From a phage: a stretch of DNA of 64,000 nt. Positions within the stretch are counted from its first letter, which is position 1, and the number at the start of each line of letters is the position of its first letter. Shown here in pieces: positions 1 through 64,000 of this stretch. The notes under the pieces are model-generated. The model saw only the letters and a list, made by a program, of their open reading frames with translations. It had not been told where the DNA came from and ran no database searches. The stretch lies in the NCBI GenBank assembly GCA_036253495.1, contig GCA_036253495.1_4125.1; one strand, given 5' to 3'. A program made the translations under genes and the position numbers.

Positions 1-20
1 ACCATATAAGGGTAACAGTT

Positions 21-110
21 ATGCACATGAATCCGTTCATAGTAGTAATTGCAATCATTATGGCAGTACAGGCCGTATTAGTTTACTTAAGCAAAGCAGG
101 AGTTATCTAA
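21..110 (+). CDS. hypothetical small hydrophobic peptide (29 aa)
   Basis: ATG21..TAA110 read by eye, below track cutoff; one hydrophobic helix. Confidence 0.25.
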   Translation: MHMNPFIVVIAIIMAVQAVLVYLSKAGVI

Positions 111-111
111 A

Positions 112-285
112 ATGATCCATGTAGAATTATCAGTACTGAAAGATTTGTTTTATCGGATGGGTACTACTGGCGAATATCCGAAGGGTGATACCGCAAAACT
201 TTTTGTATCACTCGACTTATGGCAACGCGAACAATTAGTAACGTCCTGGCGTAAAGGTAAAGCCGACAAGGGGGCCGTAGCATGA
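112..285 (+). CDS. hypothetical protein (57 aa)
   Basis: ATG112..TGA285 read by eye; stop overlaps next ATG. Confidence 0.3.
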   Translation: MIHVELSVLKDLFYRMGTTGEYPKGDTAKLFVSLDLWQREQLVTSWRKGKADKGAVA

Positions 286-431
286 AAGAATACATTTTCG
301 AAGTTACGTTTTTGGGTAAAGGTATGCATCAACTGATACGGTCCAGCGGATACAGTGTTAACCAGGCGTGGAATAACTTAAAACAAATGTACCCGAACGC
401 TATCACATATCGCAACCCTCGCGAGGCATAA
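282..431 (+). CDS. hypothetical protein (49 aa)
   Basis: ATG282..TAA431 read by eye; ATGA coupling. Confidence 0.3.
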   Translation: MKEYIFEVTFLGKGMHQLIRSSGYSVNQAWNNLKQMYPNAITYRNPREA

Positions 432-440
432 AATAAATTG

Positions 441-560
441 AAAAAAGGGATTGACTCCGGTCAGTCCCTTTGCTATTATATACGCATAGAAACAAATTAG
501 CCCACCGGGTGCATAAATGTATCTATTGTTTGCTGGTGGAGGTATTATCTAGTACTGAAA
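441..560. repeat. conserved intergenic element, copy 1 of 3
   Basis: AAAGGGA..TCCCTTT hairpin containing TTGACT-N17-TATTAT, GGGTGCATAAATGTATCTA box, GCTGGTGG at 532-539; near-identical at 3745 and 6823. Confidence 0.75.
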
Positions 561-578
561 ACTATTTTTAAAAAGTAC

Positions 579-645
579 TTGCATTGTACTTAGAATCAAG
601 TATAATGTTTTACATCAGGACGGGGAATGAAACAAGTAACCCCGT
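579..645 (+). promoter_or_regulatory. sigma70-like early promoter + 5' stem-loop
   Basis: -35 TTGCAT 579-584, -10 TATAAT 601-606, A/T-rich upstream, hairpin ACGGGG..CCCCGT 620-645. Confidence 0.6.
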
Positions 646-694
646 TAAGTAGTCCAGGAGTAAGACATAAGAAAACCTCCCCTGATAAAATAGT

Positions 695-722
695 TTGACA
701 ATAGAAAGTAAACGAGTATAAT
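695..722 (+). promoter_or_regulatory. sigma70-like promoter
   Basis: TTGACA 695-700, 16-nt spacer, TATAAT 717-722. Confidence 0.55.
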
Positions 723-754
723 ACTTACATCAACCACTGATAAGGAAACATAAA

Positions 755-1030
755 ATGCGGATTCTACTGACAGCTAACGAAATCGAGCAAGTACTGACTA
801 CTAACCTGGAACAATGGAAACGTGATGCAGATATCCAGGCGGTACAATGGCTTAACGATAAGTTAACGCCAGATGACTTAAGCAAGATTGTTGACCCTCA
901 ATTCTATGAAGATATTCACGACACGGCTTTAAGCGTCGAGGATGTACTTGATAAGCACTACATTGATATTGATTTGCAGGTTTACGGTCGTAAAAACTTT
1001 ATCACTATTCACGACATTTACAATACTTAA
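755..1030 (+). CDS. hypothetical early protein
   Basis: track ORF 91 aa; promoter upstream. Confidence 0.65.
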   Translation: MRILLTANEIEQVLTTNLEQWKRDADIQAVQWLNDKLTPDDLSKIVDPQFYEDIHDTALSVEDVLDKHYIDIDLQVYGRKNFITIHDIYNT

Positions 1031-1033
1031 GTA

Positions 1034-1092
1034 TTGACAAAGTATCTTAGTACTGTATAATAGTTTACATCAAGAGGGGAATGGTTCCCCTC
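1034..1092 (+). promoter_or_regulatory. sigma70-like early promoter + 5' stem-loop
   Basis: TTGACA 1034-1039, TATAAT 1056-1061, hairpin GAGGGGAATGGTTCCCCTC 1074-1092. Confidence 0.7.
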
Positions 1093-1115
1093 CTAACAAA
1101 GAGAGAGAAATAAAA

Positions 1116-1298
1116 ATGGCTAAGTGCACTATCTGTAAGAAAGAAATCGTATTAGTTCCAAGTGCCCGTGAACGTGCCGCTCGGTTCGGTGGCAAAGCGT
1201 CAGACTATACAAAAATGTTTACTGCCCATGCAGATTGCCAGGTAGCAAAACGTTCACAAGAAAGCGTAGAATTAATGCGTAAACTTTCCAAAAAATAA
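1116..1298 (+). CDS. hypothetical small Cys-containing protein
   Basis: track ORF 60 aa; SD GAGAGAGAAA; CxxC..HxxC. Confidence 0.65.
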   Translation: MAKCTICKKEIVLVPSARERAARFGGKASDYTKMFTAHADCQVAKRSQESVELMRKLSKK

Positions 1299-1302
1299 GT
1301 AT

Positions 1303-1363
1303 TGACAAAGTATCTTAGTACTGTATAATAGTTTACATCAAGTGAGGGGAATGGTTCCCCTCC
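1303..1363 (+). promoter_or_regulatory. sigma70-like early promoter + 5' stem-loop
   Basis: TTGACA 1303-1308, TATAAT 1325-1330, hairpin 1345-1363; same cassette as 1034. Confidence 0.7.
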
Positions 1364-1385
1364 TAACTAAAAGAGAGAAATAAAA

Positions 1386-1709
1386 ATGGCTATGATCCTC
1401 ACCCAGAAAGTAGAACTGAAAATTGTAACATCCTTTGACATTAAAGTTAATCGGTGGACTGATTCACACGGCAATACTTACCACTCTTGCTACGTGTCTG
1501 CGTTAATTGGCGACCGCTGGGAGGATTTAGGACATGAAACCTTTACTTACGGTTACGGCACACAAGGCGAATACACGGGCTTGGAGATCATTAAAGAAAC
1601 GGTTATAGGTTTCAACCCGAAAGAAAAAGTTATTCATCAAATAGAAAAAGAGATCAACAAAGAAATAACAGTTCGCTACAACGATGTAAAACGTAAGAAA
1701 GACATGTAA
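1386..1709 (+). CDS. hypothetical early protein
   Basis: track ORF 107 aa; cassette promoter+SD. Confidence 0.7.
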   Translation: MAMILTQKVELKIVTSFDIKVNRWTDSHGNTYHSCYVSALIGDRWEDLGHETFTYGYGTQGEYTGLEIIKETVIGFNPKEKVIHQIEKEINKEITVRYNDVKRKKDM

Positions 1710-1731
1710 TAGAATCCATTTAAAGTACTAT

Positions 1732-1760
1732 TTGACATTGCCCAGATAGTACTTTATAAT
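1732..1760 (+). promoter_or_regulatory. sigma70-like promoter
   Basis: TTGACA 1732-1737, 17-nt spacer, TATAAT 1755-1760. Confidence 0.6.
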
Positions 1761-1795
1761 AGACTCTAGCTTGTAGTACTAACTTAACTAATAGG

Positions 1796-2200
1796 ATGTA
1801 TACCATGATTACTAAATTCTACGCTACCCGTGAAGCTGCCCGTATTGTTGCACGCGAGGAAGGAGCAGCATTTAAAGACATGGGCACGACCGCACCGAAA
1901 GGCCAACGCTGGGCCGTACAGTTCAAAGAAATCTCTGATATTGTGAATTCACCTGAACCAGTACTAACAGCAGCAGAACAGAAGAAAGCTGATGAACTGT
2001 CAGCAGTACTTAACGCTCAAGATGAATTTATCGCGGGTTCTGATATCAAAGTACAGGTAAATGCTAATGCATGGACTCACGCGGATCACCTGGCTAACCT
2101 GAAGCGTCCAAGTGAACTGGTTCGCAACCAGAAAGAGATCCGACACGACCGTAAGGGTAATCGTGTAACAGTATACAGTAAACGCCGCCAGGTTATCTAA
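1796..2200 (+). CDS. hypothetical protein
   Basis: track ORF 134 aa (alt start ATG 1805). Confidence 0.65.
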   Translation: MYTMITKFYATREAARIVAREEGAAFKDMGTTAPKGQRWAVQFKEISDIVNSPEPVLTAAEQKKADELSAVLNAQDEFIAGSDIKVQVNANAWTHADHLANLKRPSELVRNQKEIRHDRKGNRVTVYSKRRQVI

Positions 2201-2222
2201 TAACTTGCAGTACTAACAACAC

Positions 2223-2248
2223 GGCGGGATCAGTTCCCGCCTTTTTTA
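2223..2248 (+). terminator. rho-independent terminator
   Basis: GGCGGGATCAGTTCCCGCC hairpin then TTTTTT. Confidence 0.75.
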
Positions 2249-2262
2249 TAGGATAAACTAAA

Positions 2263-2517
2263 ATGATTAAGGTACAACTATCTAAAGATAATATCTTGCG
2301 GGTACACTATAAAGCCCCTCAGAGAATCATCACAAAGGCCGTACAGCTTGCTAATGAGTTTATTAATGGTAATCTATTGCCCAGGAAGTTAAGCAACGGC
2401 AAACTGCGTGTAATCGATGTAGACACTAACAACAGGATAGTAATCGAGAATACCGGAAAGATAAACCTCTATGAACACCAACAATATAATAAGAAAATAA
2501 AACTAATATCACGTTGA
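2263..2517 (+). CDS. hypothetical protein
   Basis: track ORF 84 aa. Confidence 0.55.
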   Translation: MIKVQLSKDNILRVHYKAPQRIITKAVQLANEFINGNLLPRKLSNGKLRVIDVDTNNRIVIENTGKINLYEHQQYNKKIKLISR

Positions 2518-2542
2518 CAGTACTCAATTGTTTTAGTACTAT
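2514..2542 (+). promoter_or_regulatory. sigma70-like promoter
   Basis: TTGACA 2514-2519, 17-nt spacer, TACTAT 2537-2542. Confidence 0.55.
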
Positions 2543-2570
2543 GTATCTATACCAACACGGGAGAAACAAA

Positions 2571-2789
2571 ATGAAATTATCTAAAATCGAAAAGAAAACT
2601 ATTGATGAAGCAGTTAAGCACGGTTATACCTTTCGTAATGATTCACATTTTACCAATTTTCAACAAGGGTATCGTACTATTAAAAAACTAATTGACAAAG
2701 GTTTATTAGTTAAAGTAGATAACGGTAACGGCGTGGAGTATCAGCCAACACAAGACGCATTATCTTTAAAGAAATATGCAATTATCTAA
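2571..2789 (+). CDS. hypothetical protein (72 aa)
   Basis: track ORF begins at TTG inside promoter; SD GGGAGA + ATG 2571 preferred. Confidence 0.65.
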   Translation: MKLSKIEKKTIDEAVKHGYTFRNDSHFTNFQQGYRTIKKLIDKGLLVKVDNGNGVEYQPTQDALSLKKYAII

Positions 2790-2818
2790 TTGACAGTACT
2801 CAAATGTTTTAGTACTAT
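2790..2818 (+). promoter_or_regulatory. sigma70-like promoter
   Basis: TTGACA 2790-2795, 17-nt spacer, TACTAT 2813-2818; paralogous to 2514 promoter. Confidence 0.55.
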
Positions 2819-2854
2819 ATGTACATACCAACACGGAATAACTGGAGAAACAAA

Positions 2855-3082
2855 ATGATTAATATCTTAGAACGCATCAAAGAAACTACTACGCTGGTGG
2901 ATCTACTCAATGTACTGACTTTTAAAGTAACTCGGTTTAGTACTCCTGAATTTATCAACCTCATTGATAGTAAAGGTGAATACCGCATCACTATTGAAAA
3001 TGGTCGTGCTAATGTATTCAGTACTAAATCAGGTAAAACCGCAATTCATTCTGTAATTGCAAATAAAACTGTTGCAATCTAA
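2855..3082 (+). CDS. hypothetical protein (75 aa)
   Basis: SD GGAGAAA + ATG 2855; track start 2819 lies in promoter. Confidence 0.65.
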   Translation: MINILERIKETTTLVDLLNVLTFKVTRFSTPEFINLIDSKGEYRITIENGRANVFSTKSGKTAIHSVIANKTVAI

Positions 3083-3131
3083 TTAGTACTAACATATAAT
3101 AGTCACATCAAGGCAGGGAATACCTCCCTGC
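3072..3131 (+). promoter_or_regulatory. sigma70-like promoter + 5' stem-loop
   Basis: TTGCAA 3072-3077, TATAAT 3095-3100, hairpin GCAGGGA..TCCCTGC 3113-3131. Confidence 0.6.
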
Positions 3132-3151
3132 TATCTTAAAGAGTAAATGCA

Positions 3152-3736
3152 ATGCGTAATTATACTAAATTCATCCGGGCACTGGCAGAAATGGAAACTA
3201 ACAAAGAGATCCTTACAGCTTGTCGGTTGGCTGGTCTGGAGATCATCGGGGCCGGATCATCCCGTATCGTATTCGCTTTAAATGATCGGTTAGTGATTAA
3301 GGTCGCTAATTGTGACGCTGGCGTAGAACAAAATGAAACAGAATGTAAGGTATGGAATTTTTTAGATTATGACCGCCCTCACCTTAAACAGTACTTTGCT
3401 AAGGTGCATATGCATTTAAGCGATCCTGATAATATGTTTATTGTTATGGATCGTTTGAGTACTGCAAGCAAAGGCAGTGTAAAGCACGTTAACGCTTGCA
3501 ATGAATTAAAGTACAATGTCAAACGTAACACTATTGAACGCCAACACCATTTCGCTGATGCACTACAACACGTTGATGATACCTTATCAACACTAACGAT
3601 AAGAGATATCAGAAAGCAGAACATAGGCCAAGATCGCAATGGCCTGATTAAAGTACTTGATTACGGTTTAACCCGCAATATCTGGAATCAGTACTATAAA
3701 CAACGCGACGTAAAAGCCGTAACTATAACACGATAA
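3152..3736 (+). CDS. putative protein-kinase-like protein (atypical small Ser/Thr kinase fold)
   Basis: IIGAGSSRIVF (Gly-loop), VIKV (Lys), IRDIRKQN (catalytic loop), VLDYG (DFG-like) in kinase order. Confidence 0.45.
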   Translation: MRNYTKFIRALAEMETNKEILTACRLAGLEIIGAGSSRIVFALNDRLVIKVANCDAGVEQNETECKVWNFLDYDRPHLKQYFAKVHMHLSDPDNMFIVMDRLSTASKGSVKHVNACNELKYNVKRNTIERQHHFADALQHVDDTLSTLTIRDIRKQNIGQDRNGLIKVLDYGLTRNIWNQYYKQRDVKAVTITR

Positions 3737-3744
3737 AAAAGATT

Positions 3745-3870
3745 AAAAAAGGGATTGACTCCAGTCAGTCCCTTTGCTATTATATAGTCATTGAGAGATA
3801 ACTCACTGACCCATAGGGTGCATAAGTGTATCTATAATATAAGTATTGTCAGTACTGAAAACTATTTTAA
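3745..3870. repeat. conserved intergenic element, copy 2 of 3
   Basis: same hairpin/promoter-like module and GGGTGCATAAGTGTATCTA box as 441-560; no GCTGGTGG in this copy. Confidence 0.75.
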
Positions 3871-3878
3871 AAAAGTAC

Positions 3879-3940
3879 TTGCATTGTACTTAGAATCAAG
3901 TATAATGTTTTATATCGAGAGGGGGAAACGGTTCTCCCTG
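3879..3940 (+). promoter_or_regulatory. sigma70-like early promoter + 5' stem-loop
   Basis: TTGCAT 3879-3884, TATAAT 3901-3906, hairpin ~3919-3938; identical to 579-606. Confidence 0.7.
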
Positions 3941-3958
3941 GCAATAAGGAATAAAATC

Positions 3959-4180
3959 ATGACTACAATGACTTGCATTTACGCTTCCAATCTTCTGAAT
4001 GATGCGGCCTTTAATGTTGATTCAGAATATCAATGTTATCGGGATGAAAATAAAAAAGTTTTTGTAGTTGATAATAATGGTTTCCATATTGAATTGCAAT
4101 CCGGCTTCACTGGCGTTGATGGTAAATCAGTATGGGGCGTACAGGATGATAAAGGTACATATCATTTTAAACGTAATTAA
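3959..4180 (+). CDS. hypothetical early protein (73 aa)
   Basis: SD AAGGAATAAA + ATG 3959; track start 3791 spans promoter. Confidence 0.65.
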   Translation: MTTMTCIYASNLLNDAAFNVDSEYQCYRDENKKVFVVDNNGFHIELQSGFTGVDGKSVWGVQDDKGTYHFKRN

Positions 4181-4183
4181 GTA

Positions 4184-4242
4184 TTGACAAAGTATCTTAG
4201 TACTGTATAATAGTTTACATCAAGGGGAGAATAGTTCTCCCC
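4184..4242 (+). promoter_or_regulatory. sigma70-like early promoter + 5' stem-loop
   Basis: TTGACA 4184-4189, TATAAT 4206-4211, hairpin GGGGAGAATAGTTCTCCCC 4224-4242. Confidence 0.7.
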
Positions 4243-4263
4243 GATACTAAAAGGAATAAAATC

Positions 4264-4671
4264 ATGACTACTACTAATCAAGCTCGGTCCATCGCCAACG
4301 ATAAAAATCATGCTGCAATGGTCGCTGGTTACATTGAAGCTATGCAATTCAGTACTGTACACAATGAGAACGGCGAATACCTGGAAGATTATGAATTATC
4401 AGAGCAAGCCCATCAAGCGGCAGTGATTGCATGTTCACGTTTCCTTGCTGTACATGGTGAAGATATGGAAACAGTACAAAAACACCATAATCCTGATTAT
4501 ACTTATAATCATGCAGGTCATGATCTCTTTCTTACTCGCGAAGGTCACGGTACTGGCTTTTGGGATCGTGATATCGGTCACTATGACGATGTATTCACTA
4601 AGTACTGCGAAGAAATCAACGTTTGCGATCCCTATGTAGGCGATGATAATCTAATCTATATGGGCGAATAA
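4264..4671 (+). CDS. hypothetical early protein (His/Asp-rich)
   Basis: track ORF 135 aa; cassette promoter + SD AAAAGGAATAAA. Confidence 0.7.
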   Translation: MTTTNQARSIANDKNHAAMVAGYIEAMQFSTVHNENGEYLEDYELSEQAHQAAVIACSRFLAVHGEDMETVQKHHNPDYTYNHAGHDLFLTREGHGTGFWDRDIGHYDDVFTKYCEEINVCDPYVGDDNLIYMGE

Positions 4672-4677
4672 AAGTAC

Positions 4678-4736
4678 TTGACAAAGTATATCAGTACTGT
4701 ATAATAGTTTACATCAAGGGGAGAATAGTTCTCCCC
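4678..4736 (+). promoter_or_regulatory. sigma70-like early promoter + 5' stem-loop
   Basis: TTGACA 4678-4683, TATAAT 4700-4705, hairpin 4718-4736. Confidence 0.7.
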
Positions 4737-4758
4737 ACCAATAAAAGGAAACAACATT

Positions 4759-5031
4759 ATGTCAAGCTACTCCGCTACTATGATCATTAAAGATATGAAC
4801 GGTAATCCTACTTCTGCTGGTGGATCATTTGGAAACATTAACTTAGATGGTCGGTTATCAATGGAATCAGCCATCAATGCAGCGAAAGAAGTTTTTAAGA
4901 ATGAATGTACTGTAAGCAAGCTAGATTATATGGGCTTCGCTATCGAGAAAACTAAACGTTTTGTGGACTACAAAAATCCACTAATGATTGATACTAACCT
5001 GAAAGCTAACGAAGTGGAATACTTATTATGA
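4759..5031 (+). CDS. hypothetical early protein
   Basis: track ORF 90 aa; SD AAAAGGAAAC. Confidence 0.7.
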   Translation: MSSYSATMIIKDMNGNPTSAGGSFGNINLDGRLSMESAINAAKEVFKNECTVSKLDYMGFAIEKTKRFVDYKNPLMIDTNLKANEVEYLL

Positions 5032-5219
5032 CAGTTGAAGAAGTTAAAAAAGTACTGGCAGTACTACGCTATCATAATCATTGCAAGGTGAAGAATGATC
5101 CTGATTATGTTGATTCATCCCTGGAGGAAGACACCTTAAACGCGATAAGCCATATGCAAACATTAGCAAAGCGTATGACCGAAAAGAATAGGCCGGACTA
5201 TATCGGAAATAAAATTTAA
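5028..5219 (+). CDS. hypothetical protein
   Basis: track ORF 63 aa; ATGA overlap with previous. Confidence 0.6.
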   Translation: MTVEEVKKVLAVLRYHNHCKVKNDPDYVDSSLEEDTLNAISHMQTLAKRMTEKNRPDYIGNKI

Positions 5220-5226
5220 AAAGTAC

Positions 5227-5288
5227 TTGCATTGTAGTTAGATTAAAGTATAATGTTTTATATCGAGAGGGGGAAATGGTTTCCCCTC
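5227..5288 (+). promoter_or_regulatory. sigma70-like early promoter + 5' stem-loop
   Basis: TTGCAT 5227-5232, TATAAT 5249-5254, hairpin GAGGGGGAAATGGTTTCCCCTC. Confidence 0.7.
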
Positions 5289-5306
5289 AAGTCCAGGAGA
5301 TACACC

Positions 5307-5570
5307 ATGAACACTATCGAAATCACTATTAATGCTCACGTATACGACAACGTAGTACTGCAAACTACTATGACCGCTAACGATACCAGTACTTTGCGGA
5401 ATACTGTTATAAGTGCTGTATGTGCCGCTATCGGTGATGTATCCCTGGAAAATGCAGAACACATCAACAACGGTTTCACTATGTGCAAACGTGATAACGC
5501 AAAACATATCATCGTAGAAGGTTACGGCGGTGTAGAATATAACCTTTATATGAAAAAAGTACTTGCATAG
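5307..5570 (+). CDS. hypothetical early protein (87 aa)
   Basis: SD AGGAGA + ATG 5307; track start 5253 is in promoter. Confidence 0.65.
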   Translation: MNTIEITINAHVYDNVVLQTTMTANDTSTLRNTVISAVCAAIGDVSLENAEHINNGFTMCKRDNAKHIIVEGYGGVEYNLYMKKVLA

Positions 5571-5619
5571 TAACTAAAACAAAGTATAATGTTTTGCATA
5601 GGGGGAGATATCCTCCCCC
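5563..5619 (+). promoter_or_regulatory. sigma70-like early promoter + 5' stem-loop
   Basis: TTGCAT 5563-5568, TATAAT 5585-5590, hairpin GGGGGAGATATCCTCCCCC 5601-5619. Confidence 0.7.
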
Positions 5620-5638
5620 ACTAATAAGGAGTACTACG

Positions 5639-5863
5639 ATGGCTAATCATGATGAACTGATTCGGGAAGTAGCTAACCTGGCGGCAGAAAAGAAATCATT
5701 TGATTCTATCTATAACACCGCTCACCGTGATTCAGTACTGGCATGTAATCAGGATCAAAAAGATGAACTGATCGCAACCTATCATGAAGCATGGAAGTAT
5801 TACCGTCAATGGGAGAAAGAAGAAAAAGCATCAACCATAAGAGGATTAAATAATCTAGTATAA
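5639..5863 (+). CDS. hypothetical early protein (74 aa)
   Basis: SD TAAGGAG + ATG 5639; track start 5594 is in hairpin. Confidence 0.65.
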   Translation: MANHDELIREVANLAAEKKSFDSIYNTAHRDSVLACNQDQKDELIATYHEAWKYYRQWEKEEKASTIRGLNNLV

Positions 5864-5915
5864 CAATAAAAGGGGATGATAATATCCCCTTAATAATTTC
5901 TATAATAGGTTAACA

Positions 5916-6182
5916 ATGAAAAAGAAAACAACATATCGCTATAATAAAAATTATCAATCCGTTGTATTAGATCACTCTATGCTCCCGCTCGTTGTCCCTG
6001 CCGTTGGTGTAGTCTATCAATCCATATACTGGTCAAGGAAACAACAAAAGTACTTAAAAGGCCCACTAGCACGTTATGAGGGTAACGGTGTATGGTCCGA
6101 TCCGTTACATCCAATCACTACGCGTTATATTGAATATTTTCCTTATTGTGACTACATTGAAATACATCCTAAATTTAATTGA
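5916..6182 (+). CDS. hypothetical protein, paralog of 6263-6520
   Basis: track ORF 88 aa; shared LP..P..G..Y....W......Y.....Y.GNG.W.DP..PI pattern. Confidence 0.65.
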   Translation: MKKKTTYRYNKNYQSVVLDHSMLPLVVPAVGVVYQSIYWSRKQQKYLKGPLARYEGNGVWSDPLHPITTRYIEYFPYCDYIEIHPKFN

Positions 6183-6187
6183 TAGTA

Positions 6188-6241
6188 TTGACAGTACTAA
6201 CTGATAGTGTATAATGTTTTGCATAGGGGGAATACTCCCCC
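6188..6241 (+). promoter_or_regulatory. sigma70-like early promoter + 5' stem-loop
   Basis: TTGACA 6188-6193, TATAAT 6210-6215, hairpin GGGGGAATACTCCCCC 6226-6241. Confidence 0.7.
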
Positions 6242-6262
6242 AATATTAAAAGGGGAATCATC

Positions 6263-6520
6263 ATGGAACAATTCACACAATATCGGGTAAATCCTCAAGC
6301 TATGGCCTACGTAGAAGACCATAAAACGTTACCAGTACTGCAACCAGTTAAAGGCCGTATCTATCGTGGCCTTGCATGGAATACGGCCCAGGATGGATAT
6401 AAAACCGTTGCCGTGGGGATGTATTGCGGGAATGGTGAATGGTTTGATCCTAACAATCCGATTGCACTTGACAGTACTGAAAAAATGAAATGGGCCGACT
6501 ATATCGAGGATATCTCATAA
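6263..6520 (+). CDS. hypothetical protein, paralog of 5916-6182
   Basis: track ORF 85 aa; cassette promoter. Confidence 0.7.
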   Translation: MEQFTQYRVNPQAMAYVEDHKTLPVLQPVKGRIYRGLAWNTAQDGYKTVAVGMYCGNGEWFDPNNPIALDSTEKMKWADYIEDIS

Positions 6521-6526
6521 AACTAT

Positions 6527-6588
6527 TTGACAGTACTATCATATAGTGTATAATGTTTTACATAGAGCGGGGGAATAGTTCTCCCGCC
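6527..6588 (+). promoter_or_regulatory. sigma70-like early promoter + 5' stem-loop
   Basis: TTGACA 6527-6532, TATAAT 6549-6554, hairpin ~6565-6588. Confidence 0.7.
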
Positions 6589-6609
6589 AATAGTTTGGAG
6601 TAAAACATT

Positions 6610-6810
6610 ATGTCAATCGCTATCGCCCTGGTTGAAGTACTGAAAGAAGCTAAAGCTAACCTGATCGACGTAAAGATCCAGGAACTACAATCCGGCTTAA
6701 TCGGCTGTACTTGTACCGCTGGTGGGGCGACAGATTATCGTGAATTCGAATCACTCGAATCTATGGTTCGGTATCTTACAATGATCGTGGAAGATTGGAA
6801 GATCATCTAA
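6610..6810 (+). CDS. hypothetical early protein
   Basis: track ORF 66 aa; SD TTTGGAG. Confidence 0.65.
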   Translation: MSIAIALVEVLKEAKANLIDVKIQELQSGLIGCTCTAGGATDYREFESLESMVRYLTMIVEDWKII

Positions 6811-6822
6811 CAAAAAAGAATA

Positions 6823-6960
6823 AAAAAAGGGATTGACTCCGGTCAGTCCCTTTGCTATTATATACGCATAGACAAAAACTAGCCCACAGGGTGCATAGGT
6901 GTATCTAAAATATATAGTTAATAACGGTGAGTAACTATCTGCTGGTGGAGTGAAAACTAT
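6823..6960. repeat. conserved intergenic element, copy 3 of 3
   Basis: same module as 441-560; GGGTGCATAGGTGTATCTA; GCTGGTGG at 6941-6948. Confidence 0.75.
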
Positions 6961-6973
6961 TAATAAAAAACTA

Positions 6974-7002
6974 TTGACAAAGTATAGCAGTACTGCAATA
7001 AT
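6974..7002 (+). promoter_or_regulatory. sigma70-like promoter
   Basis: TTGACA 6974-6979, 17-nt spacer, AATAAT 6997-7002 (weaker -10). Confidence 0.5.
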
Positions 7003-7055
7003 GTATCTCGTAGGGCGGCAATGGTGCGACGGTCCACAAAGTTAGGAGATTCAAA

Positions 7056-7388
7056 ATGAGTACTTCAATCGCTATCGTAAACGCTTTCATCCGTACCAAT
7101 GTTTCATCTGTATTCATTGACGGGCTGGATCGGGAAGTAGAATACTCAATCATTATCGCACAAACTGCAAACGGTGCTCGGTATATCCTCAATGATAGTG
7201 AAGCAAATCACTACTACTACACTAAAGCTACTGGCTTTAAACGCATCGATGCGGACGTAGTATACGCTAAGATGAATAAGCTGGTAGACAAGATTAACGC
7301 TAAAGGTACTATCGATTTACAGTACTGGACCGAAACCGATCCAGAATATGGATCACATCGCTACCTGAATCCAGGTATTAAAATGTAA
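7056..7388 (+). CDS. hypothetical protein
   Basis: track ORF 110 aa; SD TTAGGAGA. Confidence 0.65.
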   Translation: MSTSIAIVNAFIRTNVSSVFIDGLDREVEYSIIIAQTANGARYILNDSEANHYYYTKATGFKRIDADVVYAKMNKLVDKINAKGTIDLQYWTETDPEYGSHRYLNPGIKM

Positions 7389-7395
7389 AAAGTAC

Positions 7396-7458
7396 TTGCA
7401 TAGTACTTAGTAAAGTGTATAATGTTTTACATAGAGAGGGGGAAATGGTTCTCCCTCC
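7396..7458 (+). promoter_or_regulatory. sigma70-like early promoter + 5' stem-loop
   Basis: TTGCAT 7396-7401, TATAAT 7418-7423, hairpin GAGGGGGAAATGGTTCTCCCTC. Confidence 0.7.
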
Positions 7459-7477
7459 TAAATTAAGGAGTTTTATC

Positions 7478-7879
7478 ATGACCTTCTCAATCACTTCTTA
7501 CGCTGACGTTTTAGTACTGGCTCGGACTTTTGGTAAAGATGCACTGGAGTACGCTGTAAGTAATGGTACTATCCAACCGGAGCAGTGCCGCATCATTGGA
7601 AACTGCAAACGTTGGGCGGTATCCAATACTATTGCACTGGAAAACTTCAACGATGGCAACAATGAATATTCTGTTGATGTAGTATTCGAAGCCGTTGATC
7701 TCGGCGGTATCTATAACACTAACCTGAATGATGTGCGTATCGTTCGCACGGGGTTCGGTGCTTATGATGTATCTATTCGTGAAGCTATGAACACCGGATA
7801 CATTAGCAAGGACTTACTTGCTCACATCATGCAGCTGTGGACGGAACGTAACGAAGCACGCACTATCTTAGGACTGTAA
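7478..7879 (+). CDS. hypothetical early protein (133 aa)
   Basis: SD TAAGGAG + ATG 7478; track start 7415 is in the -10. Confidence 0.65.
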   Translation: MTFSITSYADVLVLARTFGKDALEYAVSNGTIQPEQCRIIGNCKRWAVSNTIALENFNDGNNEYSVDVVFEAVDLGGIYNTNLNDVRIVRTGFGAYDVSIREAMNTGYISKDLLAHIMQLWTERNEARTILGL

Positions 7880-7903
7880 GCATTACACATCACCAAACAT
7901 CAT

Positions 7904-7923
7904 AGGCCGCTCTCTAGCGGCCT
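7904..7923 (+). other. GC-rich stem-loop without T-tract
   Basis: AGGCCGCTCTCTAGCGGCCT perfect inverted repeat; mRNA-stability or processing site candidate. Confidence 0.4.
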
Positions 7924-7947
7924 TAACTATATCAGGAGTACACACAC

Positions 7948-8157
7948 ATGATCTATACAGTATACAGCGTTCTAGGTACTATTGCAGGCGTACACGATAA
8001 CGTCAATGATGCTATGCGTACAGTACTGCAACAGGTTCCACTAAAGCCTAAGACTATTAAGCAGATGACAGCACGACTAACCAGGGCAAAGGCTGGCGGT
8101 GAAGTCTGGCAGGACTACGCGGATACGCAGATTATCATTGCAGTAAGTAATGATTAA
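7948..8157 (+). CDS. hypothetical protein
   Basis: track ORF 69 aa; SD CAGGAG. Confidence 0.6.
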   Translation: MIYTVYSVLGTIAGVHDNVNDAMRTVLQQVPLKPKTIKQMTARLTRAKAGGEVWQDYADTQIIIAVSND

Positions 8158-8202
8158 TGAATTAAATGATTCAGTACTAAAACTATTAGTCAGAAAATAA
8201 TC

Positions 8203-8231
8203 GGTGCATTTTTAAAATGCATCGTTTTTTA
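8203..8231 (+). terminator. rho-independent terminator
   Basis: GGTGCATT..AATGCATC hairpin then GTTTTTT. Confidence 0.6.
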
Positions 8232-8339
8232 TTTTAACCAGTACACTATAACGTATGAAATAGTTTCGACCTGTTATTATAACTTAGGGCAACTAGGGGC
8301 GGGTAATTGCTTAGCTCGTGTGAAGGGGTTCATAGGGTA

Positions 8340-8369
8340 TTGACTTTTTATATGAATCGTGTATTATAT
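8340..8369 (+). promoter_or_regulatory. sigma70-like promoter of the GTNYQ-family array
   Basis: TTGACT 8340-8345, TATTAT 8362-8367. Confidence 0.5.
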
Positions 8370-8397
8370 GATTGATATTAATTTTAAGGGAGTCCCT

Positions 8398-8595
8398 ATG
8401 CGTATTTTAACACAAGAAGAGCATCACGAAAGACTTATCAATAACATGGCTATGATAATGTATAAGTCTCATAAACGTGGTAATGCCTATAAACGTGAAT
8501 TAGTTATGGAACTATTCTTAGGAACTAACTTACAAAATGAATATGTTAAACTATATGTAAAAGAGTTATGTTTAGAGATAAATGGTAAACTATGA
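8398..8595 (+). CDS. GTNYQ-family small protein
   Basis: SD AAGGGAG + ATG 8398; motif LFLGTNLQ. Confidence 0.7.
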   Translation: MRILTQEEHHERLINNMAMIMYKSHKRGNAYKRELVMELFLGTNLQNEYVKLYVKELCLEINGKL

Positions 8596-8792
8596 AAATG
8601 CGTACATTAACTCAAGATGAATATCATCATATACTACGTAAAAACACGGCAAGAATTTACCAAAGCAATGTGCACTTAGAAAGAGTTGAGTTGTACCTGT
8701 TGATTACGATGGGAACAAACTATCAGGAAGTGTGGATAACTCACTATTTGGAATCTTTGAAAGCTGACATACGAGCTAGGAGAAAACTATGA
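8592..8792 (+). CDS. GTNYQ-family small protein
   Basis: track ORF; TMGTNYQ; ATGA coupling; near-duplicate of 8789-8989. Confidence 0.75.
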   Translation: MKMRTLTQDEYHHILRKNTARIYQSNVHLERVELYLLITMGTNYQEVWITHYLESLKADIRARRKL

Positions 8793-8989
8793 AAATGCGT
8801 ACATTAACCGAAAAAGAATATCAAGCTCTACTACGTAAAAACATGGTAAGGATTTACCAAAGCGATGTGCACTTAGAAAGAGTTGAGTTGTACCTTTTGA
8901 TTACAATGGGAACCAACTATCAGGAAGCATTGATATCGAAATATTTGGAATCTTTGAAAGCTGACATACGAGCGAGGTGCAAACATTGA
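8789..8989 (+). CDS. GTNYQ-family small protein
   Basis: track ORF; TMGTNYQ; near-duplicate of 8592-8792. Confidence 0.75.
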   Translation: MKMRTLTEKEYQALLRKNMVRIYQSDVHLERVELYLLITMGTNYQEALISKYLESLKADIRARCKH

Positions 8990-9195
8990 AAATCATAACA
9001 CAGACACAAGCATTTGGTCGTATATTGAAATACCTTGATGACATGATAGATATACATAGTGACCTCCCTAAAACTGTAATCGACGCCAAAAGAGCAGAAT
9101 ATCGCATGATGGCTGTACTGAACACAAACTTTCAGGAAGAGTATGTCAATGATTGGATTGGATTTTTAATTGAAGATATAAAGAGTAAACTATGA
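8986..9195 (+). CDS. GTNYQ-family small protein
   Basis: TTG 8986 after SD GAGGTG (track uses GTG 8977); motif LNTNFQ. Confidence 0.6.
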   Translation: MKIITQTQAFGRILKYLDDMIDIHSDLPKTVIDAKRAEYRMMAVLNTNFQEEYVNDWIGFLIEDIKSKL

Positions 9196-9404
9196 TTATA
9201 TTAACACCAGAGCAATATAGGAAACGTTACAATTCTAAGCAGATTGAAATCTTGCTGATATATGCAGACAGGGATGATGTATACTTATCAAAAGTTATGG
9301 AAAAAGAATTACTTATGGGTGTCTTCTTAGGAACTGACCACCAGAAATCTTATGTCCAAGAGTATCTAATAGCTCTTGAGAAATACATCAGGAGTAAACT
9401 ATGA
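9192..9404 (+). CDS. GTNYQ-family small protein
   Basis: track ORF; FLGTDHQ; ATGA coupling. Confidence 0.7.
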   Translation: MIILTPEQYRKRYNSKQIEILLIYADRDDVYLSKVMEKELLMGVFLGTDHQKSYVQEYLIALEKYIRSKL

Positions 9405-9625
9405 ACTGCATTAATAACTTTGAATACGAGGCTCGCTCAAGGTGTGCATCTCAAAAAGAGAACCACATTTACTTCACTATGATGTACTTATCTTGGAATG
9501 AAATTGAAGAAATGGTTGCTGAAGTATGGCTGTTTGAATTCATGGGGACGCAGTATCAGAATAGGTTTGTGGGTGAGTATCTTAATGTTCTTATGAAACA
9601 TATAGAAAGAAAGGGAATGAACTAA
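9401..9625 (+). CDS. GTNYQ-family small protein
   Basis: track ORF; FMGTQYQ. Confidence 0.7.
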   Translation: MNCINNFEYEARSRCASQKENHIYFTMMYLSWNEIEEMVAEVWLFEFMGTQYQNRFVGEYLNVLMKHIERKGMN

Positions 9626-9876
9626 TGAAAGTATTATCAAGCACTGAGTATCAATCTGCCCTATTCTCTTTACTAAACACCCTTCGCAAGAACAATGAAC
9701 TTTATCCTTCCCCTGAGAATGATGTAGTTAATGGTGACGTGTTTCTACTTAAATTCGTTGGAACTAATAAACAAGATATCTTCACTGATCGTTATATCAA
9801 TGCACTAAGAAACCTTGTAGCGTATAAAACCCGCCAGGCCAAAAGAGAATGGAAGAGACAATGCGATCCAGAATAA
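9625..9876 (+). CDS. GTNYQ-family small protein
   Basis: track ORF; FVGTNKQ. Confidence 0.7.
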   Translation: MKVLSSTEYQSALFSLLNTLRKNNELYPSPENDVVNGDVFLLKFVGTNKQDIFTDRYINALRNLVAYKTRQAKREWKRQCDPE

Positions 9877-10109
9877 ATCACATCATGTACGTTAAACTAT
9901 TTCAGAAACTAATCCACAAACACTATGATACAGTATCTGATAAACTCACTAATGATATCAGCAGACTTATTCACTGTGAAGCAGAGATGCTTGTACTGAT
10001 GACGGGAGACGATACACAAACAATCTCTAAGGCAATAGAGAACTATCTGGAAGCATATCAACAACATATAAGAACGGAAGTCTGGAGACGAGAGAATGAA
10101 AATCCTTAG
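9861..10109 (+). CDS. GTNYQ-family small protein (divergent)
   Basis: ATG 9861 (track 9849); degenerate motif MTGDDTQ. Confidence 0.55.
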   Translation: MRSRINHIMYVKLFQKLIHKHYDTVSDKLTNDISRLIHCEAEMLVLMTGDDTQTISKAIENYLEAYQQHIRTEVWRRENENP

Positions 10110-10311
10110 TGGGTATGAATATTACAGGCTGTTGCGAACTATACAAGCAAAAGTTTCTAGTATTTCTTTAAACAAATCTATTGCACAAGTGGACAAATGT
10201 GTTATAATAACTGAAATGAAGCTATCTATCTTCATTGGGACAAACTATCAAAGCATCTACACTGACGCATGGTTAGCAAGTCTACGTAACAAGGTGATAT
10301 CCAGAGAATGA
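10096..10311 (+). CDS. GTNYQ-family small protein
   Basis: track ORF; FIGTNYQ. Confidence 0.7.
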   Translation: MKILSGYEYYRLLRTIQAKVSSISLNKSIAQVDKCVIITEMKLSIFIGTNYQSIYTDAWLASLRNKVISRE

Positions 10312-10526
10312 AAAAATTACAAGGTTTTGAATATATTAAGCTTCTGCAAACCTGTGAAATCCAAAGAAGAAAGATTCAAAAGGCTAAAAGAATTACCGCA
10401 GAACGAAAGTTTACACTGATAACTGAAGTCTATGTAGAGGCACTCTTAGGCACAAACTATCAACAAACGTATATAGACCTATGGATTGATGCACTCCAGA
10501 AAGAGGTTAAAAGTAAATGCAAATGA
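10308..10526 (+). CDS. GTNYQ-family small protein
   Basis: track ORF; LLGTNYQ; ATGA coupling. Confidence 0.7.
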   Translation: MKKLQGFEYIKLLQTCEIQRRKIQKAKRITAERKFTLITEVYVEALLGTNYQQTYIDLWIDALQKEVKSKCK

Positions 10527-10741
10527 TTAATTTAAGTAAAGATGAATATTATGTACGTCTTGCAAAAACTTATTCATTACGCAAGGCCATTTATGAAAGT
10601 CACATTATTGAACAATCAAATAAGTGGATTGTAGTAAATGAAATCAAGATGCTTTCAGTCTTAGGAACAAACTATCAAGCGAGTGCTGTACTGAAGGTCA
10701 TTAATGCACTTCAAAATGAGGTCCAAAGTAAATGCAAATGA
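10517..10741 (+). CDS. GTNYQ-family small protein
   Basis: track ORF; VLGTNYQ; starts MQM overlapping ..KCK stop. Confidence 0.7.
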   Translation: MQMINLSKDEYYVRLAKTYSLRKAIYESHIIEQSNKWIVVNEIKMLSVLGTNYQASAVLKVINALQNEVQSKCK

Positions 10742-10995
10742 TCAATTTAAGTCAAGATGAATATAACGAGCGACTTGCAAAAATCTCACCTAAACGTAAT
10801 GCAATCTATCACAGCCAAGAAATTCAACACAGTAAGAAGATGATTATGTTTCGTGAGTTAAAGATGGGTGTCTTCTTAGGAACAAACTATCAAGAGACAG
10901 AAGTAAATCGCGTCATAACCGAGTTACTCATGGAAATCAGAGGTAAGCTGTACTTTCATCAAATGACCCAACCACTGAGGTGTAATGAGAAATGA
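10732..10995 (+). CDS. GTNYQ-family small protein
   Basis: track ORF; FLGTNYQ. Confidence 0.7.
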   Translation: MQMINLSQDEYNERLAKISPKRNAIYHSQEIQHSKKMIMFRELKMGVFLGTNYQETEVNRVITELLMEIRGKLYFHQMTQPLRCNEK

Positions 10996-11228
10996 ATAAA
11001 ATTAATAACATCAACTTAGCAGAAAGATTTGATAGAATTGGGGAAGCTCTGAGAAGATACGATAAAGCATATGGTCATTTAAGCTTTACCATAGAAACGA
11101 GATATGCCCTTGAAGAAGAGTTTAAAATGCATAGTCTCTTAGGCACACAGTATCAAAAACAATATGTTCAAAAATGGATTGAATGTTTAATCCAAACAAT
11201 TCATGTGAGGAACATAAAATGCAAATGA
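10992..11228 (+). CDS. GTNYQ-family small protein
   Basis: track ORF; LLGTQYQ. Confidence 0.7.
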   Translation: MNKINNINLAERFDRIGEALRRYDKAYGHLSFTIETRYALEEEFKMHSLLGTQYQKQYVQKWIECLIQTIHVRNIKCK

Positions 11229-11473
11229 TATACTTAACAGACGATGAAATAAAAGAAAGAATAATTAAATCCAGAAAACATACAAATCAACTGCCAAAAG
11301 ACCCAAATCAAACCCCTGCTGAAAGGAGTGCAGAAGTATTATATCAACAACTCCTGTACTTTCTTGGAACTGATAGACAGGATTATTATGTTCGATCGAT
11401 TCTTAGATATCTTAAAATGACTATTCAGGAAAAGATACATGACCAAATATATAAAAATCTTAACAGTCAATGA
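11219..11473 (+). CDS. GTNYQ-family small protein
   Basis: ATG 11219 (MQMIYL, family-typical; track 11183); FLGTDRQ. Confidence 0.65.
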   Translation: MQMIYLTDDEIKERIIKSRKHTNQLPKDPNQTPAERSAEVLYQQLLYFLGTDRQDYYVRSILRYLKMTIQEKIHDQIYKNLNSQ

Positions 11474-11690
11474 ATATCATAAGATTATCATGAAGACTAA
11501 TATTGAGAATTCTAAAAAATCAAATACCAAGTACATTCTGGAACACACATTTGAAGAACGACAATTAGCTTTAGTTGAAGCAAAACTTCTTGCACTATTA
11601 GGGACTAACTATCAAGACGAGTACGTAAGAAAACTAATATACCTTTTAACTAAACACATCAGGAAAAGAAATGCAGCACTTGACAGATGA
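11439..11690 (+). CDS. GTNYQ-family small protein
   Basis: track ORF; LLGTNYQ. Confidence 0.65.
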   Translation: MTKYIKILTVNEYHKIIMKTNIENSKKSNTKYILEHTFEERQLALVEAKLLALLGTNYQDEYVRKLIYLLTKHIRKRNAALDR

Positions 11691-11880
11691 CGAATACGGT
11701 GTTATCATCCTTGATGTTATCAATAAAGAATACCATAGGAAACAACGATACGCTTGTTATGAAGATAAACAGCTTTCTATAGCTGAACAACAATTAGTTC
11801 ATTTATTAGGAACAAACTATCAAGAACAATGCACTGAACGTTACCTGTATCTACTGTCGAGGAAAACACAAAGATTATGA
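11671..11880 (+). CDS. GTNYQ-family small protein
   Basis: track ORF; LLGTNYQ. Confidence 0.7.
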   Translation: MQHLTDDEYGVIILDVINKEYHRKQRYACYEDKQLSIAEQQLVHLLGTNYQEQCTERYLYLLSRKTQRL

Positions 11881-12092
11881 AAATTTTAAGCGAAGGTGAT
11901 GAAGTAATATTACTTATAGAGAATTCAAGTAAATTCTTAAACATATCACTGTCTGATATAGATGAAGATGACAAAGAAGTACTGAGAGCAGATTTAAGAG
12001 TACTGTTACATCTCGGAACAAACCTACAAGAACAATTTGTTGAGGACTACATCAATGAACTTAAAGAATCAGTACTGAGAAGATGCAAATGA
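11877..12092 (+). CDS. GTNYQ-family small protein
   Basis: track ORF; HLGTNLQ; ATGA coupling. Confidence 0.7.
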   Translation: MKILSEGDEVILLIENSSKFLNISLSDIDEDDKEVLRADLRVLLHLGTNLQEQFVEDYINELKESVLRRCK

Positions 12093-12325
12093 AAATCATT
12101 TCACCTACTGAATACAACCAACTATTAAGTAGTTTAATTCCAAAGTTGCATCGTAGCTGGTCAGCAGAATTATCACAGGATGAAAAAAATATTCTAATAA
12201 GTGAAATCTATGTTCTAGCTACTATAGGAACTAACTATCAAGAACACATCATCGTGGATTATATTAATACACTTAAAAGGGTAATACAATTAAAATGCAC
12301 AGACAGCACATACACAAACCCCTAG
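12083..12325 (+). CDS. GTNYQ-family small protein
   Basis: track ORF; TIGTNYQ. Confidence 0.7.
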   Translation: MQMKIISPTEYNQLLSSLIPKLHRSWSAELSQDEKNILISEIYVLATIGTNYQEHIIVDYINTLKRVIQLKCTDSTYTNP

Positions 12326-12525
12326 GAACAGCAGAATACATTGAACTAATGGCAGCAAACTTCTCATCCTTTCAGAAACTGAGGCAAGAATCAAATAATG
12401 ATTTAGAATATCATATCAAAAGTTCAGATTTAAGATTGTTACTCACTCTAGGAACAGACAGTCAGTACAAATTCGTACAGGAGCATATTAGAGCACTTTT
12501 AAATGGCATCAGGGATAAACTATGA
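12295..12525 (+). CDS. GTNYQ-family small protein
   Basis: track ORF; TLGTDSQ; start uncertain. Confidence 0.6.
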   Translation: MHRQHIHKPLGTAEYIELMAANFSSFQKLRQESNNDLEYHIKSSDLRLLLTLGTDSQYKFVQEHIRALLNGIRDKL

Positions 12526-12737
12526 AGGAAATATCAAATCAAGAGTACTTGGCACTATTCAGAAAAAATAAGAAAGAATTTATTGTACTTGATACAAGAA
12601 CTGATATAGGGGAACTTGAAAAAAATCTTTTGCGTTCAGATATGATAGTACTGATACTCTTAGGAACACAGCATCAAGAAAGAACTGTTAATTCACACAT
12701 AGAAATACTTAAGAAGCTTATACAGGAAAAGTTATGA
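12522..12737 (+). CDS. GTNYQ-family small protein
   Basis: track ORF; LLGTQHQ; ATGA coupling. Confidence 0.7.
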   Translation: MKEISNQEYLALFRKNKKEFIVLDTRTDIGELEKNLLRSDMIVLILLGTQHQERTVNSHIEILKKLIQEKL

Positions 12738-12955
12738 GAATCATAACACAAAAAGATATGTTTAAGTTAGCAAGGGATCATGCATCTGAAATTGATGCTA
12801 TAGTATCAAAAAGTTACAATGACCCTTATACACAAGATGTACACTACAATGAATTATGGGTGTATATACTTTTAGATACAAATTATCAAGAGCAAGCAGT
12901 ACAGAGGTATTTGAGTGCTTTAAGTACTGCTACTGCTAATGGAATAGGTGTTTAA
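12734..12955 (+). CDS. GTNYQ-family small protein
   Basis: track ORF; LLDTNYQ. Confidence 0.7.
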   Translation: MRIITQKDMFKLARDHASEIDAIVSKSYNDPYTQDVHYNELWVYILLDTNYQEQAVQRYLSALSTATANGIGV

Positions 12956-12957
12956 AA

Positions 12958-13299
12958 ATGAAAACTAATATTCAACTTAAGGTTTATAAATCATTTGCAA
13001 GTACATATATCAAATGCAGTCTATGTAAAGATGTAATGGACTACAAAGGTAAGCCATTCACGATTACTTACGATTCTACAAGAGGTTTTTATATATCTTT
13101 TGCTGATTACAAATATAACATGTACGAACACATTGACATTGAAGATTTAAGTACTTTATCTGAAGAAGAATACTTTCAAGAATCATTAGTATGGGATTTA
13201 GAGTTTCCTATGCCATTGGTACATAAGATGATAGTACTAATAAAAGAAACTAAACAGGAGCCTAATAGTGCTTATGAAGAACACATTATTGAGTACTGA
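12958..13299 (+). CDS. FQxS-family protein
   Basis: track ORF; motif SEEEYFQESLVWD. Confidence 0.7.
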   Translation: MKTNIQLKVYKSFASTYIKCSLCKDVMDYKGKPFTITYDSTRGFYISFADYKYNMYEHIDIEDLSTLSEEEYFQESLVWDLEFPMPLVHKMIVLIKETKQEPNSAYEEHIIEY

Positions 13300-13302
13300 A
13301 CC

Positions 13303-13533
13303 ATGAAAAGATTATCATTCGAAGAGTACTGCAAGCTTATTAATACTTTACAACCACAAATAAAACAAATAAATTCTCTTCCTATATCCCAAGAAGAACG
13401 TGCAGTACTGAAAGATGAGTTAATTTTAAAATGCACAGTAGGTACTAACTATCAAGCTGATAGTGTTCGTTATCTAATTTGGGGTTTAATGTGCATAATA
13501 GAGAACAAAGCAGTTGACAGTACTCTAATGTAG
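13303..13533 (+). CDS. GTNYQ-family small protein
   Basis: track ORF; TVGTNYQ. Confidence 0.7.
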   Translation: MKRLSFEEYCKLINTLQPQIKQINSLPISQEERAVLKDELILKCTVGTNYQADSVRYLIWGLMCIIENKAVDSTLM

Positions 13534-13582
13534 TGCTATAGTGTCAGTACTTTTTCGAGCGTTAAAATATAGGGTACAGATT

Positions 13583-13828
13583 ATGTTAAAATTTTTAAAT
13601 TTCCTTATCGTCTTGTGTATTGTTCTTGGGATTGCACCGTTTGTATTAGCGTATCTGGATTCAGATGAAATGCACAAGATGAATTGCACAAAGACAGGAC
13701 AGAGTAGAAAAGAGACGGTTATGATGCCCGTAACGGTTATTGTGAATAACATGCCGATTACAAACATGGTCCCTACCCTAACGACAACGTACCAGTACTC
13801 TTGTGATGACGGAGAGAGGTGGAGATAA
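13583..13828 (+). CDS. hypothetical small membrane protein
   Basis: ATG 13583 within track ORF 13541; N-terminal TM helix FLIVLCIVLGIAPFVLAYL. Confidence 0.45.
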   Translation: MLKFLNFLIVLCIVLGIAPFVLAYLDSDEMHKMNCTKTGQSRKETVMMPVTVIVNNMPITNMVPTLTTTYQYSCDDGERWR

Positions 13829-13835
13829 TGCGATA

Positions 13836-14162
13836 ATGCGTAAGATCAATTGTATAAAAAGAGCGAATACATGTTTCATTGCGTTGACCAATGTACCGGG
13901 TGGGTCTGGTGTTAAGATATTTGAGTACAATAAAGTTGATAATTGTTTCTATTGGGTAGAAGGTATCAAATCATATGAAAATACGATAGCAGTACCGAAT
14001 CTAGTTGATATCTCTGAAGAAGAAGAGTTTCAGTACATGTTAGTACACGATGATTCTTTTGGGTTGACATACAAAGAGATGAAGGAAGTACAAAGGCAGA
14101 TGATATCATGTATGAATATTTCTAAGCATTTCCTTCAAAATATTCATCCAATTTACGTATAA
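13836..14162 (+). CDS. FQxS-family protein
   Basis: SD GGAGAGAGGTGGAGA + ATG 13836; motif SEEEEFQYMLVHD. Confidence 0.65.
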   Translation: MRKINCIKRANTCFIALTNVPGGSGVKIFEYNKVDNCFYWVEGIKSYENTIAVPNLVDISEEEEFQYMLVHDDSFGLTYKEMKEVQRQMISCMNISKHFLQNIHPIYV

Positions 14163-14171
14163 GAGATTAAT

Positions 14172-14507
14172 ATGAAATTCAACATTCATAGAATTAATTC
14201 CGGTTGTATATTTGCTTATACGCATGAGAATTACAAGAAGTACATGAATCATGAAGTACATTATGTTTTTGAGGACGGTAAAGAATATTTTGCTTATTTG
14301 AGTCCCAGGAGTTTAGGTAAGTACGAGTTGCTTCAGGATCTTTCTCTTATGCAGGAAGATGAATTATTTCAGTACAGTCTAATTCATGACCCTTATATGT
14401 TTGATATAGATATTATGTGCAGTTTACAGAAGAGGATGAAAGAAGTTTGGGATTCGATTAAAAGAGGTGATTGTATAGAATATGATAGTATACAAGAAGA
14501 TGCCTAA
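14172..14507 (+). CDS. FQxS-family protein
   Basis: track ORF; motif QEDELFQYSLIHD. Confidence 0.7.
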   Translation: MKFNIHRINSGCIFAYTHENYKKYMNHEVHYVFEDGKEYFAYLSPRSLGKYELLQDLSLMQEDELFQYSLIHDPYMFDIDIMCSLQKRMKEVWDSIKRGDCIEYDSIQEDA

Positions 14508-14700
14508 CGGATATGAATTGAAGTACAGACATTTTATTCGAAATGTAGATTCAGATCCTTTTAATGTTAAAATGGCAGAGTTCGATTTATTATTTTATCT
14601 AGGAACGAGAGCACAGCCACAATTCGTTGATGCATACATAAGGGCTTTACGAACAGAGATAGTATGCACACCAAAGGAGTCTAAATGTACAAAAATGTAA
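14482..14700 (+). CDS. GTNYQ-family small protein
   Basis: track ORF; FYLGTRAQ; start uncertain (alt ATG 14500). Confidence 0.6.
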   Translation: MIVYKKMPNGYELKYRHFIRNVDSDPFNVKMAEFDLLFYLGTRAQPQFVDAYIRALRTEIVCTPKESKCTKM

Positions 14701-14942
14701 ACCATCATTTGTACGCATCAAAGTACAGGGATTTTTGTTTACAAGGGGGCGATGAAGATTTTGCTTTGCGATTATCGGAATTTAATATGTTATTTTATCT
14801 TGGTACATCAGTACAAGAAGAAATGGTACAGAAATTTATCAAGCACCTTGAACGAAAAATTCATACGCAAATTTTGGTTGTTAAGTTACAGAATGAGATA
14901 AATGAATACAATGCAGAATCTAACAATAGTACAGGATCTTAG
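14685..14942 (+). CDS. GTNYQ-family small protein
   Basis: track ORF; FYLGTSVQ. Confidence 0.65.
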   Translation: MYKNVNHHLYASKYRDFCLQGGDEDFALRLSEFNMLFYLGTSVQEEMVQKFIKHLERKIHTQILVVKLQNEINEYNAESNNSTGS

Positions 14943-15303
14943 ACCAGTAATAATGATGTTAAATGCAAGACGAGATTTATGGCACGAAATGCATAACAAG
15001 AAGGATTCATTTGCACAAATCAATTTAGTCTTTCAGGAGTTAATCCAGAGTGCATTGGATGTTATTGAACCAAAATACAAAGATGGTATATTCTGTGTAA
15101 AGAATGCAGTTCGTCCTCATGCAATTCCAAGGAAAATTAAGTTAGCTAGATTAACATTTGACGAGAGGGATTTCTTCAGTTATAATCCCAGTACAGCTTT
15201 ATATTTTATTCCTGATTCAGACAAATATCATCCTATCCATTACGGATGGATTATGTCTTATATAGTAAATGAAACGGAATACCCTATTAAATGGGAAAGA
15301 TGA
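14902..15303 (+). CDS. hypothetical protein
   Basis: track ORF 133 aa. Confidence 0.55.
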   Translation: MNTMQNLTIVQDLRPVIMMLNARRDLWHEMHNKKDSFAQINLVFQELIQSALDVIEPKYKDGIFCVKNAVRPHAIPRKIKLARLTFDERDFFSYNPSTALYFIPDSDKYHPIHYGWIMSYIVNETEYPIKWER

Positions 15304-15479
15304 TGATAGATGTTAAGACATTAAATGCATTACAGGATTCATTATTAGATAGTATTAAGCTGTATTACAATATGCATTTGAGGGGTGGTATCAATGATTA
15401 CAATTATTATTTGAGTGTAATTATATTTGAGCATCTTTCAGTACAGGATAGAATTTTACACAAGTACAAACATTATTGA
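15291..15479 (+). CDS. hypothetical small protein
   Basis: track ORF 62 aa. Confidence 0.45.
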   Translation: MGKMMIDVKTLNALQDSLLDSIKLYYNMHLRGGINDYNYYLSVIIFEHLSVQDRILHKYKHY

Positions 15480-15490
15480 GGAAACAAAAT

Positions 15491-15850
15491 ATGTTCAATA
15501 AAATCATGTTCATTTTAACATTTGTGTTTTTATCATTCACAAACACCGCTCATGCAGTACATGCAGAACAGGCATCATCGGATGTACCGTTATATGAAAC
15601 ATACAAATTTGATTGCAGATTGCAGAATAATGAAATAATCAATATCTTTTTACACAATACAGAAGTACCTTATTTGCAGATTGAAGCAACGAAGTACATG
15701 TATTATGGTACGAATTCGGTACAGGAATTTTTATTCAAACACACCAATCAGGATGTAATTATATCATTGCAGTACGTTGATAGTTCATTGTCTTTAATGC
15801 ATTTCAAGAATGCAGAGGGATTAGTTACAGTGCTCAAATGCTATAGGTAA
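15491..15850 (+). CDS. hypothetical secreted protein
   Basis: SD GAGGAAA + ATG 15491; signal-peptide-like MFNKIMFILTFVFLSFTNTAHA. Confidence 0.6.
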   Translation: MFNKIMFILTFVFLSFTNTAHAVHAEQASSDVPLYETYKFDCRLQNNEIINIFLHNTEVPYLQIEATKYMYYGTNSVQEFLFKHTNQDVIISLQYVDSSLSLMHFKNAEGLVTVLKCYR

Positions 15851-15856
15851 TAATAT

Positions 15857-16372
15857 ATGAATGAAATTGAATTATTAACGCACAAGATTAGTACAATAAT
15901 GCTTATGCTCAAAAATAATCATCCTATACATAAGTACATTGATATAGATGAATTACGCATAGAAGATAGGCATGGTAAATTATCGTTTATGTTTCACAAT
16001 GCAAATAATGCAGGGAATGTTAACGTTTGTATTGCAGCATTTACCCAAGCCAATCCAGTACAAACATCTCCTGTTGTATACGAAAATAAAGAAGGGTATT
16101 TGTGGGTAAACACAAACGATTATTTCTTTTATGATTTGAAACAAGATGATGAAGTAGAAGAACGAATTGATTTAATTGATATTAGTACAGATTGTAGTGC
16201 TGAATTATTTCAGAAATCGTTATTATATAGTCCTCGTCAAATGCATTATCTAAAGTTATTCAGTTCATTGTACGCGAATCCTTTAATTAAGGGTTTTAAA
16301 TTTTATATAAAAGTTCCTGACATTCAAGCAGTTTATGATATTTTGATGCAAGGATATAGTTATGAAGTATAG
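15857..16372 (+). CDS. FQxS-family protein
   Basis: track ORF; motif SAELFQKSLLYS. Confidence 0.7.
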   Translation: MNEIELLTHKISTIMLMLKNNHPIHKYIDIDELRIEDRHGKLSFMFHNANNAGNVNVCIAAFTQANPVQTSPVVYENKEGYLWVNTNDYFFYDLKQDDEVEERIDLIDISTDCSAELFQKSLLYSPRQMHYLKLFSSLYANPLIKGFKFYIKVPDIQAVYDILMQGYSYEV

Positions 16373-16670
16373 AATGCTCTATACAAAAGATATGATTTAT
16401 GTTGAATTAGAAGGCGATGAAGACGGTTGGAATTTGATTTATTCATGTAGTTCAGGTTGGTACATGGCACATTTAAATGATAACGAAGTCACAGATTATT
16501 TTGTAGATTTCAATACATTATCCGACGAAGAATTGTTTCAACAGCAATTAGTGATTGACACAGGTGGATATGATGTGTTATTATTAAAAAAGATACAGAA
16601 AGCTGTTATGAATTTTAATGCCCAGGTATCCGAATGGGAAAGGAAATATTATGACCTCGAAGTACAATAA
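16362..16670 (+). CDS. FQxS-family protein
   Basis: track ORF; motif SDEELFQQQLVID. Confidence 0.7.
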   Translation: MKYRMLYTKDMIYVELEGDEDGWNLIYSCSSGWYMAHLNDNEVTDYFVDFNTLSDEELFQQQLVIDTGGYDVLLLKKIQKAVMNFNAQVSEWERKYYDLEVQ

Positions 16671-17019
16671 TACATTTGATATCAATAAGTTAACAGAATG
16701 GTTTTATAATATTGAAATTGAAGCTATTCCGTATCATAAGTACGAACAAAGTGATTTGCGTAGTATAGATATTCGTGAGTTGTATGCATATTATCAGAGT
16801 GCATTAGAGATGCATAAGATATTTTTGAGTACAGAATACATGACACGTTGTAAGGATGCGTTTGATGAATTCAAGAAGAATGATAATTTAGTACAGAAAT
16901 ATGTAATAGCAAAGTACATGTACCTTCAGGGAATTACAAGTACAGTGGAATTCAATACAGTTCTTGCTTTAGTTGAGATTATTTTATTATGCAAAAATGT
17001 AAAGTGGAATTTAGTTTAG
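16651..17019 (+). CDS. hypothetical protein
   Basis: SD GGAAAGGAAA + ATG 16651 (track 16618). Confidence 0.55.
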   Translation: MTSKYNNTFDINKLTEWFYNIEIEAIPYHKYEQSDLRSIDIRELYAYYQSALEMHKIFLSTEYMTRCKDAFDEFKKNDNLVQKYVIAKYMYLQGITSTVEFNTVLALVEIILLCKNVKWNLV

Positions 17020-17486
17020 AGAGTGCTGTACAGTACGTTAAGTACATTGAAGGTGTATACAATATAATGAAAGCATATGAAGGAAAAGGATATGCTTCAA
17101 TAAATCACAAATATGATTATATTAACAATCAGTTAGAAGAATCAAATTCAGGTAAAGTGCTTTTTAGTTTTTTATATTTTGCTCCTGACAATGTATATCC
17201 TGATGAAAATGATCTTCGTCTGGAAAGAGATGACCTTTGGTATATGTATCCAGGACGTGATAAGCCAATGGATGATGCTTTGTTGGAAATCAAATACAGT
17301 ACAGAACCTTTGACACCGGAGTTGTGGTTCCAGTACAGTACAATACATGAAGAAATTGATATCTTTTTCTACGCAATATATAAGATGCTTTATGAGAATG
17401 GTGTGCTTAAGAATCATGTATATTTTTATTTCCAGCAAATGAAAAATGTATATGAGTCCTTTTACCCAACCGAGCCTGTATCGTAA
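16989..17486 (+). CDS. FQxS-family protein
   Basis: track ORF; motif PELWFQYSTIHE. Confidence 0.7.
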   Translation: MQKCKVEFSLESAVQYVKYIEGVYNIMKAYEGKGYASINHKYDYINNQLEESNSGKVLFSFLYFAPDNVYPDENDLRLERDDLWYMYPGRDKPMDDALLEIKYSTEPLTPELWFQYSTIHEEIDIFFYAIYKMLYENGVLKNHVYFYFQQMKNVYESFYPTEPVS

Positions 17487-17512
17487 GATATGGGCTTTTT
17501 TACGTTTTGGTA

Positions 17513-17541
17513 TTGACACAGTACAGAATCGGTGCTAACAT
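17513..17541 (+). promoter_or_regulatory. sigma70-like promoter
   Basis: TTGACA 17513-17518, 17-nt spacer, TAACAT 17536-17541. Confidence 0.45.
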
Positions 17542-17568
17542 ACCTGAACCATTTTTAAGGAGAACCCA

Positions 17569-18111
17569 ATGCAAACATCGCAAAAATCGCAAAAATCGCA
17601 AGTACAGAAAGCAATGACATTCAATGAAATTGGTGCATTTAAAGATAAGATTATTGATTGTATTGAATACGCGATTTGTAGTAATATCAAAAGTATAGAG
17701 GTATTTAACAAGTCAAATCGCTCTTACCATATGATGTACATTGCAAACAATAATGGTATCATTCCATTTGTTTCGGATAGTACAATATGGTTCGCTTGCG
17801 ATGTGAAAAAATACACAATAGGTTCATATGTCTTCGGTAAACATGGTGATCTAATTATTCCTGAGCATTGTATGCAAGAAGAAGAATATTTTCAAAAGCA
17901 ATGTGTACATGAACCATTAGAGATGGTTGCTTTATATATGATACCTTATATCTCTAAATGTGTTCATGAGAATAAAGCTCCGTGGAATCATGAATTTGTA
18001 TCGTTGAAGTTATTGTATAATGTTTTAGTACAATATTATGATTACAGACACGAGGGTACAATCAGCGATGTATGGGATTTCGAAAATTTAAGGGTAAAAA
18101 CATATGAATAA
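17569..18111 (+). CDS. FQxS-family protein
   Basis: track ORF; SD AAGGAGAA; motif EEEYFQKQCVHE. Confidence 0.7.
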   Translation: MQTSQKSQKSQVQKAMTFNEIGAFKDKIIDCIEYAICSNIKSIEVFNKSNRSYHMMYIANNNGIIPFVSDSTIWFACDVKKYTIGSYVFGKHGDLIIPEHCMQEEEYFQKQCVHEPLEMVALYMIPYISKCVHENKAPWNHEFVSLKLLYNVLVQYYDYRHEGTISDVWDFENLRVKTYE

Positions 18112-18742
18112 TTTTCCAAGAAATGCTTCACCGTATGAGGTGATGAAGTTCATGGAGCCTCATGTTCCTTATATGTTTGAAATGCTAAAGAAGTTCAATG
18201 CTATTTTCCCTGAGAATTCAAAATTGGAGATTCCATTTGATTCCGCATCCAGATACAGTGCATCCTGTGGTAAATTAGTTTTAGTTATCGGTAGTGACAG
18301 AATTGGTTTCAGGGAAGTATTTGACACGTCATTAGCATTTGGTATATTCGATAACAACAATAACATCACATACATTGACAAGTACATTTGCGACATAGCA
18401 GGTTCATCTAAGCCGGATTCCTTTGTGGATTCAGTTGCAGATTATGGTGTTTCAAAAGATGGTAATGTAATAAGTACAAAGACGTTCATATCATTATCGT
18501 TAGACGATGACATATGTTACATTGCAGGTCAAGAGTACGAGGGTGTAGAGGAAGTGCTTTTTCAAATGTCCTTAGTACAGAAGGATATGGTGGACCCTAC
18601 CGAAATCCTGAAGTTGTGCAAATATGCAAATGAGTACAAGAAATTGATTGAACCTGGGTTTAGTTTCAGTGCACAGAGTCCGCATTTTCAGATAAAAGTA
18701 TATGAAGATTTCATTTTGAAGTTAAAAGAGATTGTGTTATAA
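18104..18742 (+). CDS. FQxS-family protein
   Basis: track ORF; motif EEVLFQMSLVQK. Confidence 0.7.
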   Translation: MNNFPRNASPYEVMKFMEPHVPYMFEMLKKFNAIFPENSKLEIPFDSASRYSASCGKLVLVIGSDRIGFREVFDTSLAFGIFDNNNNITYIDKYICDIAGSSKPDSFVDSVADYGVSKDGNVISTKTFISLSLDDDICYIAGQEYEGVEEVLFQMSLVQKDMVDPTEILKLCKYANEYKKLIEPGFSFSAQSPHFQIKVYEDFILKLKEIVL

Positions 18743-18794
18743 TACGCAATAACATGCAATAACACACAATACAACAAAGACGGGAGTGATTTAG

Positions 18795-19331
18795 ATGATC
18801 CAGCACAAACATTTTGAGTACGAGTTCGCTGACAATTTAGTAAAAATCGTACAGGCGTTTGAGGCTGGGGATTTTGACCACATCTATCCTAAGCACAAGG
18901 AAGGATGGCTTGAGCCTAAGAGCGATATTGAAAAGTATCCATCTATTGTGTATTACAGGAGAGATACGGTAATGCACGCTGTAGGTGAGAAGATGCAGTT
19001 AGAGTATTGTCTTTTGTTCAATGCTATTACATCGGCTACATCAGCATCTGAAGAGTTCGCTCCAGTGAATTGGATTCGTTATTTGGATATGAGCAAGAGA
19101 GAGGAAGAAACCTTTTTTGCTTTAACAAAGCACGTTGATATTGCAACCTTGAATCCTAACATCCTGAGTCCTGAAGAATATTTTCAGGAGTCCTTAGTAC
19201 AAGATCCTTATGTTTTACAGGTGCAGCAAGTATATAATGTATTACGTGCTAATGTGAAAACGAATTTCTTTTTAGCTTTAACGTGGTACGATAGGTTAGT
19301 AAAAGATCTCAAAGAGATTAAGGGGGAGTAA
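18795..19331 (+). CDS. FQxS-family protein
   Basis: track ORF; SD GGGAGTGA; motif PEEYFQESLVQD. Confidence 0.7.
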   Translation: MIQHKHFEYEFADNLVKIVQAFEAGDFDHIYPKHKEGWLEPKSDIEKYPSIVYYRRDTVMHAVGEKMQLEYCLLFNAITSATSASEEFAPVNWIRYLDMSKREEETFFALTKHVDIATLNPNILSPEEYFQESLVQDPYVLQVQQVYNVLRANVKTNFFLALTWYDRLVKDLKEIKGE

Positions 19332-19897
19332 TGCTGGACCTTCAGGACATAGAAAGTACATGCAAAGCGATAGAAGATGATTTAGAATACATCAAGGGGT
19401 TGTATTTAATTGTAGATAGGATTTACAAAAATCCGAATGCGTTTCAGGAAACGTACCAGCATGATAAATTTCGTCACGAACCAATCATTACGCTTATGTC
19501 GGATTTATCGATTTACGAAAGAAAATCCAACAAATCACATAGTGTATTATTTGTGAGTACAGATAGATTTTACAGTACAACATCAATTTGTTCAGATGTA
19601 TCATGTGCATGGTTCAGTTCAAATGAATATATAACAGTTAAAAATAATGGCGAAAATGAGAAATTAAAAGTAAGTGAGCTTATTGATTTGATGCCATATA
19701 GTCCTGATGTTGTGTTTCAGTACAGTACATTGCACGATTATAATTCAATACGATATCGTTATTTTGTTAAGCATTATTATGATACCTTCGGGGAGTTGAC
19801 GGAGAAGTTAACGTTGAGATTTGACCGTGATATCGATCTCGTTGCAATGCTTCAGTACATACAGTACGTGTTTGATAAGGACGCGGAAAAGGGGTAA
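19331..19897 (+). CDS. FQxS-family protein
   Basis: track ORF; motif PDVVFQYSTLHD. Confidence 0.7.
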   Translation: MLDLQDIESTCKAIEDDLEYIKGLYLIVDRIYKNPNAFQETYQHDKFRHEPIITLMSDLSIYERKSNKSHSVLFVSTDRFYSTTSICSDVSCAWFSSNEYITVKNNGENEKLKVSELIDLMPYSPDVVFQYSTLHDYNSIRYRYFVKHYYDTFGELTEKLTLRFDRDIDLVAMLQYIQYVFDKDAEKG

Positions 19898-20097
19898 TTT
19901 TAAAATGATAAATATAGGCTTGTTTTTGGGGGTCAAAAAAATTTTCGCTGAAAAACATGTTAAGGTATATGTTTAATATAAAATTTTATATTGTGTTTTT
20001 CAGAGTACAGTTCATGTTTCCTTAAACAAAAAATACCCCGCCGCCGAACGTGCTCCTTATATTGTAGTTTACCTTATTAATTATAGTAGAGGTTATT

Positions 20098-20454
20098 ATG
20101 AGCAATGATTTTGCTATTCACAGTTTTTTCTACAAAAAGGTTGAGTTCTATTGTAATCTCGTTAAGGGTGATACCAATCATTCGTTGGACCAATATATTA
20201 AGTACACCTCAAATGGATTTTCTTTTATTGATTACGGTCGAGTGGGTGGTGGTGTTAATGAACCTCTACTGGACTATACAGAAATGGATGAGGCTACACT
20301 ATTTCAGGAATCATTAGTGTTCGATAAGAAATATATTTGTACACTAGATGAAGTTATTGGTATTCAGAATATCATGAAAGAACACTCTGCGAAGTGCATG
20401 ATAGAATTAACTCAAGATAAGCACAAGACTGTTCAGTACCATTTCAATCTTTAG
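20098..20454 (+). CDS. FQxS-family protein
   Basis: track ORF; SD AGAGGT; motif EATLFQESLVFD. Confidence 0.7.
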   Translation: MSNDFAIHSFFYKKVEFYCNLVKGDTNHSLDQYIKYTSNGFSFIDYGRVGGGVNEPLLDYTEMDEATLFQESLVFDKKYICTLDEVIGIQNIMKEHSAKCMIELTQDKHKTVQYHFNL

Positions 20455-20465
20455 GGGTCTTAACT

Positions 20466-20810
20466 ATGACATACAATGAATACCGTGAAATAGATCTTCT
20501 CCAGAATACATTATATGAAATTGAAGATTTAATGCACGGATGGACAAGTCTTTCTTTCTTTAATGAAATGTTCGAAGAAATAAAAGTAGTACTACAGAAA
20601 AAACATAATGGTACTAAAATTAAAATAAAGACTTTCACTGGAGAAGTCTGGTGCGGAGAAATTGTGAAATACATTATAACTCGCAATAACGCATCATTCT
20701 GTTTGAATACTGGTCATTACAGAAATCATTTCAACAATAGCAGTACTCAAATTATTTCCGAGGAAGAATACAATGAGCACTGTAATAAACTTCTTAAGAG
20801 TAGATTCTAA
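20466..20810 (+). CDS. hypothetical protein
   Basis: track ORF 114 aa; no family motif. Confidence 0.55.
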   Translation: MTYNEYREIDLLQNTLYEIEDLMHGWTSLSFFNEMFEEIKVVLQKKHNGTKIKIKTFTGEVWCGEIVKYIITRNNASFCLNTGHYRNHFNNSSTQIISEEEYNEHCNKLLKSRF

Positions 20811-21136
20811 TGAATACTAAAATATATGTTTCTTCAAGTACAATGGGAAGTGGTTTTACTTATACGTGCTTTTTTACTACATTGAATAAAACACCTATAT
20901 TGATTATTCGTGATTTCAATGAATGTAATATAGAGTACGTATCCAAAACAGATAAGCTTCCTAATTACATCGAATGCGAATACATGGAGAACTATGAAAG
21001 TTTTATATTTCAGGAATCATTAGTATGGGATAAAGAAATCGATTTCTTTATGTACCTTGCATTACAAAAGTACTACAGAGATAACAAGGACCAAATAGTT
21101 CGTTCTTGCATTTATTCTATTAATCTGGAGTACTGA
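20810..21136 (+). CDS. FQxS-family protein
   Basis: track ORF; motif ESFIFQESLVWD. Confidence 0.7.
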   Translation: MNTKIYVSSSTMGSGFTYTCFFTTLNKTPILIIRDFNECNIEYVSKTDKLPNYIECEYMENYESFIFQESLVWDKEIDFFMYLALQKYYRDNKDQIVRSCIYSINLEY

Positions 21137-21306
21137 TGCTTAAAAAAGAACAAATGGAATCATTAATGAATGCAGTTATTCGTCGTTTTGTTAAAGACAT
21201 TAGTCATAAAAACTGTATTACAAATGACAGGTACGGTATAGAATTGTATATAGCTAATATTCACATGGCGTACAGAGAATATATTAAGACACGTCACAGG
21301 GGTTGA
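21136..21306 (+). CDS. hypothetical small protein (56 aa)
   Basis: ATG 21136..TGA 21306 read by eye; fills gap between coupled genes. Confidence 0.35.
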   Translation: MLKKEQMESLMNAVIRRFVKDISHKNCITNDRYGIELYIANIHMAYREYIKTRHRG

Positions 21307-21307
21307 A

Positions 21308-21790
21308 ATGAGTTTAGAAAGTGCATTGAAAGAAGCAAAGAAGATTCATGAGTACATGAATATGGCAAAAGAAGGTTCAGTTTACGGTATTTTCAAAGAC
21401 ACAAGTACTCAATATTATGTCTCTGATAACCTCATTGATAATGACTTCCCAGATACAGAAACGTGCGTACTAGATACCGACCCTAATGATTATGAATGTT
21501 TCATTGATATGCATAATGAGTACATGGTCTATGTTAATGATGGAGATATTACCATCTACAGTACTGTCCACGATACCGATGACATTATAATTCCGTGTGC
21601 AGTACTGGAAGGTCCGTGGGATAGTGAAGAGTATTACTTCCAACAAAGTACTGTATACAATGAAGAAGAACTTGATTGTATTGTAATTATGTGGTACTTT
21701 AAAAGTATTGGTTCTGAGAACTTCTATTTCGATTACAGATACGTAAAGAAAACTGTAGATAACGGTATTAATAAACTTCACAGGGGTTGA
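21308..21790 (+). CDS. FQxS-family protein (MSLESALKEAKK subgroup)
   Basis: track ORF; motif SEEYYFQQSTVYN; close paralog of 21792 and 22235. Confidence 0.75.
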   Translation: MSLESALKEAKKIHEYMNMAKEGSVYGIFKDTSTQYYVSDNLIDNDFPDTETCVLDTDPNDYECFIDMHNEYMVYVNDGDITIYSTVHDTDDIIIPCAVLEGPWDSEEYYFQQSTVYNEEELDCIVIMWYFKSIGSENFYFDYRYVKKTVDNGINKLHRG

Positions 21791-21791
21791 A

Positions 21792-22235
21792 ATGAGTTTA
21801 GAAAGAGCACTAGAACTAGCCAACAAAATACATCACTTCCACGATAACATAAAAAGTGGGTTCTATGGTGATAAAGTAAGTGCATTTGGTAATGAGTATT
21901 ATCTATCAGGTATAAAGACATACTCTGCTGATATTTTACTTATGGGTCATGATAAAGACAATACTATACAGTACTCTTCATGTAGTCAATATACTAGTTT
22001 TATGGTATATATTCCAGGTACTAAGATTACTTTTGACACAACAAATACACCTGTTGACTTCGGGGTACTTGATGGCCCGTGGGGTACTGAAGAGTATTAC
22101 TTCCAACAGAGTCTCATTTTTAACCAAGAAATGCTTGATTCCTTGGTTGTGTTGTGGTACTTTAAGGAATTGAATTTTGAACCATTCTTTCTTGACTGGG
22201 GAGCATGTGAATATTTAAGTACAGGGGATTTGTAA
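21792..22235 (+). CDS. FQxS-family protein (MSLESALKEAKK subgroup)
   Basis: track ORF; motif TEEYYFQQSLIFN. Confidence 0.75.
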   Translation: MSLERALELANKIHHFHDNIKSGFYGDKVSAFGNEYYLSGIKTYSADILLMGHDKDNTIQYSSCSQYTSFMVYIPGTKITFDTTNTPVDFGVLDGPWGTEEYYFQQSLIFNQEMLDSLVVLWYFKELNFEPFFLDWGACEYLSTGDL

Positions 22236-22690
22236 TGTCGTTACAAAGTGCATTGAAAGAAGCAAAGAAGATTCATGAGTACATGATTAAGGTCAAAGGT
22301 GGAGAAATTCCAGGTATCTTCAAAATGTCAGAGACAGAATATTGCACGAAGAATATTGAGGATTTTGATGGTTCTGATACATTAGTACTGCAATGTGATG
22401 ATTATGATCATGATAATTGTGGTTATAACCCTTTGTACTACTTTATCAATTACTACCCAGGGTCAGATATAACCGTATACAACCCTGATTATTATGGTAA
22501 AGATTTGACAATTCCGTTTTCAGTACTGGATGGTCCGTGGGATAGTGAAGAGTATTACTTTCAGCAAAGTACTGTATATACTGAACATGAACTCGATACT
22601 CTGGTCATTATGTGGTACTTTAAAAGTATAGATTCAACATGTTTCTATATGGATTATGAATACATAGAGACACAGAAATATAAGAGGTAA
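22235..22690 (+). CDS. FQxS-family protein (MSLESALKEAKK subgroup)
   Basis: track ORF; motif SEEYYFQQSTVYT. Confidence 0.75.
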   Translation: MSLQSALKEAKKIHEYMIKVKGGEIPGIFKMSETEYCTKNIEDFDGSDTLVLQCDDYDHDNCGYNPLYYFINYYPGSDITVYNPDYYGKDLTIPFSVLDGPWDSEEYYFQQSTVYTEHELDTLVIMWYFKSIDSTCFYMDYEYIETQKYKR

Positions 22691-22695
22691 TTGTA

Positions 22696-23142
22696 ATGTT
22701 TTTTTATTATTATGAAGTAAATGATAAGTTGGTTCAGGATATTGTACAAATAATCAAGTACTTCAATGATAATCCTAACGTATTGGGTAGTGAGCTTGAA
22801 TACGAGAAAGGTGGGTGTGTATATTTTACTTTCTGTGGTGGGTGCTCGGAAGAGCAATCATTTTTCAATTCTTATTCAAATTACATCTCCTATAATGCAC
22901 TTGCAGACGAGTTGATTGTGGTACGTGACAGTAGTGATGACCGTACAGTGTATACCAGAGAGACAATACAAAGTGTAGGTAATGAAGAAGGATACTTTCA
23001 ATTGAGTACAGTACTTAATCATGAAGAACTACATGTATTACGTTTGTTTTATCTTATTAGTACTATGAACTTGAAGCACGATCAGGTATACATTGATTTA
23101 GATTACTTTGAGTACTTACGTAAGATTAGTTCTAAAAAATAA
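22696..23142 (+). CDS. FQxS-family protein
   Basis: track ORF; motif EEGYFQLSTVLN. Confidence 0.7.
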   Translation: MFFYYYEVNDKLVQDIVQIIKYFNDNPNVLGSELEYEKGGCVYFTFCGGCSEEQSFFNSYSNYISYNALADELIVVRDSSDDRTVYTRETIQSVGNEEGYFQLSTVLNHEELHVLRLFYLISTMNLKHDQVYIDLDYFEYLRKISSKK

Positions 23143-23152
23143 GTTCATGCTA

Positions 23153-23180
23153 TTGACAAGAGCCTGTACTGTGTTACAAT
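23153..23180 (+). promoter_or_regulatory. sigma70-like promoter
   Basis: TTGACA 23153-23158, 16-nt spacer, TACAAT 23175-23180. Confidence 0.5.
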
Positions 23181-23214
23181 GCACAGTAATATTAATTCAA
23201 AAGGTGCACATTAA

Positions 23215-23748
23215 ATGATTATTGATGCTTACAATGCTGAGGAAATGCAGGAATTATCTCGTAAAATCAACATTATAGTTCCTTTGCTTAAGGATTGCAG
23301 TACTGGTTTGATTCCATCACGAGACATTATTAAAGAAGGATACTACCTACAGGCAGTCTATAAGGGTGGTACATTTCATCGTTGTCGTGTATTACGTGAT
23401 GGCCTTCCTGCACTTACACTCATTGGTATTGGTATTGCCTTATGCGGTACGAACCGTTTGTACTTGAATGAAAAAAATCAAATCATGAATTTGTTTTATA
23501 CAGGAAAAAGTACTGAATTATATTTTGGTATTCAGAACTGGTGGGATACAGTAAAGAGTAGTACTATTGAAATCCCAAAATACAATTACAACGCATTTGA
23601 AGAGCAGATGTTTCAATTGTCATGTACAGATGACATGTACATGATTCTACGTCTATATATGGAGATGCAAATGAACTTCAGAAGTAATTTATACATTGAT
23701 ACTTCAACATTTGAATTCGAAGATGTATTCGTTGATGGTATACTATGA
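23215..23748 (+). CDS. FQxS-family protein
   Basis: track ORF; motif EEQMFQLSCTDD. Confidence 0.7.
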   Translation: MIIDAYNAEEMQELSRKINIIVPLLKDCSTGLIPSRDIIKEGYYLQAVYKGGTFHRCRVLRDGLPALTLIGIGIALCGTNRLYLNEKNQIMNLFYTGKSTELYFGIQNWWDTVKSSTIEIPKYNYNAFEEQMFQLSCTDDMYMILRLYMEMQMNFRSNLYIDTSTFEFEDVFVDGIL

Positions 23749-23972
23749 AGTATATTCCAAAACACCAGTACTACAGGATGTGTTCTGACATTTACACAAA
23801 ATGGAATACATTTCATCCCCTTTTGAAGAAGAGGCGTCCATATCATGATTACAAGTTGAATCATTTTCTTGGAACTAATTATCAAGAGGTTGTGATGAAA
23901 GATTACATTTTTAACCTTCAGAAATTAATTCAGAATAAAGTTCAAGGAAAGGGGGAGTCACCGTGGGTATAA
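23745..23972 (+). CDS. GTNYQ-family small protein
   Basis: track ORF; FLGTNYQ; ATGA coupling. Confidence 0.7.
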   Translation: MKYIPKHQYYRMCSDIYTKWNTFHPLLKKRRPYHDYKLNHFLGTNYQEVVMKDYIFNLQKLIQNKVQGKGESPWV

Positions 23973-24169
23973 GACACAGAGACATGCAAGATATTCTTAA
24001 CCAATACAGTGCTCAAATGTTCACTGCAATCAGGTCTTCCAATCAAAATGACGTGTCGGAATTACAGTTACTGATGTACATAGGGACACAATACCAGGAG
24101 GCTTCAGTTGAGACGTATATTAAGTACCTATTGGGTATTATAAGGATGAAAAATGGACAATACTTTTGA
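23963..24169 (+). CDS. GTNYQ-family small protein
   Basis: track ORF; YIGTQYQ. Confidence 0.7.
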   Translation: MGIRHRDMQDILNQYSAQMFTAIRSSNQNDVSELQLLMYIGTQYQEASVETYIKYLLGIIRMKNGQYF

Positions 24170-24389
24170 ACAAGCACCAGCATCGGATTTTAGTTATGGG
24201 TTTATTATAGATATATTTTCTGGTACTGAAGAATCGGATATACCTCTCTATATCTTTGCTAATATGCGTTATATTTTTCGTATTGCAGAGGACAGTGACA
24301 AATCTGATATGTCTTTTATGATTAAAAAAATTATATACCTATCGTGCTATGAATATATGAATAAAATGAGCGAACACTATGACCTATGA
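24153..24389 (+). CDS. hypothetical protein
   Basis: track ORF 78 aa. Confidence 0.5.
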   Translation: MDNTFEQAPASDFSYGFIIDIFSGTEESDIPLYIFANMRYIFRIAEDSDKSDMSFMIKKIIYLSCYEYMNKMSEHYDL

Positions 24390-24927
24390 TGAGATAATTT
24401 CTTTTGCAAATAAGTTAAGTACACTAACCAAATTGACGGAAGTAGTACTGCAAGATGAGCGTATACTTTCTAGGAGTGAGCTAATTGTTTCACAACACGA
24501 TTACATGACGTATATGTCTTTCAGATCGTCAGGCCGAACAATTATTAAGTTCGGTTCTGTTCCTGAAACAAATGGAAAATTATCTATGTGCACCCATAAC
24601 AATGGGGAATTGTATGGATTAGTGTACAGAAAAGATTCGACAGTACTGAATACTTTTAATGCAGGTGCGAGTGCAGTTGATGTTACATCATTAAGCGATG
24701 TTGACAAACACATAGATTTACCACACCTTGAAATTAATGAAGAAAGTGTTTTTCAGTTAAGTACAGTGTACAATGATATTGAAGTGTTTGGTATTTCTTT
24801 GTGGAATATCCTTCGTTTAAGGGATGATGCTCCTGTATTTGTATATGCAAATTATGAAGACATTGATACTTGTATTGATGAAATGGAGAAATACATTGAT
24901 CAATTTAAACAAAACTTCCACATTTGA
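24379..24927 (+). CDS. FQxS-family protein
   Basis: track ORF; motif NEESVFQLSTVYN. Confidence 0.7.
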   Translation: MTYDEIISFANKLSTLTKLTEVVLQDERILSRSELIVSQHDYMTYMSFRSSGRTIIKFGSVPETNGKLSMCTHNNGELYGLVYRKDSTVLNTFNAGASAVDVTSLSDVDKHIDLPHLEINEESVFQLSTVYNDIEVFGISLWNILRLRDDAPVFVYANYEDIDTCIDEMEKYIDQFKQNFHI

Positions 24928-25474
24928 TATTCACGAGAAAGCTAAGCTACTCATCAGTACTGCTGAATATTATTACGATACAGTACTGAGTCAATCACCT
25001 TCTACATTTCGTGATTTAGTTAAATCATTTAATAAAACACAAAAAGAATGTGAGCTTTCATATAATGGTGTGAACTTTATGTATATTAAACCATATATGT
25101 CAAAGCGTGATTTGATTAAATGCAATGATGATTTCAAGATTGATCGTGATTTAAATCGTTTCTTCTACGATGTAAGAAGCAATCTGTATCAACTTACATT
25201 AAATTCCAGTACTTCTTTCATTATTGGATTGGGTAAGAATTTAGGCACAGGTACTTCATTTTATAATAAAGGTGCAGTACAAGATGTGGATCTCAATCCA
25301 AGTACTGATGTTGCATTCCAACAGGATTTGATTATGAATGTGGATTCAGCATCAGTATACAGTTCTAATGTTCTGTGTAAGGAATTTCAGAATTCCAAAA
25401 TTCTTGAGTTATTGTACATTGCGGATTGCAATATACTGTACAAATTTTGTACTCATCTGAAGGAGATTTTATGA
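24896..25474 (+). CDS. FQxS-family protein (divergent)
   Basis: TTG 24896 after SD GGAGA (track 24824); motif TDVAFQQDLIMN. Confidence 0.55.
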   Translation: MINLNKTSTFDIHEKAKLLISTAEYYYDTVLSQSPSTFRDLVKSFNKTQKECELSYNGVNFMYIKPYMSKRDLIKCNDDFKIDRDLNRFFYDVRSNLYQLTLNSSTSFIIGLGKNLGTGTSFYNKGAVQDVDLNPSTDVAFQQDLIMNVDSASVYSSNVLCKEFQNSKILELLYIADCNILYKFCTHLKEIL

Positions 25475-25839
25475 AAAAAGAAATTAGAATCCAATTCGGT
25501 ATGAGGAAAAAAGAGGTCATTTGTACACTGAATCATGAGGTCGTGGAAAGGTTTGATGCATTACAAAAATTCTCCCATTTTGTTCTTGTACTATATGAAA
25601 ATGGGTCTTTTAAAATCTTCACATATGATGATTCAAAAAATTATCGTAATGATTTTGTAAATCTTACAGTACTGTCAGAAGAGGAATTCTTTCAGGAAAG
25701 TACAGTTTGGGATTTACCAGGAGCACCAATTGAATACGTCCGTGCTACACAGGTAGAGATGATCAAAGCAATGCAGAACTATCCAGAAGATCATATGACT
25801 AAGTTTCCTGAATCTATTCATGTAGAGGTTGAGTACTGA
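25471..25839 (+). CDS. FQxS-family protein
   Basis: SD AAGGAGA + ATG 25471 (ATGA with previous); motif SEEEFFQESTVWD. Confidence 0.7.
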   Translation: MKKEIRIQFGMRKKEVICTLNHEVVERFDALQKFSHFVLVLYENGSFKIFTYDDSKNYRNDFVNLTVLSEEEFFQESTVWDLPGAPIEYVRATQVEMIKAMQNYPEDHMTKFPESIHVEVEY

Positions 25840-26177
25840 TGGATTTAGTAAAAGTTACTATAGCCAAACATCAGTACTATGTAATGATTGAGTTAGGTTA
25901 TAACCACAAGAAAGAACATTTTTATTATCTTACATATGAAAAGAATATGTTCAAGATAATCACTAATAATTTAGCACGAGATGTATATCATATTTTTGAT
26001 TACAGTGATTATAGTGAAGAAGAGTTATTTCAGGAATCATTAGTATGGGAGTACAATAGAATTGTAGATATTGAAAAGTTAATTAAGTATCAACAACTAA
26101 TGAAAGATATAATGAATAACTATCCATGTAAACTACAAAGAGAACTGGAATTTATTGTCCAATACAAAGAGGTTTAA
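25839..26177 (+). CDS. FQxS-family protein
   Basis: track ORF; motif SEEELFQESLVWE. Confidence 0.7.
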   Translation: MDLVKVTIAKHQYYVMIELGYNHKKEHFYYLTYEKNMFKIITNNLARDVYHIFDYSDYSEEELFQESLVWEYNRIVDIEKLIKYQQLMKDIMNNYPCKLQRELEFIVQYKEV

Positions 26178-26179
26178 TT

Positions 26180-26716
26180 ATGTTAGATTATGACAGAATA
26201 GAGAAAGATGATTGGGACGGTACTCACCATTTAAAGGTTGACACTTTTGAACACGCTCGCAGTACTGCTCAAGATCTTATGCAAATCCATGAGTTCATTT
26301 GTAATAACAGAGAGACTTCTATTTGGACAAAATCTGACAGATTTATTGATTCAAGTTATGATTACTTCAGTATTCGTTCAAATCATCTAGATGATGACGG
26401 GTACAGTGTTGATATGTTCAATATCAACAAATTTAATGACCCTGAATATGATCCAAAATACAGCGGTGGATTTTTAAGTTATTCCCCTAACTATGACAGA
26501 ATAAAGTTCTTTTACGTAGATACTGACATTGTTCTTCCATTTATCGAAGAAGAACTTACAGAAGAACTGTTCTTTCAGATGAGTACTGTTGACGACCCGT
26601 ACATAGTTGGTGTACAATTCATGTTCTCTTGGCTTAAACAGAATAACTTCCCTCCTTTTTATGTTGACCTTACTTTTTACGATCTAATTTGGAATTTTGT
26701 TCGTAATCCATCTTGA
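26180..26716 (+). CDS. FQxS-family protein
   Basis: track ORF; motif TEELFFQMSTVDD. Confidence 0.7.
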   Translation: MLDYDRIEKDDWDGTHHLKVDTFEHARSTAQDLMQIHEFICNNRETSIWTKSDRFIDSSYDYFSIRSNHLDDDGYSVDMFNINKFNDPEYDPKYSGGFLSYSPNYDRIKFFYVDTDIVLPFIEEELTEELFFQMSTVDDPYIVGVQFMFSWLKQNNFPPFYVDLTFYDLIWNFVRNPS

Positions 26717-26741
26717 CACCTCCTTCTGTGCATGATATAAT
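26713..26741 (+). promoter_or_regulatory. sigma70-like promoter
   Basis: TTGACA 26713-26718, 17-nt spacer, TATAAT 26736-26741. Confidence 0.65.
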
Positions 26742-26772
26742 CTTTTTCATCTAATACGAAAAGGATCATATC

Positions 26773-27279
26773 ATGCAATTCAATCCTGAACTCTCATACA
26801 GTAATGCTATAACTTTTGCAGACAATTTAATTCGCATTCATAACTTTTTAAGAGATGTTGAAACTAATTTTGACGTTACATATGTGGACCCCAAAAGTGG
26901 TGAAATGTTTACCGATACAGTACAGGTATCCAGTATCCTGTCATTTCGTATGCATATGTTATACAGCAAAGTTGAAGCACATAATAATGTCAGAATTCTT
27001 GGTTCGTCATTCTTTGGATTCAATGCGAAAGCGAAAGGTACTCTTCGTTTTTATAAAGAATTTTTGGAGTACGAAGATATAGAATATATAGATCTCATTG
27101 ATATCAATGATGAGTGTGAATACTTTCAGTACTGCACAATCTATTCAGAAGATGTGGTTTTTGCATTAACTGCAATATCTGAATTGCATAAAAAATTACC
27201 ACCAGATGCCCAATTTTACTTTGACCTTAGTGATTATGATATCATGTTGGATCATATTAATCGTGTAGGAGAATTGTAA
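26773..27279 (+). CDS. FQxS-family protein
   Basis: track ORF; SD AAAGGA; motif ECEYFQYCTIYS. Confidence 0.7.
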   Translation: MQFNPELSYSNAITFADNLIRIHNFLRDVETNFDVTYVDPKSGEMFTDTVQVSSILSFRMHMLYSKVEAHNNVRILGSSFFGFNAKAKGTLRFYKEFLEYEDIEYIDLIDINDECEYFQYCTIYSEDVVFALTAISELHKKLPPDAQFYFDLSDYDIMLDHINRVGEL

Positions 27280-27782
27280 TGCCTGATATTAGTAAACTTA
27301 ATTACGATGAGATTGAACAGTACGCAAAAGATATCTACGAAATCTATGATGAATTCAAGAACAATACTACAGCATTTGGTTCAATGTATTCTCGAAAAAA
27401 GAGTCTTAACAGGGATAGGAAAAGTTGTTTAACATATACACAGAAATCGGGCGAAATGATGGAAATCTTCTGTGAATCATTTGATGATAGTGAATATAGT
27501 GTAGGCATGAATTACCTATCTTACTCAAAAAAAGGTGAAGTTGTAGTAGATTTACGTCTTGAAAATGGTCGTAATAGAAAGAGTAGTATCAATGAAGAAG
27601 ATGTAAAACTAATTTCTGAAGAAGATTACTTTCAGTTAAGTACTACTATGAATATGTTGGTATTGAGTGTCATAACACTCTACGGTTTCCTTCGATATAA
27701 GCATGAAATTGAAACTGACTTCTATTTTGATTTGAATGATTTTGAAGTATGCAAGGGATATCTAAATGGGAAAAGTAGTTGA
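27279..27782 (+). CDS. FQxS-family protein
   Basis: track ORF; motif SEEDYFQLSTTMN. Confidence 0.7.
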   Translation: MPDISKLNYDEIEQYAKDIYEIYDEFKNNTTAFGSMYSRKKSLNRDRKSCLTYTQKSGEMMEIFCESFDDSEYSVGMNYLSYSKKGEVVVDLRLENGRNRKSSINEEDVKLISEEDYFQLSTTMNMLVLSVITLYGFLRYKHEIETDFYFDLNDFEVCKGYLNGKSS

Positions 27783-28104
27783 TATTGAGTACATGCACGA
27801 TGGTGATGAAATTTTCATTGTCCAAAAAGAATGCAAGGCTGGACATTGGGTTATCTTCTCTGTAGAAGAGGATGAATCCATTGTATCTTTTATTTCTACT
27901 AAACACAAAGATACGAATTTAGAACTTCTTTACAATTTAAGTGAAGAAGAACTATTTCAAATGAGCACTGCATTTGAATATGATGTATACGAATTATTAG
28001 ATGTACAGAATATTTTGTTGGAGTCTCTTCAGAAACTAAAACACAAAGATTTATTTCTGGTTAAATCATTTATGATGCACAAATATACACTTGAGGTGGA
28101 TTAA
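27766..28104 (+). CDS. FQxS-family protein
   Basis: track ORF; motif SEEELFQMSTAFE. Confidence 0.7.
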   Translation: MGKVVDIEYMHDGDEIFIVQKECKAGHWVIFSVEEDESIVSFISTKHKDTNLELLYNLSEEELFQMSTAFEYDVYELLDVQNILLESLQKLKHKDLFLVKSFMMHKYTLEVD

Positions 28105-28535
28105 TGTATTTTGAAATTATAAAAGTTAAATCAAAGGCGTTACTTAATACAAGATTTCAAACGTATGGTTGCACTCATAGTGTAATGCTGGATGATAATA
28201 ACGAATTGTATTATTCTAAAGTAACACAACCAGTACCGGAGAATAAATTCTATATCTATTCTCACAAAGATAACTCACAATATGACATTGAGAATCTCGC
28301 TGTAATGCCACCTGACGAGCTATTTCAGTACAGCTTAGTATGTCCTTACCGTGGTGATATTGACCTTCTCAAGAAGATTCAGGAGGGTTTAATGGACTTT
28401 GTGCCTAAGTCTAGCCCTGAATATTTTTCAACTAATGTAGAGTTTTTAAAGATCGAAAGAGAAATTCCTGATTATATGCTTAGTGATGATGAGTTCTACG
28501 ATAAGCATTTCCCAGGAAAAAAATGGAGAGATTAA
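28104..28535 (+). CDS. FQxS-family protein
   Basis: track ORF; motif PDELFQYSLVCP. Confidence 0.7.
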   Translation: MYFEIIKVKSKALLNTRFQTYGCTHSVMLDDNNELYYSKVTQPVPENKFYIYSHKDNSQYDIENLAVMPPDELFQYSLVCPYRGDIDLLKKIQEGLMDFVPKSSPEYFSTNVEFLKIEREIPDYMLSDDEFYDKHFPGKKWRD

Positions 28536-29005
28536 TGACATTCCAGGAAGATATTGATTTTGCAAAAAAGATTTACAAAATTCATCTTATAATGGAAAGT
28601 ACTGAGTTCCAAAAGCGTTCATATGTCGATAAGATTAAAAGCTGTGATAAAAGTTCATTTGTCATAAAACTACCAACATTCAAATCCAAAAGAGAGGCCA
28701 TCTACGCTACGATTTATGATGATTCAGAATACAATCTAATGGATTTGTACATGACCTTTACCCCAGGGAATACACTTGTATGTTACTTCCAATGGGAGGA
28801 AGAGACAATTGTACTTGATAATATAAGTTCTTATAAGCCCACTGAAGAGACGCACTTTCAGTTATCTTTGATCTATACAGAAGAAACGGTTCGTGCTATA
28901 ATGTTGTATTCATATCTCAATAGTGTAAATGCCAGTGCTTTCTATCTGGATTTAGTACATCTTGAACTTATTGAGGAATTACTTGCAGAGGAACTTTCTC
29001 TATGA
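28535..29005 (+). CDS. FQxS-family protein
   Basis: SD GGAGAG + ATG 28535 (track 28523); motif EETHFQLSLIYT. Confidence 0.7.
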   Translation: MTFQEDIDFAKKIYKIHLIMESTEFQKRSYVDKIKSCDKSSFVIKLPTFKSKREAIYATIYDDSEYNLMDLYMTFTPGNTLVCYFQWEEETIVLDNISSYKPTEETHFQLSLIYTEETVRAIMLYSYLNSVNASAFYLDLVHLELIEELLAEELSL

Positions 29006-29472
29006 TAGAATCCGACGAGTTAGTACTGGATGGTCACGTTATCCGATACGATTCATTTGCGGCGTGTATTGATTTTGCAAAGATTTTGATGAAGATTTAT
29101 CATGCTGGTAATAATGGTAAATTTGACAAAGTGTTTGAAAAATCATTTACTCATAATGCATGGTATTACGCTGGTACTGAAGTTTTAAACATAGGGGAAT
29201 CAGTGTGTGATAATGAATCATTCATGAGCTTTGATTACTATTATATTCAGTACCATTCATACCTTGATAAAATTTGTGTTCATGACAGTGATTTTAAAGT
29301 ATTACCTTCATATATTGAAATATGTAATGAAGAGATGTACTTTCAAAACTCATTATTATATACAAGTAATATACTTTTACTATCTGTGATTGTAACATAC
29401 TTAAGAAGCGAAGGACTTAATTCCTTTTATATTGATTTGGATTTCTTTAATACATTTTTGGAACATTTATAA
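29002..29472 (+). CDS. FQxS-family protein
   Basis: track ORF; motif NEEMYFQNSLLYT. Confidence 0.7.
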   Translation: MIESDELVLDGHVIRYDSFAACIDFAKILMKIYHAGNNGKFDKVFEKSFTHNAWYYAGTEVLNIGESVCDNESFMSFDYYYIQYHSYLDKICVHDSDFKVLPSYIEICNEEMYFQNSLLYTSNILLLSVIVTYLRSEGLNSFYIDLDFFNTFLEHL

Positions 29473-29481
29473 AGGTGCTAT

Positions 29482-29988
29482 ATGTCGAGGAAACTATCAG
29501 AACTAATAAAGTTCGCAAAGGATTGTCTTGATACAATAACTTATTTGTACGTTAATGAAGTTAATTTGCATAGATATTTCGCTATCCATCACAGTACTGA
29601 ATCGTCTTTCAATATTCGTCACGGTGCTCATAGTATATATTTTCATACTAAAGCTGAAGATCGTCTGGCTCATTCTATGTTTGAGAAAGGTAAAACGGAC
29701 TATATTCTATTTCGTTCAGATGGTTCTGATATAAAATATATTTCACACCAAAGAGGAAAAGCCCAATTTATTAATCATATACTTCCGTACATTACGGATT
29801 TAACGGATGAAAATTATTTCCAAAATTCATTAATTTACAATGACTCTGAACTTAAAGCTATGTTTATTCTATCGTACTTTAAAAAATATAGTGAGTTTCA
29901 GAGAATTAGTTTTGAATTTGCTTCAATGAAGCACTTTATTAAACAGGTAAGGATTTTAAAAAATGCTGACAAACGAAACAATAGATAA
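29482..29988 (+). CDS. FQxS-family protein
   Basis: track ORF; SD AAAGGTG; motif TDENYFQNSLIYN. Confidence 0.7.
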   Translation: MSRKLSELIKFAKDCLDTITYLYVNEVNLHRYFAIHHSTESSFNIRHGAHSIYFHTKAEDRLAHSMFEKGKTDYILFRSDGSDIKYISHQRGKAQFINHILPYITDLTDENYFQNSLIYNDSELKAMFILSYFKKYSEFQRISFEFASMKHFIKQVRILKNADKRNNR

Positions 29989-30574
29989 AATTAGTCAGAT
30001 AAGTTTAGAACTAATTCGTATTCATGAATTTGCATGGCGTCTAACAAATCGTGTTATTTCATTTCATACCAGTACTGACCAAAATTCTACATACAAATTT
30101 GACCGTGGTGACAAATGGTTTGATTTAATGGATGAAAATGATAAATGTATCATCTGCGTAAGAACTGAATTGACCGACCGCAACAGTGCAAGAGATTTAG
30201 ATATATATATGCCCAGTTCTTATATTTGTATCTCAAGAAGCGATGGTATTTTTATTAGTTCATCTGGACTTAATTATCTTAATAAAGTCTACATTGATAT
30301 GGATGAAGAAGAATACTATGTCACAACACATGAACCTGAATTTCTGGATATTCCAGATGATGATGTACTCGACGAAACATTGTTTCAGTACTCATTAATT
30401 CACAACGCCTGTGTTATTGATGCTATTAAATTTTGTAAAAATCTATCCCCTAAATTACCATTAACAAAGTATATCAAATTAGAACCTGAAATATTCAAAG
30501 AACAGGACTGGGATGGGTTATTACTTAAATTAAAAAGTATTACTGAAGAAAACATATGTACAATTGAGGATTAA
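29963..30574 (+). CDS. FQxS-family protein
   Basis: track ORF; motif DETLFQYSLIHN. Confidence 0.7.
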   Translation: MLTNETIDKISQISLELIRIHEFAWRLTNRVISFHTSTDQNSTYKFDRGDKWFDLMDENDKCIICVRTELTDRNSARDLDIYMPSSYICISRSDGIFISSSGLNYLNKVYIDMDEEEYYVTTHEPEFLDIPDDDVLDETLFQYSLIHNACVIDAIKFCKNLSPKLPLTKYIKLEPEIFKEQDWDGLLLKLKSITEENICTIED

Positions 30575-30578
30575 TTGA

Positions 30579-31211
30579 ATGAGTACAAAAAGAAAACCAA
30601 TTTCAAAGTACGTTTTTCATCGCCTAGAATATAAGCACTGCATTGCGTATGCACGAGCCTTAACGGACATATTACCACGTCTGAAAGATGATAAGTTCCT
30701 TGAATGTTATGACATGCGTTTTCATAACAATGTTCTTGAGTACATAGAATCAGATGATAGTGAGTTGAATGAAGTATGGCTTGATTTCAGTCCTAGTGGT
30801 TTAGATAAAAATAGAGTTGGGAACTTGGGTCTATTTTATACGCACTGCTTGAACTTCGATTTGTCAGATAAAACATTAGTACTGGATAGTAATGAGGTAC
30901 TTAGATTGAACCTCAATGTTATGGATTATTCAGAAGAATCATTCTTTCAAAATAGTTTAATATATGAACCGAATGATTTATTATATACTATTGTTTTCCC
31001 ATATCTACATGAGCACCTTAAAGGTACTACAGTTCAAAGAGCAGACATTACCTTTAGTTTAGTAAATTTATTCAAGTACAGTGACGTATTCAAAGAAATA
31101 TGTATTGAAGGCGGTTACTTCGATGACCTTGCTGATTTGAATAACATGGCGTTTGAAAATGATAATTATTTTAACGATACCTATATAGGCGGTTCAAGGA
31201 TAATGAAATGA
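30579..31211 (+). CDS. FQxS-family protein
   Basis: track ORF; motif SEESFFQNSLIYE. Confidence 0.7.
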   Translation: MSTKRKPISKYVFHRLEYKHCIAYARALTDILPRLKDDKFLECYDMRFHNNVLEYIESDDSELNEVWLDFSPSGLDKNRVGNLGLFYTHCLNFDLSDKTLVLDSNEVLRLNLNVMDYSEESFFQNSLIYEPNDLLYTIVFPYLHEHLKGTTVQRADITFSLVNLFKYSDVFKEICIEGGYFDDLADLNNMAFENDNYFNDTYIGGSRIMK

Positions 31212-31759
31212 GTTTACCATTAACAATAAACCCAGTACTAAAAGATCTATCTAAAGTTATTATGAACTTTTTTCCTATTGTACTACAAGATATAAAACCT
31301 ATATCAAATCTTGGTTCATGTTATATTCGACACAGTAATAATAAAAACGGTACTATAGGTACTTTGTACATTAGTGATAGTTCATTGTTTCTTTTGCACC
31401 CTGAGTTATCAGATGAAGAAATTGCAGATGGTTGTTCGGAGGCACAGAATCGTGTACTCACCCGTTATCCATATGTGTACATAAGCAGCATTAAACATAA
31501 AAATCTTGCTAATAACTTTTGCCAATGCAATCACGGTGATAACTTAATAGATTTAAATGTTGACGATGGGGTGCTTTTCCAGTACAGTACTCTATATGAT
31601 CAGTTAACAATGGATATCATTGAGTTGGATAAGTTAGTGCGTGATTACATCCCTGATGGTTTCTATCTTACAATGGATCTTAATGTACTGAATTCCGTAA
31701 TGGAACAAGGCACTCTACCAAACATTCTGAGAGACTTACGAGCATTTAAAAGACCCTGA
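31208..31759 (+). CDS. FQxS-family protein
   Basis: track ORF; motif DGVLFQYSTLYD. Confidence 0.7.
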   Translation: MSLPLTINPVLKDLSKVIMNFFPIVLQDIKPISNLGSCYIRHSNNKNGTIGTLYISDSSLFLLHPELSDEEIADGCSEAQNRVLTRYPYVYISSIKHKNLANNFCQCNHGDNLIDLNVDDGVLFQYSTLYDQLTMDIIELDKLVRDYIPDGFYLTMDLNVLNSVMEQGTLPNILRDLRAFKRP

Positions 31760-31772
31760 TGGGTCTTTTTTC
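31751..31772 (+). terminator. rho-independent terminator
   Basis: AGACCCTGATGGGTCT hairpin (contains stop codon) then TTTTTT. Confidence 0.7.
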
Positions 31773-31781
31773 GTTTATAGG

Positions 31782-31810
31782 TTGACATTAGTAATGTAGA
31801 GTGTTAGAAT
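31782..31810 (+). promoter_or_regulatory. sigma70-like promoter of the MCP-like operon
   Basis: TTGACA 31782-31787, 17-nt spacer, TAGAAT 31805-31810. Confidence 0.6.
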
Positions 31811-31841
31811 ATTGTAACCTATTTAAAAGAGAGCGTATTTT

Positions 31842-32390
31842 ATGGATAGCATTGTAAATATTATTGAATGCATGATTTATATTTTTAAAAACAGTCCTGA
31901 TAATAAGACTGTTAATTTTGAGTTAGGTGAATTAAATATCAACCCAAAAGAATCTCCATCAGTATATTCTAATATTACATTGTTCATTAGTGGTTTAGGT
32001 TATGTCGTAAAGATCATTAATGCGACACAACGTAGACAAGAATACAAGATGGAAATTCTACGCGGAGATAGTGAAATTCGTCTATATAATGTATCACGCT
32101 ACACTAAGATACTGGTAAAACATTCTTATGAAGATGACGAGAAGTTAGCTGTAGCTAAAATTGATTCAAACACTTTCAAAGAACAAATGTTCATGGCTGC
32201 TATGTCATATGATCAATTAACTTATAATAAGCTAGAAATGGGTTATAAATTACTTAGGTTATTAGAAGATCATTATGAAATTACAATTATGGACAAATTG
32301 CTTACCAAAAGCCAAGAGGAACTAGAGAAAATGCATTTGTTATTAAAAAAATATATTGATGATAATTTAAATTATGGAGAAGTACGTTGA
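31842..32390 (+). CDS. hypothetical protein, degenerate FQxS-family member
   Basis: track ORF; SD AAAAGAGAG; degenerate motif [13 protein letters not shown]; first gene of operon. Confidence 0.65.
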
Positions 32391-33799
32391 AAAGTAATTT
32401 AGAAAATATACGCAAAAAAGCCGATAATTTAGTACTATGTTGTATAGGGGCTTTATTCGCTGTTACTTTAGTTTCCGGTGTTGTTCATGGTAGTTTTATT
32501 ATTGCACTAATCGGTGCAGTTTTATTATTAGTAATGCTAACTCCTTTACTATTTGTTGAAAGTAATGCGTTCACTCGAACGTTGTTAAGTATAAATGTGA
32601 TGTGCTGGAGTGCGTTACTAATACATCTTGGCTTAGGGATGGTGGAATGGCACTTTACAGTTTTTGTCTTTTTAAGTTTATTGATTGTATGGCGTGACTG
32701 GCGTTGTGTATTAGCAGGTTCAGTACTGATTGCTATACATCATTTATTATTTGGATTGTTACAGGGTGCTGGAATTCCAATATTATTCGTGTTTTCTTTT
32801 CACCATATTTCGTTATGGCACATTATAGAGCACGCAATATATGTAGTAGTACAGGCAATAGTTCTGATGTACGTAGCGTACATTATGGAGAAAGATGCAA
32901 ATGAAGCAGATGAAATTCAACGAATTGCAAGATCAGTGAATTCTGAAGACGGCAATATTACTTTAGAAATACAAAATAATCATTTCAACTCCGAATTTGC
33001 ACAGACTTTTAGTAAAACAATATCAGCTATGCGTGAGGCAATTGAACAAGTACAAATTACAGTTCAGTCAATGAAAAGCAACTCCTATCATCTCGAAAGT
33101 AAAAGTAATGATTTAGCTTTCAGAACTGAAACACAAGGACAGGCACTTACTCAAATCGCTGCTGCTATGGAAGAATTAAGTGCTACATCTGCAAATACAT
33201 CTGATAACTCCAATACTGCAAAAAGTATGGTTAAAACTACAAAAGAATCCAGTACTAATGCAATTGAAAGTATCAATAATTGCAAAGAGCAGATGGATAG
33301 AATTAAAGAAGATTCTAATGCTATAGTTGCTATACTCAAAAATATAGAAACTATTGCTTTCCAGACTAATATTCTTTCTTTAAATGCCAGTATTGAAGCT
33401 GCTAAAGCTGGTGAACATGGACGTGGATTCTCTGTTGTTGCACAGGAAGTTCGTAACTTAGCAATGAAATGTGATGCATGTAGTAAAGAAATTAAAGAAA
33501 TCGTTGATAACTCCGTAAAAAACAACAACCAAGGAATAGAACAAATCAACGAAACTGCAAGTGATATTGATTCTATTGTAAAAAATGTTGATTCACTCTT
33601 GCAGTTCATTGATGATTTAGCTATAATGGCTGAACAACAAAGCATTGCAATCCTTCAGGTTACTGAGAGTGTTAATATGATGGACCGTTCAGTACAGCAA
33701 AATGCGGAGCATGTAAAGGACACAATGATGATGGTAGACAATCAACAGTCTGAAGTACATGCTTTACAAAAAGCCACTTCGATTTTTAACGTGAAATAA
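32387..33799 (+). CDS. methyl-accepting chemotaxis protein-like transducer (multi-TM N-terminus + MCP signalling domain)
   Basis: SD GGAGA + TTG 32387 (alt ATG 32534); 5-6 hydrophobic helices; canonical MCP core [32 protein letters not shown]. Confidence 0.85.
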
Positions 33800-33806
33800 T
33801 TTTAAA

Positions 33807-33833
33807 GCCAGGGTATTGACTCTGGCTTTTTTC
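33807..33833 (+). terminator. rho-independent terminator
   Basis: GCCAGGGTATTGACTCTGGC hairpin then TTTTTT. Confidence 0.75.
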
Positions 33834-33872
33834 TTTGCTATTATTTTAATATTATTTAACCGAGGATATCAT

Positions 33873-34427
33873 ATGGACAATTACCTATTAATCTTACAAA
33901 TTTACAACGAACTGGGAAAACTTCTTGAAACGTGTAATTCACAGGGACGTAAATTAAGAATCGGTTTCGATTATGAAATTGAATACACAGGAGAGGGTAT
34001 TGCAACGCAGCAGATGTTCACAGAAGAAAATAAAACTATTCTGTGCGTTTACCCACATGAAGGTGATGAGGAAGACTGTGTTGTTGATTTTTCATATGAC
34101 AGTTCTTGGGCTTTTATTTCACGTAATCCTCGAATGAAAGAGGCAGTGGATTACAAAGAACCATCATATGATCCTATTGCGTTGTTCAGTACTGAGAATT
34201 TAGAAGAACAAAATTTCCAGAGTTCTGTAACTCACGATAAATTAATCACTGATGCACTTACGATTGAAGCTTTAGCACGTAACTATAAATTTGATTTCAA
34301 TCTCAATAATTATTATATGTCATATAGTGCAACAGCATCATTACTCACTGATGATCAATTAGTAGTATTACTCAAGGACTTGAAAAACTACGCACAAACG
34401 AGAAAAGAACATGAAAACACTAATTGA
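33873..34427 (+). CDS. FQxS-family protein
   Basis: SD GAGGA + ATG 33873 (track start 33816 lies in terminator); motif EEQNFQSSVTHD. Confidence 0.7.
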   Translation: MDNYLLILQIYNELGKLLETCNSQGRKLRIGFDYEIEYTGEGIATQQMFTEENKTILCVYPHEGDEEDCVVDFSYDSSWAFISRNPRMKEAVDYKEPSYDPIALFSTENLEEQNFQSSVTHDKLITDALTIEALARNYKFDFNLNNYYMSYSATASLLTDDQLVVLLKDLKNYAQTRKEHENTN

Positions 34428-34983
34428 TATTTTTAAAGTACTAGAAGAACTTACTCATAAGTTAGATGAACAAAAAAGAACTGAGAATATTTTTCATTAC
34501 TTCAACAATCCAATGTACCGATTAGTTTTTGATTGCAGTACTTTGTATCGTTATGCTAATATCCAAATACAACACTGCATTCAACATAAAACCAAAAATA
34601 TATGGTCAGTTGATGCTTCTTATGTGGCATCAGGCAGAGAGAGTAAATTTTTGGGTTCAGTTTCTGATTGTAGTCTTACTGTGAATAAACTCAAAGAAAC
34701 TAACGAATTAATCGTCAGAAATTTGTACGATGATTATTATGATGATGAAGAATATCTTCATATTGCACCTGAGCTACAAAATCCAGAAGAGCGAGAAGCA
34801 TATCTTTTCCAGTTGTCGTTGCTCCCAGGTTATGATATGATAGCTAAAGCTGATTTTGTATATCAACTATCAATGCAACTTGGTAGTGGGGAGTGTTCTG
34901 CTTTCAATAATCTATACAATGAAAGTACTGAAACACAAGAAGAATTATTGGAGGAATTAAATGCATTTCTCAAATCTTTATAA
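34411..34983 (+). CDS. FQxS-family protein
   Basis: track ORF; motif EAYLFQLSLLPG. Confidence 0.7.
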   Translation: MKTLIDIFKVLEELTHKLDEQKRTENIFHYFNNPMYRLVFDCSTLYRYANIQIQHCIQHKTKNIWSVDASYVASGRESKFLGSVSDCSLTVNKLKETNELIVRNLYDDYYDDEEYLHIAPELQNPEEREAYLFQLSLLPGYDMIAKADFVYQLSMQLGSGECSAFNNLYNESTETQEELLEELNAFLKSL

Positions 34984-34987
34984 TTAC

Positions 34988-35539
34988 ATGTCCGAAGAGT
35001 ATCAATATTACACTAAGATGGTTTTGAAAGTGAATGCTATTCTTAATAGTGATTTATGTAAAACTAAAAAGACATTTAATCTCCCATATATGCGTTTGGC
35101 GATTACTAAAGACCAGGAAGGTATGTATGATCATGCAGTAGTTTCGATGAATGATCTACGTGTCTTTCTGATAATTAAGTACAATAAAGAAGATTTAACC
35201 AACAACGATGGGTACATTAACTACGATTATATTATTGGAGGAAATGCTGAAGTTCCAGGGACAAGTGAATTTGCAGGGATTGTTATTTCAGGTAAAAAAA
35301 TTCCAAAGATTAATCTTAACAGTAGTACTATAGAAGAAGAACTATTCCAGTTAAGTACTATGTACAGTACTAACGAATTGGATTTATTACTTTTCAGTAC
35401 AATCGTCAATCATGAACTGGATAAGAAAGACAAATACTGTCCATTGCAACAAATTGTTCATCGTTTCAAACGTAGTGAATTTAAAAGAATTCATGAAGGT
35501 CTGGACAGTCTTATTAACAATACTGGGGATTTCTCATGA
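34988..35539 (+). CDS. FQxS-family protein
   Basis: ATG 34988 just after previous stop (track 34961); motif EEELFQLSTMYS. Confidence 0.65.
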   Translation: MSEEYQYYTKMVLKVNAILNSDLCKTKKTFNLPYMRLAITKDQEGMYDHAVVSMNDLRVFLIIKYNKEDLTNNDGYINYDYIIGGNAEVPGTSEFAGIVISGKKIPKINLNSSTIEEELFQLSTMYSTNELDLLLFSTIVNHELDKKDKYCPLQQIVHRFKRSEFKRIHEGLDSLINNTGDFS

Positions 35540-36096
35540 AATATAGTCTTTACTATAGAGGGAAGTTCCTTGAGAAGTTTATTGAAGATTGTGTAGCTGC
35601 ACTGAGTTTAATTCGTGAAGGTGAATACATTAAAGTCAATCACACTGTACTAAGAGATCTTAATTTTTTTCTGAGTGGTGATTTGAATAATGATATGCAC
35701 TTCACAATAACGTACAACCACAAAGATATCATTGAAATCAATACACAACAACGACACATAAAAGAATACACCCGATTACGCAATACCAAGACAAAGCGTG
35801 TAGTAATTAAAAAAGGTGATGTAGAGTTGATGTGTAAAGATAGTACTGCAATAGATATCAGTACTTACTTCGATAATGAAGAAGATATGGATTGTGATTG
35901 CTTCCAGAAGAGTTTAATTATTGATGATCCGTATGTACTGTACGGTGCAGTACTGGCTCCGTTCTGTCAGAAGAACTTACCAGATGGATGTACGGTTGAA
36001 TTGAACTTGACAGAACTCATGAATGATGATATATTTGAGTACATGAGTACTAACTCCAAGGCAATGATTGAACATATTAAGGCAATCCAATGTTAA
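35536..36096 (+). CDS. FQxS-family protein
   Basis: track ORF; ATGA coupling; motif DCDCFQKSLIID. Confidence 0.7.
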   Translation: MKYSLYYRGKFLEKFIEDCVAALSLIREGEYIKVNHTVLRDLNFFLSGDLNNDMHFTITYNHKDIIEINTQQRHIKEYTRLRNTKTKRVVIKKGDVELMCKDSTAIDISTYFDNEEDMDCDCFQKSLIIDDPYVLYGAVLAPFCQKNLPDGCTVELNLTELMNDDIFEYMSTNSKAMIEHIKAIQC

Positions 36097-36575
36097 ATCC
36101 AGCAGACGTTATTAAATTTTGTAAAATTCTTGAGAAGTATTCTCATAAATTTGTGCACGAAGTACAGATAATGATTGATGGCATTCCCTTTAACTTCGTG
36201 AAAAACAACGACATTATCGCTGTGTTCTGTGGCTCATGGACATTTTGTGAACTCAACTGTCAAGAATCTCAAAATGTTATTGTGAAACGAAACATGATCC
36301 TATCAAGGGAAAGTTCAGTATTCATTGAACCAAGTGGTGAAATCATATACGAGAAAAAGAACGGCGACAGAACTTTAGATGATTTTATGGCTGAATTGAG
36401 CCTTGATAATGAGTTTCATAGAAATGCAGTACTGATACATAGTGCTATGGTGCATGAAACTAATTTAAATTCTATATCAATTAATTTCGGTGTTTATTCT
36501 TATTACAAATTTACATTTGATATGATATTTCAAACACTTAACAAACATCCTATATTCTGGAAATGCAATGAATAA
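36090..36575 (+). CDS. hypothetical protein, degenerate FQxS-family member
   Basis: track ORF; weak motif. Confidence 0.6.
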   Translation: MLNPADVIKFCKILEKYSHKFVHEVQIMIDGIPFNFVKNNDIIAVFCGSWTFCELNCQESQNVIVKRNMILSRESSVFIEPSGEIIYEKKNGDRTLDDFMAELSLDNEFHRNAVLIHSAMVHETNLNSISINFGVYSYYKFTFDMIFQTLNKHPIFWKCNE

Positions 36576-37026
36576 AGACGATTACGAATTACTGAAAAAG
36601 TTAATCCAGTACTGCCTCAATGAACTGGATAATGGTAAAGCTCGAAAATCAGGTTCATGGTTTGATGTAAGCTATCCATCAGACGGCGATGATATGATGA
36701 CATTATGGTCAAATGAAAGATACATTGATTATAGTGTAATGGATAATACTACTATAGATTATGTCAATGACAATGTATGGTATTTCAATACACAGTTAAT
36801 CATTGATATTAAAAGTATAGATTTAAGTACTGAGATTGATGAAGCAACCATATTTCAATTAAGTACTTTGTATTCTGATGAAGTGATATATCCGTTATTA
36901 CTTCTCCTACAGTTGCGAGCCATTGCAGCAGAACGTGGTTTCACATCCATATCATTTGCTCATGACATTGATGTACGAAGAGCTGAAATTACAAAATTAG
37001 TTGAGGGATATGATGGAACACTTTAG
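36568..37026 (+). CDS. FQxS-family protein
   Basis: track ORF; motif EATIFQLSTLYS. Confidence 0.7.
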   Translation: MNKDDYELLKKLIQYCLNELDNGKARKSGSWFDVSYPSDGDDMMTLWSNERYIDYSVMDNTTIDYVNDNVWYFNTQLIIDIKSIDLSTEIDEATIFQLSTLYSDEVIYPLLLLLQLRAIAAERGFTSISFAHDIDVRRAEITKLVEGYDGTL

Positions 37027-37504
37027 TACTAAAGACTTTGTGGAATTGCATAAAATTCTTGAAGAAAAATATATCAATGAACAATATGGTCGATTCGAAC
37101 TGGCTCCAGATATTATTCTTAAAATACAAAAAGATGGTATGATCCGAGTTGTATTTGAGCAGAAAAGAGGTTTAGACCATGACATTTTCATGCTCTTTGA
37201 TAGCAATAGTCCTATCTATGATGCACCAAGTTTCGATACAAGCACCATTGGTTCACAATCCGCAGTCTTTCATCCAGGAACTACTGTTGTAAAAATCGAT
37301 GGTGTAGATTGCAACATGCGACCTGTATCATTGGATGAAATTGATGAAGTTGAATTTCAGAACAGTACTGTGAATAATTATAGTGCAATGTTCACCTACA
37401 TGTGCTATCTTAACAGTACTTGTTGCAAATTTCTTATGTACACATCGTATGTAAATGAAGATGAAGTACTACACTATGTATTGAAAAAACTAAGAGAATT
37501 ATGA
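37013..37504 (+). CDS. FQxS-family protein
   Basis: ATG 37010/37013 (track TTG 37001); motif DEVEFQNSTVNN. Confidence 0.65.
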   Translation: MEHFSTKDFVELHKILEEKYINEQYGRFELAPDIILKIQKDGMIRVVFEQKRGLDHDIFMLFDSNSPIYDAPSFDTSTIGSQSAVFHPGTTVVKIDGVDCNMRPVSLDEIDEVEFQNSTVNNYSAMFTYMCYLNSTCCKFLMYTSYVNEDEVLHYVLKKLREL

Positions 37505-37505
37505 T

Positions 37506-38108
37506 ATGATCATTGACATGCCTATTCTTAATAAAATGCTTAACCCTGTCATTACGTTAGCTAAAAGTATTTCTAATAATGAAAAGTTGCATCTCCCATA
37601 CTCTATGTTAACGTATGCAACTGATTTTTACAGGATTGAAATCTCGGCATGTGAACAACGAATTACACTAGCATTCAAACGCCTTGGTGCTGGACTTGCA
37701 AATGATTTTGATATTTCACTGATACTTCATGGTGAATTAGAAGATAGTAAAATTCTGTCCTATGAAAGAATTCTTCGCAGTACAAATGAAATAAAATTAT
37801 TCAAAACATTTTCACATTATAATGGTTCTGATGTTTCATATTATTTTGATAAGGATTCATTTAAGAATATCAAAAGTGTTGAAGTGAAAGATTTCAGCGA
37901 AGAATGGTATTTTCAAAATACATTAATTCATTCTTTACCTTCATATGAAGAAATGAAGATGAACATTGATCTTTATGAAAAATTAAAATCAGAACTGAAA
38001 TGTAATTTTCTATTATCAATGAACTACAAAAAGATCAGTACTGATGTGGTATTGGAAGATGAACTAATGAAACGAATTTGGTCTGCTATACCAGTTATTA
38101 AGGAATAA
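37506..38108 (+). CDS. FQxS-family protein
   Basis: track ORF; motif SEEWYFQNTLIHS. Confidence 0.7.
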   Translation: MIIDMPILNKMLNPVITLAKSISNNEKLHLPYSMLTYATDFYRIEISACEQRITLAFKRLGAGLANDFDISLILHGELEDSKILSYERILRSTNEIKLFKTFSHYNGSDVSYYFDKDSFKNIKSVEVKDFSEEWYFQNTLIHSLPSYEEMKMNIDLYEKLKSELKCNFLLSMNYKKISTDVVLEDELMKRIWSAIPVIKE

Positions 38109-38110
38109 TA

Positions 38111-38650
38111 ATGCACATTGCAACATTATCAAATACTAAAGAATTTGAGCTATGGCCTGAGAAAGTTAACAGCTTAAGACAGCGTTATGTGAATTTCTGC
38201 CGTGGTATCAGGAAAGCCAGTAGAATGTCACATTCACTAAGCATGTCAATTGATGGTTGTGTTATGAATGCAGATAAGAACCGTTTGTACGTTGAATCAT
38301 ACAGTTCGCAAGCTCTGTACATTATGCTTCATGCTGGTACACAAATCCCACAGAATTCGATTGGTTGTTATTCAATTACATGGTCTGGACGAAAGTCTAC
38401 TAAATTATATCCGTGCAAAAGAAACGACCAATCGTTCAGTGTTGATATTAATTACTGTGAGTACACTGAAGAAGAACACTTTCAGCACAGTACTCTTCAT
38501 GATATCATTGAGTACAATGAATGCATCAATGTACTGGATAAATGTTATGATTTAGAACATAATACTGGTATCGTTGTAGTTAATAATTGCTTTTTTGATA
38601 GTGATGTACTTGATACATTAGATTATTTTTTAGAGGGTTACAATGACTAA
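38111..38650 (+). CDS. FQxS-family protein
   Basis: track ORF; motif TEEEHFQHSTLHD. Confidence 0.7.
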   Translation: MHIATLSNTKEFELWPEKVNSLRQRYVNFCRGIRKASRMSHSLSMSIDGCVMNADKNRLYVESYSSQALYIMLHAGTQIPQNSIGCYSITWSGRKSTKLYPCKRNDQSFSVDINYCEYTEEEHFQHSTLHDIIEYNECINVLDKCYDLEHNTGIVVVNNCFFDSDVLDTLDYFLEGYND

Positions 38651-39260
38651 CATTAGAACAGAGTATGTTAAGTACGAGAAAGCACTACGTGATTTACTAA
38701 ACATTGCACCGGATTTAATTAGAGCTAAACAAACACTATTTGACAAGTACGGTCCGAAAAGTGAACTCAAGCTATCAAAAAAGGGAAAACCCACACAATA
38801 TACAACGCTGTATAATAGATATAGCGTTGGGATTTGTAATATCTATACAGATGAATTAGTACTGGAATTAACCCAAGACGATGATGAAGAAGCACATGAT
38901 TTATTTCCTGAATTTGAAGAGTGCATGTTTAGTCCAGGTAATCCAGTGTTTTTAACCTTAAATGATGGAAGAAAAACGCTAAAAGAATCGTTCATCACAT
39001 ATGATGCCAAAACTAAAACACTAATGGATATTGAATCTGGGTATAAGACTGATCTGAAATCACTTGAAGATTGTAAGGGTGCATTGTTTCAGATGGGTGT
39101 AATCACAGAGGTTACCACTACACCAGAAGAATTATGGCTTATGGTTTCAGTACTGAATGATTGGTACAAAGTGAAGAGTCTACGAAATATGTTCATTTAT
39201 ATCAAGCCTGATTGCATCAAGAAAGAAACACTAATTAACAATATGGTAATACCTGAATGA
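38643..39260 (+). CDS. FQxS-family protein (divergent)
   Basis: track ORF; motif KGALFQMGVITE. Confidence 0.65.
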   Translation: MTNIRTEYVKYEKALRDLLNIAPDLIRAKQTLFDKYGPKSELKLSKKGKPTQYTTLYNRYSVGICNIYTDELVLELTQDDDEEAHDLFPEFEECMFSPGNPVFLTLNDGRKTLKESFITYDAKTKTLMDIESGYKTDLKSLEDCKGALFQMGVITEVTTTPEELWLMVSVLNDWYKVKSLRNMFIYIKPDCIKKETLINNMVIPE

Positions 39261-39856
39261 AAAAAGATCCAAATGAAGACTTAATCAATTCTTTAAGTAC
39301 TATCAAAGATTTGTGGTTACGATATCGTGGATTGTATAGTGTTAAAGATACAGAAAATAACATACTCCAAAGTCTTAAAATCACGATTCGAATGCAATTC
39401 AAAAATGGAATGGCAGTTGATGTTGAGATGAACAAAACTGGAGTTTATGTATATGATGGTTCTCGAACTGCAATCTTTATGGCAGAATTCATAGATGAAG
39501 ACTGTAATCTATATTGTTCATACGACATTGAAAGTGGTGATATCGAAATGTTCGCTAATGAACCTATCCTGCTCCGTTTCACTAAATCATGGAATGAAGA
39601 TTACATTATATATCAAAATGGAGGCTTCTTAAATTCCGATGAGGAACCCATCGATAACATAGAAGAAATGGCATTCCAGAGTAGTACTGTTAATGATGAT
39701 GCATTATCTTATCAAGAAATCCTTGACACAGTGAATGGTTATGATAAGATACAGGCTGCAATGAAAGAGAACGGTATCTGTTACCTTACAGTACTGGACA
39801 AACTCTTCTACGATGAACTGTGTTCGTACCTGAACTGTATTCTCACTGAGGATTGA
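39257..39856 (+). CDS. FQxS-family protein
   Basis: track ORF; ATGA coupling; motif EEMAFQSSTVND. Confidence 0.7.
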   Translation: MKKDPNEDLINSLSTIKDLWLRYRGLYSVKDTENNILQSLKITIRMQFKNGMAVDVEMNKTGVYVYDGSRTAIFMAEFIDEDCNLYCSYDIESGDIEMFANEPILLRFTKSWNEDYIIYQNGGFLNSDEEPIDNIEEMAFQSSTVNDDALSYQEILDTVNGYDKIQAAMKENGICYLTVLDKLFYDELCSYLNCILTED

Positions 39857-40272
39857 TGATGATTCTATACCATGCAAGTACTGTTAAAATTGACAACTTC
39901 TACATTCCTTATGGTGGTTTACATATGGGAGGGAAGCATAGTGCTCTTGAGGCTGCGTTACGCAAGCTGAGAAGCCCACTGAACGTTGTTGATGCTGACA
40001 CGGTGTACTTGCATACCTTAGAAGTTGACGTTGATAACGTGCTTCTGTGTGAGGATATGGGTAGTGATGACGAATGGCGATCACTTATTGAGTATTGTGA
40101 TACTGAAGGTTACGATGCAGTTCAGTACAAGAATGAATACGAGCCGGACAATGTTCCTAGTTATATGATTTGGGATACATCTAAAGTTCGTATTGTTGAA
40201 GTTGATGCTATGCATATGGATGAAGCTGAAATGATTATCGAAGATTTTCTTGATGAATATGAAGGTGTATAA
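39853..40272 (+). CDS. hypothetical protein (locally more GC-rich)
   Basis: track ORF 139 aa; no family motif; composition differs from neighbours. Confidence 0.6.
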   Translation: MMMILYHASTVKIDNFYIPYGGLHMGGKHSALEAALRKLRSPLNVVDADTVYLHTLEVDVDNVLLCEDMGSDDEWRSLIEYCDTEGYDAVQYKNEYEPDNVPSYMIWDTSKVRIVEVDAMHMDEAEMIIEDFLDEYEGV

Positions 40273-40796
40273 TGACTGATTCAATGACAGTACTGGTACG
40301 TACTAAGTTACTATTGAAGATTGGTGAGATTTTCACAGATCTTATGCACAATCAAATTGATATTACAGAACTAGATATTAAGCAACCGTGGGAAATTACA
40401 AGGTTCTCGGCGTTCCACCGATTGTCATATAAAGGTGAAACTGTTCTTGATTTTAATCACAAAGCAAAATTCATGGATTATGCCGCGTTGTACCGAAATA
40501 ATTATTCAGGTTGTATAACCAATAACTTCAAAGGAATAAAAGTACAGATTGAATCAATTGAATTTAACGAATTACTATATCCAGAATTTAAGTTAACTGA
40601 AGAATCTATGTTTCAGTACTCACTAATTCTAAAAGATCTAGAAACTCTAGAGTACTACAGAGAGTTAGTAGATATTTTTATGAATGTTCGTCTTTCAAAA
40701 GATATTGTGATATTCTGGTATACAGAGCGTATTACAGAGGAAGTACTTGAAGAATTTCTCGTAAATATGACAGCTATTAAGGAGAATTTATGTTAG
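40272..40796 (+). CDS. FQxS-family protein
   Basis: track ORF; motif EESMFQYSLILK. Confidence 0.7.
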   Translation: MTDSMTVLVRTKLLLKIGEIFTDLMHNQIDITELDIKQPWEITRFSAFHRLSYKGETVLDFNHKAKFMDYAALYRNNYSGCITNNFKGIKVQIESIEFNELLYPEFKLTEESMFQYSLILKDLETLEYYRELVDIFMNVRLSKDIVIFWYTERITEEVLEEFLVNMTAIKENLC

Positions 40797-41254
40797 ACAT
40801 TTTAGGAAACATTGATACGGTAAACTTTTTTATTCAAGACGCAATTATCAATATCACATCAAAGCCAATCCAAGTTAGAAGTAACTTTTATAGTGGGGAT
40901 GGTTATATGGTTGATATTGTTGAAGTTAAGAAAAATGTTTTCCAAATCAATATTCTCACACAAACGAGAACACAGATTTCTCGTATCATCATCAATAAAG
41001 ATGAAGCCGTCATTCGTTATAATTCAAAATTCATGATGTTCTTTAAAAAGAAAACTGGTATGTTCAGTACTAATCTCTTTGATGAATCATTTTATTCAAC
41101 CGATGTGGAATCTACCTTCTTCACACAAAGTACATTTATCAAATTTGATAGTATTGAGTTCGATTCAAATATCATGTCAGAAACATTACAATGCCTAAAG
41201 GTATTACATAATGAATTTACCAACTTTATCGATAGCCGAAACAAGATTAACTAA
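40790..41254 (+). CDS. FQxS-family protein (divergent)
   Basis: track ORF; motif STFFTQSTFIK. Confidence 0.6.
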   Translation: MLDILGNIDTVNFFIQDAIINITSKPIQVRSNFYSGDGYMVDIVEVKKNVFQINILTQTRTQISRIIINKDEAVIRYNSKFMMFFKKKTGMFSTNLFDESFYSTDVESTFFTQSTFIKFDSIEFDSNIMSETLQCLKVLHNEFTNFIDSRNKIN

Positions 41255-41669
41255 TATAAATGAATTAGTTAATGCTATCTTATCATGCAAATTAAAAATT
41301 GATACCAAATGTAAGTACAATGGTATTAATTTATACAAATTAAAATATTCACGAATACATAATTCAGTAAAATACATTTACGGTACTAGTCAAATCATCT
41401 TTGAAACGGTTACAGTGAACAGTAAATTACTTATTGATGTTTATATCAGTAATAAGATTAAAAATTCACAAAAAGTGTTGACAGTTTCTTCTGATAATGT
41501 TACTATGTTTGATACCAACAATAAGAAGTTAGATATTGATTTAGATGTTATTCTTGATGGTGACTTATTCCAGTACGAGTGTATTGGTCTAAATAATCCA
41601 TTTGATAAATCAGTACTAGTCAATTTAATCAAACATATTAAGGGTATTTTAGATGAAACTAACAACTGA
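41211..41669 (+). CDS. FQxS-family protein (divergent)
   Basis: track ORF; motif DGDLFQYECIGL. Confidence 0.6.
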   Translation: MNLPTLSIAETRLTNINELVNAILSCKLKIDTKCKYNGINLYKLKYSRIHNSVKYIYGTSQIIFETVTVNSKLLIDVYISNKIKNSQKVLTVSSDNVTMFDTNNKKLDIDLDVILDGDLFQYECIGLNNPFDKSVLVNLIKHIKGILDETNN

Positions 41670-42153
41670 TATGAAACTTTGCATTTCTTTGATTATGCGT
41701 TCATTCGATGACAAAAGGACAAGTAAAGTTACTATCACCAATGACCATTTACAATGCAGTACACTCAATAGTACTGTAGTTTTCGGATTACATAGCCTCC
41801 GTTTGACGATAGTAAATAATATTGACAATACGGCGATGTGTATTACCCCCTGCCACGTTCAGGATGAACATGGTGTTTATCTTCACCACATGGGGACTTC
41901 GTATTTCATTTTCAATGAAGAAAAGGGAGTACAAAAAGACTTTAACACGTTGTGCGTAGACGGCGGTGAATTGTTCCAGATGGGAACTTTATATCAGTGT
42001 GATTTTACTGATACATCTGAAGTACTTCCATTATTTCTTGATCTCATTAAGAATTTAGGTTCATTTACTGGTCGCTATAACAAATCATTAAAGGCACAGG
42101 CAATTCAAAATATCTCGGAAGCAATAGAATATTACGAAAACGCTGTGTCGTAA
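41653..42153 (+). CDS. FQxS-family protein (divergent)
   Basis: track ORF; motif GGELFQMGTLYQ. Confidence 0.65.
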   Translation: MKLTTDMKLCISLIMRSFDDKRTSKVTITNDHLQCSTLNSTVVFGLHSLRLTIVNNIDNTAMCITPCHVQDEHGVYLHHMGTSYFIFNEEKGVQKDFNTLCVDGGELFQMGTLYQCDFTDTSEVLPLFLDLIKNLGSFTGRYNKSLKAQAIQNISEAIEYYENAVS

Positions 42154-42193
42154 CACCAGCACATGGATGTGCGATGACGATCAAGGATAGATC

Positions 42194-42667
42194 ATGGAGA
42201 TTAAAACTGTTGAAAACGGAAAGATTGATGACATTTTAGAGTTGGACGCTTTCAAAGTGCATGATATAATGTTTAACGTAAGAGACATTATCCAATGCCT
42301 TTTCTTGTGCAGCAAGTCAATGTATGAACATTTCCATTGCCCACGTACTAATATTTTTATACTAACTATCAGTACTGAAAACTCATTTATAATGGGTATA
42401 CCAATGAATACGAATGAAGAATATATTGATTGTGTTGTTCGTAATGATCCTTCTATCACACCACAGAGTGAAGTGCATAAGAAGAAAAATACATATACTA
42501 TTAAAGACGATAAAATTATGATGTGCGTTACCAAGGGTTTTCTACTTGACAACTTCATAATCAAAGATAGTTATCATGACTTTAAAGTATCTGAGAAGCA
42601 AGTCAACGTAGTTCTATATGCAAGTGATATCGAGAGCCTTACAGTGAAAGATCCAGACCTGGAGTAA
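42194..42667 (+). CDS. hypothetical protein
   Basis: track ORF 157 aa; no family motif. Confidence 0.6.
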   Translation: MEIKTVENGKIDDILELDAFKVHDIMFNVRDIIQCLFLCSKSMYEHFHCPRTNIFILTISTENSFIMGIPMNTNEEYIDCVVRNDPSITPQSEVHKKKNTYTIKDDKIMMCVTKGFLLDNFIIKDSYHDFKVSEKQVNVVLYASDIESLTVKDPDLE

Positions 42668-42669
42668 TT

Positions 42670-42807
42670 ATGGCTAAGAAATCTAAAGTAAACAACTTTG
42701 TTGCAAAGCACTGTAATGAGTTTAATAAGGCTCAAGTGCACGTGGACCGCAAGAAAGCTGCAAAAAATGGAAAAATTAAACACCAGTCGAGATTTTATCT
42801 CGACTAA
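42670..42807 (+). CDS. hypothetical small basic protein (45 aa)
   Basis: SD GGAG + ATG 42670..TAA 42807 read by eye; Lys-rich. Confidence 0.4.
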   Translation: MAKKSKVNNFVAKHCNEFNKAQVHVDRKKAAKNGKIKHQSRFYLD

Positions 42808-42813
42808 TTTTTT
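42786..42813 (+). terminator. putative terminator overlapping the end of the small basic ORF
   Basis: GTCGAGATTTTATCTCGAC hairpin then TAATTTTTT. Confidence 0.5.
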
Positions 42814-42829
42814 GTCCGAGGAAATGTAA

Positions 42830-43666
42830 ATGTTCTTAAACTTCAAAGAGTATTCAGTACTTGATCATATCAAGATTCTATCTGAGAATCCTGAAACATT
42901 TGGTGCAGTAAAAACAGCAAATGGAGAATCTTATGATGTTTATAACATTACAGGACATACTGTTTCTGTAAAAAACAATATCCGTCCTTCGACACTAGAT
43001 ATTAATATTCGTAATAATGAAACTTATGAAACTTCACTATCATACGAATATGATTCAGATCTTAAGTCTGAAATATTCAACACACCATCAGTCCATTATT
43101 ACAAGTCAGAAGATACAATTCGTTACCGAGATACCACGATTAATGATATAGTTTTTAATCGTAGAATTAATGCCAGTGGTATAGTTTCAGTTCGTAGTAC
43201 TGATAGATTTGCAAAATATACTGTCGAAAATAATGTACGATCATTTGAAACAACTTTCCGTCTAACACAAGGTACAGAAGAAAGCAACATCACACTCCAA
43301 GAACGTTTGTCATCAGACGGGATTATTATGCGTAGTGTTGCTTTTTTCAGATATAACACCGAAGATGGGCGTCCAGTGATGTGTGATTTGGATATCACTC
43401 GTACAGGTGATAAAACAATTGCCACTATAACCTCTGGATACCGACATTCGTTTACATTAGAACTGGATGTACCTGATGCATCATTACTTGGTATTTTTGA
43501 TCCGCTGGCAGCATTTCAAGCAGAGTTAGTACTGAACCCTAAGCAGTACGAGATTCTTGATATCTTACGTAAAGGCATAGTTAATAAGTTGAAAACTTAC
43601 CAACAGTTAGGTGGTAAGATGAGTATAGTTAATACTATTCTCGAAAATATTGAAAGAGTAAGTTAA
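42830..43666 (+). CDS. hypothetical protein (278 aa) with weak FQxxL motif
   Basis: track ORF; SD GAGGAAA; motif LAAFQAELVLN near C-terminus. Confidence 0.65.
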   Translation: MFLNFKEYSVLDHIKILSENPETFGAVKTANGESYDVYNITGHTVSVKNNIRPSTLDINIRNNETYETSLSYEYDSDLKSEIFNTPSVHYYKSEDTIRYRDTTINDIVFNRRINASGIVSVRSTDRFAKYTVENNVRSFETTFRLTQGTEESNITLQERLSSDGIIMRSVAFFRYNTEDGRPVMCDLDITRTGDKTIATITSGYRHSFTLELDVPDASLLGIFDPLAAFQAELVLNPKQYEILDILRKGIVNKLKTYQQLGGKMSIVNTILENIERVS

Positions 43667-43686
43667 TACATGGAGATAGATTTAGT

Positions 43687-43989
43687 ATGGATACTAAATT
43701 TGAAATTAAATTCTTGACACAACCATATACTCCTAATACTGGGAAACGTTTTATTCCTGAAGGAGCAGTAGAGGTTGTTCACCCTGATGGTACTAAATTG
43801 TATTTGAATCCATGTTCATATGAGCGTGCTGTTGAAATGCTTATCATGAACTGTAAGCACAATACAAAGACAGAGGACAGTAAGTACATCAGTTATCTAT
43901 ATAGCGAGCACATCCTCGACTTCCAAGACGAGAATATGTTCATCCTTGCAATTCAAGACTTTGAAAATTGGATTGAAAATATTGTCTAA
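43687..43989 (+). CDS. hypothetical protein
   Basis: track ORF 100 aa; SD TGGAGA. Confidence 0.65.
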   Translation: MDTKFEIKFLTQPYTPNTGKRFIPEGAVEVVHPDGTKLYLNPCSYERAVEMLIMNCKHNTKTEDSKYISYLYSEHILDFQDENMFILAIQDFENWIENIV

Positions 43990-44055
43990 AATCATCTGGA
44001 CATATGACAATTCAATGATATAATGTTCGCATCTTTTTGATAAACGGAGATAAAG

Positions 44056-44442
44056 ATGAATACAAGTTCTATTCTAAAAGCAATTGGTGGTGTACTTCTC
44101 ATCGAGGTACAAGGTGAACCAAAACTATGTTGTTTAGAAGATATGAAACAAACTAAATTCTTTGGTACTGGTCAGATTTTCAATGCAATTCGTGTTTTGA
44201 ATGATAAAACAGTAGGTGACTACGGTCGTGCATGGCCTAACTATCGCAATGACGAAGGTGAAATCAGTACTGACTGGAAAACAATTGAAGCTGTTCGTCA
44301 GAATTGTGATTCAGATTGGGATTTCATTGTTGAAGTGTGTAATCAACTTCAAGAAGAAGTACCAGAGATTGTTGAACGTAAAGAAGTACTATCACAGCTA
44401 GAGAAGTTCCGTCACGGAACACTACAATACGAAGTACTGTAA
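44056..44442 (+). CDS. hypothetical protein
   Basis: track ORF 128 aa; SD ACGGAGA. Confidence 0.65.
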   Translation: MNTSSILKAIGGVLLIEVQGEPKLCCLEDMKQTKFFGTGQIFNAIRVLNDKTVGDYGRAWPNYRNDEGEISTDWKTIEAVRQNCDSDWDFIVEVCNQLQEEVPEIVERKEVLSQLEKFRHGTLQYEVL

Positions 44443-44496
44443 TATCTCCGATTATTAAAACAAACTAATTAAACATTATATAAAAAGGAATTTAAA

Positions 44497-44805
44497 ATGG
44501 AAGACAACGGAATGAAATTTGATATGTTTGAAGGTGTACCAGAGTTTGATTTCAACAAGCTTGAAAATGGCGAAGAAGCAGAACTCGTAAGTGTTACCTT
44601 AAAATCGGATACTAAGAAGAAATACTCTTCAGCAGTTCGTGCTCGTTCACAAGAAGAATATGAAACGTTCATTGAAAGTATTCATTATGAAACAATGACT
44701 CGTGCAGATGGAAGTACTTATGAAGTTCGCGTTACAGTACTGAAACCTGAAGTTAATCCTCTTGAGAATTTGAAACCAGTCTACTGCTGGGGAACCTCAA
44801 ACTAA
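44497..44805 (+). CDS. hypothetical protein
   Basis: track ORF 102 aa; SD AAAAGGAA. Confidence 0.65.
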   Translation: MEDNGMKFDMFEGVPEFDFNKLENGEEAELVSVTLKSDTKKKYSSAVRARSQEEYETFIESIHYETMTRADGSTYEVRVTVLKPEVNPLENLKPVYCWGTSN

Positions 44806-44820
44806 TACATAATAAAAAAA

Positions 44821-44846
44821 GGTCGGGAATATTCTCGGCCTTTTTG
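44821..44846 (+). terminator. rho-independent terminator
   Basis: GGTCGGGAATATTCTCGGCC hairpin then TTTTT. Confidence 0.75.
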
Positions 44847-44859
44847 TCTATGAGGCACT

Positions 44860-45699
44860 ATGAAATTAAATTTTATTATCAACTTTAATGTTAAAGAAAC
44901 CGATCATTACGCATCAGAAGATGACCGTGTTGCACCAGCTTCGTCTGAATACATCAGAAATGAAAATGTCCATATGCATGAAAATTATTTCGACTTTGGT
45001 AATTTTATTATCTACCGTGGATTTAAGGATGTTGTATTCCGTTCCAGATATGAAGACTTTGAACATGCACTCATTGATGTACCAGATGAATTAGTATTCC
45101 AGTTCATGTTACTTGGTATTAAAGATTATGACTTTATAGTTTATAACCATTATACTAAGCGTATTATGATTGGTAATGATTCATATGATCTTACTTATTA
45201 TTCCAGTACTGATGAAGATTTAGAAAATATTAAACGCCGTTCTGGTGGTATACGTAATTGTTCATCTTCAAACTCCAGTAGAATGAGTGAAAGGTTTTTT
45301 GATTTCAAAAATAGCAATAATAACGACTGTGAAGACGCGGACAATACTGAACATGTAATGTTTGAAATTGACCACAATAATGGATATAATGACTTCCTTA
45401 ATGTTCTGAAGCCTTATATCAATCATAAATTCATCAAAGATGTAAATCTGGTAGCTCGTGACTTACAGTACAGTGATCGTACTGGTGGTATGCCTGTACC
45501 AATGGATCGTGTATGTACGAACAATACAGTGTTTAATGTACCACGAGAAGATGTTGCATTTGTATTTCTGGCATTTTTGAATTCAGATGCACTATGGGAC
45601 GATAATGAAAGACAATTTAGTTCAAGACATATTGAAATAATTCGTCAAAATACATTACTACTGTGGAAGAAATTTACTGAAAATACCCAGGACAAATAA
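44860..45699 (+). CDS. hypothetical protein (279 aa), FQxS-like motif
   Basis: track ORF; motif DELVFQFMLLGI. Confidence 0.65.
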   Translation: MKLNFIINFNVKETDHYASEDDRVAPASSEYIRNENVHMHENYFDFGNFIIYRGFKDVVFRSRYEDFEHALIDVPDELVFQFMLLGIKDYDFIVYNHYTKRIMIGNDSYDLTYYSSTDEDLENIKRRSGGIRNCSSSNSSRMSERFFDFKNSNNNDCEDADNTEHVMFEIDHNNGYNDFLNVLKPYINHKFIKDVNLVARDLQYSDRTGGMPVPMDRVCTNNTVFNVPREDVAFVFLAFLNSDALWDDNERQFSSRHIEIIRQNTLLLWKKFTENTQDK

Positions 45700-45719
45700 A
45701 TTCTTGGTGATATAATGAT

Positions 45720-45752
45720 GAGTGGCAATATATCTTTGTCACTCTTTTTTTT
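45720..45752 (+). terminator. rho-independent terminator
   Basis: GAGTGGCAA..TTGTCACTC hairpin (one G-U) then TTTTTTTT. Confidence 0.7.
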
Positions 45753-46391
45753 AATCCTGAAAGGTTCCATATGGAAATGATTAAGAGCCTAATCCACTCG
45801 AAAATGTAGAGGGTAGATGAGTAGTCCTTTCAGTACGAACAGCAGATGAAACCCGTCAGATGTGGGCATATTATGAACCCCTCACGGCAATGCGGCTGTA
45901 TAAAGAACTCCGATAAGCACACAGAGAGTTCCTAGATAGACATATAAGGATCGCACCTTACCAGATTTGCTAAGGGAGATTTCATTAGAAATTGCGGTCA
46001 ACTATTTGTACAAGATAGTTGCGTCCAAAATTTGGTGAAATCAAATACCAGTACTGTTCATATGGTACTCGTATTATGTGTCGGGATGTTTAAGACCGAC
46101 GACCGTTGCTACAAGAACCGCGATAGAGAGAAACAGAGCAACCCGCTTTCGCCTCGTTAAGAGAATTCGTGATATGAAATATGTGAAGACCACCAGCGTC
46201 AAATTTTAATTCTTTCCCCCAGTGGGGGGATGAAATATGCTCTTCCAAACCTCGTCAATATTAATTAAAACCATTTAGTACTATTAGAATTATTCAGAGC
46301 GTAGCGATGAATTAATTCTACTGATGTTGATTGAGTGCTAACGAAATCAATATCGAGTACATTATTTGATGTTTCCTAAAAAGGAATAATA
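45753..46391. other. ORF-free, GC-enriched intergenic island; candidate structured RNA or degraded insert
   Basis: no ORF >=60 aa in any frame over ~640 bp in an otherwise gene-dense window; visibly more G+C; hairpin CCCCCAGTGGGGGG at ~46216-46229. Confidence 0.3.
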
Positions 46392-46934
46392 ATGCCTGTA
46401 TTTTCAAAGAACAAAACAACAGAGATCATTTATAAATCAAAAGAATTTGAAGTACTAGAAGAATTTGATAGAGATTCATTTGATGGATATAAAATAGTAA
46501 AAGAAAAAGGAACTATCAATCATATTGTTGAGTACATGGGAGGTGTAGAACTAGCAAAAATCACTTGTAGACCTACAAAAAACCCAGTAATTTTTTCTGT
46601 TCGCTATGGACATTACGGAGAAGAGCGATATAATTCTAATACAGTATCAAGGAAATTCCATGTTGTAGATGGGAAATTAGAAGGGGAATCCAGACAATAT
46701 AGTGTTCTTGGACTTCCTTTGTCAGTGAAGTACTTCCATCAAGGACATGATGTTACTATTGAAATTATGGATTTTATTGGGTTCAATGGTACAGTAGATG
46801 ACTTCAACTTCTATGTATTAGCAGAAGATGAAGCATTCAATATAATGATGAAGTACGGTTCTAGATTTAAATTTTTATATGAGTACAACCTGGACAGTAA
46901 ACTGTTCGATAATATCTTACAGAACTGTCTATAA
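46392..46934 (+). CDS. hypothetical protein
   Basis: track ORF 180 aa; SD AAAAGGAA. Confidence 0.65.
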   Translation: MPVFSKNKTTEIIYKSKEFEVLEEFDRDSFDGYKIVKEKGTINHIVEYMGGVELAKITCRPTKNPVIFSVRYGHYGEERYNSNTVSRKFHVVDGKLEGESRQYSVLGLPLSVKYFHQGHDVTIEIMDFIGFNGTVDDFNFYVLAEDEAFNIMMKYGSRFKFLYEYNLDSKLFDNILQNCL

Positions 46935-46951
46935 TTAAAGGACTTAATGAT

Positions 46952-47479
46952 ATGGGGAAAAAGGATAATCCCACAAAAAACAAACATTCGGTACACTTCA
47001 GTACTGGAAAAGATAACTGGACTACTCCAAAGGAATTCTTTGAAGATTTGGATGAAGTCTGGGGATTTACACTTGATGCAGCATGTGTTAAAGAAACTGC
47101 ATTATGTGACAAGTTTTTTACACCGGAAGATGATAGTCTTTCACAGGATTGGGGAAACAATATCGTCTTTCTTAACCCACCATACAGCGACCTGAAACCT
47201 TGGCTATCTAAGGCAGTTGATGCTTATAATAATGGTGCAACAGTACTGATACTTGTTCCATCACGTACTGATACAATTGCATTTCAGGAATATGCATCTA
47301 AGCTTTGTGACTGTATTTGTTTTATTAAAGGACGTTTAAAATTTGGCATCCCTGAAGAACCAGATAAAAAGACTGATAGTGCTCCATTCCCTAGCTGTTT
47401 AATAGTACTGGATAAGTACTTAACACCAGCTAAAATCAACCATCTTAAATCTATCGGTCAGGTGATGAAGAATATATGA
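46952..47479 (+). CDS. phage Dam-family DNA N6-adenine methyltransferase
   Basis: track ORF; NPPYS catalytic motif, FTLDAA, WTTPKEFFEDL N-terminal block. Confidence 0.8.
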   Translation: MGKKDNPTKNKHSVHFSTGKDNWTTPKEFFEDLDEVWGFTLDAACVKETALCDKFFTPEDDSLSQDWGNNIVFLNPPYSDLKPWLSKAVDAYNNGATVLILVPSRTDTIAFQEYASKLCDCICFIKGRLKFGIPEEPDKKTDSAPFPSCLIVLDKYLTPAKINHLKSIGQVMKNI

Positions 47480-48015
47480 AAGACACTTGTATAGTAACGT
47501 ATGGACGTATAAATCCAGTGCATTTGGGACATGGGTTAATTTTTGATAAAGCCGTATCGATGAAAGAACAATACAATGCTGATTTAAAAATATACCTTAG
47601 TACTACACAAGATTGTATTAAGAATCCATTACCACCTGAATTGAAAATGTATTACACTGAGGGTTTCTATCCAAGAATTCAACACAACATCAGTACTGAA
47701 GATAATCTTTTTGATATTATGCAGGAATTGAATGGTAAGTACAGTGATGTTCTTTTCATATGTGGTTCAGACAGGATAGAAAACTTTCAAAATGTACTTG
47801 ACAGATACAATGGAAACTTGTATAATTTTCGTAATATAAAAGCAATCCAAGCTGGTATAGACCGAACCGTTAGCAAGTACAGTTCAACTGAAATGCGTTC
47901 TTTTGCTAAGCGTGATGATTTTGAAAGCTTCAGTTCTTATCTACCAGGTGATGATAATGACTTGAAAATAAAACTTTTTAAAGATGTAATAAAATACATG
48001 AGGAAAGAACCATGA
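47476..48015 (+). CDS. HxGH-motif nucleotidyltransferase (NMN/NaMN adenylyltransferase-like)
   Basis: YGRINPVHLGHG (GxFxPxHxGH-type) near N-terminus and SSTEMR (ISSTxIR-like) near C-terminus; ATGA coupling to methyltransferase. Confidence 0.6.
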   Translation: MKDTCIVTYGRINPVHLGHGLIFDKAVSMKEQYNADLKIYLSTTQDCIKNPLPPELKMYYTEGFYPRIQHNISTEDNLFDIMQELNGKYSDVLFICGSDRIENFQNVLDRYNGNLYNFRNIKAIQAGIDRTVSKYSSTEMRSFAKRDDFESFSSYLPGDDNDLKIKLFKDVIKYMRKEP

Positions 48016-48305
48016 CAGTACTCTTCAAAACTAACCCAGTACTATGGGAACAAAATGAAAGTTCAGGATATCGTAATATCCAAGTAGAATACAAAGGTAA
48101 CACTATTGTATCGGTTGTTGCGAACAAAACCCTAGGTGAATGGACATGTCAAGTGGTTCCAATGGGTTATTCATATCGTCTGGATGAAGTTGAATTTCTC
48201 GCTAATCTTTATTCACAAATGCAGTTCATTATGAACTTCCTTTGTACTGATACTGAACTTACACACGATGATGTAATCAACTTACTGGACAATTTACATG
48301 TCTGA
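48012..48305 (+). CDS. hypothetical protein
   Basis: track ORF 97 aa; ATGA coupling. Confidence 0.6.
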   Translation: MTVLFKTNPVLWEQNESSGYRNIQVEYKGNTIVSVVANKTLGEWTCQVVPMGYSYRLDEVEFLANLYSQMQFIMNFLCTDTELTHDDVINLLDNLHV

Positions 48306-48588
48306 AATAAATGATATCACTTCTATCATATTGGATGAGTGTATTTTAGGATCATACGAAACATTTTCAGTACTAGACGGTATAGAACTATGGCACATTA
48401 AATGCCGTGGTATCAATGGCTTCAGTACTGAATGCAAAAAACTCTTGACTTCGTGCAGTACTGAAGGTAAACTGTGTACAGTGAGGTCATCACCGAGTCT
48501 TTCATATACTGGATATATAATTTATCTTGGAAGTGATCATTTATTCTATCTCACCAAGGAGAACTATTTTGACAAATACAAACAGTAA
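48298..48588 (+). CDS. hypothetical Cys-rich protein
   Basis: track ORF 96 aa. Confidence 0.6.
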   Translation: MSEINDITSIILDECILGSYETFSVLDGIELWHIKCRGINGFSTECKKLLTSCSTEGKLCTVRSSPSLSYTGYIIYLGSDHLFYLTKENYFDKYKQ

Positions 48589-49186
48589 TACATATTTTCG
48601 TTACCTACGCCTTGGGCTATCACTTCGTCCAATTCGAGGTAAATGTGATTCTCTTGCTGATTTAGATTATGCATATTCCATTTATGATGATGGTGTACAG
48701 TATGTTCTGGGTGACTTCGGTGAGTTTGAAGAAACCAATGACAGTACTGGTATTATGGACGGCATTGAGAATCTAGATTGCATCGTAAACAGTTCAAGAC
48801 ATGATGTAATCAAAGAAATTCATAAATTTATTGAAACTAACACAGCAAAAACTACATGGTGTTTAGTAGGTACAGATCCACAAATGGCAATTGCTTTTGG
48901 TAATGAAGATGGATATGTAGCACAACTTATCATGGATTTTGCATCTAAAGAGAAATTTGAAGAATTCAAAGCAAAGATGGTTCAATCACTTCTTCAGATG
49001 GGTATCCCTGAAGATAAGATGCCAGAGATTCAAGATATTGAAGAATTTGTCTTAATTCCTTCAGATGAAAAATATGACGTATTATTCAGTACTCTGAACA
49101 TTCCAGGTGTTATCGTTGAAAGCTTTGATGACGATGATGGTGAAATCTACATCGAACTGGATGATGATGACGACGACGATGAATAA
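48569..49186 (+). CDS. hypothetical protein with poly-Asp C-terminal tail
   Basis: SD AAGGAGA + TTG 48569 (track ATG 48527); tail DDDDGEIYIELDDDDDDDE. Confidence 0.6.
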   Translation: MTNTNSNTYFRYLRLGLSLRPIRGKCDSLADLDYAYSIYDDGVQYVLGDFGEFEETNDSTGIMDGIENLDCIVNSSRHDVIKEIHKFIETNTAKTTWCLVGTDPQMAIAFGNEDGYVAQLIMDFASKEKFEEFKAKMVQSLLQMGIPEDKMPEIQDIEEFVLIPSDEKYDVLFSTLNIPGVIVESFDDDDGEIYIELDDDDDDDE

Positions 49187-49191
49187 TAATT

Positions 49192-49220
49192 ATGCCCGAC
49201 TTTGTTCGGGCATCTTTTTA
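49192..49220 (+). terminator. rho-independent terminator
   Basis: ATGCCCGACTTTGTTCGGGCAT hairpin then CTTTTT. Confidence 0.75.
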
Positions 49221-49231
49221 AGGAAAAGTAA

Positions 49232-49504
49232 ATGGACTATCGAGTACTGAATAGAACATATAAAGCTTTATACAAAACATATATTGAAAGTAAAGTACAT
49301 AATCCTATCATTTATAAAAATCCAGTTTATATTATATGGAATGAATATTTTACAATGATTCAAAATTACTTTTACTCTAACGAAATCTTTATAGATGGTG
49401 AAATGCGTAAGCTAACACGCGTTGATAGTATAGGTGGTGAAATTGTGTTATTCTATACTGATTCTATTATTGGACAACAATCTATAAATTTAGAGATATT
49501 ATAA
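49232..49504 (+). CDS. KYIGK-family small protein
   Basis: track ORF; MDYRVLNRTYK N-terminus; VDSIGGEI block. Confidence 0.65.
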   Translation: MDYRVLNRTYKALYKTYIESKVHNPIIYKNPVYIIWNEYFTMIQNYFYSNEIFIDGEMRKLTRVDSIGGEIVLFYTDSIIGQQSINLEIL

Positions 49505-49770
49505 TGAATTATAAGGATTTACATTTCACCTATAAACTAACATTTTATATGTATCGTTATGCTGATAACAACTTCATGGATAATGCATTTTATCATCGTT
49601 TGTGGAGTGATTATATAAATTCTTTACGTGAACATTTTATAGGTACTATAATTCAATACGAAGGTAAAACAGTAAAAATATTTCAAGTTGATAGTTACAA
49701 CGGGGATCTATGCTTCAAGGGTAGAGATTCTAGTGATGGATTACATGAGATTTATATCTATGAATTATAA
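49504..49770 (+). CDS. KYIGK-family small protein
   Basis: track ORF; MNYKDLHFTYK; HFIGT..VDSYNGDL. Confidence 0.7.
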   Translation: MNYKDLHFTYKLTFYMYRYADNNFMDNAFYHRLWSDYINSLREHFIGTIIQYEGKTVKIFQVDSYNGDLCFKGRDSSDGLHEIYIYEL

Positions 49771-50035
49771 GGATTTACAATTCACGTACAAAATTCTTCA
49801 TGAACAATATGAACGTGGTGAAGGAATATTAACTTACGATGAACGAGATTTTTTTCTTACATTGTGGTGTGAATATTTGGCAATGATTAACGAGATTTTT
49901 GTTGATAAAGAATATATGATTGACGACATGACTGTACGTATTATCAGAATTAAAAGTTATAATGGAAGTCTTGTTGGAATTTACTATAACAATGAAAAGG
50001 CGAAAAGCGGATTTGTTGATTTGGAGTATCTATGA
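49760..50035 (+). CDS. KYIGK-family small protein
   Basis: ATG 49760 (MNYKDLQFTYK; track 49688). Confidence 0.65.
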   Translation: MNYKDLQFTYKILHEQYERGEGILTYDERDFFLTLWCEYLAMINEIFVDKEYMIDDMTVRIIRIKSYNGSLVGIYYNNEKAKSGFVDLEYL

Positions 50036-50295
50036 ACTATAATGATTTACAATTCACGTATCAACTTTTATATGATGATATGAATAACGAATTAGGTTTC
50101 TACTATGAAGTACGTAATAAAATATGGTCAAATTATCTATCTGAGATACAACATCATTTTATAGGACTTCCAATACGTAGAAATAATAAAAACTATCGTT
50201 GTACTGATGTAGTAAGTCATAGAGGTAGGTTGCGTTTAGAATTCTACCGCAGAGACGGGGACTTCATTGGTATAAATTTACTGGATTTTAAATGA
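50032..50295 (+). CDS. KYIGK-family small protein
   Basis: track ORF; MNYNDLQFTYQ; HFIGL..CTDVVSHRG. Confidence 0.7.
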   Translation: MNYNDLQFTYQLLYDDMNNELGFYYEVRNKIWSNYLSEIQHHFIGLPIRRNNKNYRCTDVVSHRGRLRLEFYRRDGDFIGINLLDFK

Positions 50296-50580
50296 TGAAA
50301 AACAACTTAAAGGAAATACAAGTATTTTATAGATTCTTATACTTGTCATATGTAACAGATGAGTACTATGAAAGTGTGTATTATTTTTTTATGGCAACAT
50401 TACCGTACTATAGTAAGAGATTTATATATAGGAAAATCTATCATATCCAATGGTGAAAAATGTACCTGTACAGATGTTGTTAGTTTTAATGGTTCTTTAA
50501 CACTGTGTTTCAGATGCGATAATAATAGTGGGTCATTTTCATTAAACGTATATCAGTTAGAAGGAATAAATTTTGAATAA
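50295..50580 (+). pseudogene. KYIGK-family paralog split by a +1 frameshift
   Basis: N-terminal half (ATG 50295, 56 aa, family-like) in one frame; C-terminal half (YIGKS..CTDVVSFNG) in the +1 frame as track ORF 50359-50580. Confidence 0.45.
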
Positions 50581-50773
50581 GTGTCCATATTGTAACAGTA
50601 CTCAATTAGCTCGTTTCCGCTTAGATTCAGACTGGGCCACTGGTGCTGGGGATTTCTTTCCCATCAATGATGATGCGGAATACACTGAAGAACAGCACAA
50701 AGATTTTGATAAATCATGGCGACCTGACATTGAGTGCATTTATTGCCTTAATTGTGAGCGTGTACATGACTAA
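50573..50773 (+). CDS. small zinc-ribbon protein
   Basis: track ORF 66 aa; CPYC..CIYCLNC. Confidence 0.6.
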   Translation: MNKCPYCNSTQLARFRLDSDWATGAGDFFPINDDAEYTEEQHKDFDKSWRPDIECIYCLNCERVHD

Positions 50774-51029
50774 AGCTGAACTAATAGTTCATACATATAA
50801 AATGATATACAGTACTGAGTTATCCTGTGGTGCAGATAATCCAGTACTGGACTATTTTATAGAATCTTTGAAAGAACATTATATTGGTAAATCACTGATT
50901 CTTAATAATATTAATTTCACTGTAAAGGATGTAGCACCTGGAAAAAACGTACTAATAGTATGTGTTACTTCATCTGATAACCCAGTATACCCAATAACAA
51001 TAATTTTTGAGGTATTAGGTGATTTATGA
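50766..51029 (+). CDS. KYIGK-family small protein
   Basis: ATG 50766 (track 50643); EHYIGKSLIL. Confidence 0.65.
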   Translation: MTKAELIVHTYKMIYSTELSCGADNPVLDYFIESLKEHYIGKSLILNNINFTVKDVAPGKNVLIVCVTSSDNPVYPITIIFEVLGDL

Positions 51030-51316
51030 ATATCATTTTAATACAGAAAACATATGCTATATTGGTGAAAGATTATTCCATTACATTCGATTCACAAGAA
51101 AGTGCTCTACATAACCTATACAAAAACGTAACACAAGAATACAGAAATATGTTTTCTGACTTAGTAGTAGGAAGATATTTCAGTACTAGAAAATATCCAA
51201 AACTTCAAGCAGAGGATGTTTCTTTTTATTTCAATGGTCATATTACTATTCATAGTTTAGACCAAAATTCACCAACGTACTTAAACTTTTCATTCGATGA
51301 GGTAACCTTTTTATGA
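51026..51316 (+). CDS. hypothetical small protein (KYIGK-family-like N-terminus)
   Basis: track ORF 96 aa. Confidence 0.6.
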   Translation: MNIILIQKTYAILVKDYSITFDSQESALHNLYKNVTQEYRNMFSDLVVGRYFSTRKYPKLQAEDVSFYFNGHITIHSLDQNSPTYLNFSFDEVTFL

Positions 51317-51495
51317 GAACATTATTTTTTATCTGGAGTCTTTTTTCTCTTGCAGTACTGACAGTTGCAGGTGCTTATTCATTTTTAACAATGAATACAT
51401 GGTATATCAATTTACTATTTCCAATTGTCGGTGTAGGTTTAGGATTTACTTTACATAGTGTATGTAAGGATTTCAATGACAAATCAAACAAATGA
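51313..51495 (+). CDS. small membrane protein (two TM helices)
   Basis: track ORF 60 aa; ATGA coupling. Confidence 0.55.
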   Translation: MRTLFFIWSLFSLAVLTVAGAYSFLTMNTWYINLLFPIVGVGLGFTLHSVCKDFNDKSNK

Positions 51496-51760
51496 AGTAC
51501 TTATTGCTGAAACAATGAAGATGATTTATAGTATTACTACAGCACAGAATATGCCCTATCCCATTAAGTCTTTATTGAGGACCGTGTATCTTGTGACTGT
51601 GCAGGAATACTATAAATCCAAGCACAAAAGCATTATTAGTGTTTATCGTGATTATGAAAGGATTCGTATTTTGTACTGGAACAAGAACCGAGTACGTTCT
51701 GAATGTGACCTTGCGGACTTCAAATTAGAGAATCTTTATTGTTATAAAGCGGGACAGTAG
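51476..51760 (+). CDS. hypothetical small protein
   Basis: SD TAAGGA + ATG 51476 (track 51458). Confidence 0.6.
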   Translation: MTNQTNEVLIAETMKMIYSITTAQNMPYPIKSLLRTVYLVTVQEYYKSKHKSIISVYRDYERIRILYWNKNRVRSECDLADFKLENLYCYKAGQ

Positions 51761-51818
51761 TATAAGTAGTGATATAATTGTTGGTATGGAATAATAACTA
51801 ACACAAGGAGCGTGTAGA

Positions 51819-52547
51819 GTGATTGACCGTATCAGATTTGCCAGCGAGTTAGCAAACCAATTAAACATTGCAAATTTCCAAATGCTAACATCCGTAATGG
51901 CAGAACATGCAACTGCATATTCAGTAAGTGGTGTCCAATGCGGACAAGAGAATTTACTAGCTGATGTATACAGTGAAGTGCAAGGTAAACAATATTCAGT
52001 CAAAACATACAAGGATAAGTTTGTTAGTCTGTATATGAACGGCGATATTGAAGAAGAACGTAAGTTTACCGATTTTATTATTGAACGTCGTGTATCAGGT
52101 GTGTCAAACCCGAATGCTGCAAGTGATGTAGTATTTGATGAAGTACTGAAAGATATATACGAAAATGAAGCGAAAAGTAAGAATCATTACAATGTACGTG
52201 AAACTAACACAGTGCTCTTGGGATATGATGAAGACGAATTTTTCTATTATTTCCGTATAACTGAAGTACCTTTTGATTATAAAAAACCACATACCACATG
52301 TGCTCGTGAATTTACTGAAAAGAGTAAAAACTACAAAAAGCACGAAGGCAATCGTTGTAGTGTAAATGGTTATGATGAGAATGGTGTACACATTTATGAA
52401 TGGGTACATCCGAACTGTCAGACTTACACACGTTGCCTTAAAAAGAGATATAATTTAGAAGAACATGAGTCTTTCTACTTCAAAGTTAAGAAGCAAGATT
52501 ATAACAGACCAGACGATTCTGAATTACTTGGTATGATTTACTTCTAA
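51819..52547 (+). CDS. hypothetical protein (242 aa)
   Basis: track ORF; SD AAGGAG + GTG 51819. Confidence 0.65.
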   Translation: MIDRIRFASELANQLNIANFQMLTSVMAEHATAYSVSGVQCGQENLLADVYSEVQGKQYSVKTYKDKFVSLYMNGDIEEERKFTDFIIERRVSGVSNPNAASDVVFDEVLKDIYENEAKSKNHYNVRETNTVLLGYDEDEFFYYFRITEVPFDYKKPHTTCAREFTEKSKNYKKHEGNRCSVNGYDENGVHIYEWVHPNCQTYTRCLKKRYNLEEHESFYFKVKKQDYNRPDDSELLGMIYF

Positions 52548-52555
52548 GGTAAGTT

Positions 52556-52834
52556 ATGAATTTACAAAGAGATGTGTGGACATATGAATATCTTTTAGAA
52601 CTTTATGGTGATATGTATATTAAAAATAAACCATACATAGACGATATAAGGGCTATGATAGATGATTTTTCTTCTGAGTTTATTCCACTTTATACTAATA
52701 AAGAAGTTACACATAAATCAATGAATAAATCAGGTATCATTGATGAAATTGATTTTGATACACATGGTGTGTATTTTTATATTATTTTCTCCAATGATAC
52801 TGTTGGTATATACACGTATAAAGAATTAAAATAA
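52556..52834 (+). CDS. hypothetical protein
   Basis: track ORF 92 aa. Confidence 0.6.
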   Translation: MNLQRDVWTYEYLLELYGDMYIKNKPYIDDIRAMIDDFSSEFIPLYTNKEVTHKSMNKSGIIDEIDFDTHGVYFYIIFSNDTVGIYTYKELK

Positions 52835-52841
52835 GTACAGG

Positions 52842-52867
52842 CCAGCATGGATTGCTGGTCTTTTTTG
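52842..52867 (+). terminator. rho-independent terminator
   Basis: CCAGCATGGATTGCTGG hairpin then TCTTTTTT. Confidence 0.75.
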
Positions 52868-52877
52868 TAGGTACATT

Positions 52878-53177
52878 ATGGACAAAATACAATTAGTTAG
52901 TAGTACTATAACAATGCTTGCTGATGTTGCCAGATGGAGCAGTGGTGGTTCCGTTAGTACTATGCTCGGTATACTCACGCAATACACCTATACATGCAAT
53001 GGAATGTTATATGGTAAGGAGGTTGAAATTGATGATCCCTATGGAATTCCCATATCATATGACCGAGGTGTAATAAAAAGGGTTACTCTGAGACTAACAT
53101 ATCATCCATATTTTGTAGTAGAACTTCCAGATGGAAAATTAAGAGAATATGTTGCTAAAAGGTTAAAACTAAAATGA
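52878..53177 (+). CDS. hypothetical protein
   Basis: track ORF 99 aa. Confidence 0.6.
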   Translation: MDKIQLVSSTITMLADVARWSSGGSVSTMLGILTQYTYTCNGMLYGKEVEIDDPYGIPISYDRGVIKRVTLRLTYHPYFVVELPDGKLREYVAKRLKLK

Positions 53178-53752
53178 ATATTGTAGAATTAAGTACTAAG
53201 CTGATTACTATGCGTAACGAGTGGTACAATTGGTATTATAACGGTACTGACATGGATTTTTCAAAATATCCATTTATGGAATCAGGATGTGATTCAAGAT
53301 ACCGCTGGTTGAGTAAAGATGATTCTGGTTTACATATTCGAGTTGATGATAGTGGTCAGGGAATTATAAAAGATTTACTTCAAGTTGAAGAACTCGTCCA
53401 TGATGAGTGGTGTGATAATGATCCATACCTAGGAAATATAATTTATGTAACTGAAGATGATTGTATATTCGTCATTCAGCGTCATGGTGATTCTATGTTT
53501 TATATAGCAGACAGCAGTACACCTGAAGGTGCAGCATCAGATGGTCTTATTCCTAAGATTAATATATTAGATTTTGGCTTACCTGAGCACTTCCAGATGA
53601 GTACTCTATTCGATATTCCACCGTTTGAGTTCTTTGACGAATTTAAATTGTACTACAGTGATCTTCAGAAATTGAGTACAGAGAGTCGTATTGAAATAAC
53701 TGTCAGGTACATGGACGGGGCAAAATTAACCGACACGGGGATAGAATTTTGA
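53174..53752 (+). CDS. FQxS-family protein (outlier copy)
   Basis: track ORF; motif PEHFQMSTLFD. Confidence 0.65.
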   Translation: MNIVELSTKLITMRNEWYNWYYNGTDMDFSKYPFMESGCDSRYRWLSKDDSGLHIRVDDSGQGIIKDLLQVEELVHDEWCDNDPYLGNIIYVTEDDCIFVIQRHGDSMFYIADSSTPEGAASDGLIPKINILDFGLPEHFQMSTLFDIPPFEFFDEFKLYYSDLQKLSTESRIEITVRYMDGAKLTDTGIEF

Positions 53753-54438
53753 TTAAAGATTTAGATAGAATTTTATATGTACTAAGGGGTGTAATTACTT
53801 TACAACCACAGATTAACCGCATGGAGAGAGCCTTTGAATTAAAATCAAGAGAAACTCCATATTCACATATATCAAATGTAGTTGGCTCATTCTGCTCTGA
53901 AGACTCTGCATATGATATATATGTGTGTGAAGTACAGCCCAGTAATGATCTTGGTTTTGCAATCTTCGATAAAAATCAAGTACTGGTCAGTATGTTTCAG
54001 TGCAATAATCCTTTCTGGAAAACATGCCTGTACCCTGATTGGGCTATGCTTGACCCTACGAAGAGTAAGATTAAAGTATATGACTCTAAGAATGAAGAAG
54101 TTGTTATTGATTTGGATGAATCAATGACAGAGGAAGAACACTTCCAGCTTATGATGATGCGTGCGATGCCAGACTATGAAGCAATGATTAACACAGTACA
54201 ATACATTAAGGATACGATGAGATCATTGTGTAATCATGAGTTTTGTCATCCAGTATCTTATGAACATTTGGATTTAGATTTCAGTACTATCAAGTTTAAA
54301 GATAGTGTTATTGAATATATCCAAGAGAACACTAAATTTGATTTTATTAGTACAATGACAAATAATCCAAATACTAATTTCAGGCATCAGTACAATGAAT
54401 CTTTGTCTAATGGTCGAGATACCAGTTGGTGGAAATAA
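53749..54438 (+). CDS. FQxS-family protein (outlier copy)
   Basis: track ORF; motif EEEHFQLMMMRA. Confidence 0.65.
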   Translation: MIKDLDRILYVLRGVITLQPQINRMERAFELKSRETPYSHISNVVGSFCSEDSAYDIYVCEVQPSNDLGFAIFDKNQVLVSMFQCNNPFWKTCLYPDWAMLDPTKSKIKVYDSKNEEVVIDLDESMTEEEHFQLMMMRAMPDYEAMINTVQYIKDTMRSLCNHEFCHPVSYEHLDLDFSTIKFKDSVIEYIQENTKFDFISTMTNNPNTNFRHQYNESLSNGRDTSWWK

Positions 54439-54439
54439 T

Positions 54440-54703
54440 ATGAATATCCAAGATAGATTGCAATTGTTGCACACACTTGAAGAAGCTGCTTTTGAACTTG
54501 TTAATAAAATTGCACAAGAACTCCCAAAAGGAACCAACATTCGTGTTCGTGAAATGGATTATTTAACGGGAGAAATTGAAGAAAAAGTTCTAACAGTGAT
54601 CAAAGTAACATACTATGAATCAGAGTTATCAATTCAATGTAAGTCAGATAATGGTTACGTTTCCTACTATGGCACAGATGTAGATATAGAGGTAATTAGA
54701 TGA
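54440..54703 (+). CDS. hypothetical small protein
   Basis: ATG 54440 (track 54395). Confidence 0.55.
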   Translation: MNIQDRLQLLHTLEEAAFELVNKIAQELPKGTNIRVREMDYLTGEIEEKVLTVIKVTYYESELSIQCKSDNGYVSYYGTDVDIEVIR

Positions 54704-55845
54704 GTAATTTACGAGAAATATACAATGATTTAATGGAACTATGTGAATCTAATGATGCATTTTTCTATATAGATCACACAAGCCCTGGTGGTGGTTTATA
54801 CCGTGTATTCACCTATCGTCTGGCATCTTATACCGATTTCACAAATAAAAATGCACTAGAAACTCGTGGTTCTATGTGGGAAATTGATTCCAACGGAATT
54901 ATGATTCGTTGTGCAGCACGTACAATGAAAAAGTTCTTCAATGCATATGAAAACCCGTACACAATGTTCAGTACTGATACTACCTGTGATGATATTGCGG
55001 TTGTAATGCCTAAGCTAGATGGATCTATCATCAGCACATTCCGTGATAATGATGGTGAAATCCGTTGCAAATCACACACTTCGTTATCTTCTGACCATGC
55101 TATTAACAGTACTCGACTTTTGAACGAGAACCAAAATCTCTATCAATACATTGATGAAGCAGACCGTTTGGGCTATACTGTGAATCTGGAATACACAAGC
55201 CCAGAGTATCGAATTGTGTTACCATATCAGGTGGAACAGTTATTTGTTCTTAACGTTCGTCATCGTATTAGTGGTGAGTTGTTATGCGGTAAAGCACTAC
55301 GTGATAAGTTTCCATGCCTTTCACAGTACAGTACTAATATGACAGGTAATGACATTCATCATACATTCCCGATTATGCCTACATTTAAAGAGTCAATCGA
55401 TAAAGTACGTTCTATGATTGACATTGAAGGTTTTGTGTGTATAATGAAAGATGGTACAATGTGCAAAATCAAAACTGACTGGTATTGCTCTTTGCATTTA
55501 ACAAAAGATTCCATTCTTATTGATTCCCATTTATATGAAGCTGTACTGACTGGTGCAAGTGATGACTTAAAACAATTGTTCAGTACTGATACATATGCTA
55601 TGGATAAGATATTAAGAATGGAACAATTGGTATTTTCGTGCTATAATGCTTTACAAGATGAGGTAGAAAGCTTCGTCCATGCATACAAGCACTTAGAGCG
55701 AAAGGAATTCGCACAAAAGGTTCAGCAAGATTTACCGAATGTATTGAACCGACAAGGCTTGGCCTTTGCGTTGTACAATGGCAAAAGTGTCGATTATAAA
55801 GAGACTTTACTAAAGTACTACAAAGATGTACTAAAGGATTTTTAG
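54700..55845 (+). CDS. rnlA: RNA ligase 1 (T4 RnlA-like)
   Basis: 381 aa; collinear with T4 RnlA as I recall it: YNDLMELC N-terminus, ligase lysine motif PKLDGS, MKDG..KIK..DWY, GASDDLK. Confidence 0.85.
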   Translation: MSNLREIYNDLMELCESNDAFFYIDHTSPGGGLYRVFTYRLASYTDFTNKNALETRGSMWEIDSNGIMIRCAARTMKKFFNAYENPYTMFSTDTTCDDIAVVMPKLDGSIISTFRDNDGEIRCKSHTSLSSDHAINSTRLLNENQNLYQYIDEADRLGYTVNLEYTSPEYRIVLPYQVEQLFVLNVRHRISGELLCGKALRDKFPCLSQYSTNMTGNDIHHTFPIMPTFKESIDKVRSMIDIEGFVCIMKDGTMCKIKTDWYCSLHLTKDSILIDSHLYEAVLTGASDDLKQLFSTDTYAMDKILRMEQLVFSCYNALQDEVESFVHAYKHLERKEFAQKVQQDLPNVLNRQGLAFALYNGKSVDYKETLLKYYKDVLKDF

Positions 55846-55874
55846 TACTAACTAGCCCAGCACAAGGAGAAGTG

Positions 55875-56129
55875 ATGGCTAAACCTAAGTATAAAAATGA
55901 TGGTTCCCTTTCTCCTACTGAGTTCAGGAAAATACAACAAGAAATCGATGATTTACAGCACAAACGCTCAATGAAAGGTGTGAAGATTAGTAAGAAGCGA
56001 ATCGAGAATACTTTTGGGTGTAGTAGTACTGAATATAAGAAGAAAAGGAAACCAAAGGATGTTAAGCCGAGAATACATGATGTAACTCGCTATACATCAA
56101 AACGTGAAAATAAATTCGATCCACTATAA
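55875..56129 (+). CDS. hypothetical basic protein
   Basis: SD AAGGAGA + ATG 55875 (track GTG 55872); Lys/Arg-rich. Confidence 0.6.
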   Translation: MAKPKYKNDGSLSPTEFRKIQQEIDDLQHKRSMKGVKISKKRIENTFGCSSTEYKKKRKPKDVKPRIHDVTRYTSKRENKFDPL

Positions 56130-56138
56130 GGAGTTCAT

Positions 56139-56375
56139 ATGAAAGTTGAAGTTCAGCATAGTATTGTTCAGGATATGTCAGTGGTTAAGTTTCTTTCTCT
56201 GAAAGATTACTTCAGATGTATCAAGTTCCTTGAAGAATCTCAATTACAGTGGACCCCCTTAAAGTACAGTTCATCCAATGACACTGCTAGTATTCGTTGT
56301 GATGAAGCTGTACTTGTAAAAATCTCCAAGCGATTTGGAGTTGGGAAATACAATGAAAAACAATCATTCAAGTGA
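56139..56375 (+). CDS. hypothetical protein
   Basis: track ORF 78 aa. Confidence 0.6.
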   Translation: MKVEVQHSIVQDMSVVKFLSLKDYFRCIKFLEESQLQWTPLKYSSSNDTASIRCDEAVLVKISKRFGVGKYNEKQSFK

Positions 56376-56607
56376 TTTGTTATATTATAAAGTACTATCA
56401 GAATGTTTGACAGATGTATTGTACCGTGAGAGTAATACTCTACGTGCAAAATATATTAACAAAAGAGTACGTTATAAATCATCTTATGATGGGATGAATG
56501 TTTATGGTAAAATCACTAATGTATATGTAGATGATGATTTTACATTGAATATCACTGTCGATAATTGTATTGGTATCTCAATTGATGATATTATTGAGGT
56601 AATCTAA
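56353..56607 (+). CDS. KYIGK-family small protein
   Basis: ATG 56353 (track 56335); AKYINKRV. Confidence 0.6.
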   Translation: MKNNHSSDLLYYKVLSECLTDVLYRESNTLRAKYINKRVRYKSSYDGMNVYGKITNVYVDDDFTLNITVDNCIGISIDDIIEVI

Positions 56608-56918
56608 TGAATAAAGCATTAAAAGAACTTCATAATTTAATGAATGCAGAAATTGAATTAACTAATACTATTTCTGAAATTGTTCATGATATGATTACAC
56701 AATACAAGAAATCACTCATTGGTAAGAAAGTTGAATGCTGGGATTACAACACTAAAACATGGTTCGAAACTATCATTAGTGATGTTAATGTTAAATTTCA
56801 TGTAGTTACTCATCACATTTCTGACGAGTGCTATGTAGAAGTAACTATAGGACACAACACGCGACATGAACGTTTTTCGTGGTACAATCTAAAGAATGTG
56901 AAATTTATTGAGGATTAA
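56607..56918 (+). CDS. KYIGK-family small protein
   Basis: track ORF; SLIGKKV. Confidence 0.65.
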   Translation: MNKALKELHNLMNAEIELTNTISEIVHDMITQYKKSLIGKKVECWDYNTKTWFETIISDVNVKFHVVTHHISDECYVEVTIGHNTRHERFSWYNLKNVKFIED

Positions 56919-57851
56919 ATGCCAACTATTACACTAACAGTTGGATTGCCAGGATGTGGTAAAACCACGTGGGCAGTGCAAGAAATTAAAAAAGCAAAGT
57001 CCAAGACTATCAACATCAACCGTGATGATATTCGAGAGTCTATGGCTGGGTCACATGATGCTTATAAATTCACTGATGCGAACGAGAAGTACGTAACTAA
57101 TCAACAGTTCAGTGCAGCAAACGCCGCAGCAGCGAATGGATGGAACATTATTGTGTCCGATACGAACCTGAAACAAGGTTTTCGTGATGAATGGAAACGT
57201 TGGGCTAAAGATAATGGCTACGACTACAAAGAAAAGAACTTCTACGAAGATTTTGTACCGAATGAAGACCGTGGTGCAGATGTTCATGAATTCTTTAAGA
57301 TTAAGGAATTCGTGAAGCTCTGTAAGAAACGCAACCTTCTTCGTGAGCGTTCAGTACAAGATGAAATCATTGACACTATGGCAGATACGTACTATTATAG
57401 TAAGGCGATGCACATTGGTTACTATGGTAATGCACGTGAAGCTGCTATCATTGTTGATATCGACGGTACTCTTGCTCATAAGTGGGGACGTAACCCGTTT
57501 GATGAAAGTACTGTCCTTCAGGATACACCAGATGAAGAAGTAATTCTGTCTGTCATTGCTGAGGCTGTTTTCCATAAGCGTAAGGTAATCGTCATGAGTG
57601 GGCGTACTGAAGGGTGTCGTGCTGATACTGAACAGTGGCTTAAGAATTGGGGCATTCCCTACGATGTATTGTTAATGCGAGCTATCGATGATAAACGTCC
57701 TGATGATGTTGTCAAATTCGAGTTGTATATGAATAACGTTGTTAATCATTACGATGTTAAGAAAGTATTTGATGACAGGGCCGCCGTTGTATTCATGTGG
57801 CGTAAGCTACTAGGCTTGAAAGTATTTCAGGTGGAACCTGGACTATTTTGA
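56919..57851 (+). CDS. pnk: polynucleotide 5'-kinase / 3'-phosphatase (T4 Pnk/PseT-like)
   Basis: 310 aa; kinase P-loop GLPGCGKTT, phosphatase DIDGTL, C-terminal RKDDV..K-like block; collinear with T4 Pnk as I recall it. Confidence 0.85.
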   Translation: MPTITLTVGLPGCGKTTWAVQEIKKAKSKTININRDDIRESMAGSHDAYKFTDANEKYVTNQQFSAANAAAANGWNIIVSDTNLKQGFRDEWKRWAKDNGYDYKEKNFYEDFVPNEDRGADVHEFFKIKEFVKLCKKRNLLRERSVQDEIIDTMADTYYYSKAMHIGYYGNAREAAIIVDIDGTLAHKWGRNPFDESTVLQDTPDEEVILSVIAEAVFHKRKVIVMSGRTEGCRADTEQWLKNWGIPYDVLLMRAIDDKRPDDVVKFELYMNNVVNHYDVKKVFDDRAAVVFMWRKLLGLKVFQVEPGLF

Positions 57852-57861
57852 TTATTACAAA

Positions 57862-57889
57862 GGGATCAGTACTGATCCCTTTTCTTTTA
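57862..57889 (+). terminator. rho-independent terminator
   Basis: GGGATCAGTACTGATCCC hairpin then TTTTCTTTT. Confidence 0.75.
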
Positions 57890-57903
57890 ATTTAGGTGAT
57901 ATA

Positions 57904-58164
57904 ATGGATAATAGTTATGATGTACATTTCAAACAATGCCAGTTGGTTTTACACTCCCTAATGGAAGAGTTGCGAATCAAGTACATAGGCAAAATTGCTA
58001 CATGTTTATCAACTGGAAGACGTGGGCAAATTGTAGAGATTTATTATTCTCCACTTAGTGATGAAATTAAAATAAAAGCTAAAATATTCCTAACTGGATC
58101 TAACAATTTCTTGGGTGAACATATGGTAAAAATTATCTCTGAATTATCGATAACGGATGAATAA
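57904..58164 (+). CDS. KYIGK-family small protein
   Basis: track ORF; IKYIGKIA. Confidence 0.7.
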   Translation: MDNSYDVHFKQCQLVLHSLMEELRIKYIGKIATCLSTGRRGQIVEIYYSPLSDEIKIKAKIFLTGSNNFLGEHMVKIISELSITDE

Positions 58165-58166
58165 AC

Positions 58167-58433
58167 ATGGATATTAATAAAGATTTTAGATTTATCAATT
58201 CGCATATACAAGTACTGAAAACATTAGTAAAACAAGTATCAGAAAAATACACAGGAACTTATGTTAGATGTGCTTTTGATGCAAATGACTGGCAACGAAT
58301 TATAAAAATAGATTCAGTTTATCTTGATACAAATAATAGTATTACAGTTTCAGGTATTGATATGTATGGTCATCGATATCAATTTACTACAAGAGCCACA
58401 ATAACTACAGTGGATGGATATGAATACGAATGA
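58167..58433 (+). CDS. KYIGK-family small protein
   Basis: track ORF; EKYTGTYV. Confidence 0.7.
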   Translation: MDINKDFRFINSHIQVLKTLVKQVSEKYTGTYVRCAFDANDWQRIIKIDSVYLDTNNSITVSGIDMYGHRYQFTTRATITTVDGYEYE

Positions 58434-58719
58434 ATTCCAAGCATTATTGAAAACATTATATCTTCTTAAAGAAGAATCTCTTGCAATGTATAATGAAAAA
58501 CAATACAAGTTTGAAGAACAACTCATTCATTTTCATGATGAATATCTTGACTTTTTGAATAAAAAATACTCAAATGTTCAGTGCAAATATCGAGGTAGTG
58601 ATGTTATTATTACCGAAATCGAATCCAGTACTTACGGATATCCATACCTTTGTTGCAAATATATCCCAAGTAATATAACATTTCGCTCAAGAATGTATTC
58701 GAGGTTTATTTTTTCATGA
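58414..58719 (+). CDS. hypothetical small protein (KYIGK-family-like)
   Basis: track ORF 101 aa. Confidence 0.55.
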   Translation: MDMNTNEFQALLKTLYLLKEESLAMYNEKQYKFEEQLIHFHDEYLDFLNKKYSNVQCKYRGSDVIITEIESSTYGYPYLCCKYIPSNITFRSRMYSRFIFS

Positions 58720-58997
58720 ATAATGATTCATTGAAGTTTTTTTATTATCATTATCGTATTTTACGTAGTTTATATTTTTCAGAATCCGATGAAAGATTAC
58801 TAACATCATTATCAGTACTGATGGATAATTACGAGAACGAATTATCAAAAGTGGTTTTTGGTGTCAATGTTCTAGATGATACCGATTTAACATGGACAAT
58901 TATTGAAGTGGCGACCTGGAATGGTAATATTTTGTACAGGTGCGAACGAGCAGGTTTTTTATGGGATGCAACATATGACGAGATTAGAATTGTATGA
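58716..58997 (+). CDS. hypothetical small protein (KYIGK-family-like)
   Basis: track ORF 93 aa; ATGA coupling. Confidence 0.55.
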   Translation: MNNDSLKFFYYHYRILRSLYFSESDERLLTSLSVLMDNYENELSKVVFGVNVLDDTDLTWTIIEVATWNGNILYRCERAGFLWDATYDEIRIV

Positions 58998-59274
58998 CAG
59001 GCAAGTGAAATTGATAAGAGATACTCGTCGTTTCTTTCATACTCAATTAGTAGACCCATGTTATGATATTTCCGATTTCCTTGAAACCTATCTCCTTGAT
59101 CTAACTACACCACTGCTTAAAAAATACGTAGGAACAAAAGCTATATATCTTGGAAGAGAAGTTGAAATTACCAACATATCATATTCTTATGGGGCATACA
59201 TGTATACGGCAAAATCTGATAATGGACAAAGATATTATGCAATACGATCAAGAGAACTTACTATTATTGGATAG
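58975..59274 (+). CDS. KYIGK-family small protein
   Basis: ATG 58966/58975 (track 58903); KKYVGTKA. Confidence 0.55.
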   Translation: MTRLELYDRQVKLIRDTRRFFHTQLVDPCYDISDFLETYLLDLTTPLLKKYVGTKAIYLGREVEITNISYSYGAYMYTAKSDNGQRYYAIRSRELTIIG

Positions 59275-59302
59275 GCATCTTGCTATTCTTATCGACCTTG
59301 TG

Positions 59303-59566
59303 ATGGAAAGTGATGTAAAAATTTTTGAAAGTAGATTTCTTGAGGATTATAAAACTGAATTGCAAGAACTGTACAAAGGTAAAAAAGTATTACTTAGTAC
59401 TGGTGACTATGGTAAAATTGAGTACGTGTATTATGAATGGAAAAAGGTTATATATTTTATAAAAACCAAAATAAAATACCAAAATAAAACAAGAACCTAT
59501 AAAGCATATTACGATTCAAATGAGATAGAGATTATATATGACCAACACGTTAATAACAAAAAGTGA
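59303..59566 (+). CDS. KYIGK-family small protein
   Basis: ATG 59303 (track 59150; alt 59222); ELYKGKKV. Confidence 0.5.
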   Translation: MESDVKIFESRFLEDYKTELQELYKGKKVLLSTGDYGKIEYVYYEWKKVIYFIKTKIKYQNKTRTYKAYYDSNEIEIIYDQHVNNKK

Positions 59567-59861
59567 ATTAGATTATTTGAATTATATAAACAGATACTTT
59601 CTGATTCTATATAATATACTTCTTGAAGAACAATGCACTAAATCAAACCATCAGTTATATAACTATATTAACTGTATAATTAGTGAAATATATGAATCAT
59701 TGGAAAAGAGATTTAAGTACAGAACTATTAAGTGCGAAGATGATATTGTATATATTCATGGTGTTTTTGGTACAGGATATGGAATATTCGTTGATTATAA
59801 AATACACCCATTTGATCCGTACATAGAAAATAGTATGTACATAGAAGAGATTGAACTATGA
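59538..59861 (+). CDS. hypothetical small protein, paralog of 59858-60175
   Basis: track ORF; VFGTGYGIFVDY. Confidence 0.6.
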   Translation: MTNTLITKSELDYLNYINRYFLILYNILLEEQCTKSNHQLYNYINCIISEIYESLEKRFKYRTIKCEDDIVYIHGVFGTGYGIFVDYKIHPFDPYIENSMYIEEIEL

Positions 59862-60175
59862 CACAAGAAGAATATAATAAATTAATAATGTACGAGAATC
59901 ATTTTAATTATTGTCTGAAATGGTTATTGTACATTGATAACGTTGAGATGGATATGTACAGAAAAGAGGTGAATAAACGTGTTAAAGATTTCTATTACGA
60001 ATTGACTGATCTTTTTTATAATAATGTAGTATATGAAGCAAATACCAGTCGTGATTATGACCTTTATATCAAGCAAATATGGGGTACTGACTACGGTCTG
60101 ATGATTGATTGCAGTACTGATGTTAATACAGACAGACCCAGTACTACATTGTATCTGGATGAGATTTTCATATGA
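59858..60175 (+). CDS. hypothetical small protein, paralog of 59538-59861
   Basis: track ORF; IWGTDYGLMIDC; ATGA coupling. Confidence 0.6.
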   Translation: MTQEEYNKLIMYENHFNYCLKWLLYIDNVEMDMYRKEVNKRVKDFYYELTDLFYNNVVYEANTSRDYDLYIKQIWGTDYGLMIDCSTDVNTDRPSTTLYLDEIFI

Positions 60176-60474
60176 ATGAACTATTACTTTGTCATAAAAC
60201 ATACATTATGCTATTCAGAACGTGCCATGATATGCGAATTGAGGGGATACTAGACTACCCAACTATGATGATTAACTTCAGGGTGTTAATGGATTCATAT
60301 TCACAATCTGTTATTGATGCATTTGAAGGTAGAGAAATAAAGTTCAAAAATGCCAGGACAAATAATGAGCTATGTGATACAATTAAATCAGTGGGGATTT
60401 CGGTTCCAAATGTGTACGTAATCCCATTGATGTACGGAAAAGTAGTATCCACTAACGAAATTATTAGTATATGA
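60172..60474 (+). CDS. hypothetical small protein
   Basis: track ORF 100 aa; ATGA coupling. Confidence 0.6.
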   Translation: MNELLLCHKTYIMLFRTCHDMRIEGILDYPTMMINFRVLMDSYSQSVIDAFEGREIKFKNARTNNELCDTIKSVGISVPNVYVIPLMYGKVVSTNEIISI

Positions 60475-60770
60475 TTAAAACATTATATGAAGCAGAAGAA
60501 ACATATAAACTTCTGTGGGAAACTTTTATTTTTGACAAATACTATAATAGAACTGAATGGTTAGAGGTAAGTAAAATATATCTTCAAATTTTAAATGATT
60601 ATTTTTGTCCGTTCGTTGCTGAATGTAAAAATAATCCAATTGAAGAAATTAATATAATCGAAATAGTAGATGGGTTTGGTGCGTGGTTGATATACCAAGA
60701 CAACTATCACTTTTCTAATTATATCGAAGATATCGGTAAAATAATTGTAATTAAAGGAGTCATACTATGA
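60471..60770 (+). CDS. hypothetical small protein
   Basis: track ORF 99 aa; ATGA coupling. Confidence 0.6.
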   Translation: MIKTLYEAEETYKLLWETFIFDKYYNRTEWLEVSKIYLQILNDYFCPFVAECKNNPIEEINIIEIVDGFGAWLIYQDNYHFSNYIEDIGKIIVIKGVIL

Positions 60771-61384
60771 TTTATGCACTATACGTACTATACGTACTTG
60801 GTCTGGTTATTGGTTGGTTTTTGGCAAAATCTTACAACCGTAATGCACTGGCATACACAGTATTTGGTATTATTTTTACGCCAGTACTAGAACTAGGTTT
60901 ACTAATTATTATGGGTCGCCGTGACATGACACCAGTCATTGACGATAATCGTGATAAAGCAGTACATGATGTACCAGTTTTTGAAGGATATACGCCAACT
61001 TTAACTGTTGATGACGTTTACATTGATGGTGCTGCTGAAGAAGTTAAATCAGTTCAGGAAGAAGTTGAAGAAGTTCCAGTAAAAGAAGAACCACAACCAA
61101 AAGCATCAACAACTAAAACAAAAGCAAAAACTTCTAAGAAAACAAAAGGTCGCAAGACTAGCACTAAAAATACCAAAAAAACCAGTACAACTCGCAAAAG
61201 CACTAAAACTGATAAGGAAGCATCTTCCAGTACTACCAGTACTGATGATGGTACAAGCACTGTTCTACTGACAGCAGCAACAACTGCCGCAATTATCAGT
61301 ACTTCATCCTATAGCGACTCATCTTCCTCTTATGACAGTGGCTCTTGTGATAGTTCAAGCTCAAGTTCAGGAAGCTGTGATTAA
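60767..61384 (+). CDS. membrane protein with Ser/Thr/Lys-rich low-complexity tail
   Basis: track ORF 205 aa; two N-terminal TM helices; tail KTKAKTSKKTKGRKTSTKNTKKTSTTRKSTK..SSSSSSGSCD. Confidence 0.65.
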   Translation: MIYALYVLYVLGLVIGWFLAKSYNRNALAYTVFGIIFTPVLELGLLIIMGRRDMTPVIDDNRDKAVHDVPVFEGYTPTLTVDDVYIDGAAEEVKSVQEEVEEVPVKEEPQPKASTTKTKAKTSKKTKGRKTSTKNTKKTSTTRKSTKTDKEASSSTTSTDDGTSTVLLTAATTAAIISTSSYSDSSSSYDSGSCDSSSSSSGSCD

Positions 61385-61728
61385 TGGTTCCGTTATCATC
61401 TGAACTAAGGTACTTCGAATCTCTCCTTGATCTTCAATCAGAATTCGTTAGTACCTTAAAAAATAAATTAATAGGCAAAAAAGTAAAATTCACTCAAGAG
61501 TATATTGACCACATCAATAAGGCTAAGGAGGATGAAGTAGATTCTGACTGGATTTATTGTGATGATGAAGCTTCTCATATCAACGAAAATACAGTTATGT
61601 TTATTACTTTGTTGCGAGTAAAGAATTCATCAATCTATGTTGATGTTGAATATGAAAATCCAAAAAGTTCTGAATGGTACGGATTCACTTACCGTTTAGA
61701 TCGTTTAGAACTAATAGAAGAGGAATAA
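61384..61728 (+). CDS. KYIGK-family small protein
   Basis: track ORF; NKLIGKKV. Confidence 0.65.
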   Translation: MVPLSSELRYFESLLDLQSEFVSTLKNKLIGKKVKFTQEYIDHINKAKEDEVDSDWIYCDDEASHINENTVMFITLLRVKNSSIYVDVEYENPKSSEWYGFTYRLDRLELIEEE

Positions 61729-61971
61729 ATGATTTTATTTTTTGCTTTGTATGGTGTAGGAGTACTGAGTACATTTATCAGTACTTTTCTTATCATCAAT
61801 TGGGGTTCTTTTAAAGATACCCCTACCACAATGATTAATATTAGTACCTGCTCTATGTTATCAGTACTGTGGCCTGTGTCGTTGGTGTATCTTTTCATTT
61901 CAATCTGTAAAGATTTTTACGATACACTAACAAAATTCAAGAAGAAGAAACATGACAAAGACGGAAATTGA
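61729..61971 (+). CDS. small membrane protein (two TM helices)
   Basis: track ORF 80 aa. Confidence 0.55.
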   Translation: MILFFALYGVGVLSTFISTFLIINWGSFKDTPTTMINISTCSMLSVLWPVSLVYLFISICKDFYDTLTKFKKKKHDKDGN

Positions 61972-62206
61972 ACAGTTAAAGATGTTACAATCGTTATCTG
62001 ATGATTTTGTCCAACGTGCTAAGCACAAATATATTGGTCAAGAAATTCTTCTTAAACACTCCAGAGGTTGGCAAAAAATATGCATAAGAGATATGGGAAC
62101 ATATTATGGTGATGTGCGATATTACGTAGATTGCTATGTTAATGACCAAATTGCCAATACTCAAGTTGTCACCTATGATAAAATTATATGGATTAAAGAA
62201 CAATGA
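61952..62206 (+). CDS. KYIGK-family small protein
   Basis: track ORF; HKYIGQEI. Confidence 0.65.
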   Translation: MTKTEIEQLKMLQSLSDDFVQRAKHKYIGQEILLKHSRGWQKICIRDMGTYYGDVRYYVDCYVNDQIANTQVVTYDKIIWIKEQ

Positions 62207-62946
62207 AACATTTCTTAGAAGTAACAGTTCCTGATGAAAAAGATTTGTATATAGTAGGAGACATTCACGGTAATGCAAAACTATGGGAACATACCAAGAA
62301 AGAATTTGGTATTACTCCTGAAGATTATGTATTCAGTTTAGGCGATTTAATTGACAGAGGTGAGCAAAGTGCTCACCTTTTGTTTGAGTTTTTATTCGCT
62401 GAGAATCGATATATGATCATGGGCAATCATGAATCGATGTGTATTGATTCTGCAACTCATCGTGACTGGTATCATTGCTGGACACAGAATGGGGGCGATA
62501 AGTTCCTGGAAGAAGTTGGTGTATCAGGAGTGGAATTCTTCCGTCAGTACTTGAACCAGCTACCTATGATTATCCAAATCAATCACAGAGGACTCAAGAT
62601 TGGCCTCGTACATGCAAGTGTAGACCTTAAGCACACTGACTGGAATAAGTTCATTACTGGGACAAAATCAATGTCCAGTGATACAATTGAGTCATGCCTA
62701 TGGGACAGAAAGACATTTGATTTCTGTAAAGCTAACAACGTCTTTAATGCACCACGTATTGCTAACGTCGATTACGTTCTTAGTGGTCATACCGCTGTGT
62801 TTGATCCCCTAATTTATGGAAACCGTATCTGGATTGACAGTCAGTTCCTTACTGGTGATTTGACTATTGCTACCCCACAAGGTGGTAAGATGCGTTATTT
62901 GCGTAAAGAAAAAGACGAATATTCATTCAGTCGATTCAAAAGGTAA
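62203..62946 (+). CDS. PPP-family Ser/Thr protein phosphatase (lambda-phosphatase-like metallophosphoesterase)
   Basis: GDIHGN, GDLIDRG, GNHE motifs in canonical order; ATGA coupling. Confidence 0.85.
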   Translation: MKHFLEVTVPDEKDLYIVGDIHGNAKLWEHTKKEFGITPEDYVFSLGDLIDRGEQSAHLLFEFLFAENRYMIMGNHESMCIDSATHRDWYHCWTQNGGDKFLEEVGVSGVEFFRQYLNQLPMIIQINHRGLKIGLVHASVDLKHTDWNKFITGTKSMSSDTIESCLWDRKTFDFCKANNVFNAPRIANVDYVLSGHTAVFDPLIYGNRIWIDSQFLTGDLTIATPQGGKMRYLRKEKDEYSFSRFKR

Positions 62947-62951
62947 TTATT

Positions 62952-63230
62952 ATGCATGACATGATTGATAGTGCATTAACCGAATTTAACTTTTTTAAAA
63001 AATCACTCGATACAATAATCAATGATACCAACCAACAAATGAAAGACCATTTAAGTGATAAATTGGTTGGTCGTTGGGTTGAGCTACCATATATAGATGG
63101 AACTACTGTTGGTGTGATTCATAGAATTGTAACAATTCATGAAGTGAAGGTGTATGTTGAAATTTTGGTTGACAATGAAACTAACAAATGTTTTGTACAA
63201 TTAAGCACTGAAGATTTAACTTTTTTATAA
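62952..63230 (+). CDS. KYIGK-family small protein
   Basis: track ORF; DKLVGRWV. Confidence 0.65.
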   Translation: MHDMIDSALTEFNFFKKSLDTIINDTNQQMKDHLSDKLVGRWVELPYIDGTTVGVIHRIVTIHEVKVYVEILVDNETNKCFVQLSTEDLTFL

Positions 63231-63239
63231 GGATATAAA

Positions 63240-63467
63240 ATGAAAGTAATTTATGTTCAGGTTGAAAAATATCAAACTGAAGATGGTCGCATTTTTGATT
63301 CAGCTAAACAAGCTGAGCATCATGAACGTATTATTTCTGGTGTTCGTCGCATTTGTCCTAAATGTAACGGAACACAACAAGTTCCCGATGAAGAATTTCG
63401 TCGCTATTATGCATGTCCAGATTGTGATGGTAAAGGATATGTAGAAAAACAAGAGGTATGGAAGTGA
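63240..63467 (+). CDS. small CxxCxGxG zinc-finger protein
   Basis: track ORF 75 aa; CPKCNGTQ and CPDCDGKG. Confidence 0.65.
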   Translation: MKVIYVQVEKYQTEDGRIFDSAKQAEHHERIISGVRRICPKCNGTQQVPDEEFRRYYACPDCDGKGYVEKQEVWK

Positions 63468-63877
63468 AACTATATTGCTTAACAAACATGTACTGTCAGG
63501 GTGTTCAGGCTGGCATTCAGGCATTTCATGCTGGTATTAAACTCGTCAAAGATTATGAAGGTTCAGTATTCAGTACTCTAATCGATGAATGGTATAATGA
63601 GCACGAAACTATTGTAATTCTCAATGCTGGCAACCAAGATAAATTAACCACTCATTACGAGAATCTATCCAAACAGGGCAAGGTTCCATTTGCTAAATTC
63701 AATGAACCAGGTTTGAACGATACCCTCACTAGTGTAGCAGTACTATGCACTGAAGAAATGATTGATGACATGGCACTGATGCGTACTAACGACCCAATGA
63801 CTGATTTACAGCTATGTCACAAATACGGTCATATGTACGAAACACTAAAAGCTATGAGTACAATGAGGACTATTTGA
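63458..63877 (+). CDS. hypothetical protein
   Basis: track ORF 139 aa. Confidence 0.6.
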   Translation: MEVKLYCLTNMYCQGVQAGIQAFHAGIKLVKDYEGSVFSTLIDEWYNEHETIVILNAGNQDKLTTHYENLSKQGKVPFAKFNEPGLNDTLTSVAVLCTEEMIDDMALMRTNDPMTDLQLCHKYGHMYETLKAMSTMRTI

Positions 63878-64000
63878 TGAATTTTCCTGAAAAGATTTTC
63901 GTCGCAAGACGTTTTGTTAGTGGGGATCAGGTTGACGGATATATTATCGACGCAACTAAAATGCACACTAAAGCATTTGAAACTAAGAAAGAACGTGTTG
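63877..64000 (+). CDS. hypothetical protein, 3'-truncated by window edge
   Basis: ATG 63877 overlapping previous stop; open to end of window. Confidence 0.45.
   Translation, partial: MNFPEKIFVARRFVSGDQVDGYIIDATKMHTKAFETKKERV

Follow-up and report, generated by a model that had tools for sequence, protein, structure and literature searches.

AGTACT, a highly over-represented palindrome in a jumbo coliphage, as a possible recognition site of a dyad-reading phage factor

AGTACT is over-represented and selected at the DNA level

Palindromes of 6 bp usually fall to restriction avoidance in phages. An earlier note on the 64,000-bp stretch of phage DNA analysed here (the window) claimed the reverse for AGTACT, which raises the question of what keeps so short a word so abundant. 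The window belongs to an Asteriusvirus jumbo coliphage whose closest relative is phage A4. Exact counting bore the claim out: AGTACT occurs 213 times between positions 1 and 64000 (unstranded) against 18-21 expected, corresponding to 1 per 300 bp overall and 1 per 158 bp in the first 8.2 kb, and ranks first in frequency among the 4,096 hexamers. Base composition alone predicts 21.5 copies, and 100 dinucleotide shuffles gave 18.3±3.9 with a maximum of 28; instead of the depletion that restriction avoidance would leave, we found a count 9-19x above expectation. Markov models of order 2 and order 3 raise the expected number to 41 and 89, respectively, the latter still exceeded with z=13.

Since 181 of the 213 sites (~85%) lie inside coding sequences, AGTACT is not confined to regulatory regions, unlike a transcription-factor operator. 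To take coding constraints into account, we used two codon-aware nulls, of which synonymous-codon shuffling within genes yielded 54.9±6.2 sites (z=20) and codon permutation 24.5±4.5 (z=35), each to be compared with the observed 181. The use of all three frames, on which the earlier note had based its argument, was confirmed with 87/26/68 sites per frame against 25/11/19 expected, so that every frame is in excess; intergenic DNA is also used, at 5.8 per kb against 3.1 per kb. S-T dipeptides are twice as frequent as expected, and AGTACT is the coding sequence for 87 of the 147; the pressure for AGTACT thus distorts protein sequence. The earlier note had allowed that repeated promoter cassettes and the FQYST codon block of one protein family might account for the excess, which they do not: the FQxS(T/L) block holds just 14 sites and promoter-like contexts ~14, combined fewer than 30 of 213, and the part of the window from 20.6 to 64 kb on its own contains 146 sites against 12.4 expected. 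Its proposal of selection at the DNA level is supported by the codon-aware nulls and the S-T distortion as well as by dyad flanks extending over 8-10 bp, sites in untranscribed promoter spacers and conservation, all described below.

The enriched site is an extended dyad

The extended consensus of AGTACT is an 8-10 bp dyad, (T)CAGTACTG(A). C at -1 (51%) pairs with G at +6 (48%), and T at -2 with A at +7. The frequent CAGTACTG context reported before is real, with 55 copies in the window against 0.77 expected. Flank effects multiply per side: CAGTACTG is enriched 48x and CAGTACTA 18x, and with GAGTACTC flanks the enrichment of AGTACT vanishes (1.3x). Half-sites alone showed no enrichment, as CAGTA[A/G/T] reached only 1.2-1.6x compared to 8.7x for CAGTAC, and TACT outside GTACT, obtained by subtraction from the counts, was not enriched either (1.07x). 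We also looked for a deamination signature around AGTACT and found none (AGTATT 1.16x, AATACT 0.98x). Flank effects that multiply in this way would arise just as well from separate single-strand sites on the two strands, which is what the primase model considered below assumes, and this counts against reading the site as that of a dyad-binding factor.

AGTACT is fused to early promoters

The earlier note also placed AGTACT in promoter spacers and in a terminator loop, and both placements are real. Sigma70-type early promoters in which AGTACT is fused to core elements lie on the + strand between 1031 and 7055. They include GTATTGACAAAGTATCTT[AGTACT]GTATAAT promoters at 1031, 1299 and 4181, the dual-site promoter [AGTACT]TGACAAAGTATATC[AGTACT]GTATAAT at 4672 and TTGAC[AGTACT] promoters at 6183 and 6521. 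In the terminator hairpin GGGATC[AGTACT]GATCCC (57862..57879, + strand) the palindrome is central. Pairs of AGTACT 18-23 bp apart are ~4x over-represented, and in four genera the pairs with a spacing of 20-22 bp directly adjoin the -35 and -10 boxes of the early promoters; phasing at 10.5 bp beyond these pairs was not significant (p=0.135). Asteriusvirus, Alcyoneusvirus and two phages of Mimasvirus share the architecture aaaAGTACT|TGACA-N11-13-AGTACT-n-TATAAT, with strict counts of 14 in the CBB repeat, 10 in RaK2, 9 in GAP32 and 5 in A4. In A4, TATAAT is preceded by AGTACT at a distance of 0-1 nt in 20 cases on the gene strand and in one on the opposite strand. As would be expected of an operator, the dyad keeps a fixed place relative to -35 and -10 across relatives. 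Promoter-embedded sites make up ~5% of all AGTACT sites, and the role of the ~95% outside promoters is a matter of conjecture.

Density peaks in the early region, which also contains two site-free islands

PhageTerm analysis of phage Sharanji identified a terminal repeat of 20,668 bp (PMC11895373). Mapping of the window onto Sharanji suggests that positions 388..20587 (+ strand), comprising the early region, correspond to the direct terminal repeat of this phage. The putative repeat has the highest AGTACT density, ~3x higher than the remainder, and harbours both islands from which the site is missing; AGTACT returns from 20588. A similar gradient was observed in A4, where the early region has 6-8 sites per kb and structural genes have 1-2 per kb. 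The description of the enrichment as genome-wide was therefore correct as to its reality and overstated as to its evenness, given the threefold gradient and two conserved islands, 8179-11977 and 13800-20587, without any AGTACT.

Island 1 (8179..11977, + strand; ~12 sites expected at the local rate) carries 6 TGTACT, located at a homologous A-V-L position in a tandem gene family encoding ~70-aa 'LGTNYQ' proteins. Its ACT and AGT frequencies are normal, it is also present in slurp01, A4 and CMSTMSU, and it may reflect a founder effect of the tandem array.

Island 2 (13800..20587, + strand) contains neither AGTACT nor GTACT, and it largely overlaps a 6,471-nt stretch (13798..20267, + strand) whose coding, mRNA-sense strand has no ACT at all in any frame, compared to ~122-126 expected. 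AGT, ACA, ACG and ACC all occur there at normal frequency. This ACT-free stretch covers ~17 genes in at least two transcription units and is kept in A4, slurp01, CMSTMSU and Sharanji. It lies ~0.3-0.45 kb from the inferred boundary of the terminal repeat, the last ~320-440 nt of which do contain ACT. No ACT-free zone was found in the annotated terminal repeat of CBB, in GAP32 or in RaK2, all three of which are enriched in AGTACT. In island 2, AGTACA occurs 46 times against 2.9 expected (16x), with the same flank preferences as the palindrome, and 45 T>A transversions stand against 2 T>C transitions. Such a predominance of T>A points to selection for residual recognition and not to decay. The banned ACT is one half of AGTACT, which hints at a single-strand reader outside the dyad-factor model.

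The trait is conserved and restricted to one phage lineage

AGTACT is under purifying selection: when aligned to slurp01, a relative ~88% identical, 51 of 56 sites (91%) were conserved compared to 63% of hexamers in general. When genera are compared, positions are shared by only 3-5 of 12-17 sites, and structural genes of three genera maintain the density at differing positions. The comparison with relatives and host called for by the earlier note showed enrichment in the A4 whole genome (902 vs 99) and in other enterobacterial Rak2-like phages, namely RaK2 (119 vs 12), GAP32 (217 vs 11.5) and CBB (57 vs 6.5). AGTACT was not enriched in PA5oct (1 vs 11.3), Atu_ph07 (1 vs 3), T4 (12 vs 8.8) or E. 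coli (3 vs 4.8; ~1 site per 15 kb). This clade pattern suggests a factor belonging to the phage lineage rather than a general E. coli one.

Across the phages compared, AGTACT enrichment co-occurs exactly with complete loss of GCGC, which is absent from A4 (0 vs 211 expected) and which, in a 50-kb sample of E. coli, has a frequency of about one per 150 bp. Around 20 GC-rich 6-bp palindromes likewise have zero copies, and GATC is depleted in the phage (0.59x). The absence of GCGC and of GC-rich palindromes indicates that the DNA is exposed to sequence-specific nucleases, which speaks against the general chemical protection from cleavage that had been offered as one explanation of the excess.

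A dyad-reading phage factor is the preferred explanation

Taking these data together, the best reading, although not proven, is that AGTACT sites are binding sites of a clade-specific, dyad-symmetric phage DNA-binding or DNA-modifying factor. The suggestion of a functional site for such a protein thus named the best class of explanation, and the overall interpretation built on it is partly supported. In its specific form, which we favour tentatively, AGTACT would be the recognition site of a dyad-symmetric factor that reads double-stranded DNA and serves both in promoter shut-off and as a genome-wide self tag. The factor, presumably a phage protein binding as a dimer, would be a gene product of the enterobacterial Rak2-like jumbo phages (Asteriusvirus, Alcyoneusvirus and Mimasvirus) and read (T)CAGTACTG(A). 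In the early region, where paired sites separated by about two helical turns border the -35/-10 hexamers of near-consensus sigma70 promoters, the bound factor may occlude host RNA polymerase and so turn early genes off. About 800 further sites, at 2-3 per kb in coding DNA and selected on density rather than position, could make the entire phage chromosome the preferred substrate of the same protein and result in its genome-wide marking, coating or protection. As E. coli has only ~1 AGTACT per 15 kb, the word could act as a positive 'self' tag, which would complement the clade-wide elimination of GCGC. AGTACT looks like a sequence 'name tag' that a viral protein would read; signals of this kind have so far not been described in phages. 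A search for the reader among the proteins of the window, almost all of which are without assigned function, identified none.

A broader version of this idea, which we regard as doubtful, holds that Rak2-like jumbo phages, which lack a phage nucleus, tell their own chromosome from that of the host by a two-part sequence code. GCGC would be the negative mark, targeted by a phage or ubiquitous nuclease, and (C)AGTACT(G), enriched 10-50x, the positive mark, nucleating a phage protein with a coating, protecting or silencing action on phage DNA that also turns off early promoters; Asteriusviruses would add the ACT-free strand or transcript block near the genome end, which would escape a trinucleotide-specific primase or nuclease.

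Several other explanations were weighed against the dyad-reading factor. Fairly unlikely in our view is a methylation tag. In this scheme one of the three DNA methyltransferases (MTases) of the phage would modify AGTACT, whose density would be selected for an epigenetic role of methylated or hemimethylated sites, for instance in telling strands apart during repair, in marking self DNA or in the timing of transcription or packaging. Methylation would guard against ScaI/Eco255I-type enzymes as well, and a tenfold-enriched ScaI site would be very risky if unprotected. The window contains a gene for a predicted Dam-family N6-adenine MTase (PF05869; 46952..47479, + strand), a candidate modifier of AGTACT, followed by a cytidylyltransferase gene (47476-48015). 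This pair is kept in RaK2 and, by annotation, in GAP32, an Erwinia jumbo phage has a 43%-identical MTase, A4 carries an intein-containing C5-MTase, and 2-3 MTases are listed in the Asteriusvirus and CBB papers, with no mention of methylation in the PA5oct paper. A compact 6-8 bp palindrome is typical for restriction-modification-type enzymes. On the other hand, these MTases are no more than candidates for AGTACT, and PF05869 relatives are common among lambdoid and Stx phages. It is unusual for MTases to have graded flank preferences, the deamination signature is missing, very-short-patch-type repair should deplete near-cognate words, which are instead enriched, and methylation alone leaves the fixed promoter positions unexplained. 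Less can be said for priming, which we consider unlikely. Here 5'-ACT-3' would be the recognition trinucleotide of a phage DnaG/gp61-type primase, with a cryptic T and primers starting pppGU, and AGTACT would be the strong site, from which a pentamer of T4 length (pppGUACU) could be templated on the two strands simultaneously. The lack of ACT on one strand close to the genome end would keep lagging-strand primers from being made there, and a long single-stranded 3' tail would remain with which UvsX/UvsY could carry out strand invasion, in the manner of recombination-dependent replication in T4. A strand-specific, absolute ban on a trinucleotide has the grain of primase recognition, ACT has the central pyrimidine of primase trinucleotides read on single-stranded template, it makes up half of the palindrome, and top-strand AGTACA equals bottom-strand TGTACT, so that island 2, which lies close to the inferred repeat boundary, retains bottom-strand sites only (16x). 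The phage encodes a primase adjoining a DnaB-like helicase, along with UvsX, UvsY and gp32, and selection acts on density, not position. Yet ACT by itself occurs ~19 times per kb, which makes a tenfold enrichment of the hexamer seem needless, TACT outside GTACT shows no excess, and a palindromic primase site requires a 1-in-64 coincidence. Nor does priming explain the fixed positions beside -35/-10 in four genera, the lack of an ACT-free zone in the enriched CBB repeat, GAP32 and RaK2, or the ACT present in the last few hundred nucleotides.

Titration of an enterobacterial protein, for instance the nucleoid-occlusion factor SlmA, with possible filamentation as its outcome, is improbable. The SlmA site GTGAGTACTCAC shares the AGTACT core, the trait is limited to phages of Enterobacterales, AGTACT sits in immediate-early promoters that are active before any phage protein exists, and Sharanji-infected cells filament (PMC11895373), which we counted in its favour. 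Against it, T4 grows in the same host and is not enriched, the full SlmA consensus GTNAGNNCTNAC is missing from the window (0 matches) and has 4 matches across the 350 kb of A4, and the SlmA-type flank GAGTACTC is the sole flank combination without enrichment; AGTACT as an SlmA site was rejected on the latter two grounds. An RNA-level signal is very improbable. According to this model AGUACU is the preferred target of an ACU-recognising endoribonuclease or RNA-binding protein and tunes mRNA decay, fastest for early genes, with the ACU-free island producing immune transcripts. Density does peak in early genes, the phage encodes a PIN-PhoH (PhoH2-type) RNase/helicase, and the ban is ACU-specific and on the mRNA-sense strand (ACA, ACG and ACC are normal), showing the absence of a target triplet that mRNA-interferase immunity would leave; in a parallel case, ACA-less mRNAs resist MazF (PMC5408214). 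However, reviews, which list ACA, ACD, UUACU/UAH and GCU, contain no nuclease with ACU-only specificity: ChpBK cuts ACD and Kid cuts UUACU. Dyad symmetry over 8-10 nt has no rationale for a reader of single-stranded RNA, some sites lie in promoter spacers, ahead of the transcription start, and AGUACA, which lacks ACU, is enriched 16x exactly where ACU is banned. Absence of any function, with AGTACT as a by-product of codon or dipeptide usage, paralogous families, promoter cassettes or neutral bias in mutation or gene conversion, is hardly credible. The window does have large paralogous families and repeated promoter cassettes, and island 1 may be a founder effect, but the codon-aware nulls fail by 20-35 standard deviations, family block and cassettes account for few sites, the excess persists in the 20.6-64 kb part, three genera keep the density in structural genes at differing positions, and AGTACT is conserved above background with a variant spectrum that is not transition-biased; we rejected this explanation on these grounds.

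Comparison with known systems

The dispersed sites recall Chi and the DUS/USS of Neisseria and Haemophilus, which are also short words over-represented many-fold genome-wide, selected for number rather than position, and mark self DNA for a dedicated protein machine. Those words are asymmetric, read on one strand and have known readers (RecBCD, ComP), whereas AGTACT is a dyad, promoter-fused and a candidate signal without a known reader. A Chi-like hotspot was rejected, as AGTACT is a perfect palindrome with symmetric flanks and shows no Chi-type asymmetry. Genuine E. coli Chi (GCTGGTGG) is enriched and oriented in the phage, with 21 copies on the + strand and 2 on the - strand, and AGTACT is therefore not the phage's substitute for host RecBCD.

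Dam GATC sites, which are read by SeqA and MutH, resemble AGTACT in being palindromes read on double-stranded DNA for which density matters. They are methylated and serve strand discrimination, sequestration and promoter control. GATC occurs roughly once per 250 bp in E. coli, close to the ~1 per 300-400 bp of AGTACT, and is not known to be over-represented there overall; unlike GATC, AGTACT has been raised tenfold to reach a comparable density, and its methylation is only a candidate feature. The phi29 p6 and SPO1 TF1 proteins are abundant, coat or organise the phage chromosome, prefer phage DNA over host DNA and turn down early promoters. Bendability is what p6 recognises and hydroxymethyluracil DNA what TF1 recognises; neither protein is known to depend on a defined palindrome present in hundreds of genomic copies. 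The met box of MetJ (AGACGTCT), a ribbon-helix-helix operator, is an 8-bp dyad bound by a small dimer, cooperatively at adjacent sites over promoters; met boxes form few tandem arrays at few promoters, in contrast to ~900 copies of AGTACT through coding DNA. SlmA sites have, besides the common core, an enterobacterial host and filamenting infected cells in common with AGTACT, but their outer GT..AC is unmatched and their G..C inner flanks are the only ones not enriched. Finally, complete or strand-specific avoidance of a short word as nuclease immunity links the ACT-free island with MazF-resistant ACA-less mRNAs and with the single-orientation EcoP15I sites of T7, except that the island, unlike the scattered genes for ACA-less mRNAs, is a contiguous ~17-gene block by the inferred genome end.

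AGTACT is enriched beyond base composition and codon usage

By megablast, the window was assigned to the Asteriusvirus jumbo coliphages (121Q, PBECO4, slurp01), with Escherichia phage A4 as its closest record (98.6% identity across most of 20-40 kb). All of its genes lie on the + strand at a coding density of 91%, and neither a tRNA scan nor Rfam returned a match in it. A reading of the sequence by eye had suggested that the palindrome AGTACT is strongly over-represented, and exact counting bears this out: the window carries 213 copies, compared with 21.5 expected from base composition, 18.3±3.9 in dinucleotide shuffles (maximum 28 in 100), and 41 and 89 under Markov models of order 2 and order 3, respectively (z=13 for the latter). 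AGTACT ranks first among hexamers by frequency both here and in A4, which has 902 copies in 350 kb against 99 expected. The 181 genic copies in the window also exceed codon-aware nulls, namely 54.9±6.2 after synonymous shuffling within genes and 24.5±4.5 after codon permutation, and the excess is seen in every reading frame. The pressure is strong enough to change protein sequences: S-T dipeptides number 147 against 74 expected, with 87 of the 147 encoded as AGTACT, and V-L and Q-Y dipeptides are likewise raised. Another 32 sites are intergenic, at a density above the genic one, in 8.7% of the window sequence. The earlier note had named codon usage, a single protein family and repeated promoter cassettes as possible sources of the signal; none of them accounts for it, because the codon-aware nulls are exceeded, the block of genes encoding the FQxS(T/L) family contributes 14 sites and promoter-like contexts ~14, and the part from 20.6 to 64 kb by itself has 146 copies against 12.4 expected. 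We regard neutral explanations of the excess as excluded.

The description of the enrichment as genome-wide needs qualification, since the window contains two AGTACT-free islands and the density is uneven. In A4, RaK2, GAP32 and CBB, the early small-gene region has 6-8 copies per kb, compared with 2-3 per kb outside it and 1-2 per kb in structural modules.

The whole dyad is under selection and recurs at early promoters

In the window the flanks of AGTACT are symmetric, with C at -1 in 51% and G at +6 in 48% of sites and a weaker preference for T at -2 and A at +7. The extended dyad CAGTACTG occurs 55 times against 0.77 expected, and TCAGTACTGA 15 times against 0.09. In A4 each side's flank contributes multiplicatively (C..G 48x, C..A 18x, A..T 6x, G..C only 1.3x). 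No enrichment is seen for half-sites (1.2-1.6x when CAGTA precedes A, G or T, compared with 8.7x for CAGTAC), and other NGTACN words reach 1-2.4x. From the unenriched half-sites and the multiplying symmetric flanks it follows that the whole dyad is the functional unit, which points either to recognition in the double strand or to a pair of overlapping sites, each specific to one strand. Helical phasing of the sites was not significant.

Selection maintains the density of the motif. Relative to slurp01 (~88% identical), 51 of 56 aligned AGTACT sites are intact, compared with 63% for hexamers at large and 61% for those matched in composition. Across six structural genes that are orthologous in A4, RaK2 and CBB (60-80% protein identity), every phage keeps 12-17 sites, of which only 2-5 positions are common. 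Conversion of the very-short-patch type was ruled out, as near-cognate words are enriched, not depleted.

AGTACT pairs spaced 18-23 bp apart are over-represented about fourfold, and one promoter architecture recurs in four genera: aaaAGTACT fused to the -35 element (TTGACA or TTGCAA), 11-13 bp, a second AGTACT, one base and TATAAT. The strict pattern matches 14 times in the CBB repeat, 10 times in the RaK2 early region, 9 times in GAP32 and 5 times in A4; the opposite strand, PA5oct and T4 gave no match. The A4 gene strand has 20 cases of AGTACT placed 0-1 nt before TATAAT, and the other strand has one. Examples of AGTACT-fused promoters in the window are at positions 1031, 1299, 4181, 4672 (dual), 6183 and 6521, all on the + strand. 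Two helical turns separate the paired dyads, which cover the -35 element and spacer of near-consensus sigma70 promoters, as would be expected of occlusion operators.

AGTACT enrichment and GCGC loss share one phyletic distribution

Relatives other than A4 were sampled as 24-50 kb pieces. Enrichment was found in RaK2 of Klebsiella (119 against 12 expected), GAP32 of Cronobacter (217 against 11.5) and CBB of Pectobacterium (57 against 6.5), and not in PA5oct of Pseudomonas, Atu_ph07, T4 or E. coli K-12. PA5oct, the opposite of the enterobacterial clade, is depleted of AGTACT at 100-140 kb (1 against 11.3 expected; Poisson P ~1.5e-4); CTGCAG was considered as its counterpart palindrome and dropped, being just 4x enriched with no prominent 8- or 10-mer containing it. 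The same split applies to GCGC, which occurs at normal frequency in PA5oct, Atu_ph07, T4 and E. coli and has zero copies in each AGTACT-rich sample (A4, 0 against 211 expected; GAP32, 0 against 47; RaK2, 0 against 33 in two samples; CBB, 0 against 23). It is absent from the whole window, from all A4 pieces (L001-L007) and from L008, L009, L011 (slurp01), L014, L016 and L017 (CMSTMSU). Some 20 GC-rich palindromes of 6 bp likewise have no copies. The earlier note had offered chemically protected, cleavage-proof DNA as one way to tolerate AGTACT; these zero counts argue against such global modification, and the losses suggest instead a clade-specific set of sequence-specific enzymes. In the literature searched, we found no report from these phages of the AGTACT enrichment, of the loss of GCGC or of the ACT-free block described below.

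Two AGTACT-free islands and a strand-specific ACT-free block

AGTACT is missing from window positions 8179-11977 (island 1) and 13800-20587 (island 2), and both gaps recur in A4, slurp01, CMSTMSU and Sharanji. They are old parts of the genus; an origin as recent foreign DNA was ruled out by ~75-90% identity across all 34 Asteriusvirus records. Island 1 is part of a tandem array of ~20 overlapping genes for ~70-aa proteins with an L-G-T-N-Y-Q motif (8359-13530). Its TGTACT copies are few and all fall at one homologous A-V-L position of these paralogs, and because they share this codon position a founder effect may suffice to explain island 1. The same observation weakens the idea of an origin or terminus between the islands with mirrored polarity.

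Within island 2, the + strand at 13798-20267 (~17 genes) has no ACT where ~122 are expected, whereas AGT, ACA, ACG and ACC are normal, and no other trinucleotide shows a comparable gap in 350 kb of A4. Corresponding zones span 6,981 nt in A4 (31575-38554), 8,212 nt in slurp01 (L011, 14117-22327), 8,461 nt in CMSTMSU (L017, reverse complement, 8162-16621) and 7,649 nt in Sharanji (L018, 444-8091), so that five Asteriusviruses have zones of 6.5-8.5 kb with ~122-138 ACT expected and none seen. The direct terminal repeat of Sharanji was determined as 20,668 bp using PhageTerm (PMC11895373); mapped from there, the window repeat would extend over ~388-20,587, and the ACT-free zone ends ~0.3-0.45 kb from this inferred boundary. 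The CBB repeat, which is annotated in its record, has no such zone, ruling it out as a clade-wide feature of terminal repeats; it is also absent from the RaK2 syntenic region and the GAP32 early region, and the ACT-free island is specific to Asteriusvirus. In island 2, AGTACA takes the place of the palindrome and is selected as the best permitted substitute: it occurs 46 times against 2.9 expected with flank preferences like those of the palindrome, T>A changes number 45 and T>C changes 2, and T follows none of 56 AGTAC (P ~1e-9). The block suggests immunity to an ACT- or ACU-specific enzyme, which might be an RNase, a single-strand DNase or a primase. Pfam and PHROGs assigned no function to the island 2 proteins, and tblastn with one island protein matched only A4.

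Possible readers of the motif

Our tentative preference, held at somewhat below even odds, is that a clade-specific phage factor reads the dyad on duplex DNA. Acting at paired sites, such a factor would occlude early promoters, and the hundreds of coding-region sites would serve as a self tag concentrating it on phage DNA. Searches of ~35 window proteins and 16 A4 proteins with Pfam and PHROGs yielded no DNA-binding candidate for this role. A methylation tag is unlikely, but would be compatible with such a factor and could coexist with it; a Dam-family methyltransferase in the window and an intein-interrupted C5-methyltransferase elsewhere in A4 are candidate modifiers of the site, and we saw no signature of deamination or repair. 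Rather doubtful is recognition by a primase, although it would account jointly for AGTACT, the absence of ACT from one strand, the AGTACA sites on one side only and the position next to the genome end, and the phage encodes primase, a DnaB-like helicase, UvsX, UvsY and gp32; it leaves the promoter placement and the relatives without ACT-free islands unexplained. Host factors such as SlmA are improbable given the flanks, on which SlmA sites were ruled out, and given T4. Reading at the RNA level is likewise improbable; it fits the sense-strand ACU ban, but the symmetry of the dyad, the sites in promoter spacers and the enriched AGUACA all speak against it.

Conceptually closest are over-represented identity words (Chi, uptake sequences), the biology of Dam GATC, genome coating by phi29 p6 or SPO1 TF1, and compact ribbon-helix-helix operators. 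AGTACT departs from the defining features of these that could be tested, being neither asymmetric nor promoter-confined, neither depleted nor an SBS; the one feature it shares is that of an operator, in that its promoter positions are fixed and conserved across genera. Palindromic hexamers are usually purged from phage genomes, and here one is the most frequent hexamer in genomes of ~350 kb from four genera, under a pressure that distorts proteins. Its reader protein, if found, would reveal by what means a jumbo phage lacking a nucleus marks, organises or protects its DNA and turns its early genes off. The complete loss of GCGC, the ACT-free block of 6.5-8.5 kb and oriented Chi are unusually clean signatures of sequence-specific enzymes. 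Several of these phages are under development for phage therapy, so the findings are relevant to therapy candidates and may give new sequence-specific tools.

Additional features of the window and of A4

E. coli Chi (GCTGGTGG) is enriched and co-oriented in A4, with 21 copies on the + strand and 2 on the - strand (rough chance estimate ~1 per strand). In the window it lies at 532, 2893, 4816, 6718 and 6941 (+) and at 46190 (-). Eight of the copies are in the early region mapped to the terminal repeat, some of them in a repeated intergenic cassette, and their orientation would block RecBCD entering from the island 2 end.

More than 40 paralogs of ~110-280 aa, at ~13000-45200 and 53591 of the window, share the motif F-Q-x-S-(T/L)-(V/L/I) preceded by acidic residues, as in EEYYFQQSTVY. 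The F-Q-x-S-(T/L) stretch resembles a TEV/3C-type protease cleavage site; these paralogs had no Pfam matches, and their PHROGs matches carry no assigned function. A phage gene at window 32387-33799 codes for a membrane protein bearing the signalling domain of methyl-accepting chemotaxis proteins (PF00015, E=7e-37). Upstream of a methyltransferase operon, 692 bp at 45700-46391 contain no + strand ORF of at least 45 aa and no Rfam match.

In A4, the intein of the C5-cytosine methyltransferase A4_120 (L006 42647-44545) carries Hint and LAGLIDADG homing-endonuclease domains. The 'PhoH-like' A4_475 (L002 49101 to L003 540) has an N-terminal PIN nuclease domain in a PhoH2-type RNA helicase/RNase architecture, making it a candidate sequence-specific RNase. 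An RNA-repair pair, a T4 Rnl1-type RNA ligase and a PNK/phosphatase, is encoded at window 54700-57851. Among the phage tRNAs (L007 4019-7088) are Ser(GCU), a reader of AGU, the Ser codon used most often, and Thr(UGU), which presumably reads ACA and, through wobble, may also read ACU; it is these two codons, AGU and ACU, whose use the AGTACT motif raises.

Follow-up and report, generated by a model that had tools for sequence, protein, structure and literature searches.

What is the function of an intergenic element that recurs directly after the open reading frames (ORFs) ending at positions 431, 3736 and 6810 of this phage DNA? The original prediction described a triplicated element of roughly 120 bp. 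Within the window (the entire 64-kb stretch that was analyzed), the three copies are present with all of the features ascribed to them, but that description was incomplete. On comparison with related phages, the element is a composite of two separable parts: a hairpin that overlaps a promoter (module A) and an RNA module (module B), each of which is also found apart from the other. Module B occurs in 8–12 copies per terminal repeat, on both strands. The Chi sites are independent of both. About 200 nt can be aligned among the three window copies, including the next early promoter, and high identity is confined to the hairpin/promoter and a conserved box. Copy 2 has an extra small hairpin (3792–3805) that copies 1 and 3 lack. 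Taken as a whole, the locus is probably a terminator/promoter cassette and a conserved early RNA, within a direct terminal repeat (DTR) that carries a one-directional array of Chi sites.

The closest matches of the window are Asteriusvirus genomes, and by sequence comparison it is itself an Asteriusvirus, i.e., a PBECO4/121Q-like (Rak2-like) jumbo coliphage of E. coli. The Asteriusvirus genomes compared are close relatives and not independent samples. The homologous stretch falls within the annotated DTR of phage vB_Ec-M-J, and PhageTerm and restriction digests have confirmed the DTR of phage fEgEco12. The DTR limits given here for the window (~8.3 kb) and for fHe-Yen9-03 (17.5 kb) are our own estimates. 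In the window, the repeat adjoins the left genome end, and its other copy lies at the right end. Its G+C content is 38–39%, versus 32–34% for the rest of the genome.

The repeat is best explained as an early region that would be transcribed by the host RNA polymerase. Phages T5 (with its pre-early genes) and SPO1 also have long direct terminal repeats, densely filled with small early genes that follow strong host-type promoters. We know of no sequence relationship between these repeats and the one studied here. A distant relative, PA5oct, likewise has a long direct terminal repeat of small early genes with strong host-type promoters, which is expressed early and includes two abundant ncRNAs (PMC7318152). 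However, its sequence is unrelated to this repeat, and it has no Chi array. Coordinates of the features in the window are given in Table 1.

Table 1. Predicted features of the terminal repeat in the window
Feature	Position	Strand	Evidence or context
Right-hand ~8.3 kb of ~21-kb DTR	1–8305	+	Homology to vB_Ec-M-J (DTR 1–21525) and fEgEco12 (DTR 20,993 bp, experimentally verified termini)
Copy 1 hairpin, stem 444–455/460–471, loop UCCG 456–459	444–471	+	13 nt past stop codon 429–431; predicted intrinsic terminator of upstream gene; fold, covariation
Copy 1 sigma-70 promoter, -35 451–456, 17-nt spacer, TG 471–472, -10 TATTAT 474–479	451–479	+	10/12 match with TG
Copy 1 predicted start	near A486	+	Spacing
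Copy 1 module B, stem-less: A-rich 488–499, hairpin 2 500–510 (GCCC-ACC-GGGU), GC box 511–526	482–530	+	Covariance model 35.7 bits, E = 1.3e-4; box match
Chi GCTGGTGG, intergenic	532–539	+	2 nt past copy 1 module B
AGTACTGAA	551–559		Just upstream of promoter 579–606
Standard early promoter TTGCAT-N16-TATAAT after copy 1	579–606	+	Copy 1 transcript would run into it
Chi within ORF 2819–3082	2893–2900	+	Phase 2, ..LVD..; DTR-wide array
Copy 2 hairpin, loop UCCA	3748–3775	+	12 nt past stop of protein-kinase-like gene 3152–3736
Copy 2 promoter, -35 3755–3760, -10 3778–3783	3755–3783	+	Predicted start near A3790
Copy 2 module B, full: hairpin 1 3792–3795/3802–3805 (UGAG-AGAUAA-CUCA), hairpin 2 3809–3819, GC box 3820–3835	3786–3839	+	Covariance model 72.7 bits, E = 3e-13; covariation
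AGTACTGAA	3851–3859	+	After copy 2
Next promoter after copy 2	~3879–3906	+
Chi within ORF 4759–5031	4816–4823	+	Phase 0, AGG; DTR-wide array
Chi within ORF 6610–6810	6718–6725	+	Phase 0, AGG; DTR-wide array
Copy 3 hairpin	6826–6853	+	16 nt past stop codon 6808–6810
Copy 3 promoter, -35 6833–6838, -10 6856–6861	6833–6861	+	Predicted start near A6868
Copy 3 module B, stem-less: hairpin 2 6882–6892, GC box 6893–6908	6870–6912	+	Covariance model 42.5 bits, E = 3.5e-6
Chi, intergenic	6941–6948	+	~1.36 kb from inferred right DTR boundary
Next promoter after copy 3	6974–7002	+	Promoter scan

A hairpin that overlaps a predicted promoter

Module A contains the 39-mer AAAGGGATTGACTCC(G/A)GTCAGTCCCTTTGCTATTATATA at 444–482, 3748–3786 and 6826–6864 (0, 1 and 0 mismatches), which is absent elsewhere in the 64 kb, with 0 occurrences expected. 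All three copies are scored both by a promoter scan, as TTGACT-N17-TATTAT with TG just upstream, and by a terminator scan, as a 12-pair hairpin resembling a terminator. This agrees with the overlap that had been predicted. Specifically, the TTGACT -35 hexamer sits inside the 5′ arm of the 12-bp hairpin and is followed by a 17-nt spacer and TGnTATTAT; an A-tract is present upstream in this sigma-70 promoter. The fold is stable in copy 1 (-19.5 kcal/mol, z = -5.3) and copy 2 (-18.7 kcal/mol, z = -5.7). Downstream of the hairpin, an interruption in the U-tract (UUUGCUAUUAU) means that termination may be incomplete.

The hairpin could be a mere intrinsic terminator, whose likeness to a promoter arises by accident in an AT-rich genome and from the complementarity of TTGAC and GTCAA. 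Homologous hairpins in phage G17 are annotated (by ARNOLD) solely as terminators, and chance promoter matches are plentiful in the AT-rich DNA of the window (50 found versus 31 expected). However, we compared 30 distinct copies of the cassette from five genera, and TTGAC is invariant in 30/30, in contrast to the freely changing remainder of the stem. The -10 element is nearly invariant, TAT(T/A)(A/C)T, is kept at a spacing of 17–18 nt and is preceded by TG or T-rich sequence. At three loci (L017:16164 and ECO103 317003 and 321902), the cassette alone lies directly upstream of a ribosome-binding site and ATG, as the sole promoter. Moreover, module B begins in a fixed register after the cassette. 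A hairpin that acts only in termination is therefore very unlikely. The homologous site in fHe-Yen9-03 is annotated as -35/-10 signals.

The stem is itself conserved as a structure: compensatory changes occur at four stem pairs among the 30 copies, and pairing is also kept by wobble changes. Opposite TTGAC, the only changes are wobble-compatible, and the G·U pairs are possible only in + strand RNA. The fixed spacing of the -35 and -10 elements and the covarying stem thus support the predicted function of module A as a bifunctional terminator/promoter.

The known kind closest to module A is the PeSL (promoter-early stem-loop) cassette of T4-like phages, which was shown experimentally both to terminate and to promote transcription (Arbiol et al. 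2010, PMC2839356; Comeau et al. 2014, PMC4122927). Rak2-like phages are distant relatives of T4. In both cases, repeated intergenic cassettes with an AT-rich upstream tract lie between small orphan early genes and flank insertion/deletion boundaries between related phages, and a consensus sigma-70 promoter is overlapped by a stable stem-loop that ends upstream transcription. By contrast, the -35 element is always inside the stem here, while the stem in RB49 and phi1 is usually between -35 and -10 or over -10. Downstream of the window promoters lie a conserved RNA module and a second promoter, instead of a start codon with its Shine-Dalgarno sequence. Also, the terminal repeat is fixed here, unlike in circularly permuted T4-type genomes, and activity is predicted from sequence.

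A candidate early RNA downstream of the promoter

The conserved box, GGGTGCATA(A/G)(A/G)TGTATCTA (507–525, 3816–3834 and 6889–6907), is the 3′ part of the ~55-nt module B. This module comprises an optional hairpin 1 on the 5′ side, whose loop is A-rich and whose stem varies with covariation, then hairpin 2, which is almost invariant (ACCC-NNN-GGGU), and a GC box, GCNNANNUGUAUCUAU. Based on its conservation, we read module B as a previously undescribed family of small, structured early RNAs. Of the 51 copies, 49 have a sigma-70 match (9/12 or better) immediately upstream, 37 of them in identical register, compared to 8.7% of random positions. A covariance model gave 59 matches in 572 kb, including a whole 352-kb genome; all are within DTRs and none outside. 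Searches of Rfam and of host genomes with the module found no match, and we saw none outside Enterobacterales phages.

The box had been proposed as a possible regulator binding site. Accordingly, the box and hairpin 2 could be a double-stranded DNA operator at about +20 to +45, at which a phage or host regulator shuts off the early promoters. As DNA, hairpin 2 is palindromic (ACCC-NNN-GGGT) and could serve as a protein-binding site, the adjacent box is 80–95% conserved between genera, and the constant distance from the promoter suits an operator as much as an RNA. In addition, the RNA fold is weak (z ~0, with helices of just 4 bp), and helix 1 is missing in 13/53 copies, among them window copies 1 and 3. 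However, helix 1 has ~15 different stem sequences and every one is complementary, a pattern that marks a single-stranded fold rather than sequence-specific DNA binding. Compensatory changes occur at 4/4 of its pairs, with 97–98% of cells paired in an alignment fitted to the structure and seeded with rows picked for a hairpin of uniform geometry; 0/500 shuffles reached the observed value. In helix 2, C-G is replaced by U-A in two copies, while other copies in the same genome are unchanged. Finally, the minus-strand copies carry their own terminator at a fixed distance. An operator is thus unlikely, and the box is better read as part of a transcribed module, given its fixed register after the promoter and RNA-type covariation.

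The two orientations of this putative RNA differ in what follows it. On the minus strand, a terminator with a GC hairpin follows seven isolated copies at +21 to +23, which suggests that these copies are stand-alone genes for ~100-nt RNAs. The + strand copies are without their own terminator and lead into a downstream promoter and gene.

Module B might instead be a cis-acting signal that modifies RNA polymerase, allowing transcripts that start at these specific promoters to pass the repeat's many terminators, which the terminator scan places every 1–3 kb. It is strictly promoter-proximal, and the + strand copies continue into downstream genes. Its layout, in which a conserved single-stranded box comes after a hairpin whose loop is rich in purines, is somewhat like that of boxB and boxA. 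As in lambda nut (boxA/boxB) and HK022 put, module B is a short RNA with small hairpins and a linear box, in multiple copies per early region. This resemblance concerns layout only, since neither boxA nor boxB is matched in sequence, the order of the parts differs, and the copies here are far more numerous, on both strands and sometimes directly followed by a terminator. Moreover, the hairpin is missing from a quarter of the copies, and read-through would be needless because nearly every gene has its own promoter. The minus-strand copies terminate 22 nt on, where read-through would yield antisense RNA, and tail-to-tail convergent pairs make little sense for this function. We therefore regard antitermination as quite improbable and retain the reading of module B as an early RNA.

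Under this reading, the hairpin directly after the upstream stop codon would end the upstream transcript, and the same DNA would serve as a strong sigma-70 promoter, in a PeSL-like design. Transcription from the cassette would begin ~7 nt past the -10 element, with module B as the start of the transcript. In the + orientation found in the window, the module would form the 5′ end of a transcript running into the next early promoter and gene, while the isolated minus-strand copies elsewhere in the repeat would produce RNAs on their own. The module is established by comparison; as to its function, we infer an abundant immediate-early RNA family that may act via a protein partner recognizing hairpin 2 and the box.

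Oriented Chi sites in the terminal repeat

The Chi octamers GCTGGTGG that were predicted beside copies 1 and 3 are present on the + strand, but they belong to a larger set. The first 7 kb of the window have five, all on the + strand (532, 2893, 4816, 6718 and 6941); the three that had escaped the original prediction are all intragenic. The only other site in the window is on the - strand (46190), and the expectation for the two strands of the 64 kb together is 0.39. The DTRs of five lineages contain 41 sites on the + strand and 7 on the - strand, versus 2.2 expected, which bears out the expectation of an oriented excess beyond chance. Their density is 400–700 per Mb in the DTR versus ~50 per Mb elsewhere, and the 10–13 kb adjacent to the DTRs have none. 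Only 11/48 sites are at most 150 nt from a module, compared to 7.3 by chance (P = 0.12). Rather than forming part of the repeated element, Chi is a property of the entire terminal repeat.

Chi could also be a by-product of composition, codon use or repeat copying, unrelated to RecBCD. The DTR exceeds the remaining genome in G+C content, two of the window sites are in repeated intergenic sequence, and many coding sites encode Ala-Gly-Gly. However, even when trained on the DTR, an order-3 Markov model predicts at most 0.6 sites per strand, whereas the five DTRs have 9, 7, 12, 7 and 6 on the + strand (P from 1e-6 to 1e-12). Chi is also the commonest GC-rich octamer, with 41 occurrences versus 13 for the runner-up, and neither count supports a compositional origin. 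The sites are at different, non-homologous positions in the five genera, in intergenic DNA, all three coding phases and promoter spacers of either strand, yet are nearly always on the + strand. The PA5oct DTR, at 36.5% GC, has zero. An origin as a by-product is extremely improbable.

Phage P1 and the LLS class of lambdoid phages provide precedents, and the orientation rule for Chi and RecBCD is established (Subramaniam and Smith 2022; PMC12315714). In these phages too, the exact host Chi is far above expectation and is the top GC-rich octamer, the sites are in or near terminal repeats or one end, mostly oriented so as to activate RecBCD that enters from that end, and the proposed use is circularization or recombination-dependent replication driven by RecBCD and RecA. 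However, the phages studied here are virulent ~350-kb myoviruses with exact 20–22-kb direct repeats, not temperate headful or cos phages, and their array is confined to the repeat, with a RecBCD role that is predicted from sequence. They also encode UvsX and gp46/47, unlike the Chi-rich LLS class, which has "no Rec module".

The + orientation fits RecBCD entry from the right genome end, not from the left end beside the window copy. In fEgEco12, 10 sites are on the + strand and 2 on the - strand, and the last + strand site lies 1,361 bp short of the right end; sites facing the left end number only 0–2 per repeat. The proposal of RecBCD attenuation thus holds in spirit, given an excess of + strand Chi that recurs at different positions in five lineages, but the sites lie outside the element and the end concerned would be the right one.

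Beyond this demonstrated enrichment and orientation, we infer a mechanism in which the + strand sites in the right-hand repeat copy are oriented toward the genome end. RecBCD that enters at this end would encounter Chi within 0.4–1.4 kb, stop degradation and load RecA. Such a response would shield the incoming DNA and favor invasion of the left-hand copy of the repeat, which would give circularization, concatemers or recombination-primed replication.

A repeated element in the distal terminal repeat

The original prediction placed three copies of an intergenic element directly after reading frames ending at 431, 3736 and 6810, and these positions hold. The 39-nt hairpin/promoter segment occurs three times (444, 3748 and 6826) with at most one mismatch, and at no other site in the 64 kb. 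A conserved box lies at 507, 3816 and 6889, and Chi, the E. coli RecBCD recombination octamer, is on the + strand at 532 and 6941. The copies can be aligned over ~200 nt, including the next early promoter, and the hairpin of a copy folds with -19.5 kcal/mol (z = -5.3). The repetition is confirmed and is far beyond chance.

The first 7 kb of the window are 90-94% identical to Asteriusvirus genomes (PBECO4, 121Q, G17, A4 and others), with numerous indels. Their counterpart in phage vB_Ec-M-J lies at 14.6-19.4 kb within an annotated direct terminal repeat (DTR) of 21,525 bp. By alignment, the right DTR boundary is at about window position 8,305, which puts the element copies in the terminal repeat's distal third. 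Small orphan genes make up this region, and a separate consensus sigma-70 promoter precedes nearly every one of them. Few DTR genes have a predicted function; among them is the gene just 5′ of copy 2 (3152-3736), whose counterparts in fEgEco12 (g044), ph0011, Muenster and fENko-Kae01 are annotated as a serine/threonine protein kinase. Directly past the inferred boundary, at 8359-12000, the architecture shifts to tandem, tightly packed and overlapping paralogous genes of ~66-72 codons (families D4-D6), which form 197-215-bp periodic repeats and have neither individual promoters nor Chi.

A profile built from the copies was run against the DTRs of Escherichia phage vB_Ec-M-J, Klebsiella phages Muenster and fENko-Kae01, Pectobacterium phage CBB and Yersinia phage fHe-Yen9-03. 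In these five lineages, the two halves of the element occur independently. We call the hairpin with its promoter module A, and the ~55-nt segment with the box that follows a promoter module B. Members of the element family occur in 65 records of Rak2-like phages that infect Enterobacterales, and a scan of IMG/VR for the hairpin pattern matched only 121Q, CBB and GAP32.

A putative terminator hairpin combined with a promoter

In all three window copies, module A consists of an A-tract, TTGACT, 17 nt and TGnTATTAT. The hairpin is intergenic, begins 12-16 nt past the upstream stop codon and overlaps the promoter. An alignment of 30 distinct copies separates two kinds of constraint. TTGAC is invariant, and the -10 element follows the pattern T-A-T-(T/A)-(A/C)-T at 17-18 nt from the -35 element, suggesting that both are selected as DNA. 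In the same alignment, the distal four stem pairs exhibit compensatory double changes (G-C to A-U, U-A or C-G), and changes in the 3′ arm facing the fixed TTGAC are restricted to those giving U.G, U-A or G.U pairs. Only in the + strand RNA can these wobbles pair, and the stem therefore appears to be under selection at the RNA level, within the upstream transcript, i.e., as a terminator. The loops vary freely (UCCG, UUCG, UAAG, ACAG, AUAU and others).

The stem of the window copies has 12 bp and a UNCG-type loop, and is followed by the U-rich UUUGCUAUUAU, as expected of an intrinsic terminator; since the U-tract is interrupted, the terminator's strength is uncertain. Independent GenBank annotation marks the hairpins as terminators in G17, and the same site as -35/-10 signals in fHe-Yen9-03.

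The closest described counterpart is the promoter-early stem-loop (PeSL) cassette of T4-like phages, in which an AT-rich tract leads into a sigma-70 promoter overlapped by a stem-loop (PMC2839356, PMC4122927). For PeSLs, promoter and terminator activity have been measured, and a role in the shuffling of orphan genes was described (PMC2839356, PMC4122927). The Rak2-like phages are distant relatives of T4 (CBB genome paper). Module A shares with PeSLs the AT-rich tract with a consensus sigma-70 early promoter, as well as the stable intergenic stem-loop that overlaps the promoter just past the upstream gene. In contrast to the classical PeSL, the -35 element of module A is invariably inside the stem, and the window promoters lead to module B and a second promoter rather than to a Shine-Dalgarno sequence and ATG; the 3′ end of the window cassettes has neither a Shine-Dalgarno sequence nor a start codon. 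Elsewhere, the cassette is the sole promoter before a ribosome-binding site and ATG (L017:16164 in fENko-Kae01; 317003 and 321902 in ECO103). The proposed terminator/promoter function is supported by the invariant TTGAC and the covarying stem, and the cassette corresponds to a known kind (PeSL) in a new configuration.

Relative to vB_Ec-M-J, the window has a gene-sized insertion at 5825-6247 (ORF 5916-6182). Its edges, a bidirectional terminator (5870-5891) and a consensus promoter (6188-6215), match the pattern that would be expected of cassette-mediated gene shuffling.

A probable RNA motif downstream of early promoters

Module B consists of helix 1, helix 2 (ACCC-NNN-GGGU) and the GC box GCNNANNUGUAUCUAU, usually with AGUACUGAA next. 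Helix 1 is represented by ~15 stem sequences, every one of which is complementary, and has a purine-rich or A-rich loop (AGAUAA, GAGAAA, GCGAAA, AGAACAA). A sigma-70 promoter matching at least 9 of 12 positions lies immediately 5′ of 49 of 51 copies, compared to 8.7% of random DTR positions, and 37 of these 49 share an identical register. The promoter is either of the hairpin type or an ordinary early promoter.

As loop and linker lengths vary, a MAFFT alignment of all 41 copies puts helix 1 out of register. Therefore, we built a covariance model from a uniform subset and realigned the copies with it. In the seed of 14 sequences, 99% of the cells are paired and all four pairs of helix 1 undergo double changes; neither shuffled alignments nor slid registers come close. 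The 59-hit alignment, which was fitted to the structure and is biased in its favor, has helix 1 paired in 97%, with covariation in 4 of 4 pairs, and two C-G to U-A changes in helix 2. Helix 1 is absent in 13 of 53 distinct copies, leaving only an A-rich stretch; in the window, copies 1 and 3 have this reduced form and copy 2 the full one. A third helix inside the box was dropped, given that positions 3-10 and 4-9 pair only in some copies. The helices are short, and folding energies are no better than those of shuffled sequences (z-scores of ~0), so that the case rests on covariation and promoter register. On this basis, the box most likely belongs to a new and well-supported RNA motif family.

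The search covered 572 kb, among them one complete genome (352 kb) and the window of 64 kb, and all 59 model hits are inside DTRs. Each repeat has 8-12 copies, ~30% of them in minus-strand orientation. Where a minus-strand copy is isolated, a GC hairpin terminator follows at +21 to +23 nt, giving what would be a stand-alone gene for a ~100-nt RNA. For + strand copies, the next early promoter is at +19 to +60. Some copies form convergent pairs (see table), tail to tail and ~10 nt apart, each copy with its own promoter; such a pair is a ~200-bp inverted repeat, and a read-through RNA would form a long hairpin.

Rfam 15 covariance models had no match in window positions 1-9000 at E-values up to 1, which argues against a known RNA family. 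Host origin or mimicry was likewise rejected: the exact pattern is absent from 185,579 species genomes, and blastn searches of E. coli complete genomes found no match. Within the phage collection, module B is confined to Rak2-like phages.

The original prediction listed a regulator binding site among the possible roles of the element. The covariation and promoter register of module B instead make the box probably part of a transcribed RNA motif, and our best inference is that module B is an abundant immediate-early RNA family recognized by a protein via helix 2 and the box. A nut- or put-like element or an operator is a possible alternative. Helix 2, which hardly varies, also reads as a palindrome in the DNA, and the general layout, though only that, resembles the lambda nut and rrn antitermination sites; no aligned copy has a boxA consensus (CGCUCUUA or UGCUCUUUAACAA) beside a boxB hairpin. 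We also rejected the 12-nt RfaH ops site (GGCGGTAGnnTG, non-template strand), which few copies resemble: an ops-like GCGGTAGTGT occurs in a few (e.g., Muenster 5047-), and most, including all window copies, have GCGGAGAT or GCATAAGT. A mini-ORF in the box (RTG TAT CTA, with R of ATG or GTG as start) conflicts with the covarying hairpin, and its start is not kept in fENko-Kae01 (AGTCTG, AGTCCG, AATCCG). As an RNA family, module B has a possible parallel in the distant relative PA5oct, whose DTR is transcribed early and includes two highly expressed ncRNAs (PMC7318152); the resemblance is one of analogy, not homology.

Two further observations concern early transcripts. At ~+8 of nearly every standard early promoter, before the ribosome-binding site, lies a 5′ hairpin (G-rich/C-rich, GAGGGGAAUGGUUCCCCUC type), which is, after module B, another RNA feature repeated among these transcripts. 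Separately, the window promoter at 579-606 leads into ~85 nt with paired segments (ACGGGG...CCCCGU, AUCAGG...CCUGAU). The stretch 579-694, also found in vB_Ec-M-J (3665-3856), has only a 23-codon ORF before the next consensus promoter (695-722), and could be another small RNA or a micro-protein gene.

Positions of repeated early-region features, and Chi counts per DTR
Feature	Phage	Coordinates	Chi, + strand	Chi, - strand
GAGGGGAAUGGUUCCCCUC-type 5′ hairpins	window	1063-1100, 1331-1365, 3915-3940, 4222-4245, 5265-5290, 6566-6590, 7436-7460		
Convergent module B pairs	CBB	L018:984-1100, 3794-3910, 20816-20932		
Convergent module B pairs	fHe-Yen9-03	L019:281-416, 2545-2662		
Convergent module B pair	vB_Ec-M-J	L001:3507-3611		
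Convergent module B pair	fENko-Kae01	L017:7254-7376		
Back-to-back Chi pair	vB_Ec-M-J	L001:588-607		
Back-to-back Chi pair	fEgEco12	L020:578-597		
Back-to-back Chi pair	fENko-Kae01	L017:484-503		
Chi per DTR	vB_Ec-M-J		9	2
Chi per DTR	fEgEco12		10	2
Chi per DTR	ECO103 4-12-1		9	2
Chi per DTR	Muenster		7	1
Chi per DTR	fENko-Kae01		12	2
Chi per DTR	CBB		7	2
Chi per DTR	fHe-Yen9-03 (first 17.5 kb)		6	0

An oriented Chi array in the terminal repeat

Within genes, the window has three further + strand Chi sites (2893, 4816 and 6718). Apart from these and the two intergenic sites, the 64 kb have a single Chi, on the - strand at 46190, and 0.39 are expected for the whole window. Each DTR has 6-12 + strand sites (see table) where at most 0.6 are expected under an order-3 Markov model trained on that DTR (P from 5e-6 to 2e-12). 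None of the seven tabulated phages has a + strand Chi in the next 9.5-13 kb past the DTR, and the sole Chi there is a - strand site in fHe-Yen9-03. The remaining 331 kb of the ECO103 genome have 7 (+) and 10 (-) sites, compared to 4.9 and 3.7 expected, i.e., no clear enrichment and no bias. The array is confined to the DTR, where Chi occurs neither at chance frequency nor in random orientation.

The DTRs of the five lineages together have 41 + strand and 7 - strand sites. Chi is their commonest octamer with at least six G/C (41, versus 13 for the next), and by minimum count it ranks 19th of 36,586 octamers, below only promoter words containing AGTACT. Its positions differ among genera. Some sites are intergenic, and others fall within genes, in each of the three coding phases, or in the spacers of promoters on either strand; throughout these settings, Chi keeps to the + strand. 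The predicted link to RecBCD gains from this oriented, repeat-wide array. By contrast, Chi as an integral part of the element was rejected: copy 2 and most homologues have none, and 11 of 48 sites are within 150 nt of module B versus 7.3 by chance (P = 0.12).

The 39-kb DTR of the Pseudomonas relative PA5oct (L021 1-39080), which is similar in GC content, contains a single Pseudomonas-type Chi (GCTGGCGC, - strand) and none of the E. coli type, with no enrichment of either. Therefore, the array is not universal in the wider phage family, and it is limited to the examined lineages that infect Enterobacterales.

Another over-represented sequence is the palindrome CAGTACTG (core AGTACT), with 151 copies versus 21 expected in 101 kb (window 1-8300 and the DTRs of the five lineages). 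It is found in promoter spacers, just 5′ of the -10 element, and in the DNA that follows module B. Such an excess of a palindrome is uncommon among phages and suggests that it binds a protein or has a structural role.

Chi on the upper strand is recognized by RecBCD entering from the right end (PMC12315714), so that, in the right-hand copy of the repeat, the array is directed at the right genome end. The last + strand Chi is 0.4-1.4 kb from the right DTR end, and the left end is faced by 0-2 sites only. Most notable among these is a back-to-back pair of Chi sites, CCACCAGC-N4-GCTGGTGG, which three phages (see table) have at ~0.5-0.6 kb from the left terminus and which is a perfect inverted repeat. 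It lies in a gene-free terminal stretch of 1-1.7 kb with a module B copy at ~1 kb. CBB and fHe-Yen9-03 do not have this pair, and their module B copy at ~1 kb is in a convergent pair.

LLS phages, a Chi-rich lambdoid class, have 20 of 23 Chi sites in the active orientation near one end (PMC12315714). As in P1 and the LLS class, the exact host Chi is strongly over-represented in Rak2-like DTRs, clusters in the terminal repeat and is mostly oriented for RecBCD entering from that end. However, the LLS class has no recombination module of its own, whereas Rak2-like phages have UvsX and gp46/47; homologues of these, UvsW and endonuclease VII are listed for CBB (CBB genome paper). The array is genuine, oriented and repeat-wide. 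It is of the kind seen in P1 and LLS phages, here in a new phage type. It would protect the incoming DNA end before any phage protein exists, and would also deliver this end to RecA, so that it could invade the second copy of the repeat. Circularization through the repeats had already been proposed for fEgEco12 by its authors, who did not mention Chi, and we found no mention of Chi, RecBCD or module B RNAs in the searchable papers on Rak2-like phages.

A broader reading, which we regard as rather unlikely, is that the terminal repeat is an integrated "landing pad". In the first minutes of infection, its 8-12 immediate-early structured RNAs, of a kind absent from Rfam, would act on a protein of the host or of the phage, for instance RNA polymerase, Hfq or a defence factor, and reprogram it. 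The one-directional Chi array would hand the incoming right end from RecBCD to RecA, and the end would invade the left repeat and prime a first replication round co-directional with early transcription.

Rak2-like phages are among the largest phages of E. coli and Klebsiella, and therapy development is under way. Their regulation is wholly uncharacterized, as are more than 80% of their genes. Our analysis yields a testable map of early transcription units, with PeSL-type cassettes whose terminator stem carries the -35 hexamer, and a covariance model usable for annotating an RNA family confined to the terminal repeat. In addition, a virulent jumbo phage with its own recombination genes appears to exploit host Chi and RecBCD at one defined end. 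If true, this use of Chi would extend the P1/LLS picture to lytic phages, and it predicts host rec genotypes that are restrictive for Rak2-like phages.

Follow-up and report, generated by a model that had tools for sequence, protein, structure and literature searches.

Why does a nearly identical promoter-hairpin unit precede one small gene after another over the first kilobases of this phage DNA? The first-pass annotation of the window (the whole analysed stretch of 64,000 nt) had taken the units between positions 579 and 7458 for early expression cassettes in which a 5′ stem-loop stabilizes the mRNA of host-takeover genes. The observation itself was confirmed, whereas its interpretation is supported only in part. 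It missed the location in a direct terminal repeat (DTR), the match to a known type of phage cassette and a role in recombination.

A megablast search matched the window to 109 phage records, and those with the highest coverage all belong to Asteriusvirus; on this similarity the source phage is a 121Q/G17-type jumbo coliphage of that genus. Homology to phage G17, whose record is identical between 1–20668 and 350150–370817 (the two repeat copies), places window positions 1 to ∼8310 at the inner end of a DTR of ∼20.7 kb. Repeat lengths of 20,668 bp and 20,993 bp have been reported for phages Sharanji and fEgEco12, respectively (PMC11895373, PMC13070987). The cassette array spans the whole G17 repeat, where roughly half of the 38 promoter-like sites carry the hairpin.

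On the + strand of positions 1–8309 we found 17 near-consensus sigma70 promoters of the type TTGACA/TTGCAT/TTGCAA-N16/17-TATAAT, accompanied by A/T-rich UP-like tracts. Perfect 12/12 promoters (TTGACA-N16/17-TATAAT) occur eight times on this strand and not once on the − strand of the same interval, against a chance expectation of 0.004 from base composition. A hairpin with a G-run and a C-run starts 10–14 nt after the −10 element, most commonly 12 nt, at 12 of the 17 promoters (579, 1034, 1302, 3072, 3879, 4184, 4678, 5227, 5563, 6188, 6527 and 7396); it is not obligatory, because the other five (695, 1732, 2514, 2790 and 6974) lack it. It is likewise absent from a further promoter at 8340, just beyond the DTR. 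An unpaired A-rich leader, a Shine-Dalgarno (SD) sequence and an ATG then follow in 11 of the 12 hairpin cassettes, the exception being 579. The elements are:

444–479, + strand: composite terminator/promoter; hairpin 444–471 reads AAAGGGATTGAC tccg GTCAGTCCCTTT, with −35 TTGACT (451) inside the stem and −10 TATTAT ending at 479; closes an upstream sub-array and is followed by ∼100 nt of conserved non-coding sequence
579–646, + strand: solo cassette; UP-like tract, TTGCAT-16-TATAAT 579–606, hairpin 619–646; no ORF before the next promoter; conserved in G17 and Justusliebigvirus muut
695–757, + strand: hairpin-less cassette; TTGACA-16-TATAAT 695–722, SD AAGGAA, ATG 755, ORF 755–1030
1034–1118, + strand: cassette; TTGACA-16-TATAAT 1034–1061, hairpin 1074–1092, ATG 1116, ORF 1116–1298 (60 aa)
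1302–1388, + strand: cassette; promoter 1302–1329 (identical to that at 1034), hairpin 1344–1362, ATG 1386, ORF 1386–1709
1732–1807, + strand: cassette without G-run hairpin; TTGACA-17-TATAAT 1732–1760, ATG 1805, ORF 1805–2200
2223–2241, + strand: canonical intrinsic terminator, GGCGGGA tcagt TCCCGCC then TTTTTT, just 5′ of ORF 2263–2517 (ParE-like toxin domain)
2514–2573, + strand: cassette without downstream hairpin; TTGACA-17-TACTAT 2514–2542, ATG 2571, ORF 2571–2789; two AGTACT copies form an inverted repeat within the spacer, a position like that in RB49 PeSL cassettes (see below)
2790–2857, + strand: sister cassette of 2514; promoter 2790–2818, ATG 2855, ORF 2855–3082
3072–3154, + strand: cassette; TTGCAA-17-TATAAT 3072–3100, hairpin 3112–3132, ATG 3152, ORF 3152–3736
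3748–3783, + strand: composite terminator/promoter, second copy; hairpin 3748–3775, promoter 3755–3783; conserved non-coding element follows to about 3860
3879–3961, + strand: cassette; UP-like tract, TTGCAT-16-TATAAT 3879–3906, hairpin 3920–3939, ATG 3959, ORF 3959–4180
4184–4266, + strand: cassette; TTGACA-16-TATAAT 4184–4211, hairpin 4224–4242 (GGGGAGAA tag TTCTCCCC), ATG 4264, ORF 4264–4671
4678–4761, + strand: cassette; promoter 4678–4705, hairpin 4718–4736 (same as in 4184), ATG 4759; serves ORF 4759–5031 and the overlapping ORF 5028–5219
5227–5309, + strand: cassette; TTGCAT-16-TATAAT 5227–5254, hairpin 5267–5288, ATG 5307, ORF 5307–5570
5563–5641, + strand: cassette; TTGCAT-16-TATAAT 5563–5590, hairpin 5601–5619, ATG 5639, ORF 5639–5863
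5864–6246, + strand: insertion; hairpin 5870–5891, ORF 5916–6182 (by eye similar to ORF 6263–6520) and most of cassette 6188
6188–6265, + strand: cassette; TTGACA-16-TATAAT 6188–6215, hairpin 6226–6241, ATG 6263, ORF 6263–6520
6527–6612, + strand: cassette; TTGACA-16-TATAAT 6527–6554, hairpin 6567–6587 (with a G·T pair), ATG 6610, ORF 6610–6810
6826–6861, + strand: composite terminator/promoter, third copy; hairpin 6826–6853, promoter 6833–6861; conserved non-coding element follows to about 6960
6974–7058, + strand: cassette; TTGACA-17-AATAAT 6974–7002, TG before the −10, leader with only weak, irregular predicted structure, ATG 7056, ORF 7056–7388
7396–7480, + strand: cassette; TTGCAT-16-TATAAT 7396–7423, hairpin 7436–7457, ATG 7478, ORF 7478–7879; in some GenBank relatives this gene begins 33 nt upstream, at the in-frame ATG of the hairpin loop
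8202–8224, + strand: strong intrinsic terminator (terminator scan), closing the array ∼85 nt before the DTR boundary
8305–8312, no strand: inner DTR boundary, where position 1 of the G17 record aligns by homology (window ∼8310)

With a single fixed hairpin definition, hairpins were recovered at 11 of 18 promoters, while the control frequencies were 0.5% for shuffled segments and 0.44% for 50-mers from the unique region; G-run hairpins with stems of at least 7 bp number 15 in 1–8309 versus one in 8310–64000. Predicted leader folding energies at the 12 hairpin promoters range from −11 to −16 kcal/mol, and the SD is unpaired in all predicted folds. The first-pass annotation was right about the anatomy, a promoter followed by a transcribed hairpin, a free SD and an ATG, and eleven examples precede an ORF. 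Its uniform, perfect hairpin is too strong a description: 12 hairpins exist, but several are not perfect because they contain a G·T pair, and the five DTR promoters and 8340 have none. The AGTACT motif is indeed present within or adjacent to nearly all promoters, but its excess extends across the whole window (213 copies, 9–20 times expectation), so it is not specific to them. The five longest-ORF starts that the first-pass annotation placed inside promoters do exist: 5253, 5594, 7415 and 8359 lie in or directly beside a −10, and 3791 follows the −10 of the promoter at 3755. The corrected starts are reasonable: the downstream ATGs have properly spaced SDs, and the resulting lengths equal the G17 versions for most of the genes that G17 annotates.

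As the hairpin lies downstream of the predicted transcription start, it would be part of the gene's own mRNA; a start 6–8 nt after the −10 leaves 3–7 unpaired nt before the stem. The 51 unique hairpins show many two-sided compensatory changes, although the compared sequences are related and the variants not all independent, and the hairpin appears to be under selection for pairing. At the fourth pair from the loop we counted A-T 7, G-C 27, G·T 9, C-G 4 and T-A 4 times. An excess of G·T over A·C, only 4 to 1 when any single mismatch is allowed, would weakly support a role at the RNA rather than the DNA level. Of 39 distinct arm pairs, 38 place the G-rich arm on the 5′ side of the sense strand.

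All differences in gene content from six relatives amount to seven indels with junctions in or at regulatory cassettes, although any viable indel would to some extent be expected to break between genes. In five of the seven, one chimeric cassette stands in place of two flanking ones; in the same five, the flanking alignments overlap by 55–100 nt in the relative, one cassette there equalling two here. The mosaic of the chimeric cassettes is directly visible, with crossover patches on both sides of the hairpin and not at it. ORF 1116–1298 is missing in 121Q and TH47, both of which keep just one chimeric cassette at this place, ORF 2571–2789 in TH47 and SD-2_S15, ORF 4264–4671 in 121Q, CRJP21 and SD-2_S15, ORF 5307–5570 in 121Q and ORF 6610–6810 in TH47. 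TH47 also lacks a four-ORF block with cassette 3879 at its left edge, and all six relatives are without the insertion 5864–6246. Cassette-plus-gene blocks are moreover common to unrelated phage groups, with identities of up to 92%: window 600–1104 is 91.8% identical to Justusliebigvirus muut, the block ending inside cassettes 579 and 1034; W70 (Vequintavirinae) and the G17 repeat have at least 10 common blocks in different order; and ORF 5028–5219 also occurs in rV5-like phages (70–84% identity among the matches listed). The architecture recurs in RaK2, whose hairpin sequences differ. The comparison shows that the repeated cassette of ∼85–100 nt serves as portable homology, and its best-supported property is that phages gain, lose and exchange genes there, both inside a genus and across genera.

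The closest known system is the PeSL (promoter-early stem-loop) cassette of T4-like RB49/phi1. Such cassettes have been described in T4-like RB49/phi1, T4/PST and KVP40/nt-1 (PMC2839356, PMC4122927). Both systems combine a near-consensus sigma70 promoter, an A/T-rich upstream tract, a G-run/C-run stem-loop, an SD and a start codon; in both, many copies precede genes without known function in a hyperplastic region and bound indels between close relatives, and the first transcribed bases are similar (CATCAAG..., CATCGA..., CATACC...). However, the RB49 stem-loop lies between −35 and −10 or over the −10, whereas here it follows the −10; the RB49 stem-loop acted as a terminator in a reporter assay, whereas here it is a 5′ UTR hairpin without a T-run; and the present array fills the DTR of a jumbo Asteriusvirus rather than belonging to a T4-like phage. 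No similarity to RB49 was detected by blastn. Phages T5 and SPO1 also carry early or host-takeover genes in terminal repeats, and the array would resemble the first-step-transfer region of T5 and the host-takeover module of SPO1 in its dense small genes, strong host-type promoters, long repeat and single coding strand; those modules are not known to have a uniform hairpin cassette or to be shuffled through cassettes. As with morons and integron cassettes, single genes with their own expression signals are gathered in a dedicated region. Morons lack a conserved flanking repeat, and integron cassettes have no promoter of their own and require an integrase and attC sites, whereas here the conserved promoter-hairpin unit is itself the homology; a Pfam scan of the array ORFs contained no integrase domain.

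We consider it likely, at a probability of roughly 0.7, that this DTR end is an array of PeSL-type plug-in early-gene modules, with recombining cassettes fired by host RNA polymerase and a hairpin acting in RNA. Each module would comprise an A/T-rich UP-like tract, a near-consensus sigma70 promoter, the hairpin (G-rich 5′ arm, C-rich 3′ arm, 10–14 nt after the −10), an unstructured A-rich leader with SD and a small ORF, mostly without known function. Host RNA polymerase would fire all modules once the DNA enters the cell, and the array would be divided and closed by the three terminators with embedded promoters (the G17 homologues of their hairpins are annotated as ARNOLD terminators) and the final terminator. 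As the comparison shows, recombination between neighbouring cassettes deletes or inserts single ORFs, with one chimeric cassette left behind. The hairpin would protect the message close to its 5′ end and/or insulate it from its context, and insulation would let a module work wherever it lands; terminator action is not predicted. Among 20 array genes scanned against Pfam, 18 had no match, one (ORF 3152–3736) a weak protein-kinase-like match and one a ParE-like domain. The host-takeover set proposed earlier is plausible as immediate-early genes driven by host RNA polymerase, a timing that we infer from the consensus promoters, the small genes mostly without known function and the DTR location.

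It is possible, though we find it doubtful, that the cassette is an expression device only, in which an ompA-type 5′ stem-loop blocks entry of RppH and RNase E and lengthens half-life, with no role in recombination. The hairpin is stable and keeps a near-constant distance from the −10, its G-arm-first orientation and G·T pairs suggest a strand-specific role in RNA, and 5′-terminal stem-loops are known stabilizers of mRNAs in E. coli (Emory, Bouvet and Belasco 1992, cited in PMC3997798). The predicted leaders would resemble those of ompA and papA in having a stable hairpin near the 5′ end and a free ribosome-binding site; those stem-loops, however, are effective only when no more than a few nt separate the stem from the 5′ end. 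The predicted 3–7 unpaired nt exceed the just 2–3 nt that RppH requires (PMC3997798), RNase E scanning is poorly hindered by a plain stem-loop in a non-terminal position, which gives negligible protection (PMC11194081), and both enzymes would still be admitted. The geometry is borderline, and the ‘classic mRNA-stabilising’ device of the first-pass annotation is not established. The absence of the hairpin from five DTR promoters also speaks against this explanation, and the indels bounded by cassettes, like the blocks common to different genera, show a role of the repeats beyond expression.

The original explanation of PeSL, an attenuator or terminator that limits upstream read-through so that each gene is dominated by its own promoter, seems unlikely here. 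The RB49 stem-loop cut lacZ expression as strongly as rrnB T1 (a result for the RB49 hairpin only), most modules have no other terminator between them, and in Pseudomonas phages 42 termination sites lie in 5′ UTRs, some just 3′ of promoters (PMC10914365). Yet T-runs are missing after all 12 DTR hairpins (no more than 3 T in 8 nt) and after all 39 distinct arm pairs; the terminator scan omits all 12, and separate canonical terminators exist at 444, 2223, 3748, 6826 and 8202. Lying downstream of its own promoter, the hairpin would attenuate its own gene as well. We regard as improbable a DNA-level element, be it an operator bound by a shut-off repressor of the phage or else a cruciform or a site that a recombination protein recognizes. 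Its position at about +5 to +25 is typical of repressors that block RNA polymerase, cassettes hold the indel junctions, and the PeSL authors speculated on a GGGG/CCCC-binding recombination protein (PMC2839356/PMC4122927). But half-sites vary widely across cassettes and genera while two-sided changes keep the pairing, which a sequence-specific dimer would not tolerate; a symmetric DNA site has no need of the arm asymmetry, and the crossover patches flank the hairpin. The repeated unit marks the places at which related phages gained, lost and swapped small genes.

Between positions 1 and 8309 the + strand carries 17 sigma70-type promoters that read TTGACA, TTGCAT or TTGCAA, N16–17, and TATAAT or a close variant. 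Eight of them match the consensus at 12 of 12 positions, against a base-composition expectation of 0.004; the − strand has none, and the other 55.7 kb of the window just three. The 22 nt 5′ of the −35 box are 64–86% A+T. An extended −10 element was rejected, as the main promoter class reads CTG-TATAAT and not TGn. The promoters and the terminators and non-coding elements that divide the array are listed below.

Promoters, terminators and conserved non-coding elements of the array (window coordinates)
579, 695, 1034, 1302, 1732, 2514, 2790, 3072, 3879, 4184, 4678, 5227, 5563, 6188, 6527, 6974, 7396, + strand: promoter starts
444–479: composite terminator/promoter
480–575: conserved non-coding DNA, about 100 nt
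2223–2241: canonical terminator
3748–3783: composite terminator/promoter
3784–3875: conserved non-coding DNA, about 100 nt
6826–6861: composite terminator/promoter
6862–6970: conserved non-coding DNA, about 100 nt
8202–8224: canonical terminator, end of array, about 85 nt short of the repeat boundary

At 12 promoters a hairpin with a G-run 5′ arm and a C-run 3′ arm lies 10–14 nt past the −10 box (for example GGGGAGAA-tag-TTCTCCCC, GAGGGGAA-tgg-TTCCCCTC and GGGGGAG-atatc-CTCCCCC). With a fixed definition, the hairpin was present at 11 of 18 real promoters, compared with 0.5% of shuffled segments and 0.44% of 50-mers from the unique region. Each leader was folded from the seventh base past the −10 box through the ATG: the predicted energies with the 12 hairpins formed are −11 to −16 kcal/mol, and the Shine-Dalgarno sequence (SD) and the A-rich leader are unpaired in all predicted folds. 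An ORF follows 11 of the hairpin cassettes. The first-pass annotation had proposed a uniform early expression cassette of promoter, 5′ stem-loop, SD and ATG, a reading that is plausible from these sequence features. Its observation is confirmed with small corrections: the G-run hairpin is absent at 695, 1732, 2514, 2790 and 6974, and cassette 579 has no ORF. An inverted repeat in the spacer (AGTACT...AGTACT) occurs in cassettes 2514 and 2790 only. Several longest-ORF starts had been doubted as well, which is reasonable: these starts exist, and the ATGs downstream of them have proper SDs. Of the five questioned starts, 3791 comes after the −10 box of the 3755 promoter, and the other four fall within a −10 box or right next to one; gene lengths in the related phage G17 agree with the downstream ATGs for most co-annotated genes.

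Many hairpin loops themselves contain an ATG (AATGG, AAATGG, ATGA), as at window position 7445 in hairpin 7436–7457 and in L001 at 12157 and L002 at 7974. For gene 7478, GenBank places the start in A4 and G17 33 nt upstream (435 nt versus 402 nt), which judged by position is the in-frame hairpin-loop ATG; in CRJP21 and SD-2_S15 the start is the SD-linked ATG. The stretch 579–694 holds a promoter and hairpin and reaches the next promoter without an intervening ORF. About 80 nt of it are kept in G17 and also, at roughly 90% identity, in muut, an unrelated phage. The stretch might give rise to a short non-coding transcript, or be a cassette minus its gene.

The hexamer AGTACT (often CAGTACTG) adjoins or sits within nearly every array promoter and occurs 213 times in the 64-kb window (132, 551, 574 and so on to 63739), at 20 times the base-composition expectation in 1–8200 and about 9 times elsewhere. 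Copies occupy all three codon phases as well as intergenic DNA, so that selection acts on DNA and not on codons. Two stretches, 8173 to 11978 and 13794 to 20588, are free of it; a literature search on its over-representation gave nothing relevant.

We aligned window 1–9000 with six relatives (A4, G17, 121Q, TH47, CRJP21 and SD-2_S15). Each of the six differs from the window in gene content, and the junctions of all seven differences lie in or at cassettes.

Gene-content differences between the window and its relatives (junctions in window coordinates)
1122|1290: ORF 1116–1298, absent from 121Q and TH47
2574|2790: ORF 2571–2789, absent from TH47 and SD-2_S15
3939|5215: four ORFs, absent from TH47
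4275|4672: ORF 4264–4671, absent from 121Q, CRJP21 and SD-2_S15
5277|5554: ORF 5307–5570, absent from 121Q
5863|6247: ORF 5916–6182, in the window and in none of the six relatives
6522|6813: ORF 6610–6810, absent from TH47

In the five events from 1122|1290 to 5277|5554 both junctions are within promoter cassettes. Here the flanking alignments overlap by 55–100 nt in the relative, such that one cassette there corresponds to two in the window. In the other two events one junction belongs to a cassette, within it or at its edge, and the second coincides with the end of a gene beside a terminator-type hairpin. Direct reading of the chimeric cassettes shows an upstream part from the left cassette joined to a downstream part from the right one, and some are patchily mosaic on either side of the hairpin. 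As read from these alignments, the chimeric cassettes are a signature of homologous recombination between neighbouring repeats, and gene gain and loss at cassettes is the best-supported property of the array. By eye, ORF 5916–6182 in insertion 5864–6246 resembles its neighbour 6263–6520, and the promoter cassette is replaced; this points to a local event of recent date, either duplication or insertion.

Megablast matched 109 phage records. Those with the best coverage were all jumbo coliphages of the 121Q/PBECO4/G17 type (genus Asteriusvirus), at 90–94% identity; the best single place spanned no more than 68% of the query and did so in several pieces. Positions 1–20668 of the G17 record are identical to 350150–370817 and constitute a direct terminal repeat (DTR). 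Position 1 of G17 falls at window position ~8310 in the alignment, so the array lies in the inner 8.3 kb of the DTR, with all its genes directed at the unique region. Neither this context nor the role of recombination had been recognized in the first-pass annotation. Dense arrays of early genes in terminal repeats are known from the host-takeover module of SPO1 and the first-step-transfer region of T5. The array recalls both by its layout: it lies within the DTR, and its promoters are of host type and on the + strand only, as in a terminal-repeat early module. The entire G17 repeat is built in the same way: its ~53 small ORFs share one strand, and of its 38 promoter-like sites about half have a hairpin. 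For Sharanji the terminal repeat is given as 20,668 bp and for fEgEco12 as 20,993 bp, the latter backed by restriction digests (PMC11895373, PMC13070987). G+C content is 0.37–0.41 in the DTR part (window 1–8000) and 0.29–0.36 in 8001–64000.

Pfam gave no match for 18 of the 20 array ORFs. In ORF 2263–2517 a ParE-like toxin domain was recognised (E = 6e-11); ORF 3152–3736 (194 aa) weakly resembles protein kinases, at E = 1e-3, which does not reach the Pfam cut-off. Hints of host-acting products are limited to these two. In the relative ph0011 the gene under the ORF 3152–3736 match carries a kinase-domain annotation. ORF 2263–2517 lies directly 3′ of a canonical terminator and lacks its own promoter. 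Close to the repeat boundary, in the unique region from 8398–8989 onward, ORFs of ~65–66 aa stand back to back with overlapping stops and starts. Clear paralogy is seen for the second and third at least, and the sole promoter for all is at 8340; AGTACT is missing from this stretch, and the G17 annotation has ~19 such genes in succession.

The three composite elements, which split the array into sub-arrays, consist of a hairpin with a 12-bp stem that has the −35 box TTGACT inside the stem, followed by a −10 box TATTAT. Their homologues in G17 are annotated as ARNOLD terminators. The non-coding DNA that follows them conserves the motif CCCAnnGGGTGC-N6-GTATCTAT, present in several copies per repeat in G17, A4, 121Q, TH47 and CRJP21 and also in the Klebsiella jumbo phage RaK2. 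Possible identities of this element are a small RNA and a site for protein binding. It had no match in Rfam, and RNAalifold gave only an invariant stem of six pairs, three of them G·U, with no covariation; MAFFT misaligned an upstream stem that appears covarying by eye. A further terminator of the composite design with an embedded promoter lies far from the terminal repeat at 33804–33844 (AAAGCCAGGGT-attg-ACTCTGGCTTT), where the −35 box TTGACT overlaps the loop and 3′ arm and the −10 box is TATTAT.

What the G-run hairpin does was approached through a collection of 51 unique variants from 12 sources. Pairing is kept across all of them through many two-sided changes, such as G-C to A-T, C-G or T-A at stem positions two and five. 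At the fourth pair from the loop we counted A-T 7, G-C 27, G·T 9, C-G 4 and T-A 4, and G·T is the intermediate expected if RNA pairing is selected. With any single internal mismatch allowed, G·T outnumbers A·C by 4 to 1 only, a suggestive ratio from too few cases to decide. The 5′ arm on the sense strand is the G-rich one in 38 of 39 distinct arm pairs (mean purine fraction 0.89), an asymmetry for which a symmetric DNA site would have no need. An arm-swap permutation was set aside as evidence, since it is partly circular: the hairpins had been chosen for pairing. The substitution patterns indicate that pairing is under selection and that the hairpin most likely acts at the RNA level. A sequence-specific operator is very unlikely, as the half-sites vary while pairing persists and the G-rich arm stays 5′ on the sense strand. 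The hairpins lack the U-tract of an intrinsic (rho-independent) terminator, with a T-run after 0 of the 12 window hairpins and at most three T in the following 8 nt. A terminator scan lists none of the 12, the true terminators being those at 2223 and 8202, and by this sequence proxy the hairpin is not a canonical terminator. An RNase III site was rejected on stem length (merely 6–10 bp), and a sigma70-dependent pause element in the stem (GAGAAT) on the absence of the position-2 A from most variants. Rfam at a permissive threshold gave no match for window 1–9000.

Among RNA-level roles, the mRNA-stabilising one proposed in the first-pass annotation turns on where transcription starts. If the start is the A 6 or 8 nt past the −10 box, as predicted, 3–7 unpaired nt precede the stem. 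A 5′-terminal stabiliser has its stem at the 5′ end or within ~2–4 nt of it. RppH requires just 2–3 unpaired nt (PMC3997798, also a source for that spacing), and a plain non-terminal stem-loop gives negligible protection against RNase E scanning (PMC11194081). The predicted geometry would be borderline; a literature search for transcription start mapping in related coliphages found none. Two other roles would fit equally well: an insulator that shields a mobile module from its context, or a barrier that acts once read-through RNA is processed.

The closest described system is the promoter-early stem-loop (PeSL) cassette of the T4-like phages RB49/phi1, T4/PST and KVP40/nt-1. It is made up of a strong promoter of sigma70-like type with A/T-rich DNA upstream, a stem-loop with a G-run and a C-run, an SD and a start codon. 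In hyperplastic regions PeSLs lie on either side of genes whose function is unknown, and they bring about modular shuffling and the formation of mini-circles (PMC2839356, PMC4122927). The window shares the near-consensus early-type sigma70 promoter with its A/T-rich upstream tract, the stable G-run/C-run stem-loop, the hyperplastic region of small genes and the cassette-bounded indels. In the RB49 PeSLs whose sequences we inspected, however, the stem-loop is located in the spacer separating the −35 from the −10 box or over the −10 box, whereas in the window it follows the −10 box by 10–14 nt. The first transcribed bases in RB49, CATCAAGACGA, CATCGAAACGA and CATACCGAAACGA, resemble CATCAAG-hairpin, TATCGAGAG-hairpin and CATACCAACACG of the window. 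Judged by its sequence, the window cassette has every testable PeSL feature except the stem-loop position, and the terminator proxy is negative; it is therefore a variant of the PeSL kind and not a plain member. The literature on Asteriusvirus, CBB and rV5, as far as covered, offers promoter predictions at most and no hairpin cassette or cassette-bounded shuffling, a coverage too incomplete to prove novelty.

A 99-nt cassette query (window 4168–4266) found 8–22 places per Asteriusvirus genome, about double in records with both repeat copies. It occurs once each in Justusliebigvirus and related ~147-kb phages, in one Vequintavirinae phage and in Klebsiella jumbo phages of the RaK2/K64-1 type. 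Two exact-pattern cassette scans of IMG/VR returned just 121Q, one related contig and chance A/T-rich matches, and thus no new cassette diversity. The cassette architecture is alike in the regions from the Justusliebigvirus phage muut, the Vequintavirinae phage W70 and RaK2, with hairpins of different sequence in RaK2 (GGGGATACA-tag-TGTATCCCT, GGGAATGAA-tta-TTCATTCCC). Muut matches window 600–1104 at 91.8% identity over 513 nt, and the common block runs from within the 579 promoter to just past the 1034 hairpin. W70 and the G17 repeat have at least 10 blocks of 120–540 nt in common, arranged in another order. ORF 5028–5219 is common to rV5-like phages, with 70–84% identity among the matches listed. 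It is also matched by the 'Campylobacter phage' records D#, A140, C2 and A147 (~137–143 kb), which match like E. coli rV5-like phages of equal size, and their host labels seem doubtful.

A further reading, with a probability of roughly one in three, is that the promoter-hairpin-SD unit is a common adaptor. Through it, Asteriusvirus, RaK2-like, rV5-like, phi92-like and perhaps RB49-like phages would draw, across families and without an integrase, on one pool of early-gene cassettes. Early genes would then be interchangeable, in an integron-like manner, among otherwise unrelated large virulent enterobacterial phages. The jumbo phage would take up such genes in its terminal repeat, as a landing pad; at the RNA level the transcribed hairpin would insulate each module, so that it works in whatever context.

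If this holds, such cassettes would offer engineering compact, strong expression units whose function apparently does not depend on context. Annotation would have to take the SD-linked ATG past the hairpin as the gene start, in preference to the longest ORF; in some GenBank records the start seems to lie upstream of that ATG. PeSL-type modular shuffling would extend past the T4-like phages to large coliphages, the jumbo ones among them, and would give phages a concrete route for trading small early genes, which often counter host defences.
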